Part shown: positions 1 through 64,000 of the stretch, one piece after another
How positions within the stretch are numbered: position 1 is the first letter of the stretch
How the letters are laid out: every line of letters starts with the position of its first letter
DNA from: a virus
Strand: one strand, 5' to 3'
Virus record (IMG/VR): IMGVR_UViG_3300032214_000566
Location: 1 to 64,000 of that record
DNA length: 64,000 bases
Position numbers and translations under genes: made by a program
The notes under the pieces: model-generated
The model's database searches: none
What the model saw: the letters and a program-made list of their open reading frames with translations, nothing else
What the model was told of the DNA's origin: nothing

Positions 1-8
1 CCCTTTTG

Positions 9-82
9 TACACTCTACAGGGATCGAACCTGTGACCTGTTGTATGTAAGACAACCGCTACTACCATCTGAGCTAAGAGTGC
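9..82 (-). tRNA. tRNA-Val(UAC)
   Basis: Reverse complement folds to a cloverleaf: acceptor GCACTCT/AGAGTGT, anticodon arm GTTGT-CTTACAT-ACAAC, T-loop GGTTCGATCC. Confidence 0.95.
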
Positions 83-151
83 TTGTTTTAGTTTTACAGA
101 ACAAAAGTAACCATTTTTTGGTACATATCGCTCAGTTTTACTAAATTTTTG

Positions 152-227
152 TGTCCCCGACAGGACTCGAACCTGTGACTCCCTCATTAAAAGTGAGGTG
201 CTCTAAAACCAACTGAGCTACGAAGAC
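152..227 (-). tRNA. tRNA-Lys(UUU)
   Basis: Cloverleaf; anticodon arm CCTCA-CTTTTAA-TGAGG; GGTTCGAGTCC. Confidence 0.95.
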
Positions 228-231
228 GTTG

Positions 232-305
232 TCTAAGTGACAGGGATCGAACCTGCGACCTGAGAGTCCCAAACTCCCCGCTCTCCCAAACTGAGCTACA
301 CCTAG
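232..305 (-). tRNA. tRNA-Pro(UGG)
   Basis: Cloverleaf; acceptor CTAGGTG/CACTTAG; anticodon arm GGGAG-TTTGGGA-CTCTC. Confidence 0.93.
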
Positions 306-311
306 ATATTG

Positions 312-400
312 TGGAGGAGAGAGCGGGATTCGAACCCGCGGATCCGTGAAGATCTCCGGTTTTCAAGACCGGTGCAATAAACCAACTCTACCATCTCTCC
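312..400 (-). tRNA. tRNA-Ser(UGA), long variable arm, encoded CCA
   Basis: Acceptor GGAGAGA/TCTCTCC; anticodon arm CCGGT-CTTGAAA-ACCGG; variable hairpin GATC-TTCACG-GATC. Confidence 0.95.
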
Positions 401-406
401 TTATTG

Positions 407-477
407 TTGTTCTCCAGGGACTCGAACCCCAATTCTACGGACCAAAACCGCATGTCCTGCCATTAGACGAGAGAACA
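407..477 (-). tRNA. tRNA-Gln(UUG)
   Basis: Acceptor TGTTCTC/GAGAACA; anticodon arm TGCGG-TTTTGGT-CCGTA; GGTTCGAGTCC. Confidence 0.92.
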
Positions 478-491
478 ATAATGAAACCAAT

Positions 492-505
492 ATGTCAAAG
501 AACTT
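492..505 (-). promoter_or_regulatory. boxA-like antitermination motif (AAGTTCTTTGACAT) inside the tRNA array
   Basis: Resembles the rrn-leader boxA core GTTCTTTGA; a second copy lies in the leader of the large ncRNA. Confidence 0.6.
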
Positions 506-514
506 TTTCTTTTG

Positions 515-587
515 AGGTCTCTATCAGGTTCGAACTGATGACTCCGGGTTACAAAGCCGGGATATTACCAAACTATACTAAGAGACC
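515..587 (-). tRNA. tRNA-Thr(UGU)
   Basis: Acceptor GGTCTCT/AGAGACC; anticodon loop TTTGTAA with a C31.C39 mismatch; T-loop GTTCGAAC. Confidence 0.9.
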
Positions 588-601
588 GATTTTTTGGGTA
601 T

Positions 602-632
602 AAAAAAACCCGAACTTGTTTTGAGTTCGGGT
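602..632 (-). terminator. Intrinsic terminator directly upstream of the tRNA array (possible attenuator)
   Basis: 9-bp stem ACCCGAACT/AGTTCGGGT followed by a U-run on the minus strand. Confidence 0.8.
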
Positions 633-666
633 CTTATATTTCTTTTATATATTTAAGTTAAATCTA

Positions 667-777
667 TCAACTCATAAATGAAAATGCCCTACTATGCGAT
701 TTAAGCGTTCTATAGCTATTAAACGACCACTGTGTGCTCGGATTACAAATGACCATATGTTGTTGAGTTGTTTTCAT
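667..777 (-). CDS. Putative 36-aa leader peptide (MKTTQQHMVICNPSTQWSFNSYRTLKSHSRAFSFMS)
   Basis: Open ATG..TGA frame between two promoter motifs (783-790, 822-829) and the terminator; contains many GC-ending codons (CCG, AGC, CAG, TCG, ACG, AGG). Confidence 0.55.
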   Translation of the reverse strand: MKTTQQHMVICNPSTQWSFNSYRTLKSHSRAFSFMS

Positions 778-821
778 CTTGTTATAAATATATCGTTGTT
801 CTTAAAAATTCAATTCTTTTA

Positions 822-829
822 CAAATATA
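822..829 (-). promoter_or_regulatory. Bacteroidota-type -7 promoter element TATATTTG (representative of class I)
   Basis: TAnnTTTG consensus; further copies at 1368, 1433(+), 3435, 5383, 5796, 7479, 7737, 19274, 20693, 30910, 32349 and 32900, all intergenic and upstream of genes. Confidence 0.75.
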
Positions 830-865
830 AGTACTTTTTTCTAATTAACAAGTACTTTTTTAAAA

Positions 866-1363
866 TTATTTCACTTGGAATGCACTTTTTACAATTTTTT
901 TGGTCTTAACCGCATCTTCATAGTTCCCAATTACAACACCGTCTTTGATTGTAAATGCGTGTCCGCTAACCAACACAAAAAAAGTTCCTTCAGGATTTTG
1001 TTTAATGAAGGTACCCACTGTCATCTGTCTTTTAACCTTTTCACCTTTTACTTTAACCTCATATACTAATGTCTTAAAATTTGACCCTTCTATCTTTTTA
1101 CCAATACTCTTAACTTTCTTATGGTTAACTTGAGTATTGTTCTCAACCATTTTATTTAAAGTCAGTACCGTTCCGTAAGTTCCTTGACGGTCTTTTCTTC
1201 CAAACTTCTCTTTAACGTAGGTATGAGCCTTGTCATAAGACACTTCAAATGCCGATGCAAATGCTCTTACAACACAATCGTTAGTTTCTGATTTCGCAAT
1301 TACAGAATCCGTATAACCTTTAATTGCTTTTGATGTGGCTTCGTATGGTAGTTTGTTTTTCAT
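866..1363 (-). CDS. Hypothetical phage protein with NDCVVRA...GH motifs (possible papain/C39-like Cys-His hydrolase)
   Basis: Start moved to MKNKLP, downstream of the TATATTTG at 1368; Cys and His motifs present. Confidence 0.6.
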   Translation of the reverse strand: MKNKLPYEATSKAIKGYTDSVIAKSETNDCVVRAFASAFEVSYDKAHTYVKEKFGRKDRQGTYGTVLTLNKMVENNTQVNHKKVKSIGKKIEGSNFKTLVYEVKVKGEKVKRQMTVGTFIKQNPEGTFFVLVSGHAFTIKDGVVIGNYEDAVKTKKIVKSAFQVK

Positions 1364-1459
1364 ATCACAAATATACAAAAAATTTTGAATTCAAAAAAAC
1401 CTAATAATATTTTTTGGTGTGATTTTTATCTTTACATTTGTAGAAATAACACGAACACC

Positions 1460-1876
1460 ATGAAAATACTTTCTTTAACTTTAGGTCTTTTATTATCTTC
1501 TTTAAGTTTCAGTCAACAAATTATTATCCATGTCTTTGAGAAGCAAGAAATGGTTTCCTTTCATAAAACAACATTGGATTCGGTAATTTCTAATCCCGAT
1601 TATATTAATGAGATTGATAACTCACACACAAGATACGTTTTAGATTTGAATGAAAAAACTTCAAGTTATTCGTATGACAGTTCAAAAATAAGTGTCCTAC
1701 CAATTGATTACGAAAATTATGGTGAGGGTATATTAAAAGTTAGAATCCTTGAAGATGGGTTTGACTATGGTCTTATAATTAACACAAAAGATGAGACCGT
1801 TTTATGGTATTGGTTTACAGATTATCAAACAACGGTTAGGAAAATATCAAAATGTTATTTTGAAAAGGTCTCTTAA
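1460..1876 (+). CDS. Secreted hypothetical protein (signal peptide MKILSLTLGLLLSSLSFSQ)
   Basis: Bacteroidota-style signal peptide ending in Gln; TACATTTG promoter at 1433-1440. Confidence 0.7.
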   Translation: MKILSLTLGLLLSSLSFSQQIIIHVFEKQEMVSFHKTTLDSVISNPDYINEIDNSHTRYVLDLNEKTSSYSYDSSKISVLPIDYENYGEGILKVRILEDGFDYGLIINTKDETVLWYWFTDYQTTVRKISKCYFEKVS

Positions 1877-1877
1877 C

Positions 1878-1908
1878 AAAAAACCCCATCTTTTCAGGTG
1901 GGGTTTTT
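1878..1908. terminator. Bidirectional intrinsic terminator
   Basis: AAAAAACCCCATC-TTTTCA-GGTGGGGTTTTT between convergent genes. Confidence 0.8.
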
Positions 1909-1914
1909 AATTAT

Positions 1915-2421
1915 TTATTTTTGAGTTGGTGCTGGTTTATATGTACCTACGGTTATTTCACACATAAAATTGAATTCAGAACCCCCCTTATTACCCGTCT
2001 CAGTATTAGGTTTTCTGGTTGGATAAACCAAATAATTAGAATTGGCAGCTACCGATTGTAGACCTTTATTTTTTAAAGTGTTTAATGCTGAGATTAATTG
2101 AGCATTACCTTTTAATAATATCGATCCGGTAATGGTTTCACCAACCAATTTTTGATTTGTAAAAACATTAGAAATACTAACACCTCCAATGGTCATTGAT
2201 ACTACAATTCCGGTGTATTCTTGAGCCGCCTTATTACCTAAACCCCCAAGAACAAAATTGGCAAGTCCGTTTGACATTACATTACCTTGGGCATCAATGG
2301 GTAAGTTAATTGTTATAGGTTTACATTGACCTGTCTGTTCGGTTAAATATTGTTTTGATGTAGCATTTTGGTGCATTTCCAAAATTCTACCCTTTTCTTC
2401 TTCAGAGATTAAAAACTTCAT
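1915..2421 (-). CDS. Hypothetical protein with MKFLISEEEKxRIL N-terminal leader (probable head-packaged protein)
   Basis: N-terminus shared with 3810-4142; TATTTATA motif upstream. Confidence 0.7.
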   Translation of the reverse strand: MKFLISEEEKGRILEMHQNATSKQYLTEQTGQCKPITINLPIDAQGNVMSNGLANFVLGGLGNKAAQEYTGIVVSMTIGGVSISNVFTNQKLVGETITGSILLKGNAQLISALNTLKNKGLQSVAANSNYLVYPTRKPNTETGNKGGSEFNFMCEITVGTYKPAPTQK

Positions 2422-2511
2422 AATCTTTGTGTTTTAATTTTTATTATTTAAAATATAAATATATTGATAAACAAAAAAGGTACCGATTACTCAGTACCTT
2501 TTAATTTTTTA

Positions 2512-2583
2512 CGGGTCGTAATGGGGATCGAACCCATGGCACGTCTAATAAAAGATTGCTCTGCCAGCTGAGCTACACGACCC
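2512..2583 (-). tRNA. tRNA-like RNA with truncated anticodon arm (undetermined or pseudo)
   Basis: Intact acceptor (GGGTCGTG/TACGACCC), D arm (GCTC/GAGC) and T arm (ATGGG-TTCGATC-CCCAT); anticodon arm only about 14 nt (ATCTTTTATTAGAC). Confidence 0.7.
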
Positions 2584-2639
2584 ATAATTTTTTGTGTTAA
2601 GGTAAACCTAAAAACACAACATCAATTAACCTACTTTAA

Positions 2640-2765
2640 TCATAATTCATTTAAATCAGAATATAAAGCCTCTTTTTCTTCATATTCAAACATTTCTTTC
2701 ATAAACTGAAAAAAATCTTCAGAATTAATAAACTCATAATGCTCTTGTTCAAAAACGTCTCCCAT
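2640..2765 (-). CDS. Small acidic hypothetical protein (41 aa, MGDVFEQEHYEF...)
   Basis: Open frame read by eye; below the ORF-track size cutoff. Confidence 0.55.
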   Translation of the reverse strand: MGDVFEQEHYEFINSEDFFQFMKEMFEYEEKEALYSDLNEL

Positions 2766-2803
2766 AACTAGATTTTTTGTTTCTATCCATATATTTATAG
2801 TAT

Positions 2804-3166
2804 ATGGAAAATAAAGTTTGTACTCAATGCGGTGAATTAAAATCTATAAATGATTTTTACAAAAAAAAGGGGTTCAATAATCCTCAATCAAAATGTAAAT
2901 CATGTTTTAATAAATACTGTGTCGATAGATGGGTAAATAAAAAAATAAGTTACATCATCTATAAAGGTTCTGAATGTGTTGACTGTGGTTTATCATACCC
3001 AAAAGAACCCTATGTAATATTTGATTTTCATCATCGTGACCCAAATGTTAAGGAATTTGATTGGTCAAAGCTCAGATTAAAATCGGAATCTAAAATAAAA
3101 GAGGAGATTGACAAATGTGACCTCCTCTGTTCTAATTGTCATAGGAAAAAACATTTCCTTTTGTAG
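2804..3166 (+). CDS. HNH homing endonuclease with N-terminal zinc finger
   Basis: CTQC...CKSC, then CVDC...FDFHHRDP...KCDLLCSNCHR; lies antisense within the tRNA region. Confidence 0.85.
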   Translation: MENKVCTQCGELKSINDFYKKKGFNNPQSKCKSCFNKYCVDRWVNKKISYIIYKGSECVDCGLSYPKEPYVIFDFHHRDPNVKEFDWSKLRLKSESKIKEEIDKCDLLCSNCHRKKHFLL

Positions 3167-3237
3167 TCCCGCCAGGATTCAAACCTGGAATCTACTCATT
3201 AGAAGTGAGTTGCATTATTCAATTATGCTACAGGACC
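3164..3237 (-). tRNA. tRNA-Arg(UCU)
   Basis: Anticodon arm ACTCA-CTTCTAA-TGAGT; T-loop TTTGAAT with apparently compensatory A19 in the D-loop. Confidence 0.9.
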
Positions 3238-3243
3238 ATATCA

Positions 3244-3420
3244 TTAAACTTTCTTAACTTCGTATTTGTGACCTGAATCTGTGTTGGTATTGAAGATGTT
3301 GACCATCTCCTGTGCTTTATCTTTATTATCAAATTCCCAAACTTCACCTTGTGTGTCTAACATAATCACAGGTAGAACTCGATTGTTCGAGGTTTTTACG
3401 TGTTTTACAATTACATACAT
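3244..3420 (-). CDS. Small hypothetical protein (58 aa, MYVIVKHVK...)
   Basis: Open frame behind the TATATTTG promoter at 3435. Confidence 0.65.
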   Translation of the reverse strand: MYVIVKHVKTSNNRVLPVIMLDTQGEVWEFDNKDKAQEMVNIFNTNTDSGHKYEVKKV

Positions 3421-3510
3421 ATCCTTTGTTTTTACAAATATATATAATTTATTTTAAATAAAAAACCCCCCAATTAAAAAAAGGAGGGTTATAAATTATT
3501 TTTTATTATT

Positions 3511-3807
3511 TTATTTTCCAATTATTAAATTATCTAAATCAATTCCACCATGTTTCATCTTATCCTCAACCTCATCGTACATAAACGATTTAACAACCGC
3601 AGTGATTGATTGTTCTGATTGAGCAATCTTTGTCTCCATCCAATCTTCCAATTGGTCTCCTTCTTCCATTATTTCCCACATTTTATAAGCCAAAGTTGCA
3701 ATTGTAAACAATTGTTGTTTTGCCATGTAGGAACCTTCCTGGTTCTCTTCTTTTAGTTGTCTTACAACATCCTCTAATTGTTTCTCTGTGATTATAATCT
3801 TACTCAT
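3511..3807 (-). CDS. Hypothetical protein, MSKIIITEKQL leader (EGSYMAKQQL...LEDWMETKI phage motif)
   Basis: ORF track; leader-type N-terminus. Confidence 0.7.
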   Translation of the reverse strand: MSKIIITEKQLEDVVRQLKEENQEGSYMAKQQLFTIATLAYKMWEIMEEGDQLEDWMETKIAQSEQSITAVVKSFMYDEVEDKMKHGGIDLDNLIIGK

Positions 3808-3809
3808 AA

Positions 3810-4142
3810 TTAATAGTTCTCTGAAGATCTCTCTTCTTCACCTTTTATTTCATTTTTTAATATACCTATATAAGATTCTAACTCTGAAATGGTATGTTTT
3901 AATCTTTCAATTCTTTCTTCTGAACTTAATTTTTTAAACCCTTGTTCTCTTTTATAGTAAGGCATTGTTACATCTCTTAAATCTGCATAAAAATTAGGTT
4001 TTTCTTCTACATCAATTTCAACATCATCTGTTGGTGACCCGTACATATCATCTTCTTTGATGTATTGTTTTTTTGTTGCAATGATATGGTGATTAAGAAT
4101 TCTACTTCTTTCTTCTTCCGTTATAATGAAACTTTTATTCAT
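3810..4142 (-). CDS. Hypothetical protein with FIITEEERSRIL leader
   Basis: N-terminus paralogous to 1915-2421. Confidence 0.7.
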   Translation of the reverse strand: MNKSFIITEEERSRILNHHIIATKKQYIKEDDMYGSPTDDVEIDVEEKPNFYADLRDVTMPYYKREQGFKKLSSEERIERLKHTISELESYIGILKNEIKGEEERSSENY

Positions 4143-4169
4143 AGTCTGTTTTTTTATATAAATATTATA

Positions 4170-4985
4170 TTACCATGTTCTACATGCCCAATATCTTGGT
4201 TTCCATCTTGGTCCAGGATTATCACAATTGTGTCTTGCTCTAAATGATCGTCTACGTTCAGGATTGTTCTTTTTGATAACCATTCTTTTTCCTTTTGCCG
4301 ATTTACCACCGAACCCGAAGTTTACTTTAACAACCTTACCTTTATCGTTTTTAACGTACACCTTGAACTTTTTAATGTCTCCTTGCATAATCTTACCAAG
4401 TTGAACTTTTCGTCCCTGATACTCCGCCTCATTCAACATTGAAGTTGGTTTGATTGAGGTTTTTTGAACTATTCCATATACATCTTCGTATATAGTCGTC
4501 TCATCCATTTCTTCATCTTTTGAAAAATCCAAATAGACTCCAATGAAATCATTCAAATCCATTATAATTCTTTCTTTGTTCAATTGTCTTCTTTGGTCAT
4601 TCACTACACTAGATTCAACATCCGTTTTGAGGTATTTAGAAAACAAACTTTTTAATTTTTTTAACAACTTAAGCCTATCTTCATTGTCAAATTCTGGAAC
4701 TCCTCTTTCATTATCTTTTTGGAAATCTTCCTCAACGTCAAACTCATCATAATCCTTATCTAACTCTAAGTGGATGTATTCAAGAATGGTACCCATTATG
4801 TTTCTTCTATTTTCGAATATAGTTTTTTCATCGTATTTACTTATCCTTCTTAAAAAAACTCTAATAGATGTCATTAATTTTTTAAGTTCCTGTGTAGCAT
4901 CGATATCACGACGATACTCAGGTAACTCGTGACGCAAATAACCATCTTCCAATAAAACCTTTCTGATAATACTTGTTAAATCCAT
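4170..4985 (-). CDS. Hypothetical protein with a C-terminal basic domain common in T4-like phages (DUF6321-like)
   Basis: EAEYQGRKV...KVNFG...RRSFRARHNC...RYWACRTW; start moved to MDLTSII, after the terminator at about 5008-5036 and TATTTATA at 4990. Confidence 0.7.
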   Translation of the reverse strand: MDLTSIIRKVLLEDGYLRHELPEYRRDIDATQELKKLMTSIRVFLRRISKYDEKTIFENRRNIMGTILEYIHLELDKDYDEFDVEEDFQKDNERGVPEFDNEDRLKLLKKLKSLFSKYLKTDVESSVVNDQRRQLNKERIIMDLNDFIGVYLDFSKDEEMDETTIYEDVYGIVQKTSIKPTSMLNEAEYQGRKVQLGKIMQGDIKKFKVYVKNDKGKVVKVNFGFGGKSAKGKRMVIKKNNPERRRSFRARHNCDNPGPRWKPRYWACRTW

Positions 4986-5097
4986 ATGATATAAATATAT
5001 GGTATAATAAAAAAAGGTGGAATCTCTTCCACCTTTATAGGGTCGACATTGAATGTCAACGCTCCACCACTTTGTTTTTAAGATGCAAACAAAGAAA

Positions 5098-5364
5098 CTA
5101 TCCTTCAAGTTTTGATTTAGCAACAACAACATCAGCCATCGTTACGTCTTTTGTATTACCCAAAACTAAACTTTCTTTTAACATAACACTTGGGACATGG
5201 ATTAAAAAGTCTTTACCATTAAAAGTAGTAAAGTCATTACCTAACGCCAATGCGGTATGAATCATTTTTAAAAATATTTTAAATTGTGTTTCATCAACAA
5301 ACGTTTCGTTGATTAACTCCCCATACTTTGGGTGAACAAGTAATATGTGTTTAACTGATACCAT
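5098..5364 (-). CDS. Hypothetical protein
   Basis: ORF with a class I promoter at 5383. Confidence 0.7.
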   Translation of the reverse strand: MVSVKHILLVHPKYGELINETFVDETQFKIFLKMIHTALALGNDFTTFNGKDFLIHVPSVMLKESLVLGNTKDVTMADVVVAKSKLEG

Positions 5365-5407
5365 TTTCCCTTATTGTTTCTACAAATATAAAAAGATTAT
5401 TTTAAAA

Positions 5408-5791
5408 TTACAAATAACCCCAAGTAATTTTTTTAATAACAACTTGGTCAATGTTGTTTAATGCGAAATATTTTAACTCATCGTTGATTGGTTTTTCCAT
5501 TTTATTTCTGTAAAACCTATTAGCAGTTCTTGGGTTTCTTTTACAATAACTTGTCGACCATGTGTATCCGTTATATTTCATGTCAACAATTACGTCAAAC
5601 TCATATATGTAACGTCTTTGGTCATAGTAATCATTATAAGGGTGTTCATATTTTCTAATGTTTGTGATTTTGAAAACCGCATTTTCCAATTCACTCCAAT
5701 TATATAATTTCTCCATAGGTAAAATACCCTTTAATAAGTATTTTTTAATTATCGATATTTGTTTGTCTTTTACCAATTTCCCTTTTTCCAT
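5408..5791 (-). CDS. Hypothetical protein
   Basis: ORF with a class I promoter at 5796. Confidence 0.7.
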   Translation of the reverse strand: MEKGKLVKDKQISIIKKYLLKGILPMEKLYNWSELENAVFKITNIRKYEHPYNDYYDQRRYIYEFDVIVDMKYNGYTWSTSYCKRNPRTANRFYRNKMEKPINDELKYFALNNIDQVVIKKITWGYL

Positions 5792-5844
5792 ACCACAAAG
5801 ATATATAAAAAAATGAATTACGCAAAAAACTTTATAAAATAATT

Positions 5845-6462
5845 TTACCTAGACCAATAACCGTCACCCCAATTGTCTTCAGTCCACCAATCTTCTCTCA
5901 AAATAAATCCCTGTGTTGAAAGGAATTCACATAGTTCTTGTAGTGTTGGGCAACCTTCATACATTTCCAAATTATTAATCTCACAAAAAATATGGTCAAT
6001 ATTATTTAAAGTTTTTATTGAACCTTTTAATACTTCCAACTCAAATCCTTGGACATCAACCACTAAGACGTTCGCCCCTGTAATGTTAAAATGGTCTAAA
6101 GTTTTTATCTCCAAATAATCTGATTGCTCAAAATGAATGTTTGGATATTGTTCGAGATGTTTTTTTGGTTTACTAAATGATGCACTTTCACCCCTATTTT
6201 CATTTTCAGTCCATATCTGTTTCATTTCATTTTTTGAACCTAAACCATTATTATAAAAATGATTATTTGGTTTTTCCCCCAAATTATTTAATAACATTTT
6301 ATAAATGTCTCTTTGTGGTTCAAACCAATGAATGGGTATGTCCTTAAAAAATGTGGTCTGATATTCTTCGTACTCACCACCATCGTGAGCACCTACGTGG
6401 ATTATTCCCTTAACATTTGAGAAATCGTACTTATGTATGTAATTATATATTCCTATTATCAT
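5845..6462 (-). CDS. FkbM-family (Methyltransf_21) SAM-dependent methyltransferase
   Basis: IIHVGAHDG...FEP...TLD...VDVQGFELEVLKG motifs. Confidence 0.88.
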   Translation of the reverse strand: MIIGIYNYIHKYDFSNVKGIIHVGAHDGGEYEEYQTTFFKDIPIHWFEPQRDIYKMLLNNLGEKPNNHFYNNGLGSKNEMKQIWTENENRGESASFSKPKKHLEQYPNIHFEQSDYLEIKTLDHFNITGANVLVVDVQGFELEVLKGSIKTLNNIDHIFCEINNLEMYEGCPTLQELCEFLSTQGFILREDWWTEDNWGDGYWSR

Positions 6463-6489
6463 GTTTTAATTATAGTGAAGTTTTCGCAT

Positions 6490-6519
6490 AAAAAAAGGGA
6501 TCGATTCACATCGTCCCTA
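6490..6519 (-). terminator. Intrinsic terminator downstream of the large ncRNA
   Basis: AGGGACGAT-GTGA-ATCGATCCCT followed by a U-run. Confidence 0.7.
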
Positions 6520-6548
6520 AATTTTTTTTAACTTAATAAGTTGTACCT

Positions 6549-7370
6549 AAAAAGAACGCTGAGATTACACGTTTCAGTGAGAAAACTTTAGAAGGATTAT
6601 TGGTTCCCTTCGTATCCACCATCTTTTGAATGGTATTCCTCAGTGACGATTATTTAGGTGAATCACTCCTTGAGGTAACAGTTACTCTCTTATTACTTGA
6701 CTCTCTTCGAGGATGCCTCCCCAACTCTTCCTTGCGGGAATAGAGGTGTTTGGTAAGAATATCGTCAAACTTGCGGTTTAATCGATGCAATGAACGGCTC
6801 ATTACTATGTAGTCACCTTTCACTGTTACCTGACGGACACTTTTGCTTTACGTTATATCATGAATTTTACTTCCTAATTGTAAAATAAAGTTTTTGTGTC
6901 GTGGATTGGAGAAGTAGTGGTCCGTCACGGGCTTCGCTATCTTTTGAACAACGAAATACTCAACTACTCCTTGAAATGTCCCCATTTCCATATTTTAAGA
7001 CCACTTCGAGATTAATCCCTTGGTAGAGATTTATCAAGGACAATGTCAGCACCACCTGTTTGTTGTCATACCTTTCGGTTTTAAGTACCCTTTGATATTG
7101 GAACACGCAATTATGAAATCGGATAACTTCATTTTTTGCAATATTCCTACGGGTTATTCCTATTGGTGTTCCCACCTCAATCAGACGACCCACATCGCCA
7201 AATCACTTAACCAGTTTCCCTACAGCGTTGCCCTCGGTACTCAAGGTTAAGCGGTATCCCGCTTGTATACTCGACCTCGATTACTCAAGGCGCAAACCCA
7301 ACACACTAGAGGGTTCACTTTATCCTACTTTCGTAGTTTATTTTATGGACTATATACGGCCCAAGATCTT
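6549..7370 (-). ncRNA. Large structured ncRNA, GOLLD-like (about 820 nt)
   Basis: No credible ORF; GC-richer than the flanks; many hairpins with GAAA/GCAA tetraloops (CTAC-GAAA-GTAG, ACC-GAAA-GGT, TTCCC-GCAA-GGAA); 3' segment GTGTAATCTCAGCG as I recall from GOLLD RNAs; own promoter and terminator. Confidence 0.75.
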
Positions 7371-7441
7371 CATGTTAACACTTTAAAGAAAGGGGGGTTA
7401 ATCTCTCACTTATCTTTGTTAATCACTTCAATCGATTATAA

Positions 7442-7486
7442 TTTCAAAGAACTTTTCGGACTTTTCCGATTTGTTTTACAAAGTTA
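7442..7486 (-). promoter_or_regulatory. Promoter (TAACTTTG), boxB-like hairpin (TCGGA-AAAG-TCCGA) and boxA (AAGTTCTTTGAAA) of the ncRNA
   Basis: Order promoter, hairpin, boxA matches rrn operon leaders. Confidence 0.6.
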
Positions 7487-7527
7487 CGATATTTGTTTTG
7501 TTATATCAAGTACTTTGTGAACTTTTT

Positions 7528-7674
7528 TTAATTTTTTTCTATGAATACACTTTTGGTACCATAAAAATCAGCTCGGATTTCAGCATACACCACACTTGGT
7601 GTGTAATACTTTCTCCCGTTTTGATCAACGTAATAGAAAATAAAATTTTCAATTACTTCAGTTCCTTCACTCAT
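7528..7674 (-). CDS. Small hypothetical protein (48 aa, MSEGTEVIENF...)
   Basis: Open frame read by eye; promoter TAGATTTG at 7737. Confidence 0.55.
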   Translation of the reverse strand: MSEGTEVIENFIFYYVDQNGRKYYTPSVVYAEIRADFYGTKSVFIEKN

Positions 7675-7852
7675 ATTTAGAGTTTTAAACGGTTAATAAA
7701 TAAGGTTAGTTATTAGGACGTTTCCTAATTGTTTAACAAATCTAATACTAATATTTCGATTTGTCAAATTTATAATAAAAAATTTGTTTGATTTTTTTGT
7801 TAATAGTAATAAATATACCGTAATACACCAAAAAACAAAGAAAAATTAAAAA

Positions 7853-10087
7853 TTAATTAAAAAAAGTATCAGTTAATTCATTATTAACGTCAATCTCATC
7901 TAATTTATCCTCTAACCATTCCGCAAATGATTCTTTGCTACTAAAAATTGTTTTTACGTCATCGTGTTTCTTAACCGGTATTTCAACAACCTTGGTTGCT
8001 CCATTCAAATAATGTGATCCACTATTTTTCTTACAGAATTTAACCTTACCGTTATCGCCAATTAAAATTAAATCATGTACAATACCATCACAATCAATAC
8101 CGTTACCAGGTACGATAATATATTCCATATCTTTAAATGGTGAGTAATCCCTATAACCATCAACATGTGGTATCATTTCTTCATCACCCACTTCTTCATT
8201 AATTTTACCACCCCAATTTTCTGAAGGTTGTTCTAAGTCAGGTTGTAATCTATAGTCAGTTGTTAACTCCTCACCCTCTTCTATGTCTCTAGAAGCAACT
8301 AAGAATCTTTGTTTACCGTCAACCAATTCATTGTGACAATTTGGATCATCGCTGTGATTATGTAGTTTACCAAGTTCCGTGAATTCGTACTTATTACCTA
8401 ACTCTATTATATTATGTAATAAACCAACAACATCACCCTTTTTCATTTTTTTATTGGCGAACACACCTTTTCCTTGTATTTTACTATCACCCACTAAATA
8501 TTTACCATCTTTTTTTACACTTTCAGTAACTGTTTGAGTGTTCGCAATTTCCGATTTTAAAACTTTAACAAATTCTTCCTGTATCGCTTTAGTTAATTGT
8601 ACATAACTTGTTATTTGTTCAGGATTAATCGCTTGTGGTTGTGCACCTTCTTTCTCTATCTGCTTCATAGCCGCAAGAATTTGTGGTTCAGATAGCCTTT
8701 TATACTTCGCCAATTTAGATTTAATATCGTTAACGAAGTTATTACTACCTTTATATTCACTAATCGCAGCTAACCTATTGTCATCATAAACAACCGGTTC
8801 CTCTTTTTTATTTCTATACAGGTAACTTATTCCTGAAATATTTGTAATACACTTATGTCCTCCAGAATTTGCTTGAATAACGTCCCACCCATTAACTGTA
8901 ATTCTATCTAATAAATCCTTTTGTTTTGTCGTTAGATTTCTATATAGTTTTTGAGATATGTTACCAATAATTGATAATAACTTTTCATCGGCGTTAACTT
9001 TAAAAGACTCTCTGTTACCATATATAGCAACTAAATCTTTCAATGTGAATCCAACTGATTCGTATTCCGCCTCAAATTCCGATACTCTTTTAAGTGTTCC
9101 AAAAGTAATTTTCATACCTTTTAAATCACTTTCAAATTTAGATAAAACAACATTCTTCATTTCACCTAAATCCACACCTTTTAATGCTCTATCCTCTTTA
9201 AAAGGATTACAAGATGCTTGGACTAAACCTAAAGGCCAAGCAATCACAATAAAGTCAGCATCAGGATTATTTTTAAATGGTGTGTACCTATCATAAGAAC
9301 CAGGTTTAATCATCGACCCACCACCATATTGTACAATGATATTACCCTCTAATCTTACATTTGGATTAACTTTTTGTTTTTCAATGTAATTAGCCTGATT
9401 TTGAACCAACTCTTCAGGTGTTGCATATCCTTTCGTTGATATTTGTTTTTTAATGTTATTTAAAATACTTAAAAGAGATGGTTGAGCACCTAATACAATT
9501 TGTTCTAAAAATTCAGGTTTGTTTTTAAATGCCAATAATAATTTATTGGTAACCAATCCCATTACAAACTTATTATCTCTTAAACTACTATCTTTATCAA
9601 AATTAAGTAGGTAATTCATTACCATTTCAGGTGTGATCTTATTTACTGCAAAATTAGCAGAGTCGACAGTTGATATAATATTAATGTCTTCTGTTGGGAA
9701 TATCTCTTTTGGTGAAACCACTTGTGATATTGTTTCGACATTGGATCTAGATGGTCTAAAGTTTGTTGAGGTCTCGGGCTCAACACCTGCTTGTGTGTCG
9801 TGGTGGTCTGTATGAATAACAAACATCGGTTTTCCATGTGCAAAATCAACAAGAACCGGCATCACATCACCACTAGCATCTGGTTTTTTAATTGAGAACT
9901 CCTTATCTCCGTATTGGATTATTTCGGCATCTACTACTTTAATACCATAATTTTCTAAATAATTTTTCATACCAATAGCGGTAGTAACACCGTCTAAATC
10001 TTGGTGGAAATAAATTTTAGCTTTTTTATATCTTTTAGCAAGTTCGTTAATATTCCTTATACCCGACTCGTTTAATAATTTTCTCAT
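7853..10087 (-). CDS. DHH-family phosphoesterase fused to a SET-domain (lysine methyltransferase) module and a further C-terminal domain
   Basis: HQDLDG, VDF, TDHH and GGH (DHH/DHHA1); SKIQGKGVFA...NHSDDPNC...RDIEEGEELTTDY (SET); start moved to MRKLLNES. Confidence 0.85.
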   Translation of the reverse strand: MRKLLNESGIRNINELAKRYKKAKIYFHQDLDGVTTAIGMKNYLENYGIKVVDAEIIQYGDKEFSIKKPDASGDVMPVLVDFAHGKPMFVIHTDHHDTQAGVEPETSTNFRPSRSNVETISQVVSPKEIFPTEDINIISTVDSANFAVNKITPEMVMNYLLNFDKDSSLRDNKFVMGLVTNKLLLAFKNKPEFLEQIVLGAQPSLLSILNNIKKQISTKGYATPEELVQNQANYIEKQKVNPNVRLEGNIIVQYGGGSMIKPGSYDRYTPFKNNPDADFIVIAWPLGLVQASCNPFKEDRALKGVDLGEMKNVVLSKFESDLKGMKITFGTLKRVSEFEAEYESVGFTLKDLVAIYGNRESFKVNADEKLLSIIGNISQKLYRNLTTKQKDLLDRITVNGWDVIQANSGGHKCITNISGISYLYRNKKEEPVVYDDNRLAAISEYKGSNNFVNDIKSKLAKYKRLSEPQILAAMKQIEKEGAQPQAINPEQITSYVQLTKAIQEEFVKVLKSEIANTQTVTESVKKDGKYLVGDSKIQGKGVFANKKMKKGDVVGLLHNIIELGNKYEFTELGKLHNHSDDPNCHNELVDGKQRFLVASRDIEEGEELTTDYRLQPDLEQPSENWGGKINEEVGDEEMIPHVDGYRDYSPFKDMEYIIVPGNGIDCDGIVHDLILIGDNGKVKFCKKNSGSHYLNGATKVVEIPVKKHDDVKTIFSSKESFAEWLEDKLDEIDVNNELTDTFFN

Positions 10088-10123
10088 ATTAATAAATACA
10101 ACCACATAATAAAAAATCCCACA

Positions 10124-10972
10124 TTACTGTGGGATTTCATTTATCACCTCTAAAGTCTTAAAGTATTCAATTCTACTTTCAGCGATTTGTTTATAATTAG
10201 GACTTAATTCAATACCTAACCATCTACGTTCAAGCATTTGTGCCGCCACTAAACTTGTTCCACTACCAGCAAATGGGTCTAAAACTACATCGTTCTTGTA
10301 GGATAATATTTTAATCGCCTTGGTGGGGATGTCCATCGAGAACGTTGCCTTGGTGAGTGATTTAGTATCTGCAAAGTAATTCCACTGGCCAAACACAAGT
10401 TCCATAAACTCTTTCTTATCAGTCTCTTCATAAACTATTTTTTTCTTTAATGTCCCATCTTCCTGTTCAATGTCGGTTGGAACTCCTAACCACTGTGGTT
10501 CTCCTTTAACTTTTTTAATATGATGTTTTTTATAAGCTAAAATCACACATTCTTTTGGGTTATAGATATATGGGCTAGATGGTGACATCCATGAACCCCA
10601 CGCGGTTGTTTTACTTCTATGTGGTGATTGTTCTTCGAGGTCAACGATACCAAAGAATCCATACCCAATCTCTTTCATAATTTGCCACATTTCAGAGACA
10701 AAGAAAATTCTTCCTCCCTTTTTTTGTCTGTTAATCTCATAAGGAATGTTAAGGGCAATTCTACCATCATCCTTTAATAATCTATATGCTTCACTTAACC
10801 AATTTTTGGCAAACTCCACATACTCGCTGAATTCAACGTCATCTTCGTGAACATCGTAAGCTATTCCTACACCATAAGGTGGTGATGTAACTATTAGGTC
10901 CACAGATCCTTCCGGTAATGTTTTCATTACTTCAGTACAATCTCCATTTATTATTTTTCCTGTTTCTATCAT
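10124..10972 (-). CDS. DNA methyltransferase, N4-C/N6-A beta class
   Basis: VTSPPY catalytic motif, then VLDPFAGSGT SAM-binding motif. Confidence 0.92.
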   Translation of the reverse strand: MIETGKIINGDCTEVMKTLPEGSVDLIVTSPPYGVGIAYDVHEDDVEFSEYVEFAKNWLSEAYRLLKDDGRIALNIPYEINRQKKGGRIFFVSEMWQIMKEIGYGFFGIVDLEEQSPHRSKTTAWGSWMSPSSPYIYNPKECVILAYKKHHIKKVKGEPQWLGVPTDIEQEDGTLKKKIVYEETDKKEFMELVFGQWNYFADTKSLTKATFSMDIPTKAIKILSYKNDVVLDPFAGSGTSLVAAQMLERRWLGIELSPNYKQIAESRIEYFKTLEVINEIPQ

Positions 10973-10983
10973 TTCCTAATTAA

Positions 10984-11190
10984 TTACGCTATTGTTTCTA
11001 AATAATCCCACACTTCATTTGAAAACTCTTCAAACATGTCTCCATCCTCATCATTTGATAAATCAACAATGAATTCATCGACACAAAAGTCTACAATTAT
11101 TTCGTGAACTTCACCTAATGTTTGTTCGTCATTTTTTAACCCCTCATACTGATTAAGGATTTGATTTTTTTGTTCTTCCGTTAATTTCAT
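10984..11190 (-). CDS. Small acidic hypothetical protein
   Basis: ORF in a tightly packed operon. Confidence 0.65.
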   Translation of the reverse strand: MKLTEEQKNQILNQYEGLKNDEQTLGEVHEIIVDFCVDEFIVDLSNDEDGDMFEEFSNEVWDYLETIA

Positions 11191-11402
11191 TTTTTATAAT
11201 TAATTTTTGTTTTATTTCCCTCCAAATTTGAATATGCATCACAATTTGAATTTTTTTTGGTTTTACAACTAAATAAAGACATTAATAAACTAATTAAAAT
11301 AGCAATAACTATAGTTTTCATTGTATACATAAAAATTTTATTGTTTCTTTCAACCTGTTGTTTTGACCTACCTTGGTAGTCGTCTTGATTCCATTCTTCC
11401 AT
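11187..11402 (-). CDS. Small membrane or lipoprotein-like protein
   Basis: Hydrophobic helix ending in LFSC (lipobox-like). Confidence 0.6.
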   Translation of the reverse strand: MEEWNQDDYQGRSKQQVERNNKIFMYTMKTIVIAILISLLMSLFSCKTKKNSNCDAYSNLEGNKTKINYKK

Positions 11403-11404
11403 AG

Positions 11405-11800
11405 TTAAATTGCCTGTGCTATTATTTGTGCTAATTTATACCCTGTGAATGCACCTATTGCTGCCGAACCCGGTAAAACAATAAATTTACCCAACATAGT
11501 TTCATACTTCTTCCTATTAACAATATAAGAAATTAATATATAATAGACAATATAGTTCATTAAAACTAAAAAGTCTAGTTCTTTTGCGGCAAAAACAACT
11601 ATTGAATTGCCGAGAAACCCCCACATAAAGTTAATGAAGGTTTCACGGATTAATTCGTTTGGCGTTGTAATCGCGTCTAATACGTTTATTTCCTTATCTA
11701 ATCCTGTTTTACTTTTCAAGGGTTTCGATGTGGTGTTGGAGGTACCAGAGTGCCTTTCTGAGGTCTTCAAGCTCCTTGTCTTTTCCTTTTTTTCCTGCAC
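11405..11800 (-). CDS. Hypothetical membrane protein (true start probably near 11720)
   Basis: Three hydrophobic segments; the 5' part overlaps the DUF3310 gene. Confidence 0.6.
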   Translation of the reverse strand: MQEKKEKTRSLKTSERHSGTSNTTSKPLKSKTGLDKEINVLDAITTPNELIRETFINFMWGFLGNSIVVFAAKELDFLVLMNYIVYYILISYIVNRKKYETMLGKFIVLPGSAAIGAFTGYKLAQIIAQAI

Positions 11801-11921
11801 GTGATATATATTTTACTGTGTTTCCTAAACTAAATCCTAACTCCCAAGCATCAATTACTTTGATTGCTTCATATGGATTATCTTGCCCACCATAATGTTG
11901 TGGATGATTAACTTGTTCCAT
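11709..11921 (-). CDS. DUF3310 family protein
   Basis: VNHPQHY...EAIKVI...GNTVKYISRAGKK...EDLRKALWYL. Confidence 0.9.
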   Translation of the reverse strand: MEQVNHPQHYGGQDNPYEAIKVIDAWELGFSLGNTVKYISRAGKKGKDKELEDLRKALWYLQHHIETLEK

Positions 11922-13051
11922 TATTCTTCTCTATATTCTTTTAATAATTCATCATTAGAAATTGTTCTGTATTTTTCACTTAATCCTGACACATTTACAT
12001 TAGAATTCATATTCATCTTAATTTCTAATATTTCTTCAGCAGTATCCAATGATTTTGAAACTTCTTTAATGATTTTATATGGATCTGCGTTCGAACCCGG
12101 TCTTCTATCTTCAACATAACCTTTCCATTCTTTTGCCGTGTCCTGTGGAACTCTGATGGATGCTCCCCTATCAGATACACCCCAACTGAATTTATCGATA
12201 GATTGTGTCTCAAACCCACCAGTCAATCTTAAATGATTGTTTGACCCATATGCGTTTATGTGTTCTTCATGTCTTGATGCGAATGAATTAAAAATCGCCA
12301 TGAAATAATCGTACCCACCTTTGTCTCTCATTTTATCGTTTGAGAAGTTGGCATGTAATCCTGAACCATTCCATTCTCCGTGGGTAAGTGGTTTAGGGTG
12401 TAAATCGATATGGTAGTTATAGTTCTCTGAAATCTTGTACAAGAAATATCTACTCATCCATAGATCATCACCACCTTTTAATTTACCTTTTGAAAACACT
12501 TGGTATTCCCACTGACCTAATGCAACTTCCGCATTTGTTCCTGTGATATCAATACCATATTCCAAACACATATTTAAATGGTCTTCAACAAAATTACGAC
12601 CAACAACATTATGACCTACACCACAGTAATACTCACCTTGACCTTTAAGGATGTTTCTTTTGTGTCCTAAAATACCTCCGTTAATTTCTTCACGGATAAA
12701 ATACTCTTGTTCAAAACCAAACCAAAGACCTTCTTCTTCTTCATTTAATTTTGCCCTCATGTTAGATTCATGTGGTTTACCATCTGAATCCATAACCTCA
12801 CATAAAACATACACGGTACTGTTATGTAATGGGAATCCTTCTTTTGTGTAAACTCTAACTGGTTTTAATATTCTATCGGAATTTCCAGTATCTGCCTGAT
12901 TTGTTGATGACCCATCAAAATTCCAAACCGGTAACTTACAATCCTGTACTCTGTTTTTTATTGATTCGTAGTCTACGATCTTAACTTTACTTCTTAAATT
13001 TGGTTCAGGCTTATATCCATCAAGCCAAACATACTCTAACTTAACTTTCAT
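11921..13051 (-). CDS. glnII: Glutamine synthetase type II
   Basis: LEYVWLDG, WNFDGSST, FGFEQEY, NAEVALGQWEYQ, WNGSGLHANFS, RGASIRVP, EDRRPGSNADPY. Confidence 0.95.
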   Translation of the reverse strand: MKVKLEYVWLDGYKPEPNLRSKVKIVDYESIKNRVQDCKLPVWNFDGSSTNQADTGNSDRILKPVRVYTKEGFPLHNSTVYVLCEVMDSDGKPHESNMRAKLNEEEEGLWFGFEQEYFIREEINGGILGHKRNILKGQGEYYCGVGHNVVGRNFVEDHLNMCLEYGIDITGTNAEVALGQWEYQVFSKGKLKGGDDLWMSRYFLYKISENYNYHIDLHPKPLTHGEWNGSGLHANFSNDKMRDKGGYDYFMAIFNSFASRHEEHINAYGSNNHLRLTGGFETQSIDKFSWGVSDRGASIRVPQDTAKEWKGYVEDRRPGSNADPYKIIKEVSKSLDTAEEILEIKMNMNSNVNVSGLSEKYRTISNDELLKEYREE

Positions 13052-13230
13052 TTGTTTTCTATTATATATTGGATTATTTGTTCCTTAGGTTTTCCTTGAT
13101 TGTATAGACGGTAAACGTCTCTTGAGAATTGGTCAGTGGTCAAGACAGCATCAGCATCAAGGTAATCCATGATTCTATCTACGTTTTTAAGTATGTGTTC
13201 TTTACAAAGAAACCTTTTGTTGAACCCCAT
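13048..13230 (-). CDS. Small hypothetical protein (MGFNKRF...)
   Basis: ORF coupled to the glnII start. Confidence 0.6.
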   Translation of the reverse strand: MGFNKRFLCKEHILKNVDRIMDYLDADAVLTTDQFSRDVYRLYNQGKPKEQIIQYIIENK

Positions 13231-13351
13231 TTTTCTCTTCTTTAATTTTTTTTACTCCGTTAATAAACTCTCTAACTTTTTTACCTAACTCCATATCGTT
13301 TGGATATTCTTTTATCAGGTCTTTTATTACTTGGTATACGTCTAATTCCAT
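13202..13351 (-). CDS. Small hypothetical protein (YPNDMELGKKVR motif)
   Basis: Open frame read by eye. Confidence 0.55.
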   Translation of the reverse strand: MELDVYQVIKDLIKEYPNDMELGKKVREFINGVKKIKEEKNGVQQKVSL

Positions 13352-13371
13352 AATATTTAAAAATTAATTAT

Positions 13372-14121
13372 TTAATACTTCTTTGTCAAATTTTTATTCT
13401 TAATTAATTTAGATTGAGCCATATAATTCATCACTTTTCTTTTAGCAAGTGGTAAAATGGTTTCTTTAAATGGAAATTGTTCTGTGTGGTGAATTTTAAA
13501 TACTATTAAATTTTTATGTACTTCAGTATCATTTATATTTTTTATCAATGGTCTTTTAACATTTAAAAGTTTTTCTTCAAACTCATATTCTTCACATTCA
13601 CATATTTTTTTAATTGAGCATTTTGTTTCAACAACCCCCTTTTTAATCGGTTTAATAATAAATTCATAAAGGTGAGTCTTTTCATTATTTTTGATAAAAA
13701 ATAATCCTTGTTTTGGTTCTACATTTTTAGAATTTTGTATAGGTTCGATAGAAATCGAGTCGTTAGCAACATCCCATAATGCCTTTGCTTGGTTAAAAAA
13801 ATCTTTGATTTTATCGGTAGAATATAAACAAACTTTATAAATTTCTAATATTTCTTCTTGAGTAAATAATGGTAAATTATTAGCCATTAAATCTGATATT
13901 AATATCTCATCGTCAGGTTCTTTAAGAACTCTGTTAAGGGTTAAGTATTGTCCTTTTTCGGTAATTAACCCAATACTTGCTAAGTGTAAAGAAATTTGTT
14001 GGAAATTGGGGTATAACTTCAAATTTTGAAGTTGTTTATCCATTTTTTGTAAGAAATCTAAAAGTACGTATTGTTTATGTTCAAAATCAATAGGTTCTTG
14101 GAATACCCAATCAGTGTTCAT
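13372..14121 (-). CDS. Conserved hypothetical protein resembling a Bacteroidota cellular family (IDFEHKQYVLL...KLYP...ETILPLAKR)
   Basis: Motif recall only. Confidence 0.6.
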   Translation of the reverse strand: MNTDWVFQEPIDFEHKQYVLLDFLQKMDKQLQNLKLYPNFQQISLHLASIGLITEKGQYLTLNRVLKEPDDEILISDLMANNLPLFTQEEILEIYKVCLYSTDKIKDFFNQAKALWDVANDSISIEPIQNSKNVEPKQGLFFIKNNEKTHLYEFIIKPIKKGVVETKCSIKKICECEEYEFEEKLLNVKRPLIKNINDTEVHKNLIVFKIHHTEQFPFKETILPLAKRKVMNYMAQSKLIKNKNLTKKY

Positions 14122-14169
14122 TAATGTTTTTAAATAAAAATAAGGACTTTTTATAAAAGTGTAAATAAA

Positions 14170-15336
14170 TTAGTTGTATCTCATTACGTGATACCATACC
14201 CCATTTACCTTATATTCACTCATTGACCCGTCATAACTACCAAGTATTTCGCCAGGTTCAGCATTATTTGATAACTCCTCGATGACTGCCTCCATATCAA
14301 TAAAATCCATAATGAATTTATCATCAAATCCCATATCTTTTAACCAACTAGAAAAATTATAAGAAGCGTCGTTAACCAATACCTTTACTGTGTTGTCTAT
14401 CTCCTCATCACTATAATAACCTTGAGGGTCGTCTGTTATGTCTTCAATAAGGGTGTCTAAATCATCTATTTCTGATTCAATTTCCCTACGTTGGTCATCG
14501 GGAAGAGTTTCATTTTTTAATCTATAGGTTAGTTTATCGATTTTTGTTTTATAAATTTGTACGTATTTTTCTTGTTGGCTAGATAATTCTTTTGTAACAT
14601 CATAACTTTCTGGATCCCCTCCAACCACATCGTAATAAAAATCGTATAACCATCTCTCAACATAATCTTCATTTAAATTATTTTCAAAGACATACTCGGG
14701 AGCAACCTCATACCCAAGATCATCTATTTGACCCTCTATTGCTTCTCTTACTGCAGTATCTAACTGGTCACTACTATAAACAACATATTCTTGTTTATAA
14801 CTATCGTCACCTAACCACGTAAACATAGACCCACCATAATGACTATAAGGCTCCATAAATAAAAAATATTTATCTTCTATTTTTTCTTCACCATTTTCAT
14901 CTTCATATACTTGTGGGATATCTTCATCGACTAAATAATCATAAACGGCTTCACTTTCGTTCCCATCTTTAGTGTTTTTAGTTACATCCCATGCGTTGGT
15001 TTGTCTTAATCCGTCAAGTTCGTTTAATTTTTTTTGTGTTTTTTTCTTTTCTTCTATGGTATGCATAAAACTACCATGATAATTAAATCTACCACTAACT
15101 TTCTCTTGGTCAAAATAATCAACTGATGACCATGAAATGTCTAAATTACCATTAACATATGAAATGACATTTAAATTTTTAATGTCTTTAGCCCCATTTA
15201 AATTTAAATCACCATCAATGATAATTTGTTTACCTCGATATTGTGGGAATTTTAAAATGGCCGCAACATCACCGTTAGCATATTTTAACAAATCAATAAA
15301 CTCTTCCGGTTCTATTTTTACACTATTTTCATCCAT
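14170..15336 (-). CDS. Acidic hypothetical protein with short LRR-like N-terminal repeats
   Basis: IDGDLNL...VNGNLDIS repeats; TATTTATA upstream. Confidence 0.7.
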   Translation of the reverse strand: MDENSVKIEPEEFIDLLKYANGDVAAILKFPQYRGKQIIIDGDLNLNGAKDIKNLNVISYVNGNLDISWSSVDYFDQEKVSGRFNYHGSFMHTIEEKKKTQKKLNELDGLRQTNAWDVTKNTKDGNESEAVYDYLVDEDIPQVYEDENGEEKIEDKYFLFMEPYSHYGGSMFTWLGDDSYKQEYVVYSSDQLDTAVREAIEGQIDDLGYEVAPEYVFENNLNEDYVERWLYDFYYDVVGGDPESYDVTKELSSQQEKYVQIYKTKIDKLTYRLKNETLPDDQRREIESEIDDLDTLIEDITDDPQGYYSDEEIDNTVKVLVNDASYNFSSWLKDMGFDDKFIMDFIDMEAVIEELSNNAEPGEILGSYDGSMSEYKVNGVWYHVMRYN

Positions 15337-15441
15337 ATTTTATAAATATCCCAAATTAACAATTGATTATTATAAATACACTAATAAAATTGATATTATA
15401 AAATATTTATATAACAAATAAACTTATTAAAACTTTCTATC

Positions 15442-15573
15442 ATGGGATGCGGATGTAAAAAAAACCAAGCGCCACAACAACCACCACAAGAACAACCACA
15501 AACACAACAAGTTAATGAGTCAGTTAAAACTGCGGTAACTAAAATTGTTGAAAAATATTACAGCAAAAAGTAA
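15442..15573 (+). CDS. Small MGCGCK-motif protein (43 aa)
   Basis: MGCGCKKNQAPQQ...VNESVK; TATTTATA at 15404-15411. Confidence 0.65.
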   Translation: MGCGCKKNQAPQQPPQEQPQTQQVNESVKTAVTKIVEKYYSKK

Positions 15574-15640
15574 TAACTATTTAACCTATTTTTTATTTTA
15601 ATTAAGATTAATAAAAATAAACTTAATTAAAAAAATTCGT

Positions 15641-16528
15641 ATGGTTACATCTGAGGTTTACAATTTTCTTGACGGAAAAAACCTATGTAATATTTTTGCA
15701 ACTATTATTGTAAATAAAATCAATGAAACATTTCCTAACGCTAAGACAGAAATCACTGTAATTAACGTTAGGAATTTTTTTATTATAAAAGGTAGAACTA
15801 ATTCTGACCAAGTATTAATAATTTCCGATTTATTTCAGGAATTTACAAATAAATACAATGAGGAATTATCTAACACAATTAGAGTTATTGATACCATTCT
15901 TTATAATGTGGAATTTACTCCATCACCAATAAACATTTCATATGATTCTAATAAGAAAATATTTAAAGAAGAATTAATAAGTCAAAATTTCGTTAATTCA
16001 CATATTAAAGATAATTTATATTTTAATTTAAAAATTGAAGGTTCGAGTAATTTAATTTATTTTGATTGTTCAACTGAAGATACGAATAAAGTATTTTCAA
16101 TTTTAGAATCCAAATACCCTGAATATCATGTAGTAAAGAGTGACTTTTCTCAGGAAATTTATGTCTCAGACAGATATTATGGTTTATCAAATCATGGTGA
16201 GAAATTATACCATATATTATTAAGATACATAACACATCACCTTTTCACTTTAGGGATTAGCAAAGAATTAAATATTAAATTAATGTCTTCAGTTAAAATA
16301 GAAGACATGGATAATAATAATACGGAATTTATTATAACTAATGATAACCATATGGTTAAGACCGAATGGTTGGAGTCTTTAATATTAGATATATTCCCAT
16401 TTACACAAGAAGAACTTAAAGAATCGTTTGACTTAAGTTCGTATAACCCTATAGATGAGATAATATTATCTGAAAATATTTTACCTTGGGAAAAGTTAGA
16501 CAGAGTTAAAGATATAGTATTAATCTAA
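15641..16528 (+). CDS. Hypothetical protein, possibly a degenerate S-adenosylmethionine synthetase (MetK)-like fold
   Basis: N-terminal helix/strand pattern parallels the MetK N-domain, but the GHPDK catalytic motif is absent. Confidence 0.45.
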   Translation: MVTSEVYNFLDGKNLCNIFATIIVNKINETFPNAKTEITVINVRNFFIIKGRTNSDQVLIISDLFQEFTNKYNEELSNTIRVIDTILYNVEFTPSPINISYDSNKKIFKEELISQNFVNSHIKDNLYFNLKIEGSSNLIYFDCSTEDTNKVFSILESKYPEYHVVKSDFSQEIYVSDRYYGLSNHGEKLYHILLRYITHHLFTLGISKELNIKLMSSVKIEDMDNNNTEFIITNDNHMVKTEWLESLILDIFPFTQEELKESFDLSSYNPIDEIILSENILPWEKLDRVKDIVLI

Positions 16529-16807
16529 CAAATAAGACTTAACCATTTCCACACCTTCATAAATGTCTTGAAAATCTCTGTCAGGGGCGAGTAACTTAAT
16601 GTTACTCGTCTTTTCATTTTTATCTATAGTTAATAACATCATAGCAGGAATAAATTCATTTTCAGTCAACTCAACAAATTGATTATATTCTTCCTCATTT
16701 TCATGGATATCTCTTTCGATGTAATCTATATTATTTTTTTTAAATTCTTCTTTAATTGAAGTACAGAAAGGACATCCCTTCATCGTAAAAAGTACTGTTA
16801 CTTTCAT
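16520..16807 (-). CDS. Glutaredoxin/NrdH-like protein
   Basis: FTMKGCPFC CxxC motif; cis-Pro FIP. Confidence 0.85.
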   Translation of the reverse strand: MKVTVLFTMKGCPFCTSIKEEFKKNNIDYIERDIHENEEEYNQFVELTENEFIPAMMLLTIDKNEKTSNIKLLAPDRDFQDIYEGVEMVKSYLLD

Positions 16808-17145
16808 ATTTTATCTATTGTGTAAAATTTATTTAATCCGGATAATAATAATTTTATACTATCCACATCCAATGTTAAAATAAATAGTTTATATGAGGTT
16901 TCATTTACTATTTTTTCAAAATACACCAAAACCTCATTACCACCCCATTTTACAGTTCCGGAAATGTAATTAAATTCACCATCATAAATGGTTGATGACC
17001 AAAGTACTTTATTCTTAGTAATTAAAATGTTTAAACCATCTTTTGTAATGTTTCTAGTTCTAATAATGTTCGGATATATTTCCGTTTTAAAATTGTTTTT
17101 AAAAGTATTAAAAACGTGGTCAGGTATTATTTTATCTTTATCCAT
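16804..17145 (-). CDS. Hypothetical protein
   Basis: ORF within an operon. Confidence 0.6.
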   Translation of the reverse strand: MDKDKIIPDHVFNTFKNNFKTEIYPNIIRTRNITKDGLNILITKNKVLWSSTIYDGEFNYISGTVKWGGNEVLVYFEKIVNETSYKLFILTLDVDSIKLLLSGLNKFYTIDKI

Positions 17146-17154
17146 ATTATATAA

Positions 17155-18921
17155 TTATGGTAAATCATCAAACCATTCATCAAAATCTCTAACGGGCACT
17201 TCATTATATTCAACAAGTTCATCCTGCCAATATGATAGTTCAGGCGTATATGTATCCCAACGAGGTGTCATCGCAATCACTTTAGTTCCTTCATGTTCTA
17301 AACTTCTGAATGTCGACTCTTGCTCGATAACTTTACCACTACGGTATTTTTTAACCAATTTTGGTAATTTTAACGTTCCCAATTTATACAAAAGATTGAT
17401 GTTTGCAAGTTGGATTTTAGCAACCTGTGAGAATTCCGGTGACGGCATCTCATTAAACTTCGCTCTTTCTTGAACATTCAATATTTCATTATGTCTGTAT
17501 TGATACTCAACTGTGATTCTTTCATCTCCATAAGTTGCCCCTTTACGTATTGAGAATATCAAACACTCGGGTCTCTCAGCATAAGTCCTAACACAATTTC
17601 GTTGGTGTTGTGATTCTTTTTCGTAGTCCGATGTTTTACGAAGAAGTATCGGATAATACGTTTCACCTTCGTGTTCGATTGGTGTTTCTAAACTATCTAC
17701 ATCACCATAAAATCTTTCAACCTCACCTTTTCTGTATGATTGTAAAAGACGACTAAACTCCTCGTGTTCTAAATTAAAACTACTCATGTTTGTGAATTTT
17801 AATTTCACATCCTCACCTAAATTTGATAACTCTCGTTTCATATCTAAGTGGTCAAGTAATGTACTCCATTTATAACCATCAAAATATGGTATCAAATCTA
17901 AAATTCTATCTTTTTCTTTTGGTGTTAAAGGAATTAATGATCTACCGATGTAATGGTTGGGGTAATTGTACTTATCTGAGTAAAAACATTCATAATATCT
18001 ACCCATCTTATTCATTTCCATTGATTTACTAAACTCATCGGTAGTATAATATTCATCAAAAACTTTGTTTTCAATTTTGTTAAATTTATCAATACCCAAA
18101 AGATTATATGCGATATACAATCTGTCGAAATCAACCCATTCCATCTCATTGAAAATCTGTTTAACTTTAGACCCTTTGAGTTTTAGTTTATCCATCGCAG
18201 TGTCAACCAAGTTCATATCAAACTTCTTCAATTCTTTTTTAGAAAAGAAAACACCTGTGAATTTTCTCCAATTGTTTGGAATCTTAATACCGTTAACTAA
18301 ATAGAAAGTTAAACTATAAAATGACCTCATACAGTCCCACTGAAAGTTTTGTGGGTTTTCAATTCCCATTCTGTCCCAAATCTTTTCTAAGAAAAAATAA
18401 AGGTACTGGTCCACACCAACATTATTATCAATTCTAAGATTTCTTAAAAAACTTTCAATTGCGAAGTATGTTGGGTTCACTTTCATACTTCTTCCAATAA
18501 CTTGTTTCTTTTTGGTTGAGAATGTTCCTGAGTAAAACATTTTCTTTTTGAAGTTGAATGTAAGATAGTTTGTGACTTTTCTTTCTGTAAAGTATCTTGA
18601 CCCTACTTTTCTATCTTTTATGTGAAATTGGAACTTAATTGATATTTTATCATCACCCTCTTCTATAAACAATCTTTTTCTATCAAAATGGACTGATGCA
18701 AATGGATTTCCAAAATGTTTAACAAACCCCTCTTCAGTGTAGGTTTGGACATCAGAAAAGAACCTATCTTTCTTTTTTGTTTCAACGTACAAACCTAAGA
18801 CATGTCTATCTTTTTGATTTATATCGCAATAATTAAGATATAAACTAGTTCTATAGTTTTTAATCTCAACAAACTTATGAAATGTTTTACCTTCTACTTC
18901 TAACATAGAATAAAGATACAA
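17155..18921 (-). CDS. PcfJ-like domain protein
   Basis: C-terminal ESQHQRNCVRTY...IFSIRK...RITVEY...QERAKFN; likely start at 18906. Confidence 0.75.
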   Translation of the reverse strand: MYLYSMLEVEGKTFHKFVEIKNYRTSLYLNYCDINQKDRHVLGLYVETKKKDRFFSDVQTYTEEGFVKHFGNPFASVHFDRKRLFIEEGDDKISIKFQFHIKDRKVGSRYFTERKVTNYLTFNFKKKMFYSGTFSTKKKQVIGRSMKVNPTYFAIESFLRNLRIDNNVGVDQYLYFFLEKIWDRMGIENPQNFQWDCMRSFYSLTFYLVNGIKIPNNWRKFTGVFFSKKELKKFDMNLVDTAMDKLKLKGSKVKQIFNEMEWVDFDRLYIAYNLLGIDKFNKIENKVFDEYYTTDEFSKSMEMNKMGRYYECFYSDKYNYPNHYIGRSLIPLTPKEKDRILDLIPYFDGYKWSTLLDHLDMKRELSNLGEDVKLKFTNMSSFNLEHEEFSRLLQSYRKGEVERFYGDVDSLETPIEHEGETYYPILLRKTSDYEKESQHQRNCVRTYAERPECLIFSIRKGATYGDERITVEYQYRHNEILNVQERAKFNEMPSPEFSQVAKIQLANINLLYKLGTLKLPKLVKKYRSGKVIEQESTFRSLEHEGTKVIAMTPRWDTYTPELSYWQDELVEYNEVPVRDFDEWFDDLP

Positions 18922-18966
18922 AAAACCCCCGACTTATTCAACCGGGGGATACATAATTTTTTTTAA

Positions 18967-19254
18967 TTAATTCAATGAGATTATTCCCATGTGATGTTCC
19001 ATAAATGGTGTGACCGCTGCGGTGATTTGTTTTTTGTTTTTATCAGTATTCATTTCAACCAGCAAATCAATCATTTGTTTTCTTGTTGGGGCTATTTCTT
19101 TTTCTTCTGATAGATTTTTTTCAGCCAATTTTTTAATCTCAGAAAAAAAATCATCAGAATTGGTGTTTCCAATAAGTATTTTTAACTGGTCTGGATTTTT
19201 TTTAAAAAACCCTTTAAAATTGTTCATGTAAATTTCAATATCAACGTTTCCCAT
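18967..19254 (-). CDS. Hypothetical protein
   Basis: ORF with class I promoter and downstream terminator (about 18920-18950). Confidence 0.7.
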   Translation of the reverse strand: MGNVDIEIYMNNFKGFFKKNPDQLKILIGNTNSDDFFSEIKKLAEKNLSEEKEIAPTRKQMIDLLVEMNTDKNKKQITAAVTPFMEHHMGIISLN

Positions 19255-19296
19255 AATTCATAATTTAACAAGACAAATATAATAAATTACAATGAA

Positions 19297-20664
19297 TTAT
19301 ACAAATAAATGTACTTCATCCGCATCTATTTTTGATTGTAAACTTTTTGGAACTGCTCTTTGATTACTTCCTTTAAGATTCACAACGGAAAGTCTTGGCA
19401 TACTACCAATACATTCAGGTAACGCCTGTAAATTAGGGTTTTCAGGTAACGACAAGAATTGTAGTTTCTGTAAGTTACAAATGGATTCAGGAATCGAAGC
19501 AACACATCCAACTAAGTGAATAGCGGTAAGGTCTTTAAAATTACCAATAGATGCCGGAATATTTAAATCTAATTTTGACCCTGATTTAGCAATAAACTCA
19601 AGTCTTTGGATAGTTTCCGGTAATGTTTCAAAAAATTCATCGAATCCGTAAAGTGCAATGAACTTAGATGAAGAATCACCAGGATAGTTAACAGTCACTT
19701 TTTTACCTTCATTCGCAGTTAAACCTTTCATGAATTGTGGTTTGAAATATTCTTTCATTCCTTCTTCATTTGTGTTTAAGAAATCAACCAAATCAATTTG
19801 TCTATCCGATGGATCCATGAACTGATTAGATGGGAAGTGGAATTGGTAACGAAGTGCCGGAAGTCCGGAAACATCACCGTATTCTTTGTCTCCTGTATGT
19901 TTTTGACCTCTATTTGGAATTACGACATATAATGGTCCGTCCTTAATGTAACGATCAAACCAAGTAAGACCAGGCGATGATGTACACCATCTTGTTTCAC
20001 CTTTACCGGGTTCTTGATATGAACCACCGTAGAAACACGCAGCATCCTTACCTAATTGACCTTTATCTTCAATTTTAGCAATAGTCCAATCTTGTCCACG
20101 ATAAACAATCTCAGCACCCGGGTGTTGGTATGTTTTTGACGCTTCTTTTTTCTCGGTTGCAGTTGCTTTAGTTTTTTCTAAACTGAAGTCTTTAACTTGG
20201 TCATATAGTGTTGACGGTGTTAATTTGTTAATGTCTCTCGCCTCTTGTGGTAAACGATTCTTAAATCTTTCAAATTTTTGTAAGTCACCTGTAACTTTAT
20301 ATAAATCCTCCAAGAACAAATCTTGGTATTCTTTCATTGCTTGTTTGTATTGTCCCGATTTTGGGTCAGATACTTTTAATGGGTGGTCAGCAGGTAAAAC
20401 CGGTGTAGTAAAGTTTTTCAATATCCATTGAGCATATTTACCAATCTTAACCTTTTCCATATCTTCAGGTCTGATTTCATCAATATCTTTCCCTTCAGGA
20501 AATCTTGATGTGGGGTCAGCGGCGATTAAAGCAACTAACGTTTCAAAAGGCATCATTCCTTTCAACCCTTTTTCTTTCGGTTTTACAAATTTGTCAAATA
20601 AAACTTGAAATCTTGAGCTCTCAATAATCAAGTCTTTAAGTATGTTGGTAAATCTAATAGCCAT
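19297..20664 (-). CDS. Phage protein with AACFYG...TRWCT domain and C-terminal leucine-rich repeats
   Basis: IPASIGNFKDL / IPESICNLQKLQFLSL / LPECIGSMPRL LRR units. Confidence 0.8.
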   Translation of the reverse strand: MAIRFTNILKDLIIESSRFQVLFDKFVKPKEKGLKGMMPFETLVALIAADPTSRFPEGKDIDEIRPEDMEKVKIGKYAQWILKNFTTPVLPADHPLKVSDPKSGQYKQAMKEYQDLFLEDLYKVTGDLQKFERFKNRLPQEARDINKLTPSTLYDQVKDFSLEKTKATATEKKEASKTYQHPGAEIVYRGQDWTIAKIEDKGQLGKDAACFYGGSYQEPGKGETRWCTSSPGLTWFDRYIKDGPLYVVIPNRGQKHTGDKEYGDVSGLPALRYQFHFPSNQFMDPSDRQIDLVDFLNTNEEGMKEYFKPQFMKGLTANEGKKVTVNYPGDSSSKFIALYGFDEFFETLPETIQRLEFIAKSGSKLDLNIPASIGNFKDLTAIHLVGCVASIPESICNLQKLQFLSLPENPNLQALPECIGSMPRLSVVNLKGSNQRAVPKSLQSKIDADEVHLFV

Positions 20665-20714
20665 TGTCGTATGTTTTATAATATAAATATTACAAAGTTA
20701 AGAAAAATATTGAA

Positions 20715-21554
20715 TTAGTAGTTCATAATAAGGAGTTCTTCTCCCATATTTTGTTTTGTTCCCTTCTTAGCCGCTGCAGCCTTTGCAAACTCTTTTTTAA
20801 CCCAAGTGTACTGACCTTCAGGGAACCATTCATGTAAAAGGTCAAAATCGTAGTAAGATAGACTAAATTTACCTTTAACTTCTTTCAACACGTTAGCTAA
20901 TCTTTCATGGTCTTCTCTATCAAAATCATGGTTTGAGTAGTAGTTTTCAGTCTTCCAATAAGGTGGGTCCAAATAGATATAAGTGGTTGGTGAATCGTAC
21001 TTTTCTATCACGTCAGCAAAGTCCATATTCTCAACTTCGGTAATTCTTAAAAAATGTTCAACCCAATCAGGTTTAGATAGTTTGTCTCTGAATGTAAGGT
21101 ACTTTGATTTGTACTTACCTTTAAGGTCAATAAATGAACTTGTTTCGGGTTTACTACCACTAAATACTTGCGTAATAACATAAACATATTTAGCAGCAAT
21201 TTCGTAATCGCCAGGTTCTACGCTGAAACCTTCAGCGAATATTTCAGCCTGAAACCTTACAAATTGTTCTTTATAAATTTCAGGAGTAACTTCCTCACCA
21301 TATTTTTGACATTCAATGTTATTGATTGCCTTTAATAATTCACTTGGGTTCTGTATACACTTAAATAGGTTATAATTAAGTGGGTTAAAGTCGTTGTAAA
21401 CCACTTTTTTAAGATTAGGGTACTGTTTCAAGTCCATATTAAAGAAACACCAAAACATTCCACCGAATGTTTCAACATACGTTTCCATATCTTTATCATA
21501 GAAAGGGACTATCCACTTTCCAATTTTACTTTTACCTCCGATGTATGATAGCAT
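20715..21554 (-). CDS. Dam-like (D12 class) DNA adenine methyltransferase
   Basis: YIGGKS, YVETFGG, YNDFN, YLDPPY, ELLIMNY. Confidence 0.92.
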   Translation of the reverse strand: MLSYIGGKSKIGKWIVPFYDKDMETYVETFGGMFWCFFNMDLKQYPNLKKVVYNDFNPLNYNLFKCIQNPSELLKAINNIECQKYGEEVTPEIYKEQFVRFQAEIFAEGFSVEPGDYEIAAKYVYVITQVFSGSKPETSSFIDLKGKYKSKYLTFRDKLSKPDWVEHFLRITEVENMDFADVIEKYDSPTTYIYLDPPYWKTENYYSNHDFDREDHERLANVLKEVKGKFSLSYYDFDLLHEWFPEGQYTWVKKEFAKAAAAKKGTKQNMGEELLIMNY

Positions 21555-21629
21555 ATTTTTTTATGTAAAGTTAATTGTTTTTTGTTTATATGTCAAACTA
21601 TAGTATTTATCATTATAAAAAATATAACA

Positions 21630-21788
21630 ATGGGAAAAGAAAAGGCAACAGAAGTTACAGGATGTAACACATGTAAAGGTGGATTATCTTTCAAACAAAA
21701 ATGGATTTTAGTATTAGCAGCATACATGTTTGGTGCTACCATATACTCAACTATCGAATTAGTTAAGTACCTCTCCAATTTGTTCTAA
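21630..21788 (+). CDS. Small membrane protein with CxxC
   Basis: MGKEKATEVTGCNTCK followed by a TM helix. Confidence 0.55.
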   Translation: MGKEKATEVTGCNTCKGGLSFKQKWILVLAAYMFGATIYSTIELVKYLSNLF

Positions 21789-22742
21789 AACCTCTTTAAT
21801 TTTTTCTTGGTTCTTGATTTCTTTTTTTGTGACAAATATTTTCACATAAAAATCACCTGGTCCATCATTAAATTTATATCCTTTATTTTTAACCCTTAAA
21901 GGAGTTTCAGTATCGAACCCGTCAGGTAGTTTTATTTTTAAATTGCCTTCAGGGTGTGTAACTTCAATTTGCTCGTCAAGTAACATATCCACAGGACTTA
22001 TTCTTTTATTTAATATCAAATCTCTACCATGTTTTTCGTAGTTATCCTTTTTTACCATATTGATTTTTAATATTAAATCTCCAACCATTTTAGTTGGTGG
22101 GTTATAGTCTCCTTTACCCGCAACTCTCATAAAATCACCATCATCAACATTTGATGGTATGGAAACTGATATTTTCTCAACTTTTTGAGTCATTCCAACT
22201 CCATGACATCCTCCACATCTATTAGTGATAGTACTACCACCTCCATGACATTCGGGACATTGTGTTTGTATATTATGAACAAACATTCCAGTACCAAATC
22301 TTTGGATTATGAACCCGTTACCTTTACACGTATTACAAACTTTTCTATCCCCGCCATTACCATTACAAGTAACACAACATTCCGTTGCGTTGTAATCTAA
22401 AATTTTATTAAAACCAAAGAATGATTCTACTGGTGTTATTTCAACATTTATAACCTTATCAGGGGCCTTTTGTCTTCTCATCTGACCACCACCATTAAAG
22501 TGGTTGAATATGTCATCAAAACCCATACCACCACCAAAAGGGTTGTTTCTTCGATTATTGTATTCGTTTCTCTTGTTTTCGTCGCCAATGTTCTCGTAAG
22601 CCTCAGTTATATCTTTAAACTTTTCTTCTCCGTTTGGGTTTACATCCGGGTGAAATTGTTTACTCAATTTTCTATATGCTTTTTTTATTTCATCAGCAGA
22701 CGCGTTTTCGTTTACGCCTAAAATTTCATAATAGTTTTTCAT
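21759..22742 (-). CDS. dnaJ: DnaJ co-chaperone
   Basis: J domain with HPD, G/F linker, four CxxCxGxG repeats, C-terminal domain. Confidence 0.95.
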   Translation of the reverse strand: MKNYYEILGVNENASADEIKKAYRKLSKQFHPDVNPNGEEKFKDITEAYENIGDENKRNEYNNRRNNPFGGGMGFDDIFNHFNGGGQMRRQKAPDKVINVEITPVESFFGFNKILDYNATECCVTCNGNGGDRKVCNTCKGNGFIIQRFGTGMFVHNIQTQCPECHGGGSTITNRCGGCHGVGMTQKVEKISVSIPSNVDDGDFMRVAGKGDYNPPTKMVGDLILKINMVKKDNYEKHGRDLILNKRISPVDMLLDEQIEVTHPEGNLKIKLPDGFDTETPLRVKNKGYKFNDGPGDFYVKIFVTKKEIKNQEKIKEVLEQIGEVLN

Positions 22743-23385
22743 GTCTAATAACTACTTAATTGTTTTATTTAAAAATAAGATAAAAAGAAAGATTATCAAA
22801 TCATATTCTACGGAAAAAAACGCACTTGTCAAGTTTAAAGAATTGATAAAAAAAAATGATGAGGTTCTTTTTGAAAAGAGGGTGGAAAATGCTTGTGATG
22901 TGAATTTTGAAGTTGGTTTGTTAACTAATAAAATTAAAACTCAAAAAAGTTTATTCATTGTCGATTCCATTGGGAGGAATAACCCGGTAAATTTGGAAAA
23001 TCCTGATTATGTATTTTTAGATATTAAACCTTATAAGGTAGAGGAGACGGTCTTTGATTGGCAAAGACAAGAAAAGATAACAATAGATAGGTTATTAAGG
23101 TTATATTGTAAGAAAAAGGACTTTAAAAGTATTTTTACCCTACATAATAAGTTATGTATACAAGTAGAATTGGATGTTAGTCTATTTTCACTAAAGGATA
23201 GTGATGAATCTGAAAGATTATTAGAAGTTTTAGAAAATTATTTCAGGGATAATGGTCGTACTGATGCTATGTTCATAAAGGACGTATCGTCCGCACAAAG
23301 AAAATGGATATATCAAACTTTAGAAGATAAAGGGTTTGATAAAAAACGATTATATCGTTTGAAGACTACTTTTTCGAAAAGGTAA
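22741..23385 (+). CDS. Hypothetical protein
   Basis: 214-aa ORF, divergent from dnaJ. Confidence 0.7.
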   Translation: MSNNYLIVLFKNKIKRKIIKSYSTEKNALVKFKELIKKNDEVLFEKRVENACDVNFEVGLLTNKIKTQKSLFIVDSIGRNNPVNLENPDYVFLDIKPYKVEETVFDWQRQEKITIDRLLRLYCKKKDFKSIFTLHNKLCIQVELDVSLFSLKDSDESERLLEVLENYFRDNGRTDAMFIKDVSSAQRKWIYQTLEDKGFDKKRLYRLKTTFSKR

Positions 23386-23587
23386 AGTCAACGTTACCTA
23401 TTGATACCACACATTTGGTATCTTGTGTTCTGTTATTTAAATTTCTCATTAAACTAGAAAAGGTGTCGTCATCCAACAACACCTTAACTTCAGTTTGTCC
23501 ATTCGATAAAAATGAATCCTCAATGATCTCGACAGCTTTAGCTAATTTTGTTAATTCATCCCTAAAGTTCTCAATATTCTTTCCCAT
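23366..23587 (-). CDS. Hypothetical protein
   Basis: ORF within an operon. Confidence 0.6.
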   Translation of the reverse strand: MGKNIENFRDELTKLAKAVEIIEDSFLSNGQTEVKVLLDDDTFSSLMRNLNNRTQDTKCVVSIGNVDFTFSKK

Positions 23588-23763
23588 AAACTATACTTCT
23601 TTTCAACCAAATCATTATTAACGATTTGACTTTGTTTGTATTTTTTTATCTCCTCAGAGATAGACTTTTTATAGTCTTCGTTTTGTTTTTCAGAAAGTTT
23701 TCTTTCTTCATTAAGCTGGTTCAGATGTTTTTGCATCTCCCCCGTCGACATCTTGTGGTTCAT
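23551..23763 (-). CDS. Hypothetical coiled-coil protein
   Basis: ORF within an operon. Confidence 0.55.
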   Translation of the reverse strand: MNHKMSTGEMQKHLNQLNEERKLSEKQNEDYKKSISEEIKKYKQSQIVNNDLVEKKYSLWERILRTLGMN

Positions 23764-24145
23764 TACTCATCAATTTTGTTAGTTCTTCCATGTCAAACTT
23801 TAACCCCTTAAGGCTATCTAAGTTCTCACTTTCAAAAATACTTTTCAATTCTTGTACCTTACTCTTAAATAGTTTTTCTTTCTCTTCTCTTTCTATATTT
23901 GTCTTAATAATAAAGTCCAAAGTTTCTTCAACAACATCTAAAAGTTCTTTTTTGTTTTCACAAACAAATGAACTCACAATTTTTCCATCTTGAGATTCAT
24001 TTTGTAAGAATTCAACACCATCTGGTGCCTTTTTTAACATAACCCAACTAGTAGGGAATGTCATATCTAAACTTACGTAGTTTTTAAGAACTCTTACAGA
24101 TTTTAAATATTTAGATGTTTTGTTTATAAATTGGCTATAAATCAT
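23711..24145 (-). CDS. Hypothetical protein
   Basis: ORF within an operon. Confidence 0.7.
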   Translation of the reverse strand: MIYSQFINKTSKYLKSVRVLKNYVSLDMTFPTSWVMLKKAPDGVEFLQNESQDGKIVSSFVCENKKELLDVVEETLDFIIKTNIEREEKEKLFKSKVQELKSIFESENLDSLKGLKFDMEELTKLMSNEPQDVDGGDAKTSEPA

Positions 24146-24148
24146 TTT

Positions 24149-24340
24149 TTACAGATATATTAAATAAGTTATTATGTATGCTAGAAAAACACCATTAAGT
24201 ATAGTTTCTCTCGTTTCAATTTCTAATGGTTTAGGTGGTGTTGATAAAAACGACCTAAAGAAATTTATAATCAATCTAAGTATGACTAAAATTGAGAACA
24301 CGAATAAAAACCCCAATACAGGTTGAATTAAATTAAGCAT
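24149..24340 (-). CDS. Small two-TM membrane protein
   Basis: Two hydrophobic helices. Confidence 0.6.
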   Translation of the reverse strand: MLNLIQPVLGFLFVFSILVILRLIINFFRSFLSTPPKPLEIETRETILNGVFLAYIITYLIYL

Positions 24341-24515
24341 CTTTTTCTGTTTTACTATGAGTTAAAATTTCACCTCTAAGTTTTTGAACTGCGTTTTTTA
24401 ATTCTTGAGAAACTTTTCTCGCTCTAACACCTGCAGATTTATTACCCGCATAAAATTTTGTCGTATCTACTGACAATGTTTCAACCAATGTTTTAATTTG
24501 TTCTAATGTTTCCAT
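24333..24515 (-). CDS. Histone H1-like (Hc1 family) nucleoid protein
   Basis: KFYAGNKSAGVRARKVSQELK signature of the short Bacteroidota Hc1-family proteins. Confidence 0.85.
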   Translation of the reverse strand: METLEQIKTLVETLSVDTTKFYAGNKSAGVRARKVSQELKNAVQKLRGEILTHSKTEKDA

Positions 24516-24582
24516 TTTTTTTAAATTATTTTTTTATTTTATTTAACAATAAAACCTTTACCAGAATATGTAAATAACCTTT

Positions 24583-25074
24583 TTACATTATTTTTAAAGA
24601 TCTTTCCAATACTTTATATATGTCCGTGAAGATTTCAATATCTGATTTAGTTTTTTTTCCACCATTATCAAATAACTGTGTGAAGAACTCATTGATGGTG
24701 TCTTTAACTTTTTGGTCTGGTTGGTTATAAAAAACCTCAAAGAAAAATGATTCGAAAAACTCAGAGTCTGACTCATTAAATTTAAAATCGATGTTTTCTT
24801 TATTAAAGTTTTCTATTGTTTTATTCCAACACCATTTAAAGTGTTCTTTCTTTTGTTGGTCTGTCATTCCAACTCTCGTTTCTTTATTATCTGAGAAATC
24901 ATCACCCAAATACGTTTCTTTTAAAAGTATTAGAAATGAGAAACAAAAATCTCTAAATAATTCTGTAAGTTCAGGGATGATATTATTAGCCAAATACCAA
25001 GCAGTTATATCCTCTTGGTTCATGGGTTTGGCCAGCCAATCAAAAAAACGACCCATATTACTATTAGTTTCCAT
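24583..25074 (-). CDS. Hypothetical protein
   Basis: ORF track. Confidence 0.7.
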   Translation of the reverse strand: METNSNMGRFFDWLAKPMNQEDITAWYLANNIIPELTELFRDFCFSFLILLKETYLGDDFSDNKETRVGMTDQQKKEHFKWCWNKTIENFNKENIDFKFNESDSEFFESFFFEVFYNQPDQKVKDTINEFFTQLFDNGGKKTKSDIEIFTDIYKVLERSLKIM

Positions 25075-25116
25075 TGTCTAATAGTAATATGGGTCTATTT
25101 AAAATTGTAGATTAGA

Positions 25117-26301
25117 TTATTGTGTTTTTTGAGTATAAGTTAAAATATTTTTCATTCTTGTAATTTCACTTAATACTTGTTCACTTTCTTTAGATTCTAA
25201 ATTTAACATAATTTTAGAAGCCTTATCAACCTTATTACCTGAAGTGTCATTACTAATTGGTTGTGGGGCTTTATTGTATGCCTTCTTTTTAAGTTTTGAT
25301 AATAAATTATCTTTTCTAATTTCGTTTCTTTTTTTATTGTTCGGTGTTTCTACAGCATTTGCCCAATCAGGGTTATTACCTGTTCTTGACGAACCAACAA
25401 TATTGTCACTCACCCAATCCTCATCAGGATGTATTTCATCGTAGTCAATATTCTCTAATGCTGCTGCGGTAAAGTTTTCAACATACTCTTCAACAGCATT
25501 TGAAGCTTTGTATGCCATTTTTTCCATTTCTTCCAATTCACCGTTACCAGCCGGGAAATGTTTTGGATTCATTTCATATTCACCTTTAGACATATCTTTA
25601 AGATATTCTTTCATTTTTTTAACAACATCTTTAATGTGGTCATCATTCTCTTTTTTAGATTTACCTAAAGAAGATTTCAATACATTCTGAGCACTTACAG
25701 ATTTACCTTTTTTCTTTTCTTCTAATACGATGTTTTCAATTATATCGATAATCTCATTCTCAGTGAATAAAAATGTTTCTTCATTGTTCAATTCCAATTC
25801 GTAAACTTCAGACTCTTCTCTTCTTAAAATTTTAAAGTCTTCTCTGTCGATTCTTCCGTTTTTATTTTTATCGATTTTACTTTGGTTTCCGTGCAATTTT
25901 TCTTCTAATTCAGTTTCATTATAGTCACCACATTCAACACATTCGGCTTCCTCCATTTCAAAATCATTCCATTCAGATTCCTCATCATCTAACTCAGAAT
26001 CGATAACATCATTTTCAACGTCATCAATACCTCTAAGTAATCTTTCAACGTCTTCAATTGACATTTTCTTAGGTAATTTTTTATTACCAAATCTTGGGTG
26101 TCCGTCATCCATACCACCTAACTCTTCAAGTGGTTGTTCATATGTGTTTCCACACTCCGTACACTCACCTTCATAAACCATACCTCCACATTCACAAGTT
26201 TCACCGTGTGATTCAAACAACTTATTTTTAACTTCTGAGATTCTACCTGAAATCTCTTCAGATAACACTCTATTTACTATTTTCATTATTTCTTTGTCCA
26301 T
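25117..26301 (-). CDS. Acidic putative prohead core/internal protein with CxxC motifs and an EF-hand-like loop
   Basis: CECGG, CTECG, CVECG; IDKNKNGRIDREDF; many L/I-x-E sites. Confidence 0.65.
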   Translation of the reverse strand: MDKEIMKIVNRVLSEEISGRISEVKNKLFESHGETCECGGMVYEGECTECGNTYEQPLEELGGMDDGHPRFGNKKLPKKMSIEDVERLLRGIDDVENDVIDSELDDEESEWNDFEMEEAECVECGDYNETELEEKLHGNQSKIDKNKNGRIDREDFKILRREESEVYELELNNEETFLFTENEIIDIIENIVLEEKKKGKSVSAQNVLKSSLGKSKKENDDHIKDVVKKMKEYLKDMSKGEYEMNPKHFPAGNGELEEMEKMAYKASNAVEEYVENFTAAALENIDYDEIHPDEDWVSDNIVGSSRTGNNPDWANAVETPNNKKRNEIRKDNLLSKLKKKAYNKAPQPISNDTSGNKVDKASKIMLNLESKESEQVLSEITRMKNILTYTQKTQ

Positions 26302-26322
26302 AACTAATAAATATCTTTAATT

Positions 26323-26928
26323 TTACAAATTATCATTTATCACCATTAATAAGATGTTTTTTATTTCTGTTTCACTTAATCCTGTCTTAACTGATACATT
26401 ATAAATTGCCTCTTTCATTGGTGATTTTCTTTTTTTGCTTACATTTTTTTTCTCCCCTTTACGTAAATTAAGAGCATTAATGTCTCCTTGATTACAGTAA
26501 GGGAATGTTTTACATTTCTCTTTAACTGAGACAAAATCTCCTCCTGGAATTTGTGTACTTCTCCATGAACTTCCTTTCCCCCTTAACGTATTACCTTTCA
26601 TATTAACATCTTGGAACCCCGGAGCATCGTACGCACCAACAGAACCAGATCCAGTGGCTTCTGTGAATTCACCCTCCTCAGTTGCTTCTATTTTTTTAGA
26701 ACAAACACATTTAGATTTTACTCTATCACAAGAATCACAATACTCTTCTTCTCTAACCTCTTTAACTTTTGGTCTTTTGTATTCACTCCTCGCAACGTCA
26801 TCTTTAGCAAACATACTAAACGCAGGACCGGTATATCCACCAGCAGAAGATGCTCCTGTGGCCTCTTTTGGTTCTGACATTTCTTTAAATGCCTCACTCA
26901 CGATAAAATCAATATATTTTTTGTCCAT
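26323..26928 (-). CDS. Hypothetical protein with repeated EATG-x-S-x-G-x-Y motifs
   Basis: EATGASSAGGY / EATGSGSVGAY; KCKTFPYC. Confidence 0.7.
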   Translation of the reverse strand: MDKKYIDFIVSEAFKEMSEPKEATGASSAGGYTGPAFSMFAKDDVARSEYKRPKVKEVREEEYCDSCDRVKSKCVCSKKIEATEEGEFTEATGSGSVGAYDAPGFQDVNMKGNTLRGKGSSWRSTQIPGGDFVSVKEKCKTFPYCNQGDINALNLRKGEKKNVSKKRKSPMKEAIYNVSVKTGLSETEIKNILLMVINDNL

Positions 26929-27176
26929 TATTTTAAATTTTTAATAGTATTTTCCCATGTTGATTTTTTAGCCCATAGAAAATAATAGAATTCAACAAAA
27001 GCCTTTCTAATGAAGTCATTAATATCACCTCTAAGCTTTCCTGACTTCATATCTTTTTTAATTTTATCAATTAATTGGTCCTCAAATTTTTTAACCGTAG
27101 TCGCCTGTAGAAAATCTTTTATTTCTTTTCTTACTAAAGTTTCAATTTCTTTTTTGTCTTGTTGTGAAATAGCCAT
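26928..27176 (-). CDS. Hypothetical protein
   Basis: Translationally coupled ORF. Confidence 0.65.
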   Translation of the reverse strand: MAISQQDKKEIETLVRKEIKDFLQATTVKKFEDQLIDKIKKDMKSGKLRGDINDFIRKAFVEFYYFLWAKKSTWENTIKNLK

Positions 27177-27586
27177 TATTTAGAAATTGAAAATATAGTT
27201 AATGTTGTCAATAATGCTCCTCCAATTATTGAAAAGAGTGTGTTTTTTGTTTTTAACTTTCTCACTTCTTTGGATAACTCTTTGTTTTGTTCTTCTACTA
27301 TTGCGAATTTTTCCTTTTCTTTTCCGATTATAAGTTCGTAGTTTTTCTCTTTTTGTTCCATTGTGGTGATAATACCCTGTTGTACATTAACTTTCTTTTG
27401 TGTTTCGGATAACTCAATAACTGTCAATTTGTGAACCGCAGTTAACGAATCTAAACGATTAAGGTCTAACGCCATTTGTTTTGCCGCTTTATATGGGATA
27501 CAAATTGTTGTTGTATCTACATATCCTTTTTGTGAAAATGCCATTATTGGTAAAACCATTAATAACATAAAAAGTAATTTTCTCAT
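27176..27586 (-). CDS. Signal-peptide, coiled-coil, C-terminal TM protein (spanin-like candidate)
   Basis: MRKLLFMLLMVLPIMAFSQ signal peptide; coiled coil; terminal TM. Confidence 0.55.
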   Translation of the reverse strand: MRKLLFMLLMVLPIMAFSQKGYVDTTTICIPYKAAKQMALDLNRLDSLTAVHKLTVIELSETQKKVNVQQGIITTMEQKEKNYELIIGKEKEKFAIVEEQNKELSKEVRKLKTKNTLFSIIGGALLTTLTIFSISK

Positions 27587-27587
27587 T

Positions 27588-27938
27588 TTAGTAATTATAT
27601 CTTTCGTGAAATAGTTTATCAATTTCGGATGGTTTCATTCCTGAAATCTTCTCACCTTGTTCTTTATAATATTCTTTAACAATTACCTTTTGATTTTGAA
27701 CTTTATCTATAGTTGAGTCAATATGTCGTAATTCTTTTTTATAACCTTCTATCTGTTTATCTAATTTTTTTTGATTTTCAATTAACAAGTTAATGTCCTT
27801 ATCTAATTGTTCTAATTTATATTTATTCAACTCCGACATCTCAGGTTTTGGGGTTAACATAAAAATAATAAGGTATAATAAAACTATACCACCGATAATA
27901 CCAACAAAAAGTTTCCAATATTTTTTAATGAATTCCAT
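27588..27938 (-). CDS. N-terminal TM plus coiled-coil protein (i-spanin-like candidate)
   Basis: Topology, and position near the amidase-like gene. Confidence 0.55.
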   Translation of the reverse strand: MEFIKKYWKLFVGIIGGIVLLYLIIFMLTPKPEMSELNKYKLEQLDKDINLLIENQKKLDKQIEGYKKELRHIDSTIDKVQNQKVIVKEYYKEQGEKISGMKPSEIDKLFHERYNY

Positions 27939-27939
27939 A

Positions 27940-28476
27940 TTACTCCTCTTCAGTTTGTTTAGTTTTCTTTCTAAGTGATATCACTTTAGCCCATTTTGAT
28001 TTGAATTTTTCCTCAAAAGAAGTTAATTTACCTATAAGGTCAACCAAAGTTTGGTCTAATTTTATCATATCACCGTTGATGTATACTCCATTTTCTTCAC
28101 CAATTGAGTAGAAAAACTCAATGTCTGCGTCTAAAATTTTACCACTCCATTGTGCTGAATTTTCGTAAACATTTAACACCCCAAAGTCAGAAAGGTCCGA
28201 TACGTCAGTAACAAACTCATCCATAGTTTCCTGAAATGATTGTTTCTCATCTGTGGTCAACTGTAAATCTTTTTTATCTTTACCGTGAAGAGTTAATAAT
28301 CCACCAGATATTCTATATGTTTTACTTTTGTCTTTTTTAACCTCATCAGGGTTAATTTCTGTCTCATCATCTTCAATTCTATCTTCAATGCTTTTTGCCA
28401 AATTATTAACGGTAGCCTGTTCCATTAACATTTTAGATCTTTTAAGAAGTGATTTTATCTCGTCGTAACTATTCAT
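27940..28476 (-). CDS. Hypothetical protein
   Basis: ORF track; leader ending LMEQ. Confidence 0.7.
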   Translation of the reverse strand: MNSYDEIKSLLKRSKMLMEQATVNNLAKSIEDRIEDDETEINPDEVKKDKSKTYRISGGLLTLHGKDKKDLQLTTDEKQSFQETMDEFVTDVSDLSDFGVLNVYENSAQWSGKILDADIEFFYSIGEENGVYINGDMIKLDQTLVDLIGKLTSFEEKFKSKWAKVISLRKKTKQTEEE

Positions 28477-29084
28477 AATTTAATTAATTCTTGTAAAAGT
28501 TTAAAATCAAATGAAGGATTAACGTCTTTATTTGAAAAGTCAAAATTACTTTTAGAGACCACACCTTTAAAATTTTCAACACCATCCTGTTTAACATTAT
28601 TACCTAAACAGTTTTTAGGAATTTTAAATTCATCACAAAGTTCAACGATTAGTTTTGATAAACTTTTCATTTGTTCTTCATTGTATGGGTCCCAAAAAAA
28701 ATTATCTCTCCATTTTTTTTCGTAAACCTTTTGTTTATAAATATCACCAATCCAATTAACGTACGAATTTTCTAAAGGGTTTTTTTTCAACCACCCATAA
28801 TTCTCCATACAAATTATAATTGAGTACTTATCAACCATTTCGTCACACATAAATTTTGAGTATTTTTCTGGCGGAATAATCTTAAACACCTCACCCTCTT
28901 TATTAATTACGTAATTTGGTAAGTAAGGATTTTTTTTATTGTATCGGTATCTTAAAGAATTAATATAATCTCTATGATTTCTTTTTGTTTCCGCAAGAAT
29001 TATTTGTCTTTTTTTCTTATTTTCACCAAGAGAATTAAATTCTATTGATTCTGAAAGATTTTTGGTTTCCTTCTCTATTAACAT
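28473..29084 (-). CDS. N-acetylmuramoyl-L-alanine amidase (Amidase_2)-like protein, zinc ligands apparently degenerate
   Basis: IILAET...NYVINKEGEVF...SIIICMEN...YNEEQMKSLSKLI...KDVNPSFDF. Confidence 0.65.
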   Translation of the reverse strand: MLIEKETKNLSESIEFNSLGENKKKRQIILAETKRNHRDYINSLRYRYNKKNPYLPNYVINKEGEVFKIIPPEKYSKFMCDEMVDKYSIIICMENYGWLKKNPLENSYVNWIGDIYKQKVYEKKWRDNFFWDPYNEEQMKSLSKLIVELCDEFKIPKNCLGNNVKQDGVENFKGVVSKSNFDFSNKDVNPSFDFKLLQELIKL

Positions 29085-30186
29085 AGGATAGTCTTTTGGG
29101 TGGTGTAACCAATTCAGGTTCCGGTGTTATTGCTTCTTCAGTAATATCCTCAGGTACGGATTCCTCGACAACCTCCTCACCATTATTTACTTCTGTAACT
29201 TCTTCATTCTCCTTAGAGTTATTGTAATGTTGTTCTAAAAATTTTTCAAGTAAACTTAACTCTTCTTCAGTTGGTGAGATTGGTTTTTCCGTATTAATAA
29301 CTTCTTGTAGTTCTATTTTACCCGCTTCTTTACTTAATTCATCAATATCAACTTGGGGGGTGACTTGGGGGGTGTGATCTTCTTTTTTTCTACCGTTTTT
29401 AAACGCTTGATTAGTGGCAATCACCAATGTAATCGCAAGTGGGTCGAATACAAATATTAGAAGTAAGATGAATAAGTTAGCAACTTTTTTAACATCCCAT
29501 CCAGATATTTCACTTATGTATTTAATAGCTCCTAACTCACTCCCTTCAAGTTCTGCAGATTCCATATCAAGTATTTCTATATCCAATTTTGTGATACTAT
29601 CATTCATGCCATCAATACGAGTTGCAATTTTGTCTCTATTTTCTGTTGTGAGTTTTAATTGTTCTTCAAATGATTTACGATTGGCATTATTCGCCTTTGT
29701 GATAAGTTGACCTGTTTGTCTATCAACCGATTGTGTTGTAGTATTGTTAGATAACCCATCTCGTAATTTTGATATGTCCTTATCTAAAACGTCTTTTTCT
29801 TTTTGAAGTTCTAACTTAATTTCATCGAAACGGCCCTTTTTAACCTCAATGTTTTTAATTTTTTTGTTATTGATTTCAAGTTTTGCAATATTTCCCTGAA
29901 ACCCTGTACTTAATAAACCATATATTCCAAGTGAGGTTATTAACGATAAAGTAACGAGAGCAATTGTAAGGTATAGTTTTAAAACCCCATAGGTTACTTT
30001 CCATTTATCGTGTAAGTAAGTCGCAATTGCAATCTTTGATATCTCTAAGAAACTTCCCATAATGATTACAGGTAGGGCAACTCCGACAAACACGACAGAT
30101 AATCCAACAACACTATAATATGCGGCAGTTCCCGATAATCCAAGAGCGCAAAATAATAAAAACCAAGGTAAAAAATTTTCTTTCAT
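29035..30186 (-). CDS. Multi-TM coiled-coil phage membrane protein
   Basis: AAYYSVVGL...LEISK...GIYGLLS...IFVFDPLAI. Confidence 0.75.
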   Translation of the reverse strand: MKENFLPWFLLFCALGLSGTAAYYSVVGLSVVFVGVALPVIIMGSFLEISKIAIATYLHDKWKVTYGVLKLYLTIALVTLSLITSLGIYGLLSTGFQGNIAKLEINNKKIKNIEVKKGRFDEIKLELQKEKDVLDKDISKLRDGLSNNTTTQSVDRQTGQLITKANNANRKSFEEQLKLTTENRDKIATRIDGMNDSITKLDIEILDMESAELEGSELGAIKYISEISGWDVKKVANLFILLLIFVFDPLAITLVIATNQAFKNGRKKEDHTPQVTPQVDIDELSKEAGKIELQEVINTEKPISPTEEELSLLEKFLEQHYNNSKENEEVTEVNNGEEVVEESVPEDITEEAITPEPELVTPPKRLSYVNREGNQKSFRINRI

Positions 30187-30215
30187 ATTTCTAAACTATA
30201 GTAAATAAATAGTGA

Positions 30216-30752
30216 TTATAAATAAATAACTAATATACTATTGTCTTTACGGGATTCTAATCTAACTCTTGTTGATTTTTTTTCTTCATCTTCAGTTTTC
30301 AAAAACTGACCGTCTTTTGAAAATGCTGAAGTTATTATATAGAAAAAATTACCTTCTTTTTTTAATAACACTTCAATGTAAGAAAAAACATCATTATCTT
30401 CATTATCTTTTCTTTTTTTTACAAATATGATTTGTTTGTTTTCGGGATTTTCATCTTCAAAAGAATAATAAATTTTCATTAAATTACTTTCAAAAAAATC
30501 CTTTACCATCATATCAGGAACTGCAATTCTTGGTGGTTTTTGAAACTTAGACCTTCTGGTTTCTAAATATTCATTGTACATATCAACCAAATCATCATAG
30601 CTTTGGTTTCCAAATCTTTCAACTCGTTGGTGTTTTGTTGATAACAACTGAATCAACTTTTTATCAATGATATTAGAAAATAAAACTGTAGGTCTGTATT
30701 GTTTACCTCGATTCTCCAATATAACTTTTGTTAGTTGATTTAATAGTTTCAT
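30216..30752 (-). CDS. Hypothetical protein (MKLLNQLTKVILE leader)
   Basis: Start moved downstream of the terminator at 30766-30794 and TATTTATA at 30757. Confidence 0.7.
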   Translation of the reverse strand: MKLLNQLTKVILENRGKQYRPTVLFSNIIDKKLIQLLSTKHQRVERFGNQSYDDLVDMYNEYLETRRSKFQKPPRIAVPDMMVKDFFESNLMKIYYSFEDENPENKQIIFVKKRKDNEDNDVFSYIEVLLKKEGNFFYIITSAFSKDGQFLKTEDEEKKSTRVRLESRKDNSILVIYL

Positions 30753-30765
30753 ATTATATAAATAC

Positions 30766-30903
30766 AAAAAGGGTGAGAAAACTCCCACCCTTTTAATTTT
30801 TCCGTATCGATTTGAGGATTTTAAACCCGACACACTAACCGCGGTGTCACGACGACTTACGACCCAAGGAGTAAGCTTCCCGTTCTTTGTGTTAATCACA
30901 TTG
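30766..30903 (-). ncRNA. Putative small structured RNA with its own promoter and terminator
   Basis: TATATTTG at 30910-30917; hairpins GCTTAC/GTAAGT and GACAC/GTGTC; terminator AAAAGGGTGGGAG...CTCACCCTTTTT. Confidence 0.55.
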
Positions 30904-30947
30904 ACAATACAAATATATATATTTTATTTGAATTACCAAAACTATTA

Positions 30948-31763
30948 TCACATATATTCAAACAAATCTGAACATTCATTTCTTAATTTACGAAGTGCCT
31001 TTTCTTTAATCTGACGAACACGTTCTTTTGTTAAGGAAAAATCGGAACCAATATCTTCCAATGTACGTGGTGTGCCGGTAATTCCATAGTAATCTTCTAC
31101 TATCATACGTTCTCTCTCGTCAAGGACCGACATAATCCCCATCATTTTTTCTTTTAATACGTCCTGTGTTGAGAATACTTCGTCGGGTGATTCGACATTT
31201 TCATTTTTAATGATGTCAATTAGTGTGTCTCCGTCTTCATTGATGTGCATATCCAAGTCAATCATTCTTGGTAGGTTTGCGAATTTGTCTGACAAATCTT
31301 TGCTCGTCTTTTCATTTTCACGTTTTTCTTTTTGCATGTCTTGTACAACGTTGACCGGGAGACGGATGGTACGTGAATTATCATTTAATGATTGTAAAAT
31401 AGATTGTTTAATCCACCAAACAGCATATGAAATAAATCTGTTTTTCTTTGACCAATCAAAGTTCTTAATGGCCTTCATCAAACCAAAATTACCTTCAGCA
31501 ATTAAGTCTGATAAATCAACTCCTTGATTTTGGTATTTTTTAGCAACTGTAATAACGAAACGTAGGTTACCTTCTAACATTTCTTTCTGAATCGCATCGA
31601 TTTCTCTTTGTGAGCAATCTTCCGATATGATTCTTTCAGCTAACACCTTTTCTCTTTCAGGTGTCATAACTTTTAATTTTCTAATATCCTTTAAATAAAT
31701 TTGAATTTCATCCTGATTTAAAGGGTTAGTTGATTTGATTTCCTCCATTTTTTCTCGTTCCAT
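30948..31763 (-). CDS. RNA polymerase sigma-70 factor, Bacteroidota RpoD-like (no region 1.1)
   Basis: YLKDI, NLRFVITVAKKYQNQG, DLIAEGNFGL, FISYAVWWIKQSI, RTIRLP, TLEDIG...LTKERVRQIKEKALRKLR. Confidence 0.95.
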   Translation of the reverse strand: MEREKMEEIKSTNPLNQDEIQIYLKDIRKLKVMTPEREKVLAERIISEDCSQREIDAIQKEMLEGNLRFVITVAKKYQNQGVDLSDLIAEGNFGLMKAIKNFDWSKKNRFISYAVWWIKQSILQSLNDNSRTIRLPVNVVQDMQKEKRENEKTSKDLSDKFANLPRMIDLDMHINEDGDTLIDIIKNENVESPDEVFSTQDVLKEKMMGIMSVLDERERMIVEDYYGITGTPRTLEDIGSDFSLTKERVRQIKEKALRKLRNECSDLFEYM

Positions 31764-32325
31764 AATTGTCTAAAATTTGTTTTTCTCTTTCTGTTAATGA
31801 CTCTACTCCTTCTTCTGATATTCTATCTAATATTTCATCTACACTAGGTTCTTTTTGTTTTTCTTCCTCTTTTTTAAAAAAGTTTGGATCCATAATTGGA
31901 AATAACATATGAAACATGTTATCCATTTCTTTTTTATTTGTTTTTACACTTATCTCATTTATCTCTATACTTCCAGTCTTATTCTCTGTTTTTTCTCCGT
32001 CAATATTTAAAAATTCTTTCTTAAGTTTTCTGTCCATTTTGATATCAAAACTTTCACCAACCTCAACTAAAAAATATTGTTCGGTGATATCATTTAATAC
32101 CATATCAACATACTCTTTTAAATTAAAGAACGTCTCTCCACTTCTAAAATGACATACCATACCAAATTCTCCGTAGTTAAACTTTAAAAACTTTGAGCTT
32201 ACGACACTTATTAATTGATACGAGATTTCATCCGCGAAGGTTTCAGTTAAGGAAAAATCACCAAACAAAAATAACATATATCTTTTATCTAATGACTCCA
32301 TTTTTTCTTTATTCTCTCTTCCCAT
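31726..32325 (-). CDS. Hypothetical protein with C-terminal DUF6576-like motif
   Basis: VDEILDRISEEGVESLTEREKQIL. Confidence 0.7.
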   Translation of the reverse strand: MGRENKEKMESLDKRYMLFLFGDFSLTETFADEISYQLISVVSSKFLKFNYGEFGMVCHFRSGETFFNLKEYVDMVLNDITEQYFLVEVGESFDIKMDRKLKKEFLNIDGEKTENKTGSIEINEISVKTNKKEMDNMFHMLFPIMDPNFFKKEEEKQKEPSVDEILDRISEEGVESLTEREKQILDNYGTRKNGGNQIN

Positions 32326-32364
32326 AAATATTTCTTAAAACTGTTTTACAAATATAATATAAAT

Positions 32365-32892
32365 TTAAATACCTATGTGGCTAATTGGGAATTTGTCGAA
32401 ATAATATTTAAACCCTTCTCTATCTAAGTATTTTTTTACGGTGTCGTATTTTTTTTTTAGGAACCAATCACTAAGTAAGTAGAAATAATCAATATCATAA
32501 CCCAAACCTTCACATAATGTTGTCAAAACATAGTGTTTGTAATGTGCGGTCTCAATTTTTTCGTCAGCCGATCCAGGCCCCTTTTGAAATTTGTCATCAC
32601 CAAAATAAATTTTATTTGTTTGGTAATTTACAAAAACTACATCAGGTAATAATTGTTTTGAAATCCTATCTTTCCAATTAATCCCCTTTGGTGTTAAAAA
32701 TTTTTTATAGAACGAGTGTTTTGGGCAGTATAATCCGATTAAAGTCCCATTTTTAAAAACTTCATTATTTTTGTTTACCTCCACACCATCAACATTTTCA
32801 AGTGCACTTAATAAATTCATTTTTTTTTCAAATGCTAAACCATTTTTGTTTGTATTTGAACCTCCTCCGTGTTTATTTCCTTTTCTTCCCAT
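32365..32892 (-). CDS. PD-(D/E)xK nuclease, putative restriction endonuclease
   Basis: NGLAFE...LLPD...DDKFQ...GSADEK. Confidence 0.7.
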   Translation of the reverse strand: MGRKGNKHGGGSNTNKNGLAFEKKMNLLSALENVDGVEVNKNNEVFKNGTLIGLYCPKHSFYKKFLTPKGINWKDRISKQLLPDVVFVNYQTNKIYFGDDKFQKGPGSADEKIETAHYKHYVLTTLCEGLGYDIDYFYLLSDWFLKKKYDTVKKYLDREGFKYYFDKFPISHIGI

Positions 32893-32917
32893 AACACTAC
32901 AAAGATAATGAACATTA

Positions 32918-33727
32918 TTAACTTCCCAAAGAATCTGACGTAATTTTTATTCTTTCATTACATATATCCACATATTCTTTTGAAATTTCACTACCAATAT
33001 AGTCCCTATTCATTAAAATACACATTTTAGCAACAGTGCCAGAACCAATAAATGGGTCATATATTAAATCCCCTTCATTGGTCCACGTATTAATGTGGTC
33101 CCTAACCAACTCTTCAGGAAAAATCGCTGGATGTTTATGTGCTATCTTATCTTTAGATGCGAATCCACCACCATTAACGTACCTCCAAATATTATTTCTA
33201 GGACTAAAATCAGGAACAGGTTTAATATTACCAACCTCAACTAATTGCTCGTTTTCACCAATACGTTTAGTATTTTTACCCCAATTTGTATGACCTGCCC
33301 ATTTATTTGGTTTATCACAAATAAGATTTGCAGTTTTAGGTTTTCCTTTAGAAAAGACAAACATATACTCAAATATTTGAGTGTACCGATTACTCTTAGC
33401 ACTTGATGGATATGAACTTGAATTTTTTTCATATATCATAGTGTCATGTAATAAAAATCCAGCATCCATAAATTTTAACGCTTGTCTAAAACTAGTACCA
33501 CTCTCGGACCCTTTAATTACTTGGTCATTTACAACCCAAACAACCACACCACCTTTCTTTGTGGTGCGGTAAAGTTCAGGTGCTAATTTATCTATATCAA
33601 ATGAAAATCCATTATACTTTCTAATGTCATCATAGGGTGGTGATGTTATCACCATATCGTAATAATCATCAGACATTTTAGATAAAGTTTCTAAATTATC
33701 TTCCAAATATATATTATTTTTTTCCAT
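32918..33727 (-). CDS. DNA methyltransferase, N4-C/N6-A beta class
   Basis: ITSPPY, HPAIFP, IYDPFIGSGT. Confidence 0.92.
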   Translation of the reverse strand: MEKNNIYLEDNLETLSKMSDDYYDMVITSPPYDDIRKYNGFSFDIDKLAPELYRTTKKGGVVVWVVNDQVIKGSESGTSFRQALKFMDAGFLLHDTMIYEKNSSSYPSSAKSNRYTQIFEYMFVFSKGKPKTANLICDKPNKWAGHTNWGKNTKRIGENEQLVEVGNIKPVPDFSPRNNIWRYVNGGGFASKDKIAHKHPAIFPEELVRDHINTWTNEGDLIYDPFIGSGTVAKMCILMNRDYIGSEISKEYVDICNERIKITSDSLGS

Positions 33728-33749
33728 ACTTAATTATAGGTGATAGTCA

Positions 33750-36155
33750 CTAACTAATCAATTTCGATATGTTATTTTCTTTTGTGATTTTAACAGTTGA
33801 GTCAGCCCATTGCGAAACTAAAGGCGAGTGGGTTATAACAAAGATTTTTTCAAAATATTCTTTAATCTTAACAAAGAACTCATAAACCATATCCAAGTTA
33901 TCGTTACTTATTTTTCCAAATACCTCATCAAAAACGATCACATTTGGTTTTGGTAAACTACATATCTTACTTAGTACTGAACGTAATGCCAACGACGCTA
34001 TTGTTTTCTCATAACCACTACCAGAAACCATTAGTTTTTCTACACCACTACTATTATCAACCATCATGAATTCAACCTCATTCTTATCGTTAATTCTAAT
34101 TTCTAATTTGAAGTAACAAGAATCCTCCATCAATCTTTGTAATTCAGAGTTTATTAATGGCATCATGGTTTTCATTATAATTTTAGAAACACCGTTCTTA
34201 CCATAAGCCTCCAAATAAATTTTATAAATCTTTTCTTTTTCCTCCTCCTCTTTGATCTTAACAATTAATTTTTCATTATTTGTTATCTTTTCTTCTTTAG
34301 ATTTAATCTCATACTCGTTGGCAGATATTACATTGTTTTTGGTTCTTTTCAAGTTATCCAATTCATCTAATCTTAAATCAGCCTTAATTAACATGGAATC
34401 AATTTGTTGATTCTGTTTAATCTTATCTTGAATCTCTTCGTATCGTTTTAACTTATCTTTTAATGCTCCGATTTTTAAATCACACGACTCGATTGATAAC
34501 TCATATTTTTCTTTGATTAATTTGTTTTTTTCATATTCATCAAATTCTTTTTTAAGTTGTACGAACGATTGTTCTTTGTTGGATAAAACCGTCATTAACC
34601 CTTCTTTTTCATCTTTCTGTTGGGTATATCCATCAAGTTCAGCTATTTTAGCATTTGTAATTGCCGCATTCATTAACTCGATACCACAGTGTTCACACTT
34701 GATTCCACCTTCAACAGATGACTTCAATTTTTTAATAGATGATATTTCAGTATCAATTCTAACAACGTCTTTGTAGACTTCATTATACTCTTCTTTAATC
34801 TTGTCGTGTTCTTCTTCTTTATAAAATTCAGAAGGTTCAACAACTTTCAATTCATTAATTTTCGAAATAAAACCAGATTTATTATACTCAATACCTTTAA
34901 TTTCTTCTTCGGTGTTCGTTGGGTTAAGTACCGCAATTTCTTGGTCAATATCGGAATGTTTTTTCTTTAACATATCGTCACGATATTCTTTCCCTTTTAA
35001 AATCTTTTCATCGATATCAGTTAACTCTTGTTTAACCTCATCAATTTGGGTGTTTAACTCTACAATCTTATTTTTTAAATCTTCATTATCCCCCTTTAAT
35101 TGTTCAGAAGAATAAACGTTAGACATCTTTGATTTTGAAAATTCAGAATAAACTTCTTTCGCAGTTTCCTCTTTAGTTTTTAAAAACTCTAATCCCATGA
35201 ATCTCGATAATACCTGACCTCTCGCTGTTGGTTTTGCCTCTAACAATTCTTCAAGGTTTGTTGCAGTTGTTAAGATTGTCATTAGGAAGTCCTCTTTGGT
35301 ACCAATAGACGTTTTAATGAACGCTTCAGTCTCTCTTCGTTGTTCTCCTTGAAAGTTCTGTAAACTACCGTCAGACAACTTCTTAAAGAAGTCTAATTCA
35401 GTTTTAACGTTCCAATCACCCTTTTTGGATAACTTTCTTTCAATCGTTCTAATGATAATATAATCCTCACCATCGATTGTTACTTCACCTTTTACAGTTA
35501 CTTTGTTTTTGTCCGTAAATCTGTTGAATATCTCTTCCGCCTTTGTAGTTTTAGTCGTTTCATTAAAGAAAAGAAACATTAATAAATCTACCGATAATAC
35601 TGTCTTACCACCAAAGTTTGGTGGGTTGGATTCAATAACAACAATACCATTAAGATTATCAAAATCCAATCTTTGGTTTTCGCCATATGATAAGAAATTG
35701 GAAAATTCTATGTTTCTGATATACCACTTTTTAAATTGTGTTGATTCTTCTTGTTTTTCGAGCATTTTATTTTCAACCATACGGTTGATAGATAAAATAT
35801 TTTCGTGATAGTTCTCATAACCTTTAGATTCTAAAAACTTTTTAAGAAGGTCTAATTGGTAGTTTGCATCTGAAATGTTTACAGACACATCAATGCTTTG
35901 CATCGTGTCTTTTTCGACATTCTTTACTTTTGTCAAGACATTAACATTAGTAGTATTATACTTCTTTTGGAAGTAATGTTTCACACTTTTGATTTTGTCT
36001 TGTGTGAAATTTTCAGGCAAATCTTCCCACACAACCTGAACAGTTGGGTTTTCAAATTTAGAAAAATCCAATTCTTTAATCATAATTTCGTAGTTAAATG
36101 GTTTACTCTCCTTGAACAGATCCAACTGGTTCTGCGGTATCTTCAGATACTTCAT
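33750..36155 (-). CDS. sbcC: SbcC/Rad50/gp46-like recombination ATPase with N-terminal extension
   Basis: NFLSYG, atypical Walker A SNPPNFGGKT, CEHC zinc hook, SGYE signature, FDEVFG, ITH. Confidence 0.9.
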   Translation of the reverse strand: MKYLKIPQNQLDLFKESKPFNYEIMIKELDFSKFENPTVQVVWEDLPENFTQDKIKSVKHYFQKKYNTTNVNVLTKVKNVEKDTMQSIDVSVNISDANYQLDLLKKFLESKGYENYHENILSINRMVENKMLEKQEESTQFKKWYIRNIEFSNFLSYGENQRLDFDNLNGIVVIESNPPNFGGKTVLSVDLLMFLFFNETTKTTKAEEIFNRFTDKNKVTVKGEVTIDGEDYIIIRTIERKLSKKGDWNVKTELDFFKKLSDGSLQNFQGEQRRETEAFIKTSIGTKEDFLMTILTTATNLEELLEAKPTARGQVLSRFMGLEFLKTKEETAKEVYSEFSKSKMSNVYSSEQLKGDNEDLKNKIVELNTQIDEVKQELTDIDEKILKGKEYRDDMLKKKHSDIDQEIAVLNPTNTEEEIKGIEYNKSGFISKINELKVVEPSEFYKEEEHDKIKEEYNEVYKDVVRIDTEISSIKKLKSSVEGGIKCEHCGIELMNAAITNAKIAELDGYTQQKDEKEGLMTVLSNKEQSFVQLKKEFDEYEKNKLIKEKYELSIESCDLKIGALKDKLKRYEEIQDKIKQNQQIDSMLIKADLRLDELDNLKRTKNNVISANEYEIKSKEEKITNNEKLIVKIKEEEEKEKIYKIYLEAYGKNGVSKIIMKTMMPLINSELQRLMEDSCYFKLEIRINDKNEVEFMMVDNSSGVEKLMVSGSGYEKTIASLALRSVLSKICSLPKPNVIVFDEVFGKISNDNLDMVYEFFVKIKEYFEKIFVITHSPLVSQWADSTVKITKENNISKLIS

Positions 36156-36342
36156 TAGTTACTGTTTCTTCAACAACATTATTTTCTGTTTCTGCAGACA
36201 TTTTAGAAAACTCTTCTCGTAATTTTTCCATTTGTTCTGTCATAGCCTCATTCCACTGTTTAGAAATAAAGTTTTTTTCTTGTTGTAATCTTCTGTTTCT
36301 TTTTTCCACTTTTGCTCTATGAGCCTTTGCTGCTTTTCCCAT
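36103..36342 (-). CDS. Hypothetical protein
   Basis: ORF track. Confidence 0.6.
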   Translation of the reverse strand: MGKAAKAHRAKVEKRNRRLQQEKNFISKQWNEAMTEQMEKLREEFSKMSAETENNVVEETVTNEVSEDTAEPVGSVQGE

Positions 36343-36356
36343 TTTATTATTATTTG

Positions 36357-36710
36357 TTATTTATTACTCGGTCTATTTTCTTCGAACCACTCTATTATCG
36401 CATTGATTCCCCATACAAATCCAGCACTTAACATTCCATCATAAAATACTGATAAAAATTTATTAAGTCCAATAAACTCAGTGTTTGGTGAAAAATAAGC
36501 CAAAGATAAAAAGAATCCGACCCATGTTGATGTACATAACATACATTTAATTAATGATGACACAAACGAAAACACGGGAGTTAATAAAAATAACCCAACC
36601 CCTGGTTGTGCGTTTTTGTGTATCCAATTTCTCAATCCATTAAAAATTGATCCATATACTAAAATTGTCGTCATTCCATAGGCTACGACTGCCCAAATTA
36701 ATAAATTCAT
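36357..36710 (-). CDS. DUF1360-like membrane protein
   Basis: LIKCMLCTSTWVG motif between TM helices. Confidence 0.65.
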   Translation of the reverse strand: MNLLIWAVVAYGMTTILVYGSIFNGLRNWIHKNAQPGVGLFLLTPVFSFVSSLIKCMLCTSTWVGFFLSLAYFSPNTEFIGLNKFLSVFYDGMLSAGFVWGINAIIEWFEENRPSNK

Positions 36711-36712
36711 AA

Positions 36713-37372
36713 TTATCTGTATAAATCATCGTTTAGGTTAGAACCTCCATGAAACCTAGCCTTCGTTGTATCCACCGGTTTATTTTGTTCTAACAATTGT
36801 TTATTTAATTCTTCGTTTTTGTTTTTTAAATCCCTAATCTCAGACATTAAATTTTGGATAGTTTGTTGTAACATATTTAGCTTATTATTTGTTACAGGTA
36901 TATCTAAAGTTCGTCTAAGTTCATCTAGTTCAACATCCTTTTTAGCTATTCTATTTTGGAAAATATTTTCCATTTCTAAGGTTTTAGTGGAAAATTCTTC
37001 TCTAATTATACCGATTTCGGTCGTTTTAGTAGAAATCTCTTGGTCCAACTGTTGTATTTTTAACAACAACTCATTTAGTTGAGTATCATCAGAGGTATAG
37101 ATTATTTTCTCAACCTCCTTTATAACTTCAACAGGAACTTCCTTAATAATCTCAACTATTTTCTCAACCTCTTTGATGACTTCAACAGGAACTTCCACAG
37201 TAACTTCCCCTCTAACTTCCCCACCTAATAGACCGTACTTCTTAATATTAAATCCTTCTTGGAAACACTTATACATAAACTCATCGATATTTTCAATATC
37301 ATTTAGTTTACAATATTCGGTCACAGATTGTATTGTACTATTATTAAAGATTTTTGAGTCTTTCTGTTCCAT
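36713..37372 (-). CDS. Coiled-coil protein with VEVIKEV repeats
   Basis: EVPVEVIKEVEKI repeated; start moved to MEQKDS. Confidence 0.7.
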   Translation of the reverse strand: MEQKDSKIFNNSTIQSVTEYCKLNDIENIDEFMYKCFQEGFNIKKYGLLGGEVRGEVTVEVPVEVIKEVEKIVEIIKEVPVEVIKEVEKIIYTSDDTQLNELLLKIQQLDQEISTKTTEIGIIREEFSTKTLEMENIFQNRIAKKDVELDELRRTLDIPVTNNKLNMLQQTIQNLMSEIRDLKNKNEELNKQLLEQNKPVDTTKARFHGGSNLNDDLYR

Positions 37373-38123
37373 TTTCAATGTCCTCGAATGATTTAATTTC
37401 AAACTTTAAAAAAGGTTTAGGGTTATCTAAATCAACATATGAATAATCTTTGGTTTCAACCTCATAAACCCCATATCCGTGTCTACCAATACTTTCACCA
37501 ATGTTGTTTTGAATTGTAGACCCAATCATATAACCTTTACCTCCTTTGATTTGAAACTCGGCTCGTTTGTGGATGTCTCCACATAATACAGTCTCTAATC
37601 CGTCAAACTTTTCAATCTCATAAGCCTCGTCCCCAAACTCAAATCCAAGGTCGGTCTTTAAACCCGATATCGGTCCGTGAAATAAACCAATACGTCTACC
37701 CTTCGCTTCCGTGATATCTGGCGGTATATTCCCCTGATATTGTGAATACACACACCAACTCACGTTATCATCCTCATATACCCCTCTATCTCTATAATAA
37801 ACAATATTTGGATTATTTAATGAGTTAATAATCGGTGTTAACGCATCCAATCTTTCAGTATTGTTTACTAAAAAGTCGTGATTACCAGGAATGATGATTG
37901 TTTTAGCGATAGATGAACATTCGGTTAAAATCCAAGCAACAAACTCAATTAACTCAGGTGTCATTTGATTTTTAGAATGGACTAAATCACCGGTGAAGAT
38001 AATTCTATCAGGACCTAATTCTTTCCATTGTTCTATTCCCTGTTCTAATATTGAACGGTATAAATCATGGTCTTTATATAATCTGACATGTAAATCAGAA
38101 AAATGTACTAGTTTCTTAATCAT
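37344..38123 (-). CDS. sbcD: SbcD/Mre11/gp47-like metallophosphoesterase nuclease
   Basis: SDLH, GDLVH, GNHD, FHG, GDIH motifs. Confidence 0.9.
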   Translation of the reverse strand: MIKKLVHFSDLHVRLYKDHDLYRSILEQGIEQWKELGPDRIIFTGDLVHSKNQMTPELIEFVAWILTECSSIAKTIIIPGNHDFLVNNTERLDALTPIINSLNNPNIVYYRDRGVYEDDNVSWCVYSQYQGNIPPDITEAKGRRIGLFHGPISGLKTDLGFEFGDEAYEIEKFDGLETVLCGDIHKRAEFQIKGGKGYMIGSTIQNNIGESIGRHGYGVYEVETKDYSYVDLDNPKPFLKFEIKSFEDIENGTERLKNL

Positions 38124-38367
38124 TTAAATTTTCTTTTGTTCCACAGTATACTTCATATGGAGGTTTGTAAGGGTTAATTTCATTTGGAAAAGGGTTTATT
38201 GGAAGTGTTGGTACCCAATCGGTTCGTTTTAACGTCCCAATTTCAGGTTCATCCTTAACCTCTTTCATTTTCTCTAAAATTAGGTCAACTTCTTCCCGTC
38301 TATATTGTGTCCAATGTCTATTAGTTACAAATCCATCTAACCAATAATAAAATTCTTTATACGTCAT
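38116..38367 (-). CDS. Hypothetical protein
   Basis: ORF track. Confidence 0.65.
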   Translation of the reverse strand: MTYKEFYYWLDGFVTNRHWTQYRREEVDLILEKMKEVKDEPEIGTLKRTDWVPTLPINPFPNEINPYKPPYEVYCGTKENLND

Positions 38368-38510
38368 ACTAATTCTCTACTATATAAGTTAGCCAATATA
38401 ATTCTCGCAAGTTTAAATTCTTTAGCCCTATTCAATCTTAAACCAAATGCTAATGAAATATTTTTAAGATGTGGATATGCCTCAGTTAATGTCATTTTAC
38501 CTATTTCCAT
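38364..38510 (-). CDS. Small hypothetical protein (48 aa, MEIGKMTL...)
   Basis: Open frame filling the operon gap, ATGA overlap with the next gene. Confidence 0.55.
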   Translation of the reverse strand: MEIGKMTLTEAYPHLKNISLAFGLRLNRAKEFKLARIILANLYSRELV

Positions 38511-38511
38511 T

Positions 38512-38724
38512 TTAATCGAATAATACAAAATCTTCATTCATGTGACCACAACTATTACACATGTAAGTTGGGAAAGGTACGATAGTATCTTCGTGACTTC
38601 CTGTTAATAACTTAGGTACTTTCTTTAAAAGTACTACTTCTTTGAAGTATTTAGACCCACAATCACTACACGTAATAGTTTCTTGTTGTCTTAAATCGAT
38701 TTTTGGTTTGATAATATCGTCCAT
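38512..38724 (-). CDS. Zinc-ribbon protein
   Basis: CSDC...CNSCGH. Confidence 0.75.
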   Translation of the reverse strand: MDDIIKPKIDLRQQETITCSDCGSKYFKEVVLLKKVPKLLTGSHEDTIVPFPTYMCNSCGHMNEDFVLFD

Positions 38725-38840
38725 ATTATTTTATGATGTAGTTTATTGTTAATTTAATAGGTAATAAATGGTCCCAACTTGACGTTGTTGTCCATGTAGG
38801 TGTAATTGTTACTTCCATAATGTAGTATAATAGTTTTAGT

Positions 38841-39698
38841 TTATTTAGTCAAATATTGTTTAATATCCATGTTAAGAATTGTGTCAAACACTTCTTTCGG
38901 TATTCTATATTCCACGAATTCCATCTCATCGGTTAAGTGGACAATAACCCCACCAAAGAATTTAAGATCATCATATTTCGTCCCTTCCAACATTTTTAAC
39001 AATAACTTCGCATAAAACGGAAGTTGGGTGTAGTAGTGCCCAAGTGCGTTATTTGGTAACTTTTCAAAAGGTTTTTTCATCGGTTTTGTGAAACTATTGG
39101 TCTCCATGTTTTTTGGTTTGTTAGTTTTCCAATCGGTCACCACAAACCCAAACCCATTTTTTTGTTTATTAAACATTAACCAAAATTTATCGGGTTGTCC
39201 GGTATACCCGAGTTCGGGATGACCTAATACCATCTCAGTATCTAATAAAACAGCACCTCTTTCTTCCATCAATGATAAGAAATTTTTACCCGCCTTAATC
39301 ATTCTATCACCTTTCATTGTCATTTCAAGGTCACATTCATAAACAGGTTGTCTTACCTCTTTTTTTACATCAAATCTTTTTAAAGTTTCGGTTTCAAGTT
39401 CAAAATGGACTCTACTCCCCATGTTTGTTGAAGTTGTACCTGCCCTCGCCCATTCTTCCATCAGTTGTTGAGCCTCGTATGGGTCACCTTTCGCCTTCCT
39501 ATATGCAGCCTCTTCGGTTGGGAACTCGTCGTAAAATAATTTCATCACTTTTGATACTGAAGGAAAGTCAGACCTAACAGTCCCATCCAAATCCTTCATT
39601 GTATATTTGTGAGCTTCCTCCTCGAAAGTTAATTCTAACTCTTTTTGTTTTTCAGATATTATTCCCCTTATCTCTTCCGCAATCTTTTTTAAATTCAT
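38841..39698 (-). CDS. PD-(D/E)xK exonuclease (phage exonuclease/Cas4-like)
   Basis: PSVSKV, GSRVH, GQPDKF, TDWKTN, HYYTQLPFY. Confidence 0.85.
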   Translation of the reverse strand: MNLKKIAEEIRGIISEKQKELELTFEEEAHKYTMKDLDGTVRSDFPSVSKVMKLFYDEFPTEEAAYRKAKGDPYEAQQLMEEWARAGTTSTNMGSRVHFELETETLKRFDVKKEVRQPVYECDLEMTMKGDRMIKAGKNFLSLMEERGAVLLDTEMVLGHPELGYTGQPDKFWLMFNKQKNGFGFVVTDWKTNKPKNMETNSFTKPMKKPFEKLPNNALGHYYTQLPFYAKLLLKMLEGTKYDDLKFFGGVIVHLTDEMEFVEYRIPKEVFDTILNMDIKQYLTK

Positions 39699-40615
39699 TC
39701 TTTTATCTCCTCGTAATATTTTTCTATGTCACCTTTAAGGTCACAGACATCTTTATCTTTTGGTAGTCTTACCAATCTCACTCTATTGTAGAGTGCACCA
39801 CCATTTAGTTTATCGAATAGTTTTTTTGCATCGTCGTACGCATCCCCATCTAAACAAACTATTATATTCTTTTTAGCCTTAGTGTATAACTTTTCCCATA
39901 AATTATCATTTATGTATTTCCCTAATAAACATATTGAATTTTCTAAAAAGAAACTATCAAATACACCCTCAACAAGATATATGTCTTTTTTCCAATCGAT
40001 TAAACTTTCATTAAAAATTAAGAAGTCTTTTGCTGCTTCGGGGTTTTTGTATTTTAACTTTGACCTTGGGTTCCAAGATCTAGATACGAAAAAGTTTAAT
40101 TCACCCTTTTTATTGAATGACGGTACAATTATCCTTCCGGAATACTCACCCTCAATACATAAACCTATTTGGTATTTTTCAATTATTTCGTCGGTAATAC
40201 CTCGTTTTTTAAGATAGTTATACGCCTCTTTTCTTGGTATATGAAGTGGGTGTATCTCTTCAAACTTTTTAAACTCTTTCGGTAGTTGTAAAGGTTTGTA
40301 TATTTTTTCTTTTTTTTCGTAATCGTCGGGTCTTATTAATTTATAAACTTTCTTATCCTTTTTAGAACCGTATTTATCAATTAATTTACCTAAATGTCCG
40401 TGAGTTCCGTGTGTTTCGGCACATGCCCAACACTTGTAAACGTGTTGTTGGAAGTTAATCTCTAAATTACCTTTACCATCCGTTTTACTCAATCCTTTTA
40501 TATCGTAAGAGCAGACTGGACAGTCCACAGACATTTGTCCGCTAGACTCGTTCACACTCTTCGGTTCACCGAACATAGTAATCAATAAATCAACCAATAG
40601 GGATTCTTCTTTCAT
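39695..40615 (-). CDS. DNA primase (CHC2 zinc finger plus TOPRIM)
   Basis: CPVC...CWAC, YLKKRG, RIIVP, LVEGVFD, CLDGDA. Confidence 0.92.
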   Translation of the reverse strand: MKEESLLVDLLITMFGEPKSVNESSGQMSVDCPVCSYDIKGLSKTDGKGNLEINFQQHVYKCWACAETHGTHGHLGKLIDKYGSKKDKKVYKLIRPDDYEKKEKIYKPLQLPKEFKKFEEIHPLHIPRKEAYNYLKKRGITDEIIEKYQIGLCIEGEYSGRIIVPSFNKKGELNFFVSRSWNPRSKLKYKNPEAAKDFLIFNESLIDWKKDIYLVEGVFDSFFLENSICLLGKYINDNLWEKLYTKAKKNIIVCLDGDAYDDAKKLFDKLNGGALYNRVRLVRLPKDKDVCDLKGDIEKYYEEIKE

Positions 40616-40672
40616 ATCTAAAAGATACGAATTTTAAAGGGAATGTCAATTATCGGTATATTGACCGATAAA

Positions 40673-40702
40673 TAAAAAACCCCACAGTTTAGTGTGGGGT
40701 TC
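40673..40702 (-). terminator. Intrinsic terminator
   Basis: AACCCCACA-CTAAAC-TGTGGGGTT followed by a U-run. Confidence 0.75.
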
Positions 40703-40720
40703 CATATTAAAATTTATTTT

Positions 40721-41176
40721 TTACTGTAAATATAAAGTCGCTCTACATTGAACTTGGTACCTTTCTTTTTTACCATCTGTATAAATGAATACGGGTACAT
40801 CGTAATTTATTACTCCATTTTGGTCAGGTCTAGTTGTTGTACCACCCTGTACCATTTTCGCCCTTACTTTAAGAGGAAAACTTTGTCCTGGTGCCAGAGT
40901 AATAGGTAATTTAGTGTCTACCATCATATTATCACTACTTGGTACAATTTTTTTAATTGTAAGTGGTCCTTGTCCTGAATTTTTTAAAGCTTTAAAATTA
41001 AACTCTACAGTATCTCCCCAACTTACAGTTTTTTCACCTAATTGACTTACCAATACCCCTGTTAATGGACCACCTGCTGCCGCTGGAGCACTTGCGGTTA
41101 CTTCTTCTTGTTCCGCAATAACTCTTCTAACGATACGAGTTAAGTCTGACTCTGTTAATCTAACTATTCTTTTCAT
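40721..41176 (-). CDS. DUF1573-like Ig-fold protein with MKRIVRLTESDL leader
   Basis: LKNSGQGPLTIKKIVPSS...LAPGQSFPLKV. Confidence 0.7.
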   Translation of the reverse strand: MKRIVRLTESDLTRIVRRVIAEQEEVTASAPAAAGGPLTGVLVSQLGEKTVSWGDTVEFNFKALKNSGQGPLTIKKIVPSSDNMMVDTKLPITLAPGQSFPLKVRAKMVQGGTTTRPDQNGVINYDVPVFIYTDGKKERYQVQCRATLYLQ

Positions 41177-41238
41177 ATTAATACGTTTCTTTTTTTATTT
41201 ACTAATAAATACCAACCAATATTGAAAAATAAAAAAAA

Positions 41239-41844
41239 TTACCAAATGTTTTGTTCTTTCATATGTCCCAAGACACAAGTATAAGAATCAGCCATATCAA
41301 AACATTCTTTTTTAAGGGTATTATTTTTGGTGTATAACCAATTTATTTGAGGTTCTTTATCTGAAACCCTTTTCCAAATGAGTTCTTTTTTGTCGATGTC
41401 TTTTGGTAGTCCACCAAATAGAACATATTTGTCTTTATCATTTTTTTGAATTAAGTCTGGCCAAGCAAACTTTCTTGAATTGTATGTTGAAATATATGAA
41501 GGTATAATTCCTAATATGTCATAAATTGATTTAGTAATCATTGAATTATATCTTAATAGTACTCCAACCGTCCACACATTATTAGAATTCAATAGTGGTT
41601 CTTCTATAACCACTTTAGTGATGCCTAAATTCCTATATCCCTCCAATTTCTCTTCAAAGGCAACAACCTTTAATAATAACTCTTCAATTTTATCTTCAGG
41701 TTTTGGTTTAATTACCGGTGAGAAGTGAGTTAATTCTAATAATTCTTTTGTTTGAATATCAAACAAACTCCACCCAATTGTTTTAGTTGAAATATCTAAT
41801 CCCAACACTTTCGGTGAGTTTTTAAAATCTTGCTTTTGTGACAT
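41239..41844 (-). CDS. RuvC-like Holliday junction resolvase
   Basis: VLGLDISTKTIG, VVIEEP, DMADS. Confidence 0.85.
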   Translation of the reverse strand: MSQKQDFKNSPKVLGLDISTKTIGWSLFDIQTKELLELTHFSPVIKPKPEDKIEELLLKVVAFEEKLEGYRNLGITKVVIEEPLLNSNNVWTVGVLLRYNSMITKSIYDILGIIPSYISTYNSRKFAWPDLIQKNDKDKYVLFGGLPKDIDKKELIWKRVSDKEPQINWLYTKNNTLKKECFDMADSYTCVLGHMKEQNIW

Positions 41845-41850
41845 AATTAA

Positions 41851-44061
41851 TTAAAAATCCAATTTAACAGGATACTGCTGAATACCTTGTCGTTTTTCAG
41901 GTGACTGTATCTTAGATACAACCATAAGCTCTTTTTCATCGTTGTAAAGAGCAACTTCCGACACATAAGGAGCTGACCCATCCCAAGTTGGGTTAGTAGA
42001 ACTTAAAAATTGAGTTTGTCCTAAATTACACAGATAATTCATTACATAGATAGTTGCTTGTATGTCAGTTTGTATCGCACCGTAGAAATAATATTCACCC
42101 CCAAAGTTTAGTGTCACCCCACTATTTGCCGGTGTAGGTAATGTAATATAATTATTCAAATTATATATCGAAGCATTATCATACATATCTTTAGTGATTT
42201 GTATTGTAGTACCTGTCAAACCTGTTACAGTTAATTTACCATTTAATGTTGATGCCGATAATTGTGACATAACATCAATTTCTTTCCATAGTGTTGGATT
42301 AGGTCTTGTGGTACCACTTGATACTTTTTGAACTAATACCTTCATCTCATTCGCAGTATACCCTGTAGGTATCGTTGGGTTGCCTGACACTAAGAAAGGA
42401 AACTCACTACCAAATTTTAAAAATATATTATAGGTTGGTTGCGTAGGGTCTAAAAGACTCGGTGTTAATTTAGTATAATAATTACAGTGTAGTGAATTAG
42501 TAAACGCGCTGTTATTGAATCTATACGTCACAAAAACGGACTCAGTATTTGCACTTAACAAACCTTCGTCTTCACCCATAACTCCGTCACACGCATTCGG
42601 TATGATTGTACCAACTTTAGGTGCCGGTAAGGTCCATGAACGATTAGATTTATAATTCAATGCCGCAATTATTTCGTCATCATCAAATATCACCATTTTA
42701 TAATCAGGGAAAACTTTACCAACTCTACTAGGGTACCCATTACCGTTAACGTGAGTATCCCATAAATTATAATATCTTAATCCAGGATTATTAAATTTAA
42801 CATCCTTTTTAGACTGTATATAATAAGGTTGGAATAAATCAACCTGTGTAAATCCACTTGGGTCTGTGTAAAAATCTTCACCAATAGTTGCATTAGTGTT
42901 CTTGTGCCACATCAACCAAGGAATACTTAATTTAAAGTTTCTTGCCTGTCCGGTCGCACCAGGATCAGCAGAATCATATTCTTGTTGTGCAAATTTTTCT
43001 CCATAGAAATTATCAATTGCTTGGTTAGTATAATGAATAATTGCTATAGATTTTTGGTCACTCGGACTTAATACTATATTTTGGTCCATTGAATTAGTAA
43101 AATAAACCGATCCCGTATCAACTTGACCATCATTGGATTTATACCCAAAATATTCTTTTGAACCTGTATATCCTGTTGATTTATAATAATTATAATCTAA
43201 AACTTGGTTCGAGAAGACACCCGCCGGAGACTCAGTCCAAGGAATATTCATATTCCATACTTTAACATCCGATTGGGAGACATCACAATTTGTTTCATAA
43301 TTAAATACGTTTGTTGCCCAATACAATTGTGGTGTTACCGAATCATACAATGCGGTCATACCCGAAGGGTAGAATAAAATATTGGAATAACCTGAATACC
43401 CCATAGACTGGAAGTTAGGTAATTGTCTATCGACTTGTATCGTCACTGTAGATGCGGTTGATGTGTTACCCGTGATACCAACAACGACATAAGTGAACAT
43501 AGGAGCATTACCACTTAAAGGAGTGATTGAATTTGTTGTGAACAGAGTCAATATCATTCCAGGTGTTACGGTTCCAGAAACAGAAGGGTTAATTGAATTA
43601 CTACTAATCACAAATGTAGTACCTGAGCTTAATCCACTATTCGCGACATTAAAATTAGGATTAATAGTGTATGATGACGAGGTATACGCACTAAAATTAA
43701 ATGTGTTTGCGGTTGACCCCGTAAAAAATCCTCTTGGTGCTGCAGAATTAAAGATATTATCAACAAAAGACGCATCATAAGGAATACCATAAGTAGTTCC
43801 TGAAGTTGAGTCTAAGAATAATGGGTATTTAACATGGTGTCTATTTTTTTCAGGTACCGGTGTTAAATTCTGAGCATTGTATTGTGGTGACAACACGTTT
43901 AATTGTGATGGAACCATATTGTTAACACAACCATAACAAACTTCACTATCACCTATCTGAAAATATGCGATATTGAATTTTCCTTGCGACATTTTTTTTC
44001 TTGCCGCATCCGTAAGTATTGTACTTATTAATGGTCCTGTTGTTTTATTTATGTATGACAT
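41851..44061 (-). CDS. Virion structural protein (baseplate or tail-associated)
   Basis: ILTDAARKK...YFQIGDSEV N-terminus and YVSEVALYND...VSK C-terminus, typical of tail-collar/baseplate proteins. Confidence 0.7.
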   Translation of the reverse strand: MSYINKTTGPLISTILTDAARKKMSQGKFNIAYFQIGDSEVCYGCVNNMVPSQLNVLSPQYNAQNLTPVPEKNRHHVKYPLFLDSTSGTTYGIPYDASFVDNIFNSAAPRGFFTGSTANTFNFSAYTSSSYTINPNFNVANSGLSSGTTFVISSNSINPSVSGTVTPGMILTLFTTNSITPLSGNAPMFTYVVVGITGNTSTASTVTIQVDRQLPNFQSMGYSGYSNILFYPSGMTALYDSVTPQLYWATNVFNYETNCDVSQSDVKVWNMNIPWTESPAGVFSNQVLDYNYYKSTGYTGSKEYFGYKSNDGQVDTGSVYFTNSMDQNIVLSPSDQKSIAIIHYTNQAIDNFYGEKFAQQEYDSADPGATGQARNFKLSIPWLMWHKNTNATIGEDFYTDPSGFTQVDLFQPYYIQSKKDVKFNNPGLRYYNLWDTHVNGNGYPSRVGKVFPDYKMVIFDDDEIIAALNYKSNRSWTLPAPKVGTIIPNACDGVMGEDEGLLSANTESVFVTYRFNNSAFTNSLHCNYYTKLTPSLLDPTQPTYNIFLKFGSEFPFLVSGNPTIPTGYTANEMKVLVQKVSSGTTRPNPTLWKEIDVMSQLSASTLNGKLTVTGLTGTTIQITKDMYDNASIYNLNNYITLPTPANSGVTLNFGGEYYFYGAIQTDIQATIYVMNYLCNLGQTQFLSSTNPTWDGSAPYVSEVALYNDEKELMVVSKIQSPEKRQGIQQYPVKLDF

Positions 44062-44089
44062 AATATATAAATATCATTTTATTGGTTTA

Positions 44090-45715
44090 TTATCCCGTTG
44101 ATTGAGTTGATGATGTCGGAGCTAAAATACCCGTCTTAGTTATACTAAATGTTATTGGCGTTACATTCACATTTAACGTCTCACAAATAGTCTGATTACT
44201 CAATGTTACATTAGTAATCGAAATAGTATTATTTATCGTACCTGTTGGTGCACAACTTGTGGATCCATTAGCCACGACTACAGTCGAAACAACAGTCCCT
44301 TTAACCGTACCGACACCAATAATTTTAGCACTATATGTTCTTGTTATCGCACTTGTAACATAATTAGAATAATTCAATGTTGCACTACATGCGGTTGTTG
44401 TTGACGCAGATGTTGTGGATAAAGTAGTACCACTAATATATGTACCCCCTCCTGTTGTTCCCGTAGAAGACGTATTAGTTGTTGTTGCTTGGACACTTCC
44501 ATTACCTCTCACAACGTTAGTTATATGTGTGATATCAAACGTCAAAGTTTTTCCAACAGGTAAAGATGGGGTTACCGATACCTCCCACACAAAAGATTTA
44601 CTTAATGTGGTATTACTATTGGTAATTACGGTACCATTAGCCGGAACTAAATTTAAATTAATACTATAATTACTAACATTTGTGAGTGATTGTAAATTCA
44701 CGACATTCGCAGACACATTCCCAATAATATCTTGTACATATACGGTATATAACCCTGAAGGTAAATTTGTAAAAGTGTTCGATATTTGATAAGATGCTGA
44801 GTTATTATTTAATGCGTATTCATATGGAGGTGTACCTCCAATTACGTTAGTAACCTGTATTGTACCATTTTGTGCAACATCACAACTAGGAACATTACTA
44901 GTTATTATTGCAGATATCGAATCTTGACAATCACCTAAACTTAAAGTTACAGGTTGGTTTGAACCGGCGACTGTCCACGCACCAATAGGTGGGCTAACAG
45001 CCGATTGTAGAACAGGAGTACCTTGGAAATTTGGGCCCCAGTTAGTTATATTCCACATAGTTGTTCCCGTATTGAAATATATTGTTCTACTCGGACTTGA
45101 CCCCGTCCAAGACGGATACCCATTAAAAGTCGAAGCAGAATAAAACTGATATTGCCATTGGGTGTTGTTAAAGAATGTGGTTAAACACATACCTGAAACA
45201 TTTAATAATTCAGGAACCGTAGGTATACACTCTATACATGTGTCGAATGGTCCTGTTACCGTAGTTGCAGTATAATTGTAATATGTTTGTGCCGTATATA
45301 ATAACACACCGTTACTTATCCAACATCCACTTTGTAAATTTAAAGAGTATATTGTATTGGCAGAAAATTGATTCTCCATATCCGCCAAATAATACAAGAA
45401 CGAACCTGGCGACGTACAACTTTCAAACTCCTCGAGATAGAAAGTAACGTTTCCAACTGTACACGTTGTTGTTCCGGTAAAATCACCATAATAATCAACC
45501 ACTGTTGCGGTATAATCACCAACTTGTAGATTAGTTAAATTTTGACTATTAGATCCATTACTCCAAGATATTGAATATGGTGGAGTTCCTCCTGTTATTA
45601 CTAAACTTATTCCACCGTCGTTTGTAAATGGTGTGTAAGCATCAATTACCGAACACTCAACTCCCATCGGGAATAGAGTTATAATTTCACATGTATTACC
45701 ACTGTATGCTGGCAT
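44090..45715 (-). CDS. SprB-repeat, Cys/Thr-rich tail or fibre protein
   Basis: GGTPPYSISWSNG...NLQVGDYTATVVD and GGTPPYEY...FTNLPSGLYTVYVQD. Confidence 0.75.
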   Translation of the reverse strand: MPAYSGNTCEIITLFPMGVECSVIDAYTPFTNDGGISLVITGGTPPYSISWSNGSNSQNLTNLQVGDYTATVVDYYGDFTGTTTCTVGNVTFYLEEFESCTSPGSFLYYLADMENQFSANTIYSLNLQSGCWISNGVLLYTAQTYYNYTATTVTGPFDTCIECIPTVPELLNVSGMCLTTFFNNTQWQYQFYSASTFNGYPSWTGSSPSRTIYFNTGTTMWNITNWGPNFQGTPVLQSAVSPPIGAWTVAGSNQPVTLSLGDCQDSISAIITSNVPSCDVAQNGTIQVTNVIGGTPPYEYALNNNSASYQISNTFTNLPSGLYTVYVQDIIGNVSANVVNLQSLTNVSNYSINLNLVPANGTVITNSNTTLSKSFVWEVSVTPSLPVGKTLTFDITHITNVVRGNGSVQATTTNTSSTGTTGGGTYISGTTLSTTSASTTTACSATLNYSNYVTSAITRTYSAKIIGVGTVKGTVVSTVVVANGSTSCAPTGTINNTISITNVTLSNQTICETLNVNVTPITFSITKTGILAPTSSTQSTG

Positions 45716-45727
45716 TCTTATTAATTT

Positions 45728-45946
45728 TTAGTATACTTGGCAAAAAGTGCAACCACTTGAGCCATATAATTTTATTGCGTATTGTGTGGCAACCTCATAC
45801 ACCGTTGGTAACACAAAACTGTGTGGTAATGTGTTAATCGTATCAATGTATTGACAAGACGCACTATCGTCACAACTGTCACATATCCATAGATTTAGTG
45901 GTGTTGTTGCTCCGGTTATTGATTGTATTGTTACTTGTGTACTCAT
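45728..45946 (-). CDS. Small Cys-containing virion protein (paralog of the 51834 and 55841 N-domain)
   Basis: ITGATTPLNLWICD...C...IKLYGSSGC. Confidence 0.65.
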   Translation of the reverse strand: MSTQVTIQSITGATTPLNLWICDSCDDSASCQYIDTINTLPHSFVLPTVYEVATQYAIKLYGSSGCTFCQVY

Positions 45947-45950
45947 ATTT

Positions 45951-47567
45951 TTAACAGTTGCCGTTTACTCTACATAAAAGTGTTATTTCACCACTCGTAT
46001 CAACTTTATATACATAACCACCGTACTTGATATAATCCTCAACTATTGGTTTTGTAAGTGATGAATCTTGGTAAATAAAGACACCATCAACTAAAGATGT
46101 ACTACTAACTGAAGTGTAGAATGTTAAATCAACCCCACCGTCTGTTAATTGACAAACAGGACAGGAAACACTAAAACCACCTTGACCATTCCAAACATTA
46201 TATGATGGTGTAGGTGTTGGGGTCGGTGTTAAGCAATTTAAACAAGTACCATATGTTGTTGCGGTAGTTGCGGTAAATATTGGTTGGTTAGACCATCTAT
46301 ATTCAGGAGATGGGTAATAATTCACAAAACTACCGATATATGTATAACATCCAATAGTTTGGTCTTTTATCACATCACCCACAACAATATTACGTGGTGG
46401 GTATTCATCTTGAATTATCATCAAATTAGAATCACAAGCAGTAAATACAAATTGAGTATTAGGAGAATAAAATACTGTTGGTGTTGGTGTTGGACTTGTG
46501 GTTGGTGTTGGTGTTGGACTTGAAGTAGGTGAAGGTGTTGGTGTTGGTGTAATACAAACATTACATCCTGAATACACCTGAACAACTGAATTTAAATATC
46601 CACTAGCACTTCCTGTACTCTCACTTATATATGTCACACATTTTGGTAAATTATCTATCACCGCTTGGAATGTTGTTCCTGTATTTAAAGGAGTGGTTCC
46701 ACTTATTATTGGTCCTCCAACATAGTAAAAACTTCCATCATTACAATCCTGTAAAACTTTAATTGTTGGGCAATTAAAATTACCACTTTCAATCACAAAC
46801 GTCACGGTCTCACCAGTAATTGAGTACCCATAAGCAGGTGTCGGTGTAGGGGTAGGACTTGGGGTTGGTGTTGGTGTAGTATAGGCACTAAAGGTAATCG
46901 TTGCGGTAAATACGCAAGGGGTTGGAGTTGGTGATGGGGTAGGAGTCGGAGTTGGTGTTGAAGTTGGTGTAGGGGTAGGGGTTGGAGTATCAAAATTACA
47001 ATCCAAAATAACATCGAAATCCAAACTACTACATGGATCAGGTGTCGGGGATGGTGTTATACAACTACCCGTATATTGTATGGTTTCACTTAAATCGGGA
47101 CAATATGAACTAGTTGGTTCTGAACCGAAAAAATAACAAGTTCCTGTCAATGAACTACTTAAACACCATTTAATATTATTATAGAATATGTATCCACTAG
47201 TTGTTCCTGTCCAATATGGGTATCCATTATGTTCTCCAGCAACCACATAGTTACCACTATACCCACTGTAAGCATCATTATTAATATCAACACAAATTTG
47301 ATTACTACATGACGATCCGGTAAATGACAAACAAGTACTCGTATTACAATCTGCCTGTAACGTATAAACCCCACTAAGTGAAATAAATTGTATTGGTGTA
47401 AATCCTGTGGTATAAGCGGAAACTATTTCATAACATCCGTCAGGAACAACTGAGTCACCTGAGAATGAGAATACAGACCCAACCGATGAGGTGTATGCCC
47501 AACTAGCACCTGTATAGGTATATTGGTAAGCGGGGTAATTACAACCTTCAAATAATATATTTGCCAT
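45951..47567 (-). CDS. Cys-rich virion protein with several Pro-Thr (mucin-like) linkers
   Basis: TPTPTP tracts separate small Cys-rich domains. Confidence 0.75.
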   Translation of the reverse strand: MANILFEGCNYPAYQYTYTGASWAYTSSVGSVFSFSGDSVVPDGCYEIVSAYTTGFTPIQFISLSGVYTLQADCNTSTCLSFTGSSCSNQICVDINNDAYSGYSGNYVVAGEHNGYPYWTGTTSGYIFYNNIKWCLSSSLTGTCYFFGSEPTSSYCPDLSETIQYTGSCITPSPTPDPCSSLDFDVILDCNFDTPTPTPTPTSTPTPTPTPSPTPTPCVFTATITFSAYTTPTPTPSPTPTPTPAYGYSITGETVTFVIESGNFNCPTIKVLQDCNDGSFYYVGGPIISGTTPLNTGTTFQAVIDNLPKCVTYISESTGSASGYLNSVVQVYSGCNVCITPTPTPSPTSSPTPTPTTSPTPTPTVFYSPNTQFVFTACDSNLMIIQDEYPPRNIVVGDVIKDQTIGCYTYIGSFVNYYPSPEYRWSNQPIFTATTATTYGTCLNCLTPTPTPTPSYNVWNGQGGFSVSCPVCQLTDGGVDLTFYTSVSSTSLVDGVFIYQDSSLTKPIVEDYIKYGGYVYKVDTSGEITLLCRVNGNC

Positions 47568-47622
47568 GTAGGATTAACTTTATTATATAAATAATCAATT
47601 ATTCATTTTATTAAATAATTTA

Positions 47623-48420
47623 TCATAAGAATAACTCAATATATTCTCTCCACTCACACTTTATTAAATTATATAACTCAGGTTGTTTAGTATATGTAAA
47701 ATCAAACATCTTTTCATCGCTACCAACATAACCATTTGAAATGGCGTCAAGTGTTACATTTTTGAATGTTTCACATACTTCTATGACCCTATGTTTTGGT
47801 ACGAATAATGACCCTCCTTGTATGAATCTTGTTTGTGACAATGCGTGGAATTCCGCATCCTCGAATCTTACGTAATCGTGATGAGAGAAAAACGTAACTT
47901 TATCATTGTCTAACGAATTAATCTTATCTAAATTTGGCCATTTTACATTTTTTTTAGGGTGGTCATCTCTAATCACACCTGCATCCGCCCAAACATATAA
48001 ATCAGCATCAAATAACCCCTTTTTAAATGAATCCAAAATATAAAATAACTTACTAAACATCACAACATTATATAATGGTTTAATCATTTCTGGTACGTCA
48101 AAATGTATTTTCTTTTTAAATTCATCACTAGACATTAATTTATCCAATGGTTCAAAAAATGTTTTATACCCCTCTATTTCTTCTAATGGTTGTACAATCA
48201 TAATCGTCTTTTCTAAATTGGGGTCAACCTCTTTTCTGAATTCTAAAATTTGTTCTTTAAATTTTTCTTCTGTATAGATTATTAGATTAGTATCTAAAAA
48301 TAGAATACTCCTCATCCACCAAATATATGTGTGGTATGACATCGTGTAATTGTCCCATTTATCTCTACCTATATCAAATAGTGCTGTTACTATTGCTGTT
48401 TTTTTTATATCCATTCCCAA
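47623..48420 (-). CDS. WlaTC/HtrL-family glycosyltransferase
   Basis: IVTALFDIGR...YNVVMFSK...WADAG...IQGGSLF...GSDE. Confidence 0.8.
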   Translation of the reverse strand: MGMDIKKTAIVTALFDIGRDKWDNYTMSYHTYIWWMRSILFLDTNLIIYTEEKFKEQILEFRKEVDPNLEKTIMIVQPLEEIEGYKTFFEPLDKLMSSDEFKKKIHFDVPEMIKPLYNVVMFSKLFYILDSFKKGLFDADLYVWADAGVIRDDHPKKNVKWPNLDKINSLDNDKVTFFSHHDYVRFEDAEFHALSQTRFIQGGSLFVPKHRVIEVCETFKNVTLDAISNGYVGSDEKMFDFTYTKQPELYNLIKCEWREYIELFL

Positions 48421-49151
48421 TTTATTTTCATATGTTTATGTTGTATATCCACTTGATTAACGTCGAATAAATCTGAAGTATTATCAGATTTAATTAACGT
48501 ATTAAGTTTAAATCCGTACTTATTTAACATTGTCGGCACAAAACCCTCAGAGTAACCATGTAACCCTTGTTCGTGTATCTCTAATAGTTTTTTCATCGCT
48601 TTATTTGAAAATCTATTAGTTGGGAAAAATGAACCGAATTTTTCATTTACATCTTCAGGTAATAAATCCCCATCACCAGGAAATCTTTCAAACCACATAT
48701 GTTGTGATGTTGTTCTATTATCCAATTTTGGTATATTTTCTTGGGAAATAACATTTTCATTTTTAAAAATAAAGTACCCTAAGAAATCCGAGTCGTCCTT
48801 ATCGGTACCTTCAAAAAATAAATTCCAATCTTTCATTTTCACATCATCATCAAAAAACCAATAGTAATCGTAATTTGGGTGGTCAATATAAAAATTTAAC
48901 ATCCTAAGGTGAGCATAAAACCATATAATATTTCTATTCCCGTAAGAGTTCCAATAATGTTTTTTACTAACATCACCATAAAATTTTAATCTATCTCTTA
49001 ATTCTTTTTCGGTATATGTAAAACCAAGATTAAATGTCGAATCTTTACTGATATCCGAAATCCAAGTTATTTCTTTTGGGAAGTTTCTCCAATGGTTTGC
49101 ATACGCAGGGTACACATCAGGTGTTGTACAAACACAATAAACACTATTCAT
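48405..49151 (-). CDS. Putative GT-A glycosyltransferase (DUF3405-like)
   Basis: YDYYWFFDDDV DxD motif; RFSNKA; SEGFVPT; C-terminal His. Confidence 0.65.
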   Translation of the reverse strand: MNSVYCVCTTPDVYPAYANHWRNFPKEITWISDISKDSTFNLGFTYTEKELRDRLKFYGDVSKKHYWNSYGNRNIIWFYAHLRMLNFYIDHPNYDYYWFFDDDVKMKDWNLFFEGTDKDDSDFLGYFIFKNENVISQENIPKLDNRTTSQHMWFERFPGDGDLLPEDVNEKFGSFFPTNRFSNKAMKKLLEIHEQGLHGYSEGFVPTMLNKYGFKLNTLIKSDNTSDLFDVNQVDIQHKHMKINWEWI

Positions 49152-49962
49152 ATTCTTTTGTTATAATTTCATTCCATTCAGGGATTCTATTGAATTGGTG
49201 AACAATATCATAAACTTCTCCCTTATGATTGTAAAGTTTATTATCTTTAAGATAGGGTATACCCCCGTATCTATTTGTTAATGTATTTTTAAATCCCCAT
49301 GATTCAAAAAATTGTGTCGGTCCCCCAACTGCACAATGTAATGTCCAACCCTCATCAAAAGAGAAAATTTTCAATCTATCAATCTCATTTTTTGCAATCA
49401 TTATTATCAAAGCAGCTTGGTCTTTTATGTTGTGGGAGTTATTACTATTCTCACACATATCATTTAATTTAGTATACACCTTTATTAAAGATTCTTTTCT
49501 ACCACCAATAACTCCTGAACATATAATGTCATGAGTTCTACAAATTTCTAAATCTTCAGGAAAAACTTTAGCAATTACATCACCATTCCATGGTTCTTCA
49601 TTTATTCTTAATCCTTCAGACCCGACAAATACATCATACTCATCTTCCATTTTAATAAACGGGTCCGATTGGAACGCAACATCAAATACGTCAGTTACCA
49701 TAAATAAATCGTAATCTGATTCTGTAATAAAATCTAATGTGTGTTTAAGTCTTTTGTTATTAATATACCACGTATCTTCAACCGTTACCGGAATTGGTAT
49801 TATACCCAATTCGTGACATATTTGTATTTCATCGTCATTAGTATTGGCACAAAGTAAAACAACGTCCCCATTAGTGTGTTTTTTAAAACTATGTGACCAC
49901 ACTTTAATTTTATTTATATTCTTACTTATATTGTTAGATAACCCAACTAAAACTTTTTTCAT
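49144..49962 (-). CDS. Putative GT-A glycosyltransferase
   Basis: TDVFDVAFQSDPF, CSGVIGG, DQAAL, IVHQFNR. Confidence 0.75.
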   Translation of the reverse strand: MKKVLVGLSNNISKNINKIKVWSHSFKKHTNGDVVLLCANTNDDEIQICHELGIIPIPVTVEDTWYINNKRLKHTLDFITESDYDLFMVTDVFDVAFQSDPFIKMEDEYDVFVGSEGLRINEEPWNGDVIAKVFPEDLEICRTHDIICSGVIGGRKESLIKVYTKLNDMCENSNNSHNIKDQAALIIMIAKNEIDRLKIFSFDEGWTLHCAVGGPTQFFESWGFKNTLTNRYGGIPYLKDNKLYNHKGEVYDIVHQFNRIPEWNEIITKEYE

Positions 49963-49965
49963 ATT

Positions 49966-50538
49966 TTAACAATTATAAAGAGTTATCTCCATTTCCTCAT
50001 TGAATCCGAAAATACTTGGCCATAAGTACTCTATCATCCAGTTATTGTGTGAAACAATTTCTGTGGTGGTTATCGTACTTTGTAGTTTTTCGTAAAATTC
50101 TTTAGGATTTTTAAGTATTAATTCTTTAGCTAATATTGATTGTGTACCTGCAATAAATTTTATAGGCATCGTAATTTCAATATTATTCGCCTTAGCGTAT
50201 TCAATAGATTGGTTAATAATATCGTCACCATCTCTTACATATGTAATACCCAAAGGATAATATTTTAACTGACTATTAAAATTATTTACCTTATCTAAAA
50301 ATGAAGGACAATGGTCAAAGGGGTTATCTTGAGTGAAACAAACAAAATCAGGTAGGTTATCATAATTTCTTATTATATAATCAAAATAAACAATAGCATC
50401 ATAACCAACATTAGGAAAATTCAATTCGAACTTATCGTTGTTTTTAGGGTTTTTATTATATACAATGTATGGGTAATTTAAATTTTTAGTCCATTCCAAA
50501 TCTTCTTGGAAATGACAAATAACAACAACTAAATTCAT
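49966..50538 (-). CDS. DUF3431-family protein (glycosyltransferase-like)
   Basis: VVICHFQEDLEW...PNVG...YIIRNYDNLPD...FTQDNPFDH. Confidence 0.75.
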   Translation of the reverse strand: MNLVVVICHFQEDLEWTKNLNYPYIVYNKNPKNNDKFELNFPNVGYDAIVYFDYIIRNYDNLPDFVCFTQDNPFDHCPSFLDKVNNFNSQLKYYPLGITYVRDGDDIINQSIEYAKANNIEITMPIKFIAGTQSILAKELILKNPKEFYEKLQSTITTTEIVSHNNWMIEYLWPSIFGFNEEMEITLYNC

Positions 50539-51788
50539 TTTTTAAATTTTTCTTCTATTTTATCACACCAACCTTTAGAAGTTGAAAAGGGCCATAAGAC
50601 CCACGAGTGCGGTGTTTCCGCAGTTTGGAATGTTCTACATATTTCGATTTTGGTTCCTTCTGTTTCTAAGATCCTTTTAATCTCATTTCCATCAGCATCT
50701 TGTCTAAAGATGGTCTCACCACCTTCTCTATGAAATGCAACCACCCAAAACTCATAATCATTTTCAGGTAATTGGTCTTTACCCAAACTAAAACACTTAG
50801 TTACCTCTTTAGTGAAACTATCTATCCACTCCTCCTCATTTCGATAATCATAAGGGTTCGGAGGGTAGTTCTTTTGTAAAGTATAATCCTGAACTGACCT
50901 TTTTTCGAATAACAATCCTGAATAAATTTCATAGTCTCTTAAGGTTCTTTCAGTACCAAAACCATATTTACCAACATGACCTTCTTGGTCTAAACCATCC
51001 ATACCAAAAAGTTTTCTATTTAATAAGTGTGATGAATCATTTTTTAAATGCCATTCTTTGTCATCATCCCATTGTTTTGTTCTACCATTTCTAGTATATT
51101 CATGCCAAACCACAACTCTATGTGGATGAAATAAATCATATCCATGAGTGAAAGCCCTAACGGCTATTGATATCTCTTCTCCATGAAAGTAAAATTCAGG
51201 ATTATGTTGTACTTCTCTTGAGAATTGACCTAATGTGAAACAAAAGTGGGCAGAATAAAATCTTGACGGTACGGGCATGTTTATTTCTTCCCAATTAGGT
51301 ATCGTTTCAGGTAAGAAGAAAACCGCCCCCTCAGGTATAAATTTATCAAAAGCCATTCTCCAAGGTACTTGTACCCTTCCATGAGGGTCATTTTGTGGAT
51401 TATACGATGGTACGTAAGACGTTAATAAGGGTTTTGGAATACCCATATCTTTTAATTGGTTTAACATATTAATCAATGTTTCATCCCAATTTTTTTCAAA
51501 TCTCATATGAGAGTCTATTTGAAGGGTGTACTCCTCGTCATTATATAATTGTTGTATTTGGTGTCTAGCCCAACATGCCCCCTTAGATTCTTGATGTGGG
51601 ATATTAAGTACTTTAAACCTTTTGTCATCATCATATTCCGATAAATCATCGAAAGTATCGTCAGGGTGATATTGTTTTGCAATAGCAAAGACTAAATTTT
51701 CGGGGTATTTTGCATTTTCAATACAGCTCTTAATTGTTGGTTTTAATTCAGGATCACGGTACGATGCAATTTGGATAAAAATCTTCAT
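50535..51788 (-). CDS. Polypeptide GlcNAc-transferase, GT60/Skp1-GlcNAcT-like
   Basis: IFIQIASYRD, AKYPENL, SKGACWAR, LQIDSHMRF..NWD, FHGEE...RAFTHGYD. Confidence 0.85.
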   Translation of the reverse strand: MKIFIQIASYRDPELKPTIKSCIENAKYPENLVFAIAKQYHPDDTFDDLSEYDDDKRFKVLNIPHQESKGACWARHQIQQLYNDEEYTLQIDSHMRFEKNWDETLINMLNQLKDMGIPKPLLTSYVPSYNPQNDPHGRVQVPWRMAFDKFIPEGAVFFLPETIPNWEEINMPVPSRFYSAHFCFTLGQFSREVQHNPEFYFHGEEISIAVRAFTHGYDLFHPHRVVVWHEYTRNGRTKQWDDDKEWHLKNDSSHLLNRKLFGMDGLDQEGHVGKYGFGTERTLRDYEIYSGLLFEKRSVQDYTLQKNYPPNPYDYRNEEEWIDSFTKEVTKCFSLGKDQLPENDYEFWVVAFHREGGETIFRQDADGNEIKRILETEGTKIEICRTFQTAETPHSWVLWPFSTSKGWCDKIEEKFKK

Positions 51789-51833
51789 TTTATTTTTATT
51801 TAAAAAGTAATAAAATGGTTGGTTAAATAAATA

Positions 51834-53072
51834 CTATATGAATGCGGTTGTCACACTGCCAGGACTTTGTGTAGTGTACCCATAAGCTCTAGGGGTTGTT
51901 TGTAATAAAGTTATCGCATAAGGAGAAGTTTCATTAATTCGATATAAATTACCATTACTATCCATAATATGTATCTTATTTTCGTAACCAACAATACCAA
52001 TAGGTGTCGTCACTGAAGCTGAAATGTCAATTTCAAAATCTAATGTTGAACTTGCAGAATACACATATTGTTGTATATAACTTCCATCACCGTTACTACC
52101 TAACACTATAAAGTCACCTGTAGTTGATAATGCTATATCGTATATCAATGGGTTACCGGAAAACGCACCTGCCAATGAGGTTATTTTAGTATATGTGGCA
52201 GCACTTGACCCGATACCTACTTCAAATATCTGAGTTTCACCATCTCCCGAAACATAAAGACTGGCAATCAATCTTCCATCATTAAATGCCTCTAATCCTT
52301 GTCTACTATTATATGTTTGATAATTAGAAATTGCTCTATTATATGTTGCAACAACAGGTGATAATGTCAGATCCCATTCATCTATTGCCCCGTCAGGCGG
52401 GTTAATCCAAAACTTATCGGAGGTATTCGCAATAGACCCCACTTGAGTAAATCCTGATAATGTTATAGGTCCGGTTTCAGTATTGGTTCCAACATCATAT
52501 ACGTAATAGTCATCAACATCAAAATCCTTAGCAATTACAAATTTAGGGTCGGTTGTTGGTGTAGGTGTTGGCGTTGGACTAGTTGTTGGTGTAGGAGTTG
52601 GTGTTTTTGTTGGGGTTGGAGTAGGACTTGTTGTTGGTGTAGGAGTTGGTGGGATAGGTGTTGATGTTGGGGTCGGAGTAGGGCTCGTTGTTGGTGTAGG
52701 CGTTGGTGGAATAGGCGTTGGTGTTGGGGTAGACGTAGGGCTAACTGTTGGCGTTGGTGTAGGACTAACTGTTGGCGTTGGTGTAGGGCTGATAGTCGGG
52801 CTTGGGGTCGGTGTAGGTGTAGGGCTGATGGTCGGTGTTGGTGTCGGGGCAGGAATACAAATTTGATTTTGCGTAAAAATACATCCATTTGTGTCGACCA
52901 ATTTTAAACCAACATAATAATAGTTAGGGAAAAAATAATCAGTATCCACCACAACTGTAGGTGGTATTTGACAACTACCTGATATTAAAAAGCAAGACGT
53001 ATATCCAGTATCACATAAAAATACATCATATGGACTTGTTCCACTTGTTACACCAGTTATTTGTATTATCAT
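51834..53072 (-). CDS. Virion protein: small Cys N-domain, about 100-aa Pro-Thr stalk, C-terminal beta-rich (propeller-like) head
   Basis: Translation. Confidence 0.75.
52546..52852 (-). repeat. Pro-Thr/Ser coding repeat (mucin-like)
   Basis: (PT)n with TISP/TVSP/TTSP units; synonymous codons are diversified. Confidence 0.9.
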
Positions 53073-53078
53073 CTATTT

Positions 53079-55832
53079 TTATAATTCTTGTACATTTAAA
53101 GTTGGTGCTGTTGATTCCCCAAATTTAATACTACCACCACTTATCTCATTAGCCTTTAAATAGTACGTATATGTTCCAGCGGCAGGCGCATCTATATAAC
53201 TCATACCAAATGGTGTGTTTTCACTTGCGGCACTACCTTCAGTATGCACAATAGCCCCAAGTTGTGTAGAGTCTCTCCAAAATTGTAATTTACACCAATA
53301 ACCAGCACCTGTATTTTCAGCATCTCCATAAGCACTTATTCTAACAGGATTACCATATGTCGTTATAGTAGTACTAAGTATTGTTTGTGGGCCCCCACTT
53401 GCTGATAATGTGACGGAAGCCCCTCCACCAACTTGTGAATAGTTAATACTACTTTTTACTCTACCAGTTACTGTTAAATTACCCGCATCTGTTAAACTAA
53501 GTAAAGTACTATTATATGCGTTATTAATAATTTCAAAACTACCAAAAATATCCGTTCTAAATGTTTTAGATGGTGTTGTTGCACCAGCTGCCGTGTTAGT
53601 TACTCTAATAAAATCAGTATAACCCGTACCTCCAATAGTTCCACTACCACTAAACGTTAATAATGCGGTTGTTGAATTTCCACTTGTTGTTATGGTACCT
53701 TTAGTTCCTGTTATCTTATTACTATTACCATTAAACGTTGTTGCCGATATGTCATTACCAATTATAGTTGACCCGGTTATTGCACCATTTGTGGTTATTT
53801 GAGAACCAACAATCTCACCTTTGGCCGTTATAAACGACGTTATACCACCTATTGCGTTTATCCCTTCAAATAAATTTGTTGAGATGTCAGGGTTACCTGT
53901 GCCATTTTTAATTGAGAATGCACCTATACCTGATGTCGTTATAATTTCAGGGTCTGCTGAATTGTCGTATGCCTGTTGTAATGTTGTTGTTGATAAACCA
54001 CCTGAACCTCCAAGTAACTCACCAAATTTAGATACTTGCGTAAATACAGCATCATCAACATCAGTTAAATCCGTTGCTCCGTCTTTAACCGTCAATAAAC
54101 CAATTAATATTCCGTTTGCTAAGTTATTGGGATAAACCACAAAAATCTCACTCTGGATTGCGGCTATCGCCTTTGCTAAAGTTGGGTAATACGATTGTCC
54201 ATATTGTATTCTAACAAGTCCTGTTGGGAATTGATAAATTCTTTGTGTCGTGTAGTTTCCTGTACCAGGCACCGCAGTAACAACTCCACCAACATCATAA
54301 TTTGTTGTGTCGATTGTTGTTGTATTAGTAAATGTTCCACCCGTTTGTGTTCTATATTGGAAAGTTGTTGGTGAGGTTCCTGATAAATTAACATTATTTG
54401 GTGATAATTGATTTGTTGACCAATTAATTCCGTTACCCCATAATGTGCCCGCGGATTTATCAATATTTAAATTAACTCCGTTTGCAGATACAATAACACC
54501 ATCATTAATTAAATTTATTGGGTCCCACAAATCACGAAGTGCCGACATTGGTGACACGTCATAATCAACCGTATTATTAACATTTTGTATTGTTGTTCTA
54601 TTAGGGTGAACTACTTTACCTAAATAAATGTTTTCTCTTCTTTGTTGTGATGTTGGAAATGTTCCTTGTTGGAATACTGTTCCTCCACTATTAACTAATA
54701 TATAAGTTGAGTCAGATAATGATATCCCTGTGATTGAATATGCCGTATTTCCCGTGTATATAATATTTCTAACACTAGGTAATGTTGCAAATTCATATGT
54801 ATTTGATACAATCCATCCTCTCATTGGTGAAATTGAAATTGTTGTACCTGACGTGTAAGTTAAACCTGTAAATTCGTATGTCCCTGTTGAAATAACATTA
54901 CCTTCAAGGATATTTCTTTCAATGTCGGTTAACGAAAGATTAATATCTTCATTGTTAATATTAACATATATGGCACCTATTGTTGTCCCCGATTTTAAAG
55001 TGTACCCAATTTCATTTGTTCTCGCACTGAAAGCCAAGGAAGACGTTGTTGTTACATAACCACCTGGTATTGTGTCCGATAAATATATAATACCACCGGG
55101 AGTATTTGAAACCGTAACTCCGCTTAATACCCCATTATTAATTGTGTATCCCGTTTGACCATTTAATATGTCATTTTCAATAAGTCCAATAACTTGATTG
55201 TTACCAGATTTAGACGCAATCGCCAATTGTACTGATGGTGTAATATTAGACGAACTAACTAATTTAACAGCACTACCTTTAAGTAAGGTGACACCCGTTT
55301 CATTAATAACCGTTGTTCTTAAAATACCAAGGTCATTTGACGGAGATATTCCACTTGTCCCCGCAGAACCTGATGTTCCGCTAGTTCCTGAAGATCCCGA
55401 CGTACCTGATGTACCACTTGTTCCTGAAGATCCTGACGTACCGTTAGCTCCTGATGTTCCACTAGTTCCTGACGATCCTGACGTACCGTTAGCTCCTGAT
55501 GTTCCACTAGTTCCTGACGAACCTGATGATCCTCTAGTCCCTGAAGTACCGCTAGTTCCTGATGAACCTGAAGCTCCCGTAACACCTGATGAACCTGATG
55601 AACCTGATGAACCTCTAGTACCTGAAGTTCCACTACTACCTGATATTCCACTTGTTCCTGAAGACCCATTAGTACCTGTACCCCCACTTATCGATGCGGT
55701 TACAGATGAAAAATAAATAGCACTTGTTACACCAGTTACTTCATTCGTATAATCAACTATAACCATTATACTATTAGGTGACCCCGAACCAATAAATGGT
55801 AGTTGTGATATTCTTGAATCTTGTTGTGACAT
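53079..55832 (-). CDS. Tail fibre-like protein with Gly-X-Y (GTS/GSS) collagen-like segment
   Basis: RISQLP N-terminus, (GTS/GSS)n, TTLQQAYD, C-terminal DAPAAGTYTY domain. Confidence 0.75.
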   Translation of the reverse strand: MSQQDSRISQLPFIGSGSPNSIMVIVDYTNEVTGVTSAIYFSSVTASISGGTGTNGSSGTSGISGSSGTSGTRGSSGSSGSSGVTGASGSSGTSGTSGTRGSSGSSGTSGTSGANGTSGSSGTSGTSGANGTSGSSGTSGTSGTSGSSGTSGTSGSAGTSGISPSNDLGILRTTVINETGVTLLKGSAVKLVSSSNITPSVQLAIASKSGNNQVIGLIENDILNGQTGYTINNGVLSGVTVSNTPGGIIYLSDTIPGGYVTTTSSLAFSARTNEIGYTLKSGTTIGAIYVNINNEDINLSLTDIERNILEGNVISTGTYEFTGLTYTSGTTISISPMRGWIVSNTYEFATLPSVRNIIYTGNTAYSITGISLSDSTYILVNSGGTVFQQGTFPTSQQRRENIYLGKVVHPNRTTIQNVNNTVDYDVSPMSALRDLWDPINLINDGVIVSANGVNLNIDKSAGTLWGNGINWSTNQLSPNNVNLSGTSPTTFQYRTQTGGTFTNTTTIDTTNYDVGGVVTAVPGTGNYTTQRIYQFPTGLVRIQYGQSYYPTLAKAIAAIQSEIFVVYPNNLANGILIGLLTVKDGATDLTDVDDAVFTQVSKFGELLGGSGGLSTTTLQQAYDNSADPEIITTSGIGAFSIKNGTGNPDISTNLFEGINAIGGITSFITAKGEIVGSQITTNGAITGSTIIGNDISATTFNGNSNKITGTKGTITTSGNSTTALLTFSGSGTIGGTGYTDFIRVTNTAAGATTPSKTFRTDIFGSFEIINNAYNSTLLSLTDAGNLTVTGRVKSSINYSQVGGGASVTLSASGGPQTILSTTITTYGNPVRISAYGDAENTGAGYWCKLQFWRDSTQLGAIVHTEGSAASENTPFGMSYIDAPAAGTYTYYLKANEISGGSIKFGESTAPTLNVQEL
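55350..55690 (-). repeat. Gly-Thr-Ser / Gly-Ser-Ser triplet repeat with a near-exact 45-nt duplication
   Basis: Gly every third residue for about 110 aa. Confidence 0.9.
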
Positions 55833-55840
55833 AAATTTTT

Positions 55841-56119
55841 TTACAAAATAATTTTATAACCGTTTTCTTGTAATAAAAAGAAACCGTTCTCTTGTAATAA
55901 ATAGTATATTGGGCAACTTACTAATTGGAAAAATTCACAATTAGTTGAATCAATTACTTTGACCATTAGAACTTCAGCGGTTTGGAATAAAGGACTTAGT
56001 GTAAATGTACCTCCAGAAGTTCCAATATTTTGACAGTTGTTACCATTCTCGTCACATATAAAAAACGTATACGGCGGGGTACCTCCTGTTTCACCTGTGA
56101 TTATTAAGTAACTACCCAT
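55841..56119 (-). CDS. Small virion protein (paralog family) with repeated LLQENG motif
   Basis: GGTPPYTFFICDENGNNC; YLLQENGFFLLQENGY. Confidence 0.65.
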   Translation of the reverse strand: MGSYLIITGETGGTPPYTFFICDENGNNCQNIGTSGGTFTLSPLFQTAEVLMVKVIDSTNCEFFQLVSCPIYYLLQENGFFLLQENGYKIIL

Positions 56120-56120
56120 T

Positions 56121-58790
56121 TTAACAAGTGAACTTTGTGATTATTATACCATCCCCGTCTACTTGTACAACATTTCTTGTAGTTATTGGACAACTATTTG
56201 ATAAATAGATTCTTGCCCATCCGCCATTTTTAGGGTCTAAGTTAGTACCAACATATCTAGTCGTTAATGTCGGATTAGTGTAAACAACATTACCTAAATT
56301 AATTGTGGCTCCTGTAGTATATAATTGAACATTACATGGTGAGTCAATACAAATATCTTCATCTGCAGTGTTATAATATTCTCCATTAGTATACCAAGCA
56401 ACACCAGCATAAGTTGGAGTTGGTGTAGGTGTTGGTGTAGGAGTTGAACTAATAGTTGGTGTAGGAGTTGGGGTTGGTGTCATTGTAGGAGTTGGGGTTG
56501 GTGTTTTAATTTGGTCGCAACTTATATCATAAGTTATAGATAATTCCAATTTAAAATAGTTATTACCCATTTGGTCACAATCACAAACTATGATTAATAC
56601 ATTATTTAATACATTAACCGTATATGATGTGATTTGTGGAATACTTCCTAATATGGTTTCTATCGCTCTTTGCCAAGCTCCGTCATCACTGTATATAAAG
56701 TTTTGAGTTGTTGCGGAACCATTTATCGTAAAGACCGCCTCTAAAACCGCAGTATTTAAAATACAATTAGTATATCCCGTAGTTAAATCAATAAATCCTT
56801 CATTTAACATTTTAGAAATCGATCTCTTAGTTCCTGAAGTATTAACAAAAGTTTTATTAAATATATTGTATCTTGACCTACCCGATACTATTACTTGATT
56901 ACATGTTATTGTAAAAGGCCAATAATTAGTACAACCGTCACTATCAGTAATAGTTACATCATATGTCCCACCTGAAAGACCTGTTACAGTACTTCCCGTA
57001 CTCCCTGATGGTGTATTATCAGACCAATTATATGTGAATGGTGGTGTGCCTTCAAAAATAGTTACAGTTGCTACACCATCATTAGCATTTTTACATTCTG
57101 TTTTAGTAAGTGTGGTTGATAAACTGCCACTTAAGGGTACGTTCAAATTTAAAGACACCGTACAATTTTCAGAATCGGTAACTTGTAATATATAATCACC
57201 AGGAGTTAAATAATTAAATGTGTAGGAACTAAACGGCACATCAATTAAATTTTGTCCATTACTTAAAACATAATCCAAAGGAGCGGTATACCCCGTACCA
57301 ACTTCAACCGATATTACTCCGTTTGGTGACCCGCAAGAAGATGGTGTTGTTGTGGCTGTTAAATTAAATTTATCAACAGCACTTATTTCAATCGTTTCTG
57401 TGTAAAGACAACTACTTGATTGTCCTGAAATTTTTAATAAATAAGTATCAGAGACTAAATTACCGAACGTTACATTTTGATTTTGAGTGTATTCCTCATA
57501 AACAACATTCGTATTTTGACCCGATAATGAGTATAAATAAAATCCATATAACCCAGTAATTGTTGTTTTTAAAGATGCGTTGTTTTTACTACAAATAGAG
57601 TTTGTTATTACATTTTTGACATCCCTAAAACCATTTACAGTATTAAGTGTTGTTAAAATATTTAAAGTACAGAAATTAGCATCTTTTACCAAAATAGAAT
57701 AGTCCCCACTTGGTAATCCACTTATCGTGAAAGTGTCTGATAGTGTAACTCCAAAGTTACCAGATGACGCAGAATAATAGAAAGGTACTGTACCACCCGT
57801 TAAAGTTATCTCTATTTGGCCGTTACTATCAAAACAACTTGGTGTTGTGTTATTTATTAACCCAATACCTAATTGTTCGGCGGACCCGACATAACTGGAT
57901 TTTGTTACACCACAACCTTTAACATCAGTCACAGTTACTGAGTATTCACCAATAGTTAACCCTGTTATTGTTTGACCTGTATTTCCATTAGACCATAAAT
58001 ACGTATAAGGACCGACACCTGTAATACCAGTCACCGCCAATTTACCCGTATCCAATAAACATCTCGATGTATCAACTTTCCATAGACCAAAATCAAGTTC
58101 AGTACTCGCCGAAATAACCACATTTTCAGTTCTTGCTGTTGTAATACTATCATCCGATATTAAAACGTAATAAATACCCTCATCTAACTCTGTAAAGGTA
58201 TATGGGAATGTTTCAGCTGTCTCAATTAATAATAATGATTCATCTTTATATAATAATAAATCATATGGTGGGAAAAGTGACGTACCACTAACAGTTAGGT
58301 ATCCATTTGTTAACCCACAATTGGTCCCGTTAGCGTCTATAATATTGCCTTCATTACAAGTCCCGACAGCAATATTGATGTATGTTTCGGCGTTTTGATA
58401 ACCTAAAGTATCATTTAACCTAAACACATATGTCGTGGCACTAAGACCGGTATATGTAATTTCAGTAGTACCTGTTTGTGTACTTAATCCGTGACCAATA
58501 GGGTATATAGGGTCAACCGTGTACGGTGGATAACCACCTGTTGGGTTTATGACTATAGTTCCCGTCGGTGAGTCACACGTACCCGTTACGGTAAAATAAT
58601 ACCCAATAACAGGTAAATCAATACAGTTAGACGTACAAGTACTTCCAGAGTCAATAACTACGTTTACAACACTTCCGGAATATGATTGATTAAGACATAC
58701 GGTTTCTCCGGAAGATACACCAACTCTAGCAACCCCACAACAATCTATATAAGAGTAAACACCATTAGTATATCCAGTAATACAAGCCAT
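56121..58790 (-). CDS. Multi-SprB-repeat virion protein with a C-terminal PT linker
   Basis: Repeated units such as GPYTYLWSNG..ITGLTIGEYSVTVTDVKGC; TPTPTP near the C-terminus. Confidence 0.8.
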   Translation of the reverse strand: MACITGYTNGVYSYIDCCGVARVGVSSGETVCLNQSYSGSVVNVVIDSGSTCTSNCIDLPVIGYYFTVTGTCDSPTGTIVINPTGGYPPYTVDPIYPIGHGLSTQTGTTEITYTGLSATTYVFRLNDTLGYQNAETYINIAVGTCNEGNIIDANGTNCGLTNGYLTVSGTSLFPPYDLLLYKDESLLLIETAETFPYTFTELDEGIYYVLISDDSITTARTENVVISASTELDFGLWKVDTSRCLLDTGKLAVTGITGVGPYTYLWSNGNTGQTITGLTIGEYSVTVTDVKGCGVTKSSYVGSAEQLGIGLINNTTPSCFDSNGQIEITLTGGTVPFYYSASSGNFGVTLSDTFTISGLPSGDYSILVKDANFCTLNILTTLNTVNGFRDVKNVITNSICSKNNASLKTTITGLYGFYLYSLSGQNTNVVYEEYTQNQNVTFGNLVSDTYLLKISGQSSSCLYTETIEISAVDKFNLTATTTPSSCGSPNGVISVEVGTGYTAPLDYVLSNGQNLIDVPFSSYTFNYLTPGDYILQVTDSENCTVSLNLNVPLSGSLSTTLTKTECKNANDGVATVTIFEGTPPFTYNWSDNTPSGSTGSTVTGLSGGTYDVTITDSDGCTNYWPFTITCNQVIVSGRSRYNIFNKTFVNTSGTKRSISKMLNEGFIDLTTGYTNCILNTAVLEAVFTINGSATTQNFIYSDDGAWQRAIETILGSIPQITSYTVNVLNNVLIIVCDCDQMGNNYFKLELSITYDISCDQIKTPTPTPTMTPTPTPTPTISSTPTPTPTPTPTYAGVAWYTNGEYYNTADEDICIDSPCNVQLYTTGATINLGNVVYTNPTLTTRYVGTNLDPKNGGWARIYLSNSCPITTRNVVQVDGDGIIITKFTC

Positions 58791-58810
58791 AATTTTTTAA
58801 TTTTTTTTAT

Positions 58811-61801
58811 CTAAGAACACTCTACACTAACGTCGATAGAAATGTCTAAGTTTAATGTGTTATTCATAAAATCATCATAACAAGTAGTGTTGTAAATAGT
58901 TAGAACACCACCCACAAATGAGTAATCTAATCCTTGTTGGTATAAAGTCGATAATGACGAGTCAATGGCATTTATTACCATATCATAAGTTAAAGATGAC
59001 CCATCTAACTGACTCAAGGCGTTTGTACCGTCACCAATAAAGAATTGTTGATTAATTAATGTTTGTTCAACACCTGTTATATTATTAATCATAGATAGCT
59101 CAACATACCAAGTCGATACTACCGTATTGTTATTACATTGTGCAGGGTCTATACCTTGTCCAACGATTGTATTATATATTTCAGTACCTAAAATAGTTAT
59201 AGGGTCAAAGAAAGGTAAAGTACTTGTTATTGATTGGTCATTACAATCTAAAGCACCTGCGGAACCTTCAAATGAAGACGTAATTTCAGGATTAGGTCCG
59301 ATATCAGTACACCCTCTTTGTCTTTTCCATGCCACTTTTTGTCTATGGAATATAGAATTATCCATTTTTTGACCTGTGTTCCATATTGTGGTTGCAGGTA
59401 CGAATTGTTCTGTTAATCTAACCCAATAATCACCAAGACCCAACGTATAATCTATCATTTTTTGATAGGTAAAGTCATTAAATGGTAAGGTCGTGTTTTG
59501 AGTAGTTTCTAAATACTTCCAAAAAATATATTGTAAGGTTGGATATCCACCTGTTTTACCGTCAAAAATATATTGTCTATTTCTAACATTAATTAAATTA
59601 TTATAGAATGACTGTGCAAACTCCAAGAATGTTTTTTGATTTGGTTTAGGATTAATGTATGTCCAATCAACATTACCAGGTGATGGGTATGGTGATGTAA
59701 GTCCTGTGTTTGGTATAGGATAACCATATTTAGAGGACATCTCCCATATATCATATGTAATACCTTGACCCATGTTAAGGTATAATTCCATATTTTTAAC
59801 GTTAATCGCTAAACTATCATTTTCAATTAAATAATTTGTTTCAGATAAATTTTGAGTACTTTTTCTTTTACCCACATCTTCAACTTTCCAAGATTTTACA
59901 TTGTCTATTGTTCTGGTTAACCCATAACCTAAATCTAAAAAAGGAAACTTAATGTACCTATCCAAATACTCTTGACCGTATGTGAATGGTAATAGTTGTG
60001 AACTAAATACAGGTATTTGTGAATTAAGTTCAGATGTTGAAAATTGTATAACTTCAGGTGATCTATGCTCGGGAGTCGCCTCAAACCAACCCGCACCTTT
60101 TTGGAAAAAATAATCCTCCGTGAACACGGGACTTTCAGGATACCCATCAAGTAATGAAATAGCATAATCAGCAAGTGTAGTTCCAACTGACACTAATCTA
60201 GAATTAGCAGTAAATCCTGTATATGTTACACCTTGTATTGAGAATGTGTTTGCAGTATCATAAGATGTTATCTTATCTATTTTAGTTCCTCCAGAAATTT
60301 GAGCAAATTGATTAGTAAATTCGTCTACTGAAATTTTTTGGTCAGCAATATAGATATACTCATTGAACTCTATTAGTTGCTCGGGAGCACCTATTAACCT
60401 TAGAATATATTCTATAGATTGTCTTGTACCTTTTGATTTATAAAGGAATGCAGAATTTAAAATTAGATTTCTAAAATACTGATAATTAATCTCAGCAGGT
60501 GTTTGTTCTTTAGATTGACCAGGATATATCACATCATTAGTTGTGGTATATATTGTGTTTAATAAATCGTCATTCGTGATTGGTGAAATTGCAGTTTTCC
60601 AACCTAAAGTTTCCGCCAAATTTGAGAGTAACTCCGATGGTATATCATTACCCACAATATAATTAACCGAATTCATGTTCGCTAATGAGTCTATAAATTT
60701 CTTGGTCTCGTCAAAACTTCTACCATAAATCTGTAAAACCTTTTCAATTTTTTGGTCAGGTGTGTCGAACTCTTTTAAACTTCCTGAAGTTAAAAATCTA
60801 CTTAATAAATTTGTTTTATATTCATCAAGTTTTTCGGCAATTGTTTGTATATTTGTTAAATAATTATCAAAGTTAGCCGTAGAAATGTCTAAATTCCAAA
60901 AACCATCAGTTTGCCAAGTTAATAATTTGGTTATCATAATGTAGTTACCGTCACTGTCGTAGTCAGGGTATTGGAACTTAGATGTGTATTTAGGATAAAC
61001 GTTTCTATTTAAAATGTAATCTTCAACCTCATCAAATGAGTCTTGGAATATCTGTTCAGTAACTAAATTATTAGGTTTTAATAAAATAGATTGTACTGTA
61101 TTTGATGACGTAAACGGTTTCCCTTCAACGATTATATTAATCGTACCAGCAGTTAATGATGTTGTAGGTTCAAAATCCGTTATTTTATATTCCGTTGTTA
61201 AGTCATTAGTATATAACGAATAACTTCTAAAATATGTCGTTAAATTTCTGTATTTATTAACTTTATACGGTCTTACCTGAATGTTAAGTGTCGCGTTTGT
61301 AGTATAATCAATATCAAAAGGATTTTTAAAAAATTGTACATCAACATCAAAAGAAGTTTCATTTTCAACCGGATCGTAAACAATATTAAATGCGGTATAT
61401 CCCGTACTCAAACTATAATTCTGTTGGTCTATTTGTATTGCCGCAGGAAAATTATTAATTACTTTAGTTATGGATGCCGATAATCTTTTTTGTAATGAAC
61501 CATAAAGAGAAAAACTTGTAATTTGTGCTAAATCAAAATTAGGGTAAACTTTAAAGTTTTTTTCTATTATTTTTTTAGCTTCAGCAACATCAGTTATATT
61601 TAAAGTATCTAACGTATAGGGATCAGAAAACACACCAGTGTCAAATGTTCTATCTATTTTTTCGTATATAGCACTTGTAAATTGAAAATTACCTTGTGTC
61701 AGACCTCCTCCATTAACGACTTGGAACCCTACCAAATCATCGGAAAACGTACCTGACCCTACAGGTGCCGGTGATGGACATATGTATTTAGTAACTGCCA
61801 T
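58811..61801 (-). CDS. Baseplate wedge / tail protein I-like structural protein
   Basis: LAETLGW...RNLILNSAFLYKSKGTRQSIE motif; FVPATT. Confidence 0.7.
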   Translation of the reverse strand: MAVTKYICPSPAPVGSGTFSDDLVGFQVVNGGGLTQGNFQFTSAIYEKIDRTFDTGVFSDPYTLDTLNITDVAEAKKIIEKNFKVYPNFDLAQITSFSLYGSLQKRLSASITKVINNFPAAIQIDQQNYSLSTGYTAFNIVYDPVENETSFDVDVQFFKNPFDIDYTTNATLNIQVRPYKVNKYRNLTTYFRSYSLYTNDLTTEYKITDFEPTTSLTAGTINIIVEGKPFTSSNTVQSILLKPNNLVTEQIFQDSFDEVEDYILNRNVYPKYTSKFQYPDYDSDGNYIMITKLLTWQTDGFWNLDISTANFDNYLTNIQTIAEKLDEYKTNLLSRFLTSGSLKEFDTPDQKIEKVLQIYGRSFDETKKFIDSLANMNSVNYIVGNDIPSELLSNLAETLGWKTAISPITNDDLLNTIYTTTNDVIYPGQSKEQTPAEINYQYFRNLILNSAFLYKSKGTRQSIEYILRLIGAPEQLIEFNEYIYIADQKISVDEFTNQFAQISGGTKIDKITSYDTANTFSIQGVTYTGFTANSRLVSVGTTLADYAISLLDGYPESPVFTEDYFFQKGAGWFEATPEHRSPEVIQFSTSELNSQIPVFSSQLLPFTYGQEYLDRYIKFPFLDLGYGLTRTIDNVKSWKVEDVGKRKSTQNLSETNYLIENDSLAINVKNMELYLNMGQGITYDIWEMSSKYGYPIPNTGLTSPYPSPGNVDWTYINPKPNQKTFLEFAQSFYNNLINVRNRQYIFDGKTGGYPTLQYIFWKYLETTQNTTLPFNDFTYQKMIDYTLGLGDYWVRLTEQFVPATTIWNTGQKMDNSIFHRQKVAWKRQRGCTDIGPNPEITSSFEGSAGALDCNDQSITSTLPFFDPITILGTEIYNTIVGQGIDPAQCNNNTVVSTWYVELSMINNITGVEQTLINQQFFIGDGTNALSQLDGSSLTYDMVINAIDSSLSTLYQQGLDYSFVGGVLTIYNTTCYDDFMNNTLNLDISIDVSVECS

Positions 61802-62709
61802 TAACTAATTATGTTTGTAAAGTTTTTACTGAAGTCTATATTAGTACCTCTATCTTGTCTAACCTCATACAATAATTCATTAAAGTTATCTCTAACTTCA
61901 AATAAGTTATATTGTTTATAAATGTTACCCGCAGTATCATATAACGTATATACACCATCATCAATACTTTTAGTTTGGTTACCATAAAGGGCAATTGCTA
62001 ACGTATCAATATCATAATTAGATATTTGAATATCCAAAGTAACAGGATTAAAGAATGTGTTAGTAATAATAATATTTTGATTTGGTTGTCCAATAAATGG
62101 TGTCGCATTTGGTTTATTCGTAGGTGATGATGATGGTGATAAAGTACAAAATACTAAATTACTTGACCCTTCAGTATACCTATAACGAATAGTTTTTTGT
62201 GATGTATTTGTTTGGTTAGTTACAACAGGTTCGCAGAAAAATGCAGAAGTCACTATTCTAAAAAAATTAGGTATTTTTGTTCCGTCTGAATTTAAATACT
62301 CAACTCTAAACCCAACAAGACCTTGGTTAACGAATTTATTCCTATATTGTTGTGGTACATTATTAACGTCTATCACTATACCTTTAACATTCGGTAAAGC
62401 AGATAAAACCCCACAATCGGTAATTTTAGTTCTAATCTCAGCAGGTCTAACATACAACGTATATATACCAACAGCATTAAACTCAGTTGCCGGTAATTTG
62501 AGGTTGTACAAACCACCTAATATTTCAACATTTTTTTTACCACCAGTAGAATCATTATGATAATATGGTGTAAGTAATGTTGCCGCATTTAATTTTTTAA
62601 GTGTAAAATTAGTGGTTACGTCTCGGGAAGGAGTATAATGTAATATAATCTCCACATCCTGTGGTGAAACGTCCGCTGGTCTTACTGTTCCGTATGCTCC
62701 TAAAGCCAT
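61801..62709 (-). CDS. Putative virion structural protein
   Basis: Structural-module context; TATTTATA at 62722. Confidence 0.65.
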   Translation of the reverse strand: MALGAYGTVRPADVSPQDVEIILHYTPSRDVTTNFTLKKLNAATLLTPYYHNDSTGGKKNVEILGGLYNLKLPATEFNAVGIYTLYVRPAEIRTKITDCGVLSALPNVKGIVIDVNNVPQQYRNKFVNQGLVGFRVEYLNSDGTKIPNFFRIVTSAFFCEPVVTNQTNTSQKTIRYRYTEGSSNLVFCTLSPSSSPTNKPNATPFIGQPNQNIIITNTFFNPVTLDIQISNYDIDTLAIALYGNQTKSIDDGVYTLYDTAGNIYKQYNLFEVRDNFNELLYEVRQDRGTNIDFSKNFTNIIS

Positions 62710-62744
62710 TTGTTTTTTATTTATAAATAGTTTATGACACTTTT

Positions 62745-63827
62745 TTAAGCAGTGTTAATTTTATAATATCCGTAACCATATTTAACAAGGTCACCTATAT
62801 TATCCACTTCATTAAGTCTTTGTAAAGGCTCAAAAGCCGAATACTGACCTCTTTCAACAACAATATCCGATTGTACTTCAGGATCCATTACAAAATCCAA
62901 CAAATATTCATTTTTAGTCAATGCTGAAACCACAATATCATTATCTGTAATTCCTGAAGACCCAACAACATAATATGTTTTCCCGTCATTGGTGTCAAAG
63001 TACTCAATGTTATTAATAGTATACGCAGTATATTCATTTGTAATTTGACTAACATAACCTATAGAACCATTTGATAGTGACATGATATAACCGACTGTGA
63101 ATGGTTGTGGTCCCCATCTTCTTAATAATTCTAATTGTGAATTAGTATATCCAGAAACAGGGAATGGGATAGTTGTATATGTACTTGATATCTGTGATTG
63201 TACATTATTTTCAGAGTCACCTGTAAAGATAAAATCTAAACTTAATTGTGTCCCTGACCAACTACCTCCTTGTGGTGTGAAAGTTATCCCACCTAATGGG
63301 TTGGTTATTGTTATACCTGTAAATGGTACTGAAACCGGTTTTTGGACCGTAGTTGTACCCCAAATATTTGTTTGTGATAAAGTTATTGTATAATTTTCAG
63401 GGTTAGACGCATAGATATGACTTTGGATTGTATTACCTAAAGTTAAACTAGGTCCTGTAGATCCGTCACCCCAATTAATTACGTATTCAGATTGTTGTAA
63501 ATAATTTTGGAAATTGTAACTGGCAGTATTATAGACATATACTTTATATTGGTTAATCGGGTCTCCTGATATTACGAAGTTAGTTACAACATCTATTTGG
63601 TCAATATACCCATCAAATGTAGAATAATAACCAATATCATTAATGTTTTGTGTAAACATAATAGGTATCGTTAATCCCGTTAATAACGAACCCCCATTTG
63701 TACCACCGCTAAGGACGTAACTTAATCCTGAATAAACATCAAACGTATTTGTTTGGTATGTCTCTAAGAACAAGTCGTCATTTAAAACTTCCGGTGAAAT
63801 TACTATATTTATTTTTTCAGGTGTCAT
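62745..63827 (-). CDS. Putative structural protein with PKD-like domain
   Basis: VINWGDGS...SHIY...YTITLS. Confidence 0.65.
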   Translation of the reverse strand: MTPEKINIVISPEVLNDDLFLETYQTNTFDVYSGLSYVLSGGTNGGSLLTGLTIPIMFTQNINDIGYYSTFDGYIDQIDVVTNFVISGDPINQYKVYVYNTASYNFQNYLQQSEYVINWGDGSTGPSLTLGNTIQSHIYASNPENYTITLSQTNIWGTTTVQKPVSVPFTGITITNPLGGITFTPQGGSWSGTQLSLDFIFTGDSENNVQSQISSTYTTIPFPVSGYTNSQLELLRRWGPQPFTVGYIMSLSNGSIGYVSQITNEYTAYTINNIEYFDTNDGKTYYVVGSSGITDNDIVVSALTKNEYLLDFVMDPEVQSDIVVERGQYSAFEPLQRLNEVDNIGDLVKYGYGYYKINTA

Positions 63828-64000
63828 TAAGGATTAACATATTCGTACCATTTTATCGGGGAATTAACAGTTCCCACTCTTGTAAGATTACCCACTTGAG
63901 GTTCATAAAAAACCTCATACTCAAAGGTCCCATAATTTAACTTATATTTGTAATAGAATGTTTTTTGTTTGTCTACGTTAAATCTTGATGCACCTGTAAA
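63827..64000 (-). CDS. C-terminal fragment of a structural protein (truncated by the window edge)
   Basis: Open frame ending PIKWYEYVNP*, TAATG overlap with the next gene. Confidence 0.65.
   Translation of the reverse strand, partial: FTGASRFNVDKQKTFYYKYKLNYGTFEYEVFYEPQVGNLTRVGTVNSPIKWYEYVNP

Follow-up and report, generated by a model that had tools for sequence, protein, structure and literature searches.

A DHH phosphoesterase-SET domain fusion encoded by a lake jumbo phage carries conserved prohead protease-type motifs at its module boundaries

The window analyzed here, a stretch of 64,000 nucleotides from virus record IMGVR_UViG_3300032214_000566, contains an open reading frame on the minus strand (7853..10105) that encodes 750 amino acids when counted from a GTG codon. 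Translation in fact begins at the ATG at 10087, which gives a protein of 744 residues (P0001): every homolog starts at this position, and the stretch added by the GTG start would run into the terminator (10138-10113) that closes the gene upstream. That terminator stands between a DNA methylase gene and the DHH-SET gene, which forms a unit of its own behind the terminator and a TATTTATT box, an element that is also present ahead of replication genes. The elements of the locus are as follows.

7856-10087, minus strand: DHH-SET coding region, with its stop codon at 7853-7855
10091..10098, minus strand: TATTTATT box, a possible promoter element, 3 nt upstream of the ATG
10113..10138, minus strand: intrinsic terminator at the end of the DNA methylase gene upstream, with an 11-bp stem, a GTAA loop and a T-run

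The TATTTAT box precedes many genes, structural and replication genes alike, and thus gives no signal of timing. As a marker of late promoters, TATTTAT[AT] or TATAAATA was rejected: it is not enriched (18 versus 15 expected) and also occurs before helicase and SSB-like genes. The position of the DHH-SET gene is conserved, after the DNA methylase in 67 of 75 loci and outside the head module.

The lineage is one of uncultured, T4-like jumbo phages from lakes, and its host is probably a member of the Bacteroidota. Lake metagenomes contain this family in great abundance (>3,598 matches). Queries with the full-length protein, with its tail by itself and with P0088 and P0175, run by tblastn against 50,697 phage records, returned only unannotated megaphages or chance matches.

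Motif scans of the 744-residue protein with Pfam find just the DHH and SET domains. Its parts, in order from the N-terminus, are listed below.

10067..10087, minus strand: putative leader/propeptide MRKLLNE, residues 1-7, with an L-x-E end followed by conserved SGIR
9632..10066, minus strand: DHH catalytic domain, residues ~8-152, with motifs I-IV (D30/D32, D81, D94-H95-H96, D142)
9359..9631, minus strand: helical insert between DHH and DHHA1, residues ~153-243, from the secondary structure of model m45cb6100ce1c
8798..9358, minus strand: derived DHHA1-like domain, residues ~244-430, with invariant G409-G410-H411 and a long insertion
8540..8797, minus strand: C-terminal helical module of the core, residues ~431-516, matching phrog_4046 (a PHROG without assigned function)
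8510..8539, minus strand: junction 1, disordered linker, residues 517-526, with candidate cut V520-T-E522/S (VTE codons at 8522-8530)
8246..8509, minus strand: predicted minimal SET lysine-methyltransferase domain, residues ~527-614, with GxG, NHS and ELTTDY motifs
8183..8245, minus strand: junction 2, disordered linker, residues 615-635, with candidate cut I629-N-E631/E (INE codons at 8195-8203)
7973..8182, minus strand: tail beta-module (DGYRDYSP...VVEIP), residues ~636-705, a mobile module of wide distribution
7856..7972, minus strand: C-terminal helices of the tail, residues ~706-744 (model ma14171ce814e, pLDDT >90)

An earlier note on this DNA, made from the sequence alone, had called a DHH/DHHA1 domain, a helical insert, a SET domain and a further C-terminal domain, and had proposed structure prediction for each; motifs, fold and the Pfam SET match bear out these calls, and the predicted structures recover both the DHH/DHHA1 and the SET folds. 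The leader region (residues 1-10 in model m45cb6100ce1c) and both junction linkers are disordered, with pLDDT <50. A separate copy of residues 439-480, from the helical module of the core, occurs elsewhere in the genome of a complete relative (G001, 292 kb). The tail, beta-module plus helices, spans ~110 residues, and the helices are found in tail type 1 only.

The core is a divergent member of the DHH family: Pfam DHH (PF01368) scores 21.0 bits (E = 4e-4), under the gathering score of 28.1. Its catalytic residues D30/D32, D81, D94-H95-H96, D142 and G409-G410-H411 are invariant among 41 homologs, and when the core model was compared with known folds, DHH enzymes were the sole match, with the two-domain DHH plus DHHA1 arrangement present. 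As modeled, the core is structurally nearest to PggH, which acts on pGpG, and to phosphoesterases of the pAp-phosphatase type. It shares with the NrnA, PggH and pAp-phosphatase enzymes all DHH motifs, the GGH motif and the two-domain fold, but differs from them in its low sequence identity (~11-12%), its sub-cutoff Pfam score, a ~90-residue helical insert, a long insertion in DHHA1 and an added C-terminal helical module.

The top Foldseek matches of the core are archaeal RecJ-Cdc45 and RecJ, and RecJ models alone match it in an NCBIfam search. These matches, together with the strong conservation of the core (55-87% identity among homologs), would suit a RecJ/Cdc45-like nuclease or replisome factor acting in phage replication or recombination, with the C-terminal modules as accessories. 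The NCBIfam scores, however, are only 12-17 bits against cutoffs of 360-397, and neither an OB fold nor any other domain for DNA binding was observed. A cargo function agrees better with the leader and with the effector-like partners of the core (SET, GNAT, an Ntn-like hydrolase), and we consider a replicative role highly unlikely. Membership in RecJ itself was rejected, the scores being 12.6 bits for TIGR00644 (cutoff 396.9) and 13.2 bits for NF053576 (cutoff 360).

A second proposal, made in the earlier note, was that the DHH enzyme degrades cyclic oligonucleotide immune signals in the manner of anti-CBASS proteins. The anti-CBASS and anti-Pycsar nucleases Acb1 and Apyc1 have a 2H-phosphoesterase or a metallo-beta-lactamase fold. 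The DHH/DHHA1 fold of the core, unrelated to either, excludes membership in these families, while a similar activity would still be compatible with it. Cyclic dinucleotides are cleaved by some DHH/DHHA1 enzymes, the structural matches of the core include GdpP, DhhP and NrN, and a comparative study (PMC7824862) predicts a role against nucleotide signalling for DHH phosphodiesterases encoded by certain jumbo phages. Against this, the structurally closest enzymes have linear pGpG, or else pAp, as substrate, and DHHA1, the substrate-binding half, is highly derived. The anti-CBASS label thus found no specific support, and we hold this activity to be very unlikely.

The second domain is, from its sequence, predicted to be a canonical minimal lysine methyltransferase. 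Pfam SET (PF00856) scores 43.9 bits against a gathering score of 22.4, the motifs G539-K-G541, N577-H578-S579 and E607...Y612 do not vary among 32 sequences, and the SET fold is present. The domain shares its GxG, NHS and ELxxDY motifs with PBCV-1 vSET and SET8/KMT5A, and like them comprises about 90-100 residues and lacks a post-SET Cys cluster. It differs from them in being encoded by a bacteriophage, whose bacterial host is without histones, and in always being followed by a beta-module of virion proteins.

This order, SET and then tail, is a recurrent cassette that also appears in giant proteins. The tail profile (A5) matches 2328 cluster representatives, among them the N-terminus of gp040 of Cellulophaga phage phi4:1 (E = 1.2e-9), a structural protein verified by MS/MS in virions; a search of the ESM Atlas with the tail gave no usable match. 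What the DHH-SET protein shares with gp040 and similar virion proteins of Bacteroidota phages is a beta-module of ~65 residues (G-Y-R/K-x-x-S-P ... V-x-E-x-P). In the gp040-type proteins, which are 800-3300 residues long, the module lies at the N-terminus, often preceded by SET, and unlike in the DHH-SET fusion the linker contains no [LIV]-x-E.

The earlier note had also observed that [LIV]-x-E sites fall at the domain boundaries, and this holds: LNE/S (residues 5-8), VTE/S (520-523) and INE/E (629-632) mark the leader end and the two junctions, and they are conserved in relatives. In the single 744-residue sequence the motif is not enriched (13 occurrences versus 13.5 expected), and the tripeptide carries little information. 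Across relatives, 6 of the 13 motifs are conserved, and three of these six are the leader end and the two junctions. Leaders end exactly in [LIV]-x-E in 41/41 non-redundant homologs, compared to 17.6 expected from shuffles; the junction 1 motif is present in 33/34 non-redundant extended forms (11.6 expected) and the junction 2 motif in 16/18 forms (5.6 expected). Composition-preserving shuffles, 2000 per boundary, reached the observed count in 0/2000 cases at each of the three, figures that are not strict probabilities, since the homologs are related and independence is overstated. In addition, stand-alone cores stop immediately ahead of the junction 1 motif, and where the SET-tail cassette occurs in other proteins, its linker is shorter and contains [LIV]-x-E in 0/24.

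The relatedness of the homologs, the low information content of the motif and its lack of enrichment in the protein would also suit an ordinary cytoplasmic enzyme that is neither packaged nor cut. Its [LIV]-x-E tripeptides would be structural elements of the leader and linkers, or survivors by chance among close relatives, and the fusion would serve to co-localize two enzymes active in infection. The conserved, non-structural neighborhood beside the DNA methylase points the same way, as does the absence of enrichment of the simple N-terminal [LI]xE form genome-wide (18/80 versus 16-20 in control windows). The motif is kept, however, while neighboring linker residues vary and across different module combinations, and it is missing from the SET-tail linker outside this lineage. 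Stereotyped leaders under peptide-level selection, common to unrelated proteins, and the presence of a matching protease in the lineage (both described below) argue further against a purely cytoplasmic role, which we regard as rather unlikely. A strict form of the N-terminal [LI]xE is enriched about 2-fold genome-wide. The simple form also occurs in a ribonucleotide reductase subunit. Only stereotyped leader classes are informative.

Such leaders are common in the complete relative, in which 31/345 proteins (about 9%) open with one of three stereotyped forms, compared to matches at 2/1654 internal Met positions used as a control. They are conserved at the peptide level: synonymous codons vary and upstream DNA differs, which rules out an origin as DNA-level cassettes. 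One leader-bearing protein of this genome adjoins the capsid gene, and another is an endolysin/LysM protein.

A check suggested in the earlier note was whether relatives encode the domains separately: the core, SET plus tail, and the tail are each found alone or recombined. The core stands alone, or is joined to SET plus tail, to the tail only, to GNAT, or to a Cys-motif module with or without an Ntn-like hydrolase. SET-tail proteins that stand alone bear the same leader styles, and the tail, alone or in other combinations, has the same kind of leader. In P0162, another module is joined to SET via a leader-like ILNE/S junction.

No prohead protease gene is present on the window's own contig, which is 33% complete. 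The complete relative encodes a gp21-type protease (PF03420, Peptidase_S77; 88.5 bits), as does a second relative of 229 kb (G002; 84.1 bits) that also bears this same DHH-SET fusion. The gp23-type capsid protein of the complete relative (213 bits) contains INE/A at residue 60. In T4, gp21 cleaves after L/I-X-E and removes propeptides of 7-65 residues, gp23 shedding 65; capsid-targeting sequences measure 10-19 residues, and the packaged enzyme Alt is shortened at either end (PMC9026906).

Together, these results provide real but circumstantial support for a polyprotein with prohead protease sites, as the earlier note had proposed. This support comes from the lineage protease, the conserved sites in disordered linkers, the separable modules, the stereotyped leaders and the virion homolog of the tail module. 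We consider it somewhat better than an even chance that the DHH-SET precursor is loaded into the capsid, cut apart by the head protease and injected, a view drawn from sequence and from analogy with T4. The single 744-residue precursor would consist of a short leader of the capsid-targeting type followed by DHH/DHHA1, SET and a virion-type beta-module. The leader would take it into the prohead core, as with T4 Alt and IPI-III, and the gp21-type protease would remove the leader after E7 and probably also cleave within the two disordered linkers, following E522 and E631. Separate enzymes would then be present in the capsid and pass into the host along with the DNA, where the DHH enzyme may hydrolyze short nucleotides (pGpG, pAp, nanoRNA or signalling nucleotides) and the SET enzyme may methylate a lysine of a host or phage protein. 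Delivery into the capsid, processing, release into the host and the substrate of either enzyme are inferred. The location of the gene outside the head module and beside the DNA methylase counts against a cargo role.

The DHH-SET protein would accordingly be a variant of the known T4 scheme of capsid targeting and gp21 processing, its apparent novelty being the SET cargo and the junction evidence. The likeness to the T4 IPI-III/Alt system lies in a short leader with an L/I-x-E end, 7 residues long as for Alt, in the gp21-type protease and gp23-type capsid protein of the lineage, and in a cargo enzyme that would modify host components. Unlike in T4, three modules lie in one precursor with internal cut-type sites, leaders of three classes are carried by about 9% of the proteins of the complete relative, and the DHH and SET cargo types are not known in T4.

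Internal cutting is the step on which a further explanation diverges: the protein may be packaged and lose only its leader, entering the host whole as a fused polyvalent protein whose internal motifs go unused. T4 Alt is trimmed at its ends only, and the SET-tail cassette recurs, uncut-looking, in giant proteins; because it may work as one unit, cutting at junction 2 would be less needed. Polyvalent proteins injected with DNA are documented as a class in phages and conjugative elements (Iyer et al. 2017, PMC5512222), and the DHH-SET protein resembles them in joining several unrelated effector domains in a single chain predicted to accompany the DNA into the host. It differs in being much smaller and without their hallmark domains, and in a processing that would fall to the prohead protease instead of a built-in peptidase; its gene does not lie beside packaging genes, and the survey lists neither DHH nor SET. 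Delivery as an intact fusion is also at odds with junction motifs that are as conserved as the leader site and lie in disordered, accessible linkers, and with stand-alone cores that end exactly ahead of junction 1. We judge it unlikely.

A literature search found nothing specific on phage SET or DHH as virion cargo; the surveys consulted list neither among polyvalent proteins, and they mention jumbo-phage DHH just as a predicted counter-signalling enzyme. If the cargo-precursor interpretation is true, a phosphoesterase and a lysine methyltransferase are packed in the capsid as one precursor and then cut by the head protease. The concept of internal proteins known from T4 would thereby be broadened to modular cargo with several enzymes, and a SET domain of a bacteriophage would gain its first functional context.

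A more speculative extension, to which we assign a low probability, is that the prohead protease motif acts as a set of perforations along which leader-tagged cargo genes could be fused or split with their function retained, yielding a combinatorial system of capsid cargo in which DHH would be a preloaded eraser of defense signals, active as soon as injection occurs, and SET would methylate a host target before phage gene expression. Candidate signals for such an eraser are cyclic or linear oligonucleotides, or the SAM-AMP made by type III CRISPR systems of Bacteroidota. SAM-AMP is degraded in cells by the DHH enzyme NrN.

The gene for P0001, the DHH–SET–tail protein, lies in an ORF at 7853–10105 (minus strand) that spans 750 aa when counted from a GTG. 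The ATG at 10087, where every homolog also begins, is the true start and yields 744 aa. The six extra codons of the GTG form run into the strong terminator (10138–10113) of the upstream DNA methylase gene, an overlap indicating that the DHH–SET gene is its own unit. A box stands immediately ahead of the ATG:

3 nt 5' of the DHH–SET ATG (10087), minus strand: TATTTATT box

A TATTTAT[AT] box occurs just 3–5 nt ahead of the ATG of genes starting at 44061, 30752, 26301, 15336, 10087 and 4985, and a search for overall enrichment of this box found none. Should this box be a -10-like element, these transcripts would carry almost no 5' leader.

The ~520-aa core is extremely common (>3,598 matches). 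It scores below the Pfam DHH cutoff (21 versus 28.1 bits); alignments of 20 and 41 homologs show no variation at D30/D32, D81, D94-H95-H96, D142 or G409-G410-H411, and an AlphaFold model of residues 1–525 (pLDDT 78.6, pTM 0.72) matched DHH-superfamily structures only. The DHH/DHHA1 domain proposed in an earlier note is thus upheld, and the 'anti-CBASS-like' label attached to it found no specific support. A counter-signalling role for jumbo-phage DHH enzymes is itself a computational proposal (PMC7824862). A RecJ identity was rejected, as RecJ models score far under their cutoffs on the core. Residues 439–480, part of a phrog_4046-like C-terminal helical module, have a second, separate copy at 251510–251635 of G001, a 292-kb relative (55% identity over 42 aa), and so may themselves be a mobile module.

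Residues ~527–614 form a canonical minimal SET domain (Pfam, 43.9 bits; GxG, NHS and ELTTDY motifs), and the further domain that the same note placed beyond it is present as a beta-module followed by helices (residues ~636–744), which matched none of the library families. A profile of this tail module recovered 2,328 cluster representatives, from proteins of 83–4,314 aa, and matched the N-terminus of Cellulophaga phage phi4:1 gp040 (E 1.2e-9), to which a structural search also pointed. The structural annotation of gp040 comes from MS/MS proteomics, and the protein sits inside a run of giant virion proteins. SET followed ~20 residues on by the tail module is a recurrent cassette, often N-terminal in giant 'GGWLxxY'-repeat proteins, a pairing that suggests the two may act together. 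P0164, P0170, P0171, P0173–P0179 and other hits of the tail profile (800–3300 aa, 'GGWLxxY' repeats) carry it at the start or within; such giants are probably lysine-methyltransferase-carrying virion proteins of Bacteroidota phages.

The [LIV]-x-E tripeptide occurs 13 times in P0001, where 13.5 occurrences would be expected, so that one sequence alone is not evidence. Across 17 non-redundant SET forms, only six are conserved, and three of these are the leader end (L5-N-E7), junction 1 (V520-T-E522) and junction 2 (I629-N-E631), all within segments of pLDDT <50 in two models. As a composition control, each linker's own residues were shuffled 2000 times, giving figures that are not strict probabilities because the sequences are related:

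Leader: motif in 41/41 forms; shuffled mean 17.6; observed count reached in 0/2000
Junction 1: motif in 33/34 forms; shuffled mean 11.6 ± 2.6; observed count reached in 0/2000
Junction 2: motif in 16/18 forms; shuffled mean 5.6 ± 1.9; observed count reached in 0/2000

The motif is the exact end of all 41 leaders, and residues flanking the junction motifs vary freely among forms. The claim that these sites fall at domain boundaries holds. The SET–tail linker of the giant proteins is shorter and has the motif in 0/24 cases, so the junction-2 motif looks like a lineage-specific addition.

Module composition differs among 190 homologs, which show four forms of the core:

Core alone: 40
Core with SET and tail, or with tail only: 102
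Core with a Cys-motif module, with or without an Ntn/AAT-like hydrolase: 47
Core with GNAT: 1

Relatives do encode the domains separately. Stand-alone cores stop just short of junction 1, SET and tail are wholly absent from G001, and stand-alone SET+tail proteins (213–250 aa) bear the same kinds of leader. In the SET-containing protein P0162, a different module is joined to SET via a leader-like 'ILNE|S' junction; this module is part of a leader-bearing protein whose gene adjoins the G001 capsid gene. The small Cys module (W-S-x-K-Y-K-x-S-I-x-C-x-x-P-K-G-F-S-Q-R-A-H-C) is an alternative core partner in P0089, P0096, P0106 and P0120; the window protein at 4170–4985 (minus strand, start 4985) terminates in a similar F-R-A-R-H-x-C motif.

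The window's parent record is a low-GC, 96.9-kb IMG/VR fragment (estimated 33% complete) with a tRNA array and tail fibre, baseplate, RNR, DnaB-like, UvsX-like and SSB-like genes. G001 (99% complete) shares its local gene order, at 46–94% protein identity. Among the G001 genes are one for a prohead protease of the T4 gp21 type (PF03420, 88.5 bits) and one for a gp23-type capsid protein (213 bits); VTE|S and LIE|S sites occur several times in the scaffold-like protein next to the latter. G002, a 229-kb relative, has both a prohead protease (84.1 bits) and a DHH–SET–tail fusion straight after the DNA methylase. T4 gp21 cleaves after L/I-X-E; packaged T4 proteins shed propeptides of 7–65 residues, IP capsid-targeting sequences are 10–19 residues long, and trimming affects both ends of Alt (PMC9026906). 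At residue 60, the G001 capsid protein reads 'INE|A'; the propeptide removed from T4 gp23 is 65 residues long (PMC9026906).

Three stereotyped leaders ending in [LI]-x-E open 31 of 345 G001 proteins, many of them unrelated (2 of 1,654 internal Met positions matched as a control):

'MKIIITESQ' type: 16 G001 proteins
'M+xLI+xILKE' type: 9 G001 proteins
'MNLQENI+RI' type: 6 G001 proteins
Similar leaders in the window, all minus strand: ORF starts 2421, 3807, 4142, 4985, 20664, 26301, 30752, 41176

Codons vary synonymously and upstream DNA is not conserved, so it is the leader peptide that is under selection. One such protein (L099:17852–18772 in G001, minus strand; leader 'MRIIITESQ'; endolysin/transglycosylase and LysM matches) is a candidate virion-delivered cell-wall hydrolase.

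On balance, we lean slightly towards reading the DHH–SET–tail protein as a leader-tagged cargo precursor that would enter the prohead, where the gp21-type protease would trim it and probably also cleave both junctions, before its ejection together with the DNA. Several observations count against this. The motif has low information content, and a simple N-terminal motif showed no genome-wide enrichment; the box upstream of the gene gives no indication of timing; and the recurrent SET–tail pairing would fit joint action. The gene also lies beside an N6/N4 DNA methylase gene (10124–10972, minus strand), which directly precedes the DHH-core gene at 67 of 75 related loci, and not in the head module. 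The T4 alt and IP genes are also located outside the head cluster. The cargo-precursor reading is directly testable. Capsid targeting with gp21 processing is already known from T4 as a mechanism class, as are both enzyme folds; apparently new are the combination of DHH and SET in a modular, seemingly perforated precursor and SET as a predicted phage cargo. A survey of polyvalent proteins mentions neither DHH nor SET (PMC5512222).

The methylase gene forms a conserved backbone with a GlnA-like gene (11921–13051) and DUF3310 (11709–11921). Freshwater 'moraphages' have genomes of 200–307 kb, predicted Bacteroidota hosts and glutamine synthetase genes (PMC12619734), and the window lineage fits as a candidate member. 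Lastly, ~0.9 kb downstream of the DHH–SET gene lies a structured RNA:

6556–6971, minus strand: GOLLD RNA (Rfam RF02032), full-length, 323.9 bits against a gathering score of 150

Follow-up and report, generated by a model that had tools for sequence, protein, structure and literature searches.

A Ser/Thr-bearing turn motif in the fibre-like proteins of a freshwater jumbo-myovirus lineage and its possible roles

To our knowledge, few cases of phage virion glycosylation are known, and there is no sequence rule that predicts them. [quoted passage not shown] In mycobacteriophages, phage glycosyltransferases decorate virion proteins, with glycans placed at the C-termini of capsid and tail-tube subunits (Freeman et al. 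2023, as summarised in PMC12619734). The GT60 polypeptide alpha-GlcNAc-transferases of Trypanosoma cruzi act on Thr-rich mucin-like regions (PMC3769586), and the moraphages, aquatic jumbo phages of 200-307 kb with predicted Bacteroidota hosts, possess four core glycosyltransferase (GT) families (PMC12619734).

The window analysed here, a stretch of 64,000 nucleotides (positions 1 to 64,000 of IMG/VR virus record IMGVR_UViG_3300032214_000566), contains a module of tail and fibre genes rich in the motif [ST][GA]x[ST], with a five-gene GT cassette embedded in it at 47623-51788. A close relative among isolated phages was found neither by Megablast nor by tblastn. The features are as follows, with motif counts given as observed versus expected, the latter from 1000 whole-protein shuffles.

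41851-44061, reverse strand: fibre protein of 736 aa, rich in the motif (20 vs 3.3), whose aligned orthologues carry PT/poly-T linkers.
44090-45715, reverse strand: 541-aa SprB-repeat protein, motif-rich (15 vs 5.8; PF13573, 1.6e-11).
45951-47567, reverse strand: 538-aa protein adjoining the cassette, motif-rich (13 vs 4.2), with three Pro/Thr-rich linkers (residues 189-253 and 337-374).
47623-48420, reverse strand: cassette gene 1, HtrL_YibB-family protein without the motif (PF09612, 3.9e-27; TIGR02192 under its cut-off).
48405-49151, reverse strand: cassette gene 2, 248 aa, without family match or motif.
49144-49962, reverse strand: cassette gene 3, 272 aa, without family match or motif.
49966-50538, reverse strand: cassette gene 4, DUF3431 protein without the motif (PF11913, 4e-15).
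50535-51788, reverse strand: cassette gene 5, GT60-type GlcNAc-transferase-family protein (PF11397, 1.6e-68, 232 bits against a cut-off of 21).
51834-53072, reverse strand: 412-aa protein adjoining the cassette, weak motif excess (6 vs 3.7), with a Pro/Thr mucin-like linker of 113 residues (71-183).
53079-55832, reverse strand: 917-aa tail fibre with a collagen-like run (residues 45-165; PF01391, 5.7e-15) and a widespread fibre domain (PHROG tail-fibre families); 49 vs 14.8 motifs as a whole, 22 vs 8.6 with the collagen run excluded.
53973-54932, reverse strand: modelled fibre domain, residues 301-620 of the preceding protein, with 9 motif sites predicted in hairpin turns and loops (AlphaFold2, mean pLDDT 87).
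55841-56119, reverse strand: 92-aa protein (3 vs 0.2).
56121-58790, reverse strand: 889-aa SprB-repeat protein, motif-rich (26 vs 6.7; PF13573, 4.3e-20), with six matches to the repeat, of which three exceed the Pfam cut-off, and a Pro/Thr linker of 42 residues (758-799).
58811-61801, reverse strand: tail protein of 996 aa with a weak motif excess (8 vs 3.0).
61801-62709, reverse strand: conserved protein of the tail module, 302 aa, lacking the motif (0 vs 0.8; 0-1 in orthologues).
62745-63827, reverse strand: motif-rich protein of 360 aa (10 vs 1.6) whose core is PKD-like.

Once the collagen-like run is masked, twelve proteins contain 148 copies of [ST][GA]x[ST] where 44 would be expected (z 16), compared with 26 against 33 in the rest of the proteome and 0-1 in each cassette gene. 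When a hydrophobic or aromatic residue is required at position -1, the count becomes 81 against 14 (z 18, 5.6x), while the same residues in permuted patterns are flat at about 1.0x, and Thr is preferred at the last position (TGxT 5.0x, SAxT 6.2x, TGxS 1.4x). The enrichment extends past the window on the same contig (96,880 bp), reaching into 63827-71848. It persists under 20-residue local shuffles as well as whole-protein ones, which discards overall and local composition as its cause, and a DNA-level motif is likewise discarded by the use of all synonymous codons at background-like frequencies and by 175 motifs in frame versus 0-12 in the other five frames. From these counts, the motif is taken to be under protein-level selection. 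A sequence-only reading of this DNA had quoted pentapeptides that were all found at the genes it named, and its description of them as recurrent, dispersed, scarce in 61801-62709 and rare outside structural genes agrees with the counts above and with the lack of strict periodicity in the window's proteins. It had also called the carriers otherwise unrelated, which holds by BLAST save for 44090 and 56121, similar via their SprB repeats, and its view of selection acting across unrelated folds, beyond composition, is upheld.

In the AlphaFold2 monomer model of the 53079 domain, eight of nine motif sites lie in turns or loops: four (322, 360, 460 and 484) at a strand end followed by a two-residue turn and a return strand, three in short inter-strand loops, one in another loop, and the ninth in a strand. 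The turn is presumably of type II, an assignment made from turn propensities. As the model is a monomer, the apparently exposed tips could be trimer contacts. A Foldseek search with this model returned weak fibre and baseplate matches only, and the model of the 62745 protein (pLDDT 46) was of unusable quality. The 53079 domain has 3,598 homologous cluster representatives, and in an alignment of 49 homologues the scaffold Phi-x-[GA]-x-T is kept while its position 0 varies, being L, M, I, P, A, G, K, Q or N in other lineages; this first turn position thus tolerates Pro, Gly, Lys and Ala. Because other lineages carry different residues there, the fold does not need Ser/Thr at position 0. Judged from the alignment and the model, the motif has two layers, a structural turn, Phi-x-[GA]-x-T, and a lineage-specific Ser/Thr at position 0. 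The earlier expectation of exposed turns is therefore sustained as to location in the monomer model, but one part of the motif, Phi-x-G-x-T, is a structural turn, being common to phages with the same fibre domain and no motif enrichment.

The second layer has a narrow distribution. Given the scaffold, the probability of Ser/Thr at position 0 is 0.59-0.80 in the S/T-rich ORFs of genomes G000, G007, G038, G032 and G018, compared with 0.20-0.27 in the motif-poor genomes G013 and G027 and 0.17-0.31 in the lineage's remaining ORFs (odds ratios of 6.5 and 7.6; background about 22%). On this evidence the preference is confined to fibre-like virion proteins of one freshwater jumbo-myovirus lineage of about 280-320 kb. 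The relatives have genomes of 281-322 kb in which four GT-like genes are conserved, and the SprB repeats suggest Bacteroidota. As the rich/poor contrast is essentially one lineage against two unrelated phages, it amounts to one phylogenetic event. Two motif-poor homologues were absent from the viral contig collection searched.

Within the lineage, the motif is carried by SprB Ig-like, PKD-like, fibre-domain, sheath-decoration and collagen-like folds. A generic fibre property was discarded, since T4 gp34, gp37, gp12 and baseplate proteins and Flavobacterium phage 11b are flat. In G007, a 769-aa protein without any Pfam, PHROG or PDB sequence match has a 66-residue tandem unit (x3) made of six segments, each opened by the motif; 14 of the 15 motifs of the sheath protein are located in its N-terminal extension, outside the sheath core; and its head protein has few motifs (3 vs 2.4). 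Excess sites hold their position among orthologues (73% are kept in those of the 62745 protein), new sites are near chance, and no glycan-shield-like turnover was seen in this comparison. With the 58811-61801 protein as query, 63 related loci were retrieved. Among the lineage's non-fibre proteins the N/D version of the motif is mildly enriched.

We tentatively prefer, at somewhat less than even probability, a lineage-wide hydroxyl-tipped hairpin with a structural role in exposed fibre beta-structure. The hydrophobic residue would close a beta-strand, x-[G/A] would form the tight turn and Thr would stand in the return strand, with the exposed first turn residue kept as Ser/Thr in 59-80% of the scaffolds of the lineage's fibre-like proteins. 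What we infer is the role of the hydroxyl, which may give solvent-facing hairpin tips a polar cap capable of hydrogen bonding, and the same hairpin could also serve as the unit of tandem fibre repeats. Against a structural role, the Ser/Thr preference occurs in one lineage and over unrelated folds of one virion, a pattern expected of a trans-acting factor, the same domain folds without Ser/Thr elsewhere, and bacterial SprB, T4 and phage 11b proteins lack the motif.

That pattern is what a sequon would produce if read in the hairpin context by phage GTs outside the cassette, for example those of the lineage core, an explanation that we regard as quite possible, the structural reading being slightly favoured over it. 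Cytoplasmic O-glycosylation of the position-0 hydroxyl at the hairpin tip would leave the tail periphery coated with glycans. Enrichment limited to one lineage and one protein class, independent of fold and placed in exposed turns of the monomer model, would fit such a modification, as would the published moraphage lineage with its four core GT families. Four GT-like genes (90589, 91403, 101636 and 104597 in G007; GT2, GT2_5+GT4), located near motif-rich ORFs, occur in each of the four complete motif-rich genomes and in neither motif-poor one. However, this association is confounded by common descent, and a phylogenetic-profile screen for a writer gene, which returned 52 lineage-core genes, is uninformative because the motif-poor genomes are unrelated phages. 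The core genes also border a dUTPase/dCTP-deaminase-like gene and could have a part in DNA hypermodification, and motif-poor G013 itself has GT2 and GT1 genes within its fibre locus. The stable site positions described above count against a glycan coat too, as does the lack of motif avoidance among non-fibre proteins of the lineage (1.12x, against 1.08x for unrelated phages), although such avoidance in non-target proteins is not strictly required of a sequon.

The hydroxyl-tipped hairpins could instead form a ligand-contact surface, such as Ser/Thr arrays binding host polysaccharide, which the lineage's host range would have selected, in keeping with a motif limited to receptor-facing fibre-type proteins and sheath decorations and located at exposed tips. 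We consider this unlikely, as a motif spread over upwards of a dozen proteins, shaft-like repeats among them, is too pervasive for binding sites, and it is missing from unrelated phages that carry the same fibre domain.

The sequence-only reading had proposed that the adjacent GTs use the motif as their acceptor site and that its density should follow their presence. The position of the cassette inside the motif-rich module, the strong match of its last gene to the GT60 polypeptide GlcNAc-transferase family and the motif-enriched fibre loci of all eight GT60-positive records examined are in line with this proposal, which is nevertheless very unlikely. In genomes G032 and G018, each 96% complete, homologues of all five genes went undetected, but 11 and 8 motif-rich ORFs, respectively, are present, so that the motif does not depend on the adjacent cassette; relatives of 80-100 kb are about 30% complete and thus uninformative on GT absence. 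GT60 relatives occur on more than 320 viral contigs. In one relative of the phage the GT60 gene is placed about 50 kb from the tail genes, and over 101 loci the motif strength is 0.83 with GT60 in the locus and 0.82 without it, which withdraws the predicted correlation. What GT60 tracks is the Pro/Thr-rich linkers, found in 23 of 24 loci with GT60 and in 29 of 77 without it (odds ratio 38). By these genome comparisons the motif is independent of the five-gene cassette, whose likely acceptors are the mucin-like, Pro/Thr-rich linkers in the genes that flank it.

That the motif is a by-product of composition, of a DNA-level repeat or of known repeats is almost certainly wrong: about 27 of the 49 matches in the 53079 protein do fall in its Pro-free collagen-like (G-S/T-S/T)n run and SprB repeats supply up to about 3 each, but the excess survives collagen masking, local shuffles and the frame comparison, the contig has 8 SprB matches in two proteins (5 of them exceed the Pfam cut-off), and the ratios for eight large SprB proteins of Saprospiraceae are 0.5-1.7x, none significant. 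SprB or collagen was accordingly rejected as the full cause, accounting for a minority of sites, and so was a single long hidden repeat, as context outside -1 to +3 is weak and strict periodicity is missing.

The motif is sharply defined and statistically robust, with a structural address at the first hairpin-turn residue and a defined set of carrier proteins, and it comes with natural negative controls, in the form of other phages that carry this domain, and with lineage members that either possess or lack the neighbouring cassette. Both hairpin-tip glycosylation of phage fibres and GT60-type decoration of Pro/Thr linkers are thus testable. Should the sites prove unmodified, the motif keeps its value as a signature of the lineage and flags fibre-type proteins among unannotated ORFs of these jumbo phages. 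If they are a true sequon, a widespread group of freshwater jumbo phages would carry hundreds of sugars at defined hairpin tips on over a dozen of their tail and fibre proteins, by the first predictable sequon for phage virion glycosylation.

Set beside the published description of the moraphages, the lineage might be allied to them, given the 281-322 kb of its relatives, their four GT-like genes and the Bacteroidota signal of the SprB repeats. Known SprB (PF13573; 44090 and 56121) and collagen (PF01391; 53079) repeats overlap it in a minority of motif sites. Tight beta-hairpin turns with Gly in second place share its strand end, two-residue turn and return strand, but their ordinary statistics do not include 60-80% Ser/Thr at the first turn position. 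The likeness to the Trypanosoma cruzi GT60 enzymes, seen in the PF11397 match of 50535-51788 and in the Thr/Pro linkers of the cassette-flanking genes, concerns these linkers and not [ST][GA]xT; the characterised enzymes are eukaryotic, and an equivalent activity and acceptor in the phage would be presumptive. Unlike the C-terminal glycans of mycobacteriophages, the motif lies inside fibre-type proteins, at their hairpin tips, and the G007 head protein is poor in it. In comparison with AIDA-I and TibA, which are demonstrated cases on a bacterial beta-helix, the phage fibres would be putative substrates, and no heptosyltransferase-family gene was found in the phage analysed. Nevertheless, both systems have many dispersed Ser/Thr sites in beta-rich repeats, and AIDA-I/TibA glycopeptides contain S-G-G-S/T, resembling the motif of the window. 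A sequon of the core GTs would work like the recognition by Aah and TibC, as the phage counterpart of autotransporter heptosylation.

The window makes up the first 64 kb of a single viral contig of 96,880 bp, with a completeness of about 33% (completeness figures are CheckV estimates throughout). Near-complete relatives measure 281-322 kb, indicating that the contig covers part of a jumbo phage genome. ORF calling was mechanical and took the longest open frames, and genes are named by their start coordinates. Just upstream of the motif-rich genes lie two baseplate wedge genes:

71922-73763, J-like baseplate wedge gene
73766-74227, gp25/W-like baseplate wedge gene

Their position marks 41851-71848 as a myovirus module for the distal baseplate and fibres. 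A host in the Bacteroidota is suggested by the SprB repeats and by the sole bacterial relative found, which is a Saprospiraceae MAG. In description, the lineage resembles the published moraphages (PMC12619734): phages from aquatic habitats, 200-307 kb in size, with four core glycosyltransferase families and hosts predicted to be Bacteroidota.

The sequence-only reading had reported that [ST][GA]x[ST] recurs in otherwise unrelated structural proteins and is rare elsewhere, and this observation is confirmed, being stronger and more specific than could be seen there. Every pentapeptide it quoted is present in window proteins, and the motif exceeds whole-protein shuffles in 41851, 44090, 45951, 53079, 55841, 56121, 58811 and 62745, while being absent from 61801-62709, where it had been called scarce, and from the five cassette genes at 47623-51788. 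With the collagen-like run masked, twelve proteins contain 148 motifs against 44 expected from composition (z 16), compared to 26 against 33 in the rest of the proteome. The excess persists under 20-residue local shuffles and extends into three more proteins beyond the window, and the same residue classes in permuted order reach 0.9-1.45x. With the first Ser/Thr counted as position 0, enrichment climbs to 5.6x (81 vs 14, z 18) when -1 is hydrophobic or aromatic; Pro is disfavoured at +2, and Thr is favoured at the last position. About 27 of the 49 matches in 53079 (53079-55832, minus strand) belong to its collagen-like run (55344-55676, residues 45-165; PF01391, 5.7e-15), a Pro-free stretch of G-[ST]-[ST] triplets that repeats the [ST]-G-x-[ST] pattern in tandem.

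A DNA-level element is ruled out, as the coding frame yields 175 motifs and the remaining five frames 0-12, and the motif's residues use all their synonymous codons roughly as in the background, so that selection acts on the protein. BLAST similarity among the motif proteins is restricted to 44090 and 56121, and SprB repeat matches number only eight in the whole contig, of which five exceed the Pfam cut-off. In addition, no enrichment was found in eight large SprB-repeat proteins of one Saprospiraceae genome (0.5-1.7x), in the tail proteins of Flavobacterium phage 11b, or in gp34 (0.4x), gp37 (1.6x), gp12 (0.8x) and the baseplate of T4.

The motif combines a beta-hairpin turn scaffold, Phi-x-[GA]-x-T (Phi, hydrophobic), with a Ser/Thr at the exposed first position that is specific to the lineage and independent of fold, and it is restricted to fibre-type virion proteins. 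Residues 301-620 of 53079 form a very common fibre domain (3,598 cluster representatives), modelled with AlphaFold2 from a 49-sequence domain-trimmed alignment (mean pLDDT 87). In this model, a monomer of a probably trimeric fibre, eight of the nine sites lie in turns or loops, as expected of a sequon. At sites 322, 360, 460 and 484, the hydrophobic -1 residue ends a strand, [ST][GA] makes the two-residue turn and the +3 Thr lies in the return strand; sites 328, 382 and 497 occupy short inter-strand loops, site 368 a loop, and site 363 is within a strand. Foldseek returned weak similarity only, to phage fibre and baseplate proteins. The structure model of 62745 (62745-63827, a 360-aa tail protein without other assignment) was too poor for use; a PKD-like core at residues ~84-170, 'WGDGS ... 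H.Y ... YTITMT', was the only confidently folded part of its first model.

All homologues in the alignment of the 53079 domain keep Phi-x-G-x-[TS]; at position 0, one set has Ser/Thr and the others have L, N, Q, K, A, G, P, M or I. The turn scaffold is thus structural, and the domain can fold without the first hydroxyl. Pro/Gly tolerance and turn propensities suggest that position 0 is presumably i+1 of a type II-like turn. The domain has nine motifs here but 1-3, mostly in different places, in more distant homologues (from Streptomyces phages, Stenotrophomonas phage DLP_6 and phage 11b).

Given the scaffold, position 0 is Ser/Thr in 59-80% of cases in the S/T-rich ORFs of the motif-rich genomes G000, G007, G038, G032 and G018, compared to 20-27%, close to background, in ORFs just as rich in S/T from the motif-poor phages G013 and G027, and 17-31% in other ORFs of the motif-rich genomes (odds ratios 6.5 and 7.6, p <= 2e-21), the rich/poor contrast being one of a single lineage with two outgroups. 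Of the 285 ORFs in G007, the unrelated phages G013 and G027 share just 18-23, and G038, G032 and G018 share 82-132, so motif richness is a lineage trait.

Motif Ser/Thr are more conserved among orthologues (0.68-0.71) than other Ser/Thr (0.55), and the excess is due to positionally shared sites, those at new positions being near chance (z -0.3 to 2.2). Across 147 homologous metagenome fibres of similar Ser/Thr content, the ratio of observed to expected motifs over the full length spans 0.56-4.9, with a median of 2.7. Another virus, L271 (IMGVR_UViG_3300040786_000030, 193 kb), has a 266-residue fibre-domain match, yet no ORF of at least 300 aa in 20.8 kb under table 11, possibly reflecting a reassigned stop codon. 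Directly downstream of the 41851 fibre, a 201-aa gene (41239-41844) is conserved in every complete motif-rich genome (57-69% identity); its sole match, weak and sub-threshold, is to a radical-SAM P-methyltransferase family, and its product is a possible fibre chaperone.

The proposal that the motif is the acceptor for the adjacent glycosyltransferases is unsupported. This cassette comprises a GT60-family protein (50535-51788; PF11397, 1.6e-68), HtrL_YibB, DUF3431 and two genes without family assignment. The motif is independent of it: no homologue of any of the five is detectable in G032 or G018 (both 96% complete, fibre domain present), which still have 11 and 8 motif-rich ORFs, respectively. 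G013 (90% complete) and G027 (100%) lack both cassette and motif-rich ORFs. Each of these genomes also carries GT2-type genes, which in motif-poor G013 lie within the fibre locus. In G032 (244026-261000 and 263153-282192), where the GT60 cassette is absent, a different GT2-type cluster directly adjoins the relative's most motif-rich fibre genes, with four of four large ORFs enriched (4.2x). Among 101 phylogenetically non-independent tail/fibre loci of at least 15 kb, motif strength is 0.83 with GT60 in the locus and 0.82 without, and loci with GT60 more often have Pro/Thr-rich linkers (23/24, compared to 29/77 of those without; odds ratio 38, p 2e-7). The window has three such linkers, long and mucin-like, in 45951-47567, one of 113 residues in 51834-53072 and one of 42 residues in 56121-58790, the largest, in 45951 and 51834, both flanking the cassette. 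Most likely, the cassette serves these linkers.

The whole proteome of G007 (96% complete, 281 kb) was scanned for carriers. Motif-rich proteins comprise the orthologous tail module, collagen-like fibres, several unknown proteins and the tail sheath (130754-133969; L180:10754-13969), where 14 of 15 motifs fall in a ~780-residue N-terminal extension outside the sheath core, the conserved domains spanning residues 786-1068. The major head protein, portal, polymerase, helicase, protease, baseplate J and two ~2,000-aa proteins are flat. A 769-aa protein (G007:256678-258987, minus strand; L186:16678-18987) repeats three times a 66-residue unit of six short segments, each starting with the motif; it had no match in Pfam, PHROG or PDB sequences and looks like a fibre building block. 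In the 925-aa portal (64957-67734; L177:4957-7734), HNH endonuclease matches at residues ~114-280, before the portal domain (412-806), may stem from a homing endonuclease that was inserted or fused.

The slightly preferred, still tentative, reading of the motif is a role in structure or surface chemistry. A somewhat less probable one is a sequon for lineage enzymes outside the cassette, for which the candidates lie in a genome part missing from the window contig:

G007:89456-105814 (L178/L179), core GT-like block: GT2; GT2_5+GT4 fusion; two weaker; a dUTPase/dCTP-deaminase-like gene among them

Its orthologues are found in G038, G032 and G018. The four GT-like genes lie close to motif-rich ORFs and are kept in four of four complete motif-rich genomes and absent from two of two motif-poor ones; however, this association is confounded by common descent, and the dUTPase/dCTP-deaminase-like gene implies that DNA may be their target, the block perhaps being a DNA hypermodification module. 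Moreover, non-fibre proteins of the lineage show no depletion of the motif (1.12x, compared to 1.08x in unrelated phages), which is neutral to mildly negative evidence on an enzyme reading the linear motif alone.

Compared to known systems, the window's GT60 and Pro/Thr linkers agree with GT60 enzymes, which initiate mucin-type glycosylation on Thr (PMC3769586). For a hairpin-motif sequon, the best-known analogue is the heptosylation of AIDA-I and TibA by Aah and TibC, where the enzyme recognises a structural motif and the glycopeptides are rich in S-G-G-S (PMC3835316).

Follow-up and report, generated by a model that had tools for sequence, protein, structure and literature searches.

A GT60-Led Glycosyltransferase Cassette Among Pro-Thr-Rich Fiber Genes of a Freshwater Jumbo Phage: A Candidate Virion O-Glycosylation System

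Genomic Organization of the Locus

The window analyzed here comprises 64,000 nucleotides of a 96,880 bp, 33%-complete record from an uncultured freshwater jumbo phage. On the minus strand lie five co-oriented genes (51788-47623) whose adjacent members abut or overlap by 4–16 nt (Table 1), a cassette that a preliminary description of the sequence had proposed and whose open reading frames (ORFs) we recovered at the same coordinates and on the same strand. Its further claim that the cassette sits inside a structural module is supported by a gp6-like baseplate wedge gene (phrog_219) at genome positions 71922-73763 and by the replication genes found on both flanks of the tail-fiber/baseplate block. 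Capsid and tail-tube genes are absent from the 33%-complete record.

Table 1. Genes of the cassette and the surrounding structural block (all positions in nt of the window).
Position	Strand	Length (aa)	Assignment	Evidence
41851..44061	-	736	Conserved protein, no family match; last of the structural block, followed by RuvC and primase	327 relatives in viral contigs
44090..45715	-	541	SprB-repeat, Ser/Thr-rich fiber-type protein; no PT tract	PF13573, 1.6e-11; syntenic in 22 loci
45951..47567	-	538	Cys-rich protein directly downstream of HtrL; candidate acceptor	PT-tract search
47623..48420	-	265	HtrL/YibB-family protein	PF09612 HtrL_YibB, 3.9e-27
48405..49151	-	248	Predicted GT-A fold enzyme	AlphaFold pLDDT 93.2; invariant DDD motif (101-103)
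49144..49962	-	272	Predicted GT-A fold enzyme, like retaining glycosyltransferases	AlphaFold pLDDT 93.9; conserved D91-x-x-D94
49966..50538	-	190	DUF3431 protein	PF11913, 4e-15
50535..51788	-	417	Soluble GT60-family enzyme	PF11397 'GlcNAc', E 1.6e-68
51834..53072	-	412	Protein directly upstream of GT60; prime candidate acceptor	PT-tract search
53079..55832	-	917	Tail fiber	phrog_16641 tail fiber, 2.3e-23
55841..56119	-	92	Small protein	N-terminal 'ITGxTGGTPPY...C' module
56121..58790	-	889	Fiber-type protein, four SprB repeats; candidate acceptor	PF13573 SprB, 4.3e-20

Cassette Enzymes

The 417-aa enzyme scores 232 bits against PF11397 (cut-off 21) in two stretches corresponding to profile positions 2–44 and 99–350, and also matches phrog_24687 (3.9e-165). 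A DxH motif (D92-S93-H94) is invariant in a 15-sequence alignment that includes the XacN1 and RAS14 enzymes, and a conserved C-terminal extension of ~120 aa lies outside the Pfam domain. Relatives of the enzyme form at least 7,699 clusters at 90% identity. Sequence and profile searches yielded no solved GT60 structure. Known GT60 members place GlcNAc directly onto polypeptide hydroxyls, both in the mucin-type initiation of Dictyostelium and T. cruzi and on the hydroxyproline of Skp1 (PMC8724618, PMC6939170), and we predict from sequence that the 417-aa protein is an initiating polypeptide alpha-HexNAc (GlcNAc) transferase.

The next gene encodes the DUF3431 protein, which scores 56.6 bits against PF11913 (cut-off 25) and has no PDB relative by profile. 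Among its relatives are proteins that join this domain to HtrL, GT90, or GT32, and such fusions connect the cassette genes with a single pathway. The 272-aa and 248-aa proteins have no Pfam match, and their AlphaFold models point to a GT-A glycosyltransferase fold, with a Foldseek probability of 1.0 to many GT-A enzymes. The 272-aa model matched the UGGT catalytic domain (GT24), alpha3GalT/ABO (GT6), and glycogenin/LgtC (GT8; E 4e-9 to 1e-7, TM 0.5–0.59). The top Foldseek matches of the 248-aa model were GT31 enzymes (B3GalT5/6, B3GNT2, CHSY3), while in VIA-align (Z 10–11) GT31, GT25-like, GT15, and other families were tied within 1 Z unit. The last gene product scores 96 bits against PF09612 (cut-off 24.1) and 106 bits against TIGR02192, under the equivalog cut-off of 264.9, so that the profiles place it in the HtrL family but short of an E. 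coli YibB equivalog. The preliminary description had counted five glycosyltransferase-like genes, which family or fold upholds for three; DUF3431 and HtrL are families with no assigned function, linked to glycan enzymes only by gene fusions and context.

No transmembrane segment is predicted in any of the five enzymes, all of which look soluble, and the cassette comes with neither a flippase nor a polymerase nor an initiating transferase anchored in the membrane. Given that the Pro-Thr (PT) proteins described below lack a signal peptide, enzyme and substrate would meet in the cytoplasm. Separately, 40 kb from the cassette, the window encodes an FkbM methyltransferase (TIGR01444 match); its suggested role as a glycan cap is speculation.

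Candidate Acceptor Proteins

A search of the whole 96,880-bp record found PT tracts in exactly three ORFs, namely the two genes flanking the cassette and one 4 kb off, all noted previously. The 412-aa protein comprises an N-terminal Cys module, a 101-aa Pro-Thr stalk (aa 76–176, about nt 52545–52847), and a C-terminal globular domain. The 538-aa protein carries tracts of 25, 16, and 26 aa (aa 193–217, 229–244, and 339–364), and its homologs retain the tract positions at about 50% overall identity. In the 889-aa protein the tract spans 31 aa (aa 763–793, about nt 56412–56504), and homologs in 22 related loci have tracts of 15–57 aa. As expected of a mucin-type system, dense Thr/Ser/Pro repeat proteins, the putative acceptors, are encoded alongside the predicted initiating transferase.

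The N-terminal module of the 92-aa protein is shared by the 412-aa PT protein and many neighboring proteins, and the cluster to which this small protein belongs (67 members, 38 loci) includes 11 members with PT tracts. All fiber-type proteins of the block contain 23–28% Ser+Thr outside PT tracts. We rejected a mucin-like tract in the 917-aa fiber, where Gly-Thr/Ser repeats had been read as such; this region (about aa 48–166, roughly 118 aa) is a collagen-like G-X-Y repeat (PF01391 Collagen, 5.7e-15), indicative of a triple helix, in a protein with tail-fiber PHROG matches.

Conservation of the Cassette and Its Coupling to Pro-Thr Tracts

In several hundred related phage contigs, the cassette begins with GT60 and usually ends with HtrL, with Pro-Thr proteins upstream. 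In the 80 related loci that we inspected, any cassette present starts with GT60, HtrL occurs in 70 and is usually the closing gene, and between the two lie 0–13 variable, swappable glycan-enzyme genes (GT25, GT10, GT2, GT61, GT32, CmcI-type sugar O-methyltransferases, and weak GT11- or GT4-like matches). Same-strand ORFs with PT tracts occur in 74 of these loci, the remaining six being without an upstream flank, and the ORF directly upstream of GT60 has a PT tract in most. GT60 is 65–89% identical across the clade, in which we found no member without it, whereas the neighboring genes diverge. Some PT genes of complete relatives lie 17–75 kb from GT60, and in the majority of distant relatives the cassette adjoins DNA polymerase B and not fiber genes. 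A prolyl hydroxylase is present in just one of four complete relatives, and this lack of conservation suggests Thr/Ser, and not hydroxyproline, as the likely acceptor.

The co-occurrence of GT60 with PT tracts in jumbo phages, anticipated in the preliminary description, held in our comparison: (TP)4 DNA matches numbered 6–30 per genome in eight GT60-positive phages (6–26 in five complete relatives; 20–30 in XacN1, Xoo-sp13, and RAS14) against 0–1 in ten GT60-negative phages, counts that represent few independent lineages. True PT ORFs also occur in three complete small phages that lack PF11397, indicating that GT60 is not needed for PT linkers. In four bacterial genomes of 4.5–12.8 Mb (Ralstonia sp. 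25C, Jiulongibacter sediminis, a Saprospiraceae MAG, and Paraburkholderia ferrariae), all (TP)4 matches, among those listed, lie 0.07–4 kb from a GT60 homolog. The PT protein encoded near GT60 is a T6SS VgrG spike in two of these genomes (Ralstonia and Paraburkholderia) and in three further Burkholderiales loci. Only 24 of the 80 bacterial GT60 loci examined carry a PT ORF no more than 8 kb away.

Proposed Function and Alternative Explanations

We consider virion O-glycosylation begun by GT60 on the Pro-Thr stalks to be the best reading of this locus and, on balance, a probable one, based on the conserved architecture, the GT60/(TP)n coupling in phages and bacteria, and the staining of a cultured phage with a related enzyme: virions of the Xanthomonas jumbo phage XacN1 contain Schiff-stained proteins (at least two bands, not assigned to proteins), whose makers its authors suggested to be the phage glycosyltransferases (PMC5852040). 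The cassette would O-glycosylate the phage's own particle proteins inside the host cytoplasm. The first sugar added by the soluble GT60 enzyme would be a HexNAc, probably alpha-GlcNAc from UDP-GlcNAc, placed on the hydroxyls of Thr (or Ser) in the stalks of the surrounding fiber- or baseplate-associated proteins (412, 538, and 889 aa, possibly others), after which the two GT-A enzymes, DUF3431, and HtrL would extend or decorate this sugar. As the middle of the cassette is freely swapped between related phages, stalks of one kind would bear different glycans in different lineages. We infer which sugar is added, which residue accepts it, in what order the later enzymes act, and how the phage benefits. 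The same evidence favors the earlier proposal of an initiating GlcNAc-transferase with extenders on Pro-Thr stalks, and the glycocalyx functions attached to it (stiffening, protease resistance, and engaging Bacteroidota uptake machinery) are speculation.

It is also conceivable, if unlikely, that particle proteins are glycosylated off the Pro-Thr tracts, which would then be plain extended linkers, with the sugars on other Ser/Thr-rich surfaces, on the collagen-like fiber region, or on capsid or tail-tube ends. The high Ser+Thr content of the fiber-type proteins outside their tracts and the occurrence of PT linkers without GT60 are consistent with this, as are mycobacteriophage glycans, which the account in PMC12619734 places on the C-termini of capsid and tail-tube subunits. 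Both the (TP)4 contrast between GT60-positive and GT60-negative jumbo phages and the exclusive placement of the listed bacterial (TP)n matches beside GT60, however, point to the tract.

A still less likely explanation is that the target is a glycan of the host (LPS, capsule, S-layer, or host protein), which the enzymes would remodel during infection, e.g., as a superinfection block, and that they lie among fiber genes only because the region tolerates accessory genes. The variable genes do resemble LPS/capsule enzymes (GT25, GT10, GT32, and HtrL from LPS-core loci), and a jumbo-phage review reads similar clusters as capsular/O-antigen modification (PMC7824862). Against this, the five soluble proteins come without the membrane machinery listed above, the conservation of GT60 beside diverging neighbors fits a core role in modifying a phage acceptor that is itself conserved, and the PT-tract coupling would be left unexplained.

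Phage glycosyltransferases are classically DNA enzymes, and the T4 glucosyltransferases and TET-associated glycosyltransferases (TAGT) add sugars to phage DNA. That the cassette hypermodifies phage DNA is nonetheless very improbable: although it ends two genes before DNA polymerase B in distant relatives, the XacN1 GT60 lies near the XacN1 polymerase, and the C-terminal half of 560-aa HtrL fusions of relatives gives a weak, sub-threshold TAGT match (2e-4), no window protein matches a DNA-glycosyltransferase family (T4 AGT/BGT or TAGT), a 98%-complete relative has GT60 and no thymidylate-synthase-family hydroxymethylase (the family is likewise absent from our 33%-complete record), BssHII, NaeI, and SpeI were used to map XacN1 DNA, and none of the GT60 members described in PMC8724618 and PMC6939170 acts on DNA.

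If virion O-glycosylation on Pro-Thr stalks is correct, a very abundant freshwater jumbo phage group, as gauged by the GT60 cluster count, builds its own mucin-like glycoprotein stalks using a first glycosylation step otherwise known only from protists. Swappable glycan genes in the receptor-binding module would give phage-host recognition and phage antigenicity an extra glycan layer, one that escapes sequence-based host-range prediction. The pairing of enzyme and tract on T6SS VgrG spikes suggests a wider, unrecognized modification of injection machines. We raise, tentatively, the possibility of a GT60-led, eukaryote-like 'mucin-type' module dedicated to the Pro-Thr stalks of contractile injection machines (phage fibers and baseplates, T6SS VgrG spikes), whose hypervariable middle would in phages set a lineage glycan 'serotype' shaping adsorption, host range, or the phage's resistance to proteases or defenses of the host. 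Glycosylation of the phage stalks is directly testable, since XacN1, Xoo-sp13, RAS14, and CM1 are in culture.

Comparison with Known Systems

The closest counterparts of the 417-aa enzyme are the protist GT60 polypeptide alpha-GlcNAc-transferases, with which it shares strong PF11397 membership and the DxH motif, with no ricin-like lectin domain; like Gnt1, which acts on Skp1 hydroxyproline, it appears soluble and cytoplasmic. Thr/Pro-rich repeat acceptors (candidates in the phage) and extension by further GT-A enzymes (proposed in the phage) are also common to both, and fucosyl-, GT32-, and GT8-like enzymes in related phage cassettes recall the Skp1 glycan pathway. The phage enzyme differs in being phage-encoded, predicted to act in the bacterial cytoplasm, in its conserved C-terminal extension beyond the Pfam model, and in the lack of a conserved prolyl hydroxylase. 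Chloroviruses and mimivirus decorate their own capsid or fibrils with self-encoded cytoplasmic glycosyltransferases, and giant-virus glycosyltransferases are the closest viral structural matches of the 248-aa model; these viruses, however, infect eukaryotes and use other glycosyltransferase families on other acceptors.

Among phages, XacN1 encodes a 46%-identical GT60 (ORF334), whose neighbors are baseplate-wedge genes and a giant protein of 3,313 aa with (TP)4 pattern matches. XacN1 belongs to another lineage with another host, a carbamoyltransferase and a GT9 replace DUF3431, the two GT-A enzymes, and HtrL, and its study did not link PT tracts with GT60 (PMC5852040). In mycobacteriophages, phage glycosyltransferases modify the phage's own structural proteins (Freeman et al. 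2023, as cited in PMC12619734), as we predict here. Comparing the systems by description, the glycans there occupy subunit C-termini, whereas the predicted acceptors here are internal Pro-Thr stalks served by a GT60 initiator and a hypervariable cassette.

A glycosyltransferase cassette within the fiber and baseplate block

The window covers the opening 64 kb of an IMG/VR virus record that comprises 96,880 bp with a CheckV completeness of 33%, implying a jumbo phage of ~290 kb. Between 41.8 and 73.8 kb, the minus strand carries a single co-oriented block of fiber and baseplate genes, flanked on both sides by replication genes (RuvC and primase below; RNR, DnaB, exonuclease, UvsX, and SSB above). 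Apart from the features listed in the table, the block is filled by several Ser/Thr- and Cys-rich proteins, two of which contain SprB repeats. A promoter and terminator scan of the sequence gave a signal no higher than background, and operons were not definable from it.

Inside this block, the five cassette genes abut or overlap. An ORF-based scan of the full record located Pro-Thr (PT) tracts in exactly three ORFs and, together with family and fold matches, bore out the cassette and its PT-bearing neighbors as laid out in the preliminary description. The Gly-Thr/Ser repeat reported there for the tail fiber does exist as a region but is a collagen-like helix, while the identity of the FkbM-family methyltransferase was upheld (TIGR01444, 52 bits versus a cut-off of 37.7). 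This latter gene lies 40 kb from the cassette, to which we found no link. We also noted an SprB-repeat-like N-terminal module (ITGxTGGTPPY...C) common to many otherwise unrelated small and PT-bearing proteins adjoining the cassette, which may be a shared attachment domain.

Features of the record and of related loci (positions refer to the window unless a locus or the genome is named)
Feature	Position or identifier	Strand	Detail
GT60, DUF3431, GT-A, GT-A, HtrL cassette	51788-47623	-	417, 190, 272, 248, 265 aa
412-aa gene	51834-53072		PT tract of 101 residues; directly upstream of GT60; ITGxTGGTPPY...C module
538-aa gene	45951-47567		Three PT tracts; directly downstream of HtrL
889-aa SprB protein	56121-58790		PT tract; 4 kb upstream
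917-aa tail fiber	53079-55832	-	Collagen-like G-X-Y region
Small ORF	55841-56119		ITGxTGGTPPY...C module
gp6-like baseplate wedge	genome 71922-73763	-	phrog_219
FkbM-family methyltransferase	5845-6462	-	
ORF clusters c2 and c30	L004-L083		ITGxTGGTPPY...C module
1,383-aa ORF	L053:3491-7642		590-residue Pro-Thr tract; upstream of GT60
13 cassette genes after GT60	L048:11250-20700		Include GT61 and a PRK/uridine-kinase-like protein
765-aa carbamoyltransferase	L003:10409-12706		Equals XacN1 ORF333
GT60-like and fiber-like pair	L305:7303-10539		Complete 108-kb phage G022
VgrG-PT/GT60 loci	L369 Paraburkholderia, L356 Ralstonia, L352 Achromobacter, L338 Paraherbaspirillum		1-4 kb from GT60 homologue
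DUF3431 fusions	P0366, P0367, P0373, P0388, P0376		HtrL-DUF3431; GT90-DUF3431; 3,030-aa protein with GT32 domains and ankyrin repeats

The 417-aa protein matched PF11397 (GT60; 1.6e-68) and phrog_24687 (3.9e-165), the 190-aa protein is a DUF3431 member, and the 265-aa protein belongs to the HtrL/YibB family, scoring over the Pfam cut-off and under the NCBIfam equivalog cut-off. Metagenomic relatives of the 272-aa and 248-aa proteins number in the hundreds, but neither protein matched Pfam. As modeled (pLDDT 93.9), the former resembles GT-A enzymes of the retaining type (the catalytic domain of UGGT, alpha3GalT/ABO, and glycogenin/LgtC). The latter, as modeled (pLDDT 93.2), has a GT-A fold and carries an invariant DDD motif; GT31 topped the Foldseek results, VIA-align returned a tie between GT31 and other families, and the closest viral folds were giant-virus glycosyltransferases. 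None of the five proteins has a hydrophobic segment, and searching the PDB by phmmer and by profile yielded no useful match for GT60, HtrL, or DUF3431. The earlier count of five glycosyltransferase-like genes therefore stands for the GT60 member and the two GT-A folds, DUF3431 and HtrL not being demonstrated glycosyltransferases. DUF3431 was, however, found fused to HtrL, GT90, and GT32 domains, tying the cassette genes to one pathway. These fusions also offer a clue to what DUF3431, annotated so far only as unknown, may do.

Conserved order and variable content of related loci

The GT60 protein has 323 confirmed IMG/VR relatives, on contigs reaching 304 kb, and in the protein collection its relatives form at least 7,699 clusters at 90% identity. 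No isolated phage was matched by the 15-kb region in Megablast, and the clade DNA polymerase B retrieved distant matches only (24–30% identity) and no close isolated phage.

Across 80 loci the order is constant: fiber-type ORFs with PT tracts, GT60, 0–13 variable small genes, and usually HtrL (70 of 80), which is ~265 aa in the window's subclade and a fusion of ~560 aa or longer elsewhere. Beyond HtrL, the window's subclade has the 538-aa PT protein; the alternative is a small gene and then DNA polymerase B. PT-tract ORFs on the GT60 strand are present in 74 loci, the upstream flank being missing in the other six. Among the variable genes are GT25, GT10 fucosyltransferase-like, GT2, GT61, GT32, and CmcI-type sugar O-methyltransferases; a PRK-like kinase is also present, as are weak GT11- and GT4-like matches. 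The combination of DUF3431 with the two GT-A genes is one variant, seen in five of the 80. The 590-residue Pro-Thr tract at L053 and the 13 genes that follow GT60 at L048 mark the extremes of the system. GT60 itself is 65–89% identical across the clade, with neighboring genes falling to ~50%. Every near-complete relative examined carries GT60, and no clade member without it was found as a natural control; contigs lacking it near the conserved 736-aa gene either had GT60 elsewhere or were at most 56% complete.

Within the window's subclade, the position upstream of the 538-aa PT protein is taken by either of two GT60 types (L228, L237-L243, L250-L258, and others): one is ~57–72% identical and has HtrL after it, whereas the second is ~40% identical and lacks HtrL.

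Co-occurrence of GT60 with Pro-Thr tracts

We counted DNA matches to a (TP)4 pattern with at most one mismatch, a pattern that also catches antisense (Gly-Val)n. Five complete relatives had 6–26 matches, and XacN1, Xoo-sp13, and RAS14, whose GT60 homologues are 43–46% identical, had 30, 21, and 20, respectively. Matches numbered 0–1 in phiKZ, G, RSL1, KVP40, P-SSM2, Atu_ph07, PTm1, RaK2, phiCbK, and SPN3US, from all of which PF11397 is absent. Of 45 pattern-bearing IMG/VR records sampled arbitrarily, a frame check confirmed true PT ORFs in 37, and eight of these 37 (22%) contained GT60; PT tracts also occur in three complete small phages that lack GT60. PT tracts thus do not depend on GT60; genomes bearing GT60 are nonetheless PT-rich.

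The complete phage G022, where every match lies 0.7 kb from a divergent GT60, was considered as an independent case and dropped once the frame check showed antisense (Gly-Val)n rather than Pro-Thr. Its 339-aa GT60-like gene (DAH motif) is directly downstream of a 735-aa fiber-like protein with long (Gly-Val)n repeats, a C-terminal Hint/intein-like end, and no Pro-Thr; the pair adjoins portal, protease, and capsid genes.

Among 80 bacterial loci with GT60 homologues (38–68% identity), 24 have a non-shadowed PT ORF at most 8 kb away. Genome-wide scans covered four bacterial genomes. All 47 matches listed (of 58) for Ralstonia sp. 25C (6.0 Mb) fall in one ORF 1.06 kb from GT60, and all 43 for Paraburkholderia ferrariae (7.9 Mb) fall in one ORF 4 kb away; the sole match in Jiulongibacter sediminis (4.5 Mb) is in an ORF 191 bp from GT60, and all 59 in a Saprospiraceae MAG (12.8 Mb) lie in two ORFs directly upstream. 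The probability that the matches came to lie so close to GT60, within a few kb, by chance in all four multi-megabase genomes is negligible, and this exclusivity is the strongest evidence tying the GT60 family functionally to (TP)n tracts. The PT-bearing ORFs of Ralstonia and Paraburkholderia encode T6SS VgrG spikes (Phage_GPD, gp5 OB, Gp5_trimer_C), as do those near GT60 at the Achromobacter and Paraherbaspirillum loci. Their tracts span 39–124 residues, and those mapped (Ralstonia, Paraburkholderia) sit at the C-terminal end; among the matches listed, they are the only (TP)4 tracts in these same two genomes, which were checked in full.

Proposed function of the cassette

Reviews describe GT60 enzymes as pp-alpha-GlcNAc-transferases that start protist mucin-type O-glycans, and include Gnt1, which acts on Skp1 hydroxyproline (PMC8724618, PMC6939170). 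Hydroxyproline was set aside as the general acceptor, a prolyl hydroxylase (PF13640) being found in only one of four complete relatives; given this lack of conservation, Thr/Ser is the likely acceptor. We consider it probable that GT60 starts a glycan in the cytoplasm on the PT stalks of fiber and baseplate proteins, which the other four enzymes would then extend.

Glycosylation of particle proteins outside the PT tracts is an unlikely alternative to this initiation on PT stalks, and remodeling by the cassette of a glycan or protein of the host is less likely still. [quoted passage not shown]

Comparison with known systems

XacN1 virions show at least two Schiff-stained bands, which Yoshikawa et al. 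suggested are produced by the two glycosyltransferases of this phage (PMC5852040). One of these, ORF334, is a GT60 homologue; it adjoins a carbamoyltransferase, and close by are the baseplate-wedge genes ORF323/324 and the 3,313-aa ORF325, whose DNA has (TP)4 pattern matches toward the C-terminal end. In XacN1-like phages, the gene that follows GT60 encodes this 765-aa carbamoyltransferase or, in Xoo-sp13 and RAS14, its homologue, a hint that the sugar is carbamoylated in this lineage.

Our literature search for GT60 in phages and O-glycosylated tail fibers returned nothing relevant, and the link from GT60 to PT stalks, a hypervariable cassette within a fiber module, and the VgrG parallel were not found in it. 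Four groups of glycosyltransferases are listed among the core genes of freshwater 'moraphages' in one paper, which gives no role for them. Virion glycosylation itself is known for mycobacteriophages, as described in PMC12619734, and has been proposed for XacN1 (PMC5852040).
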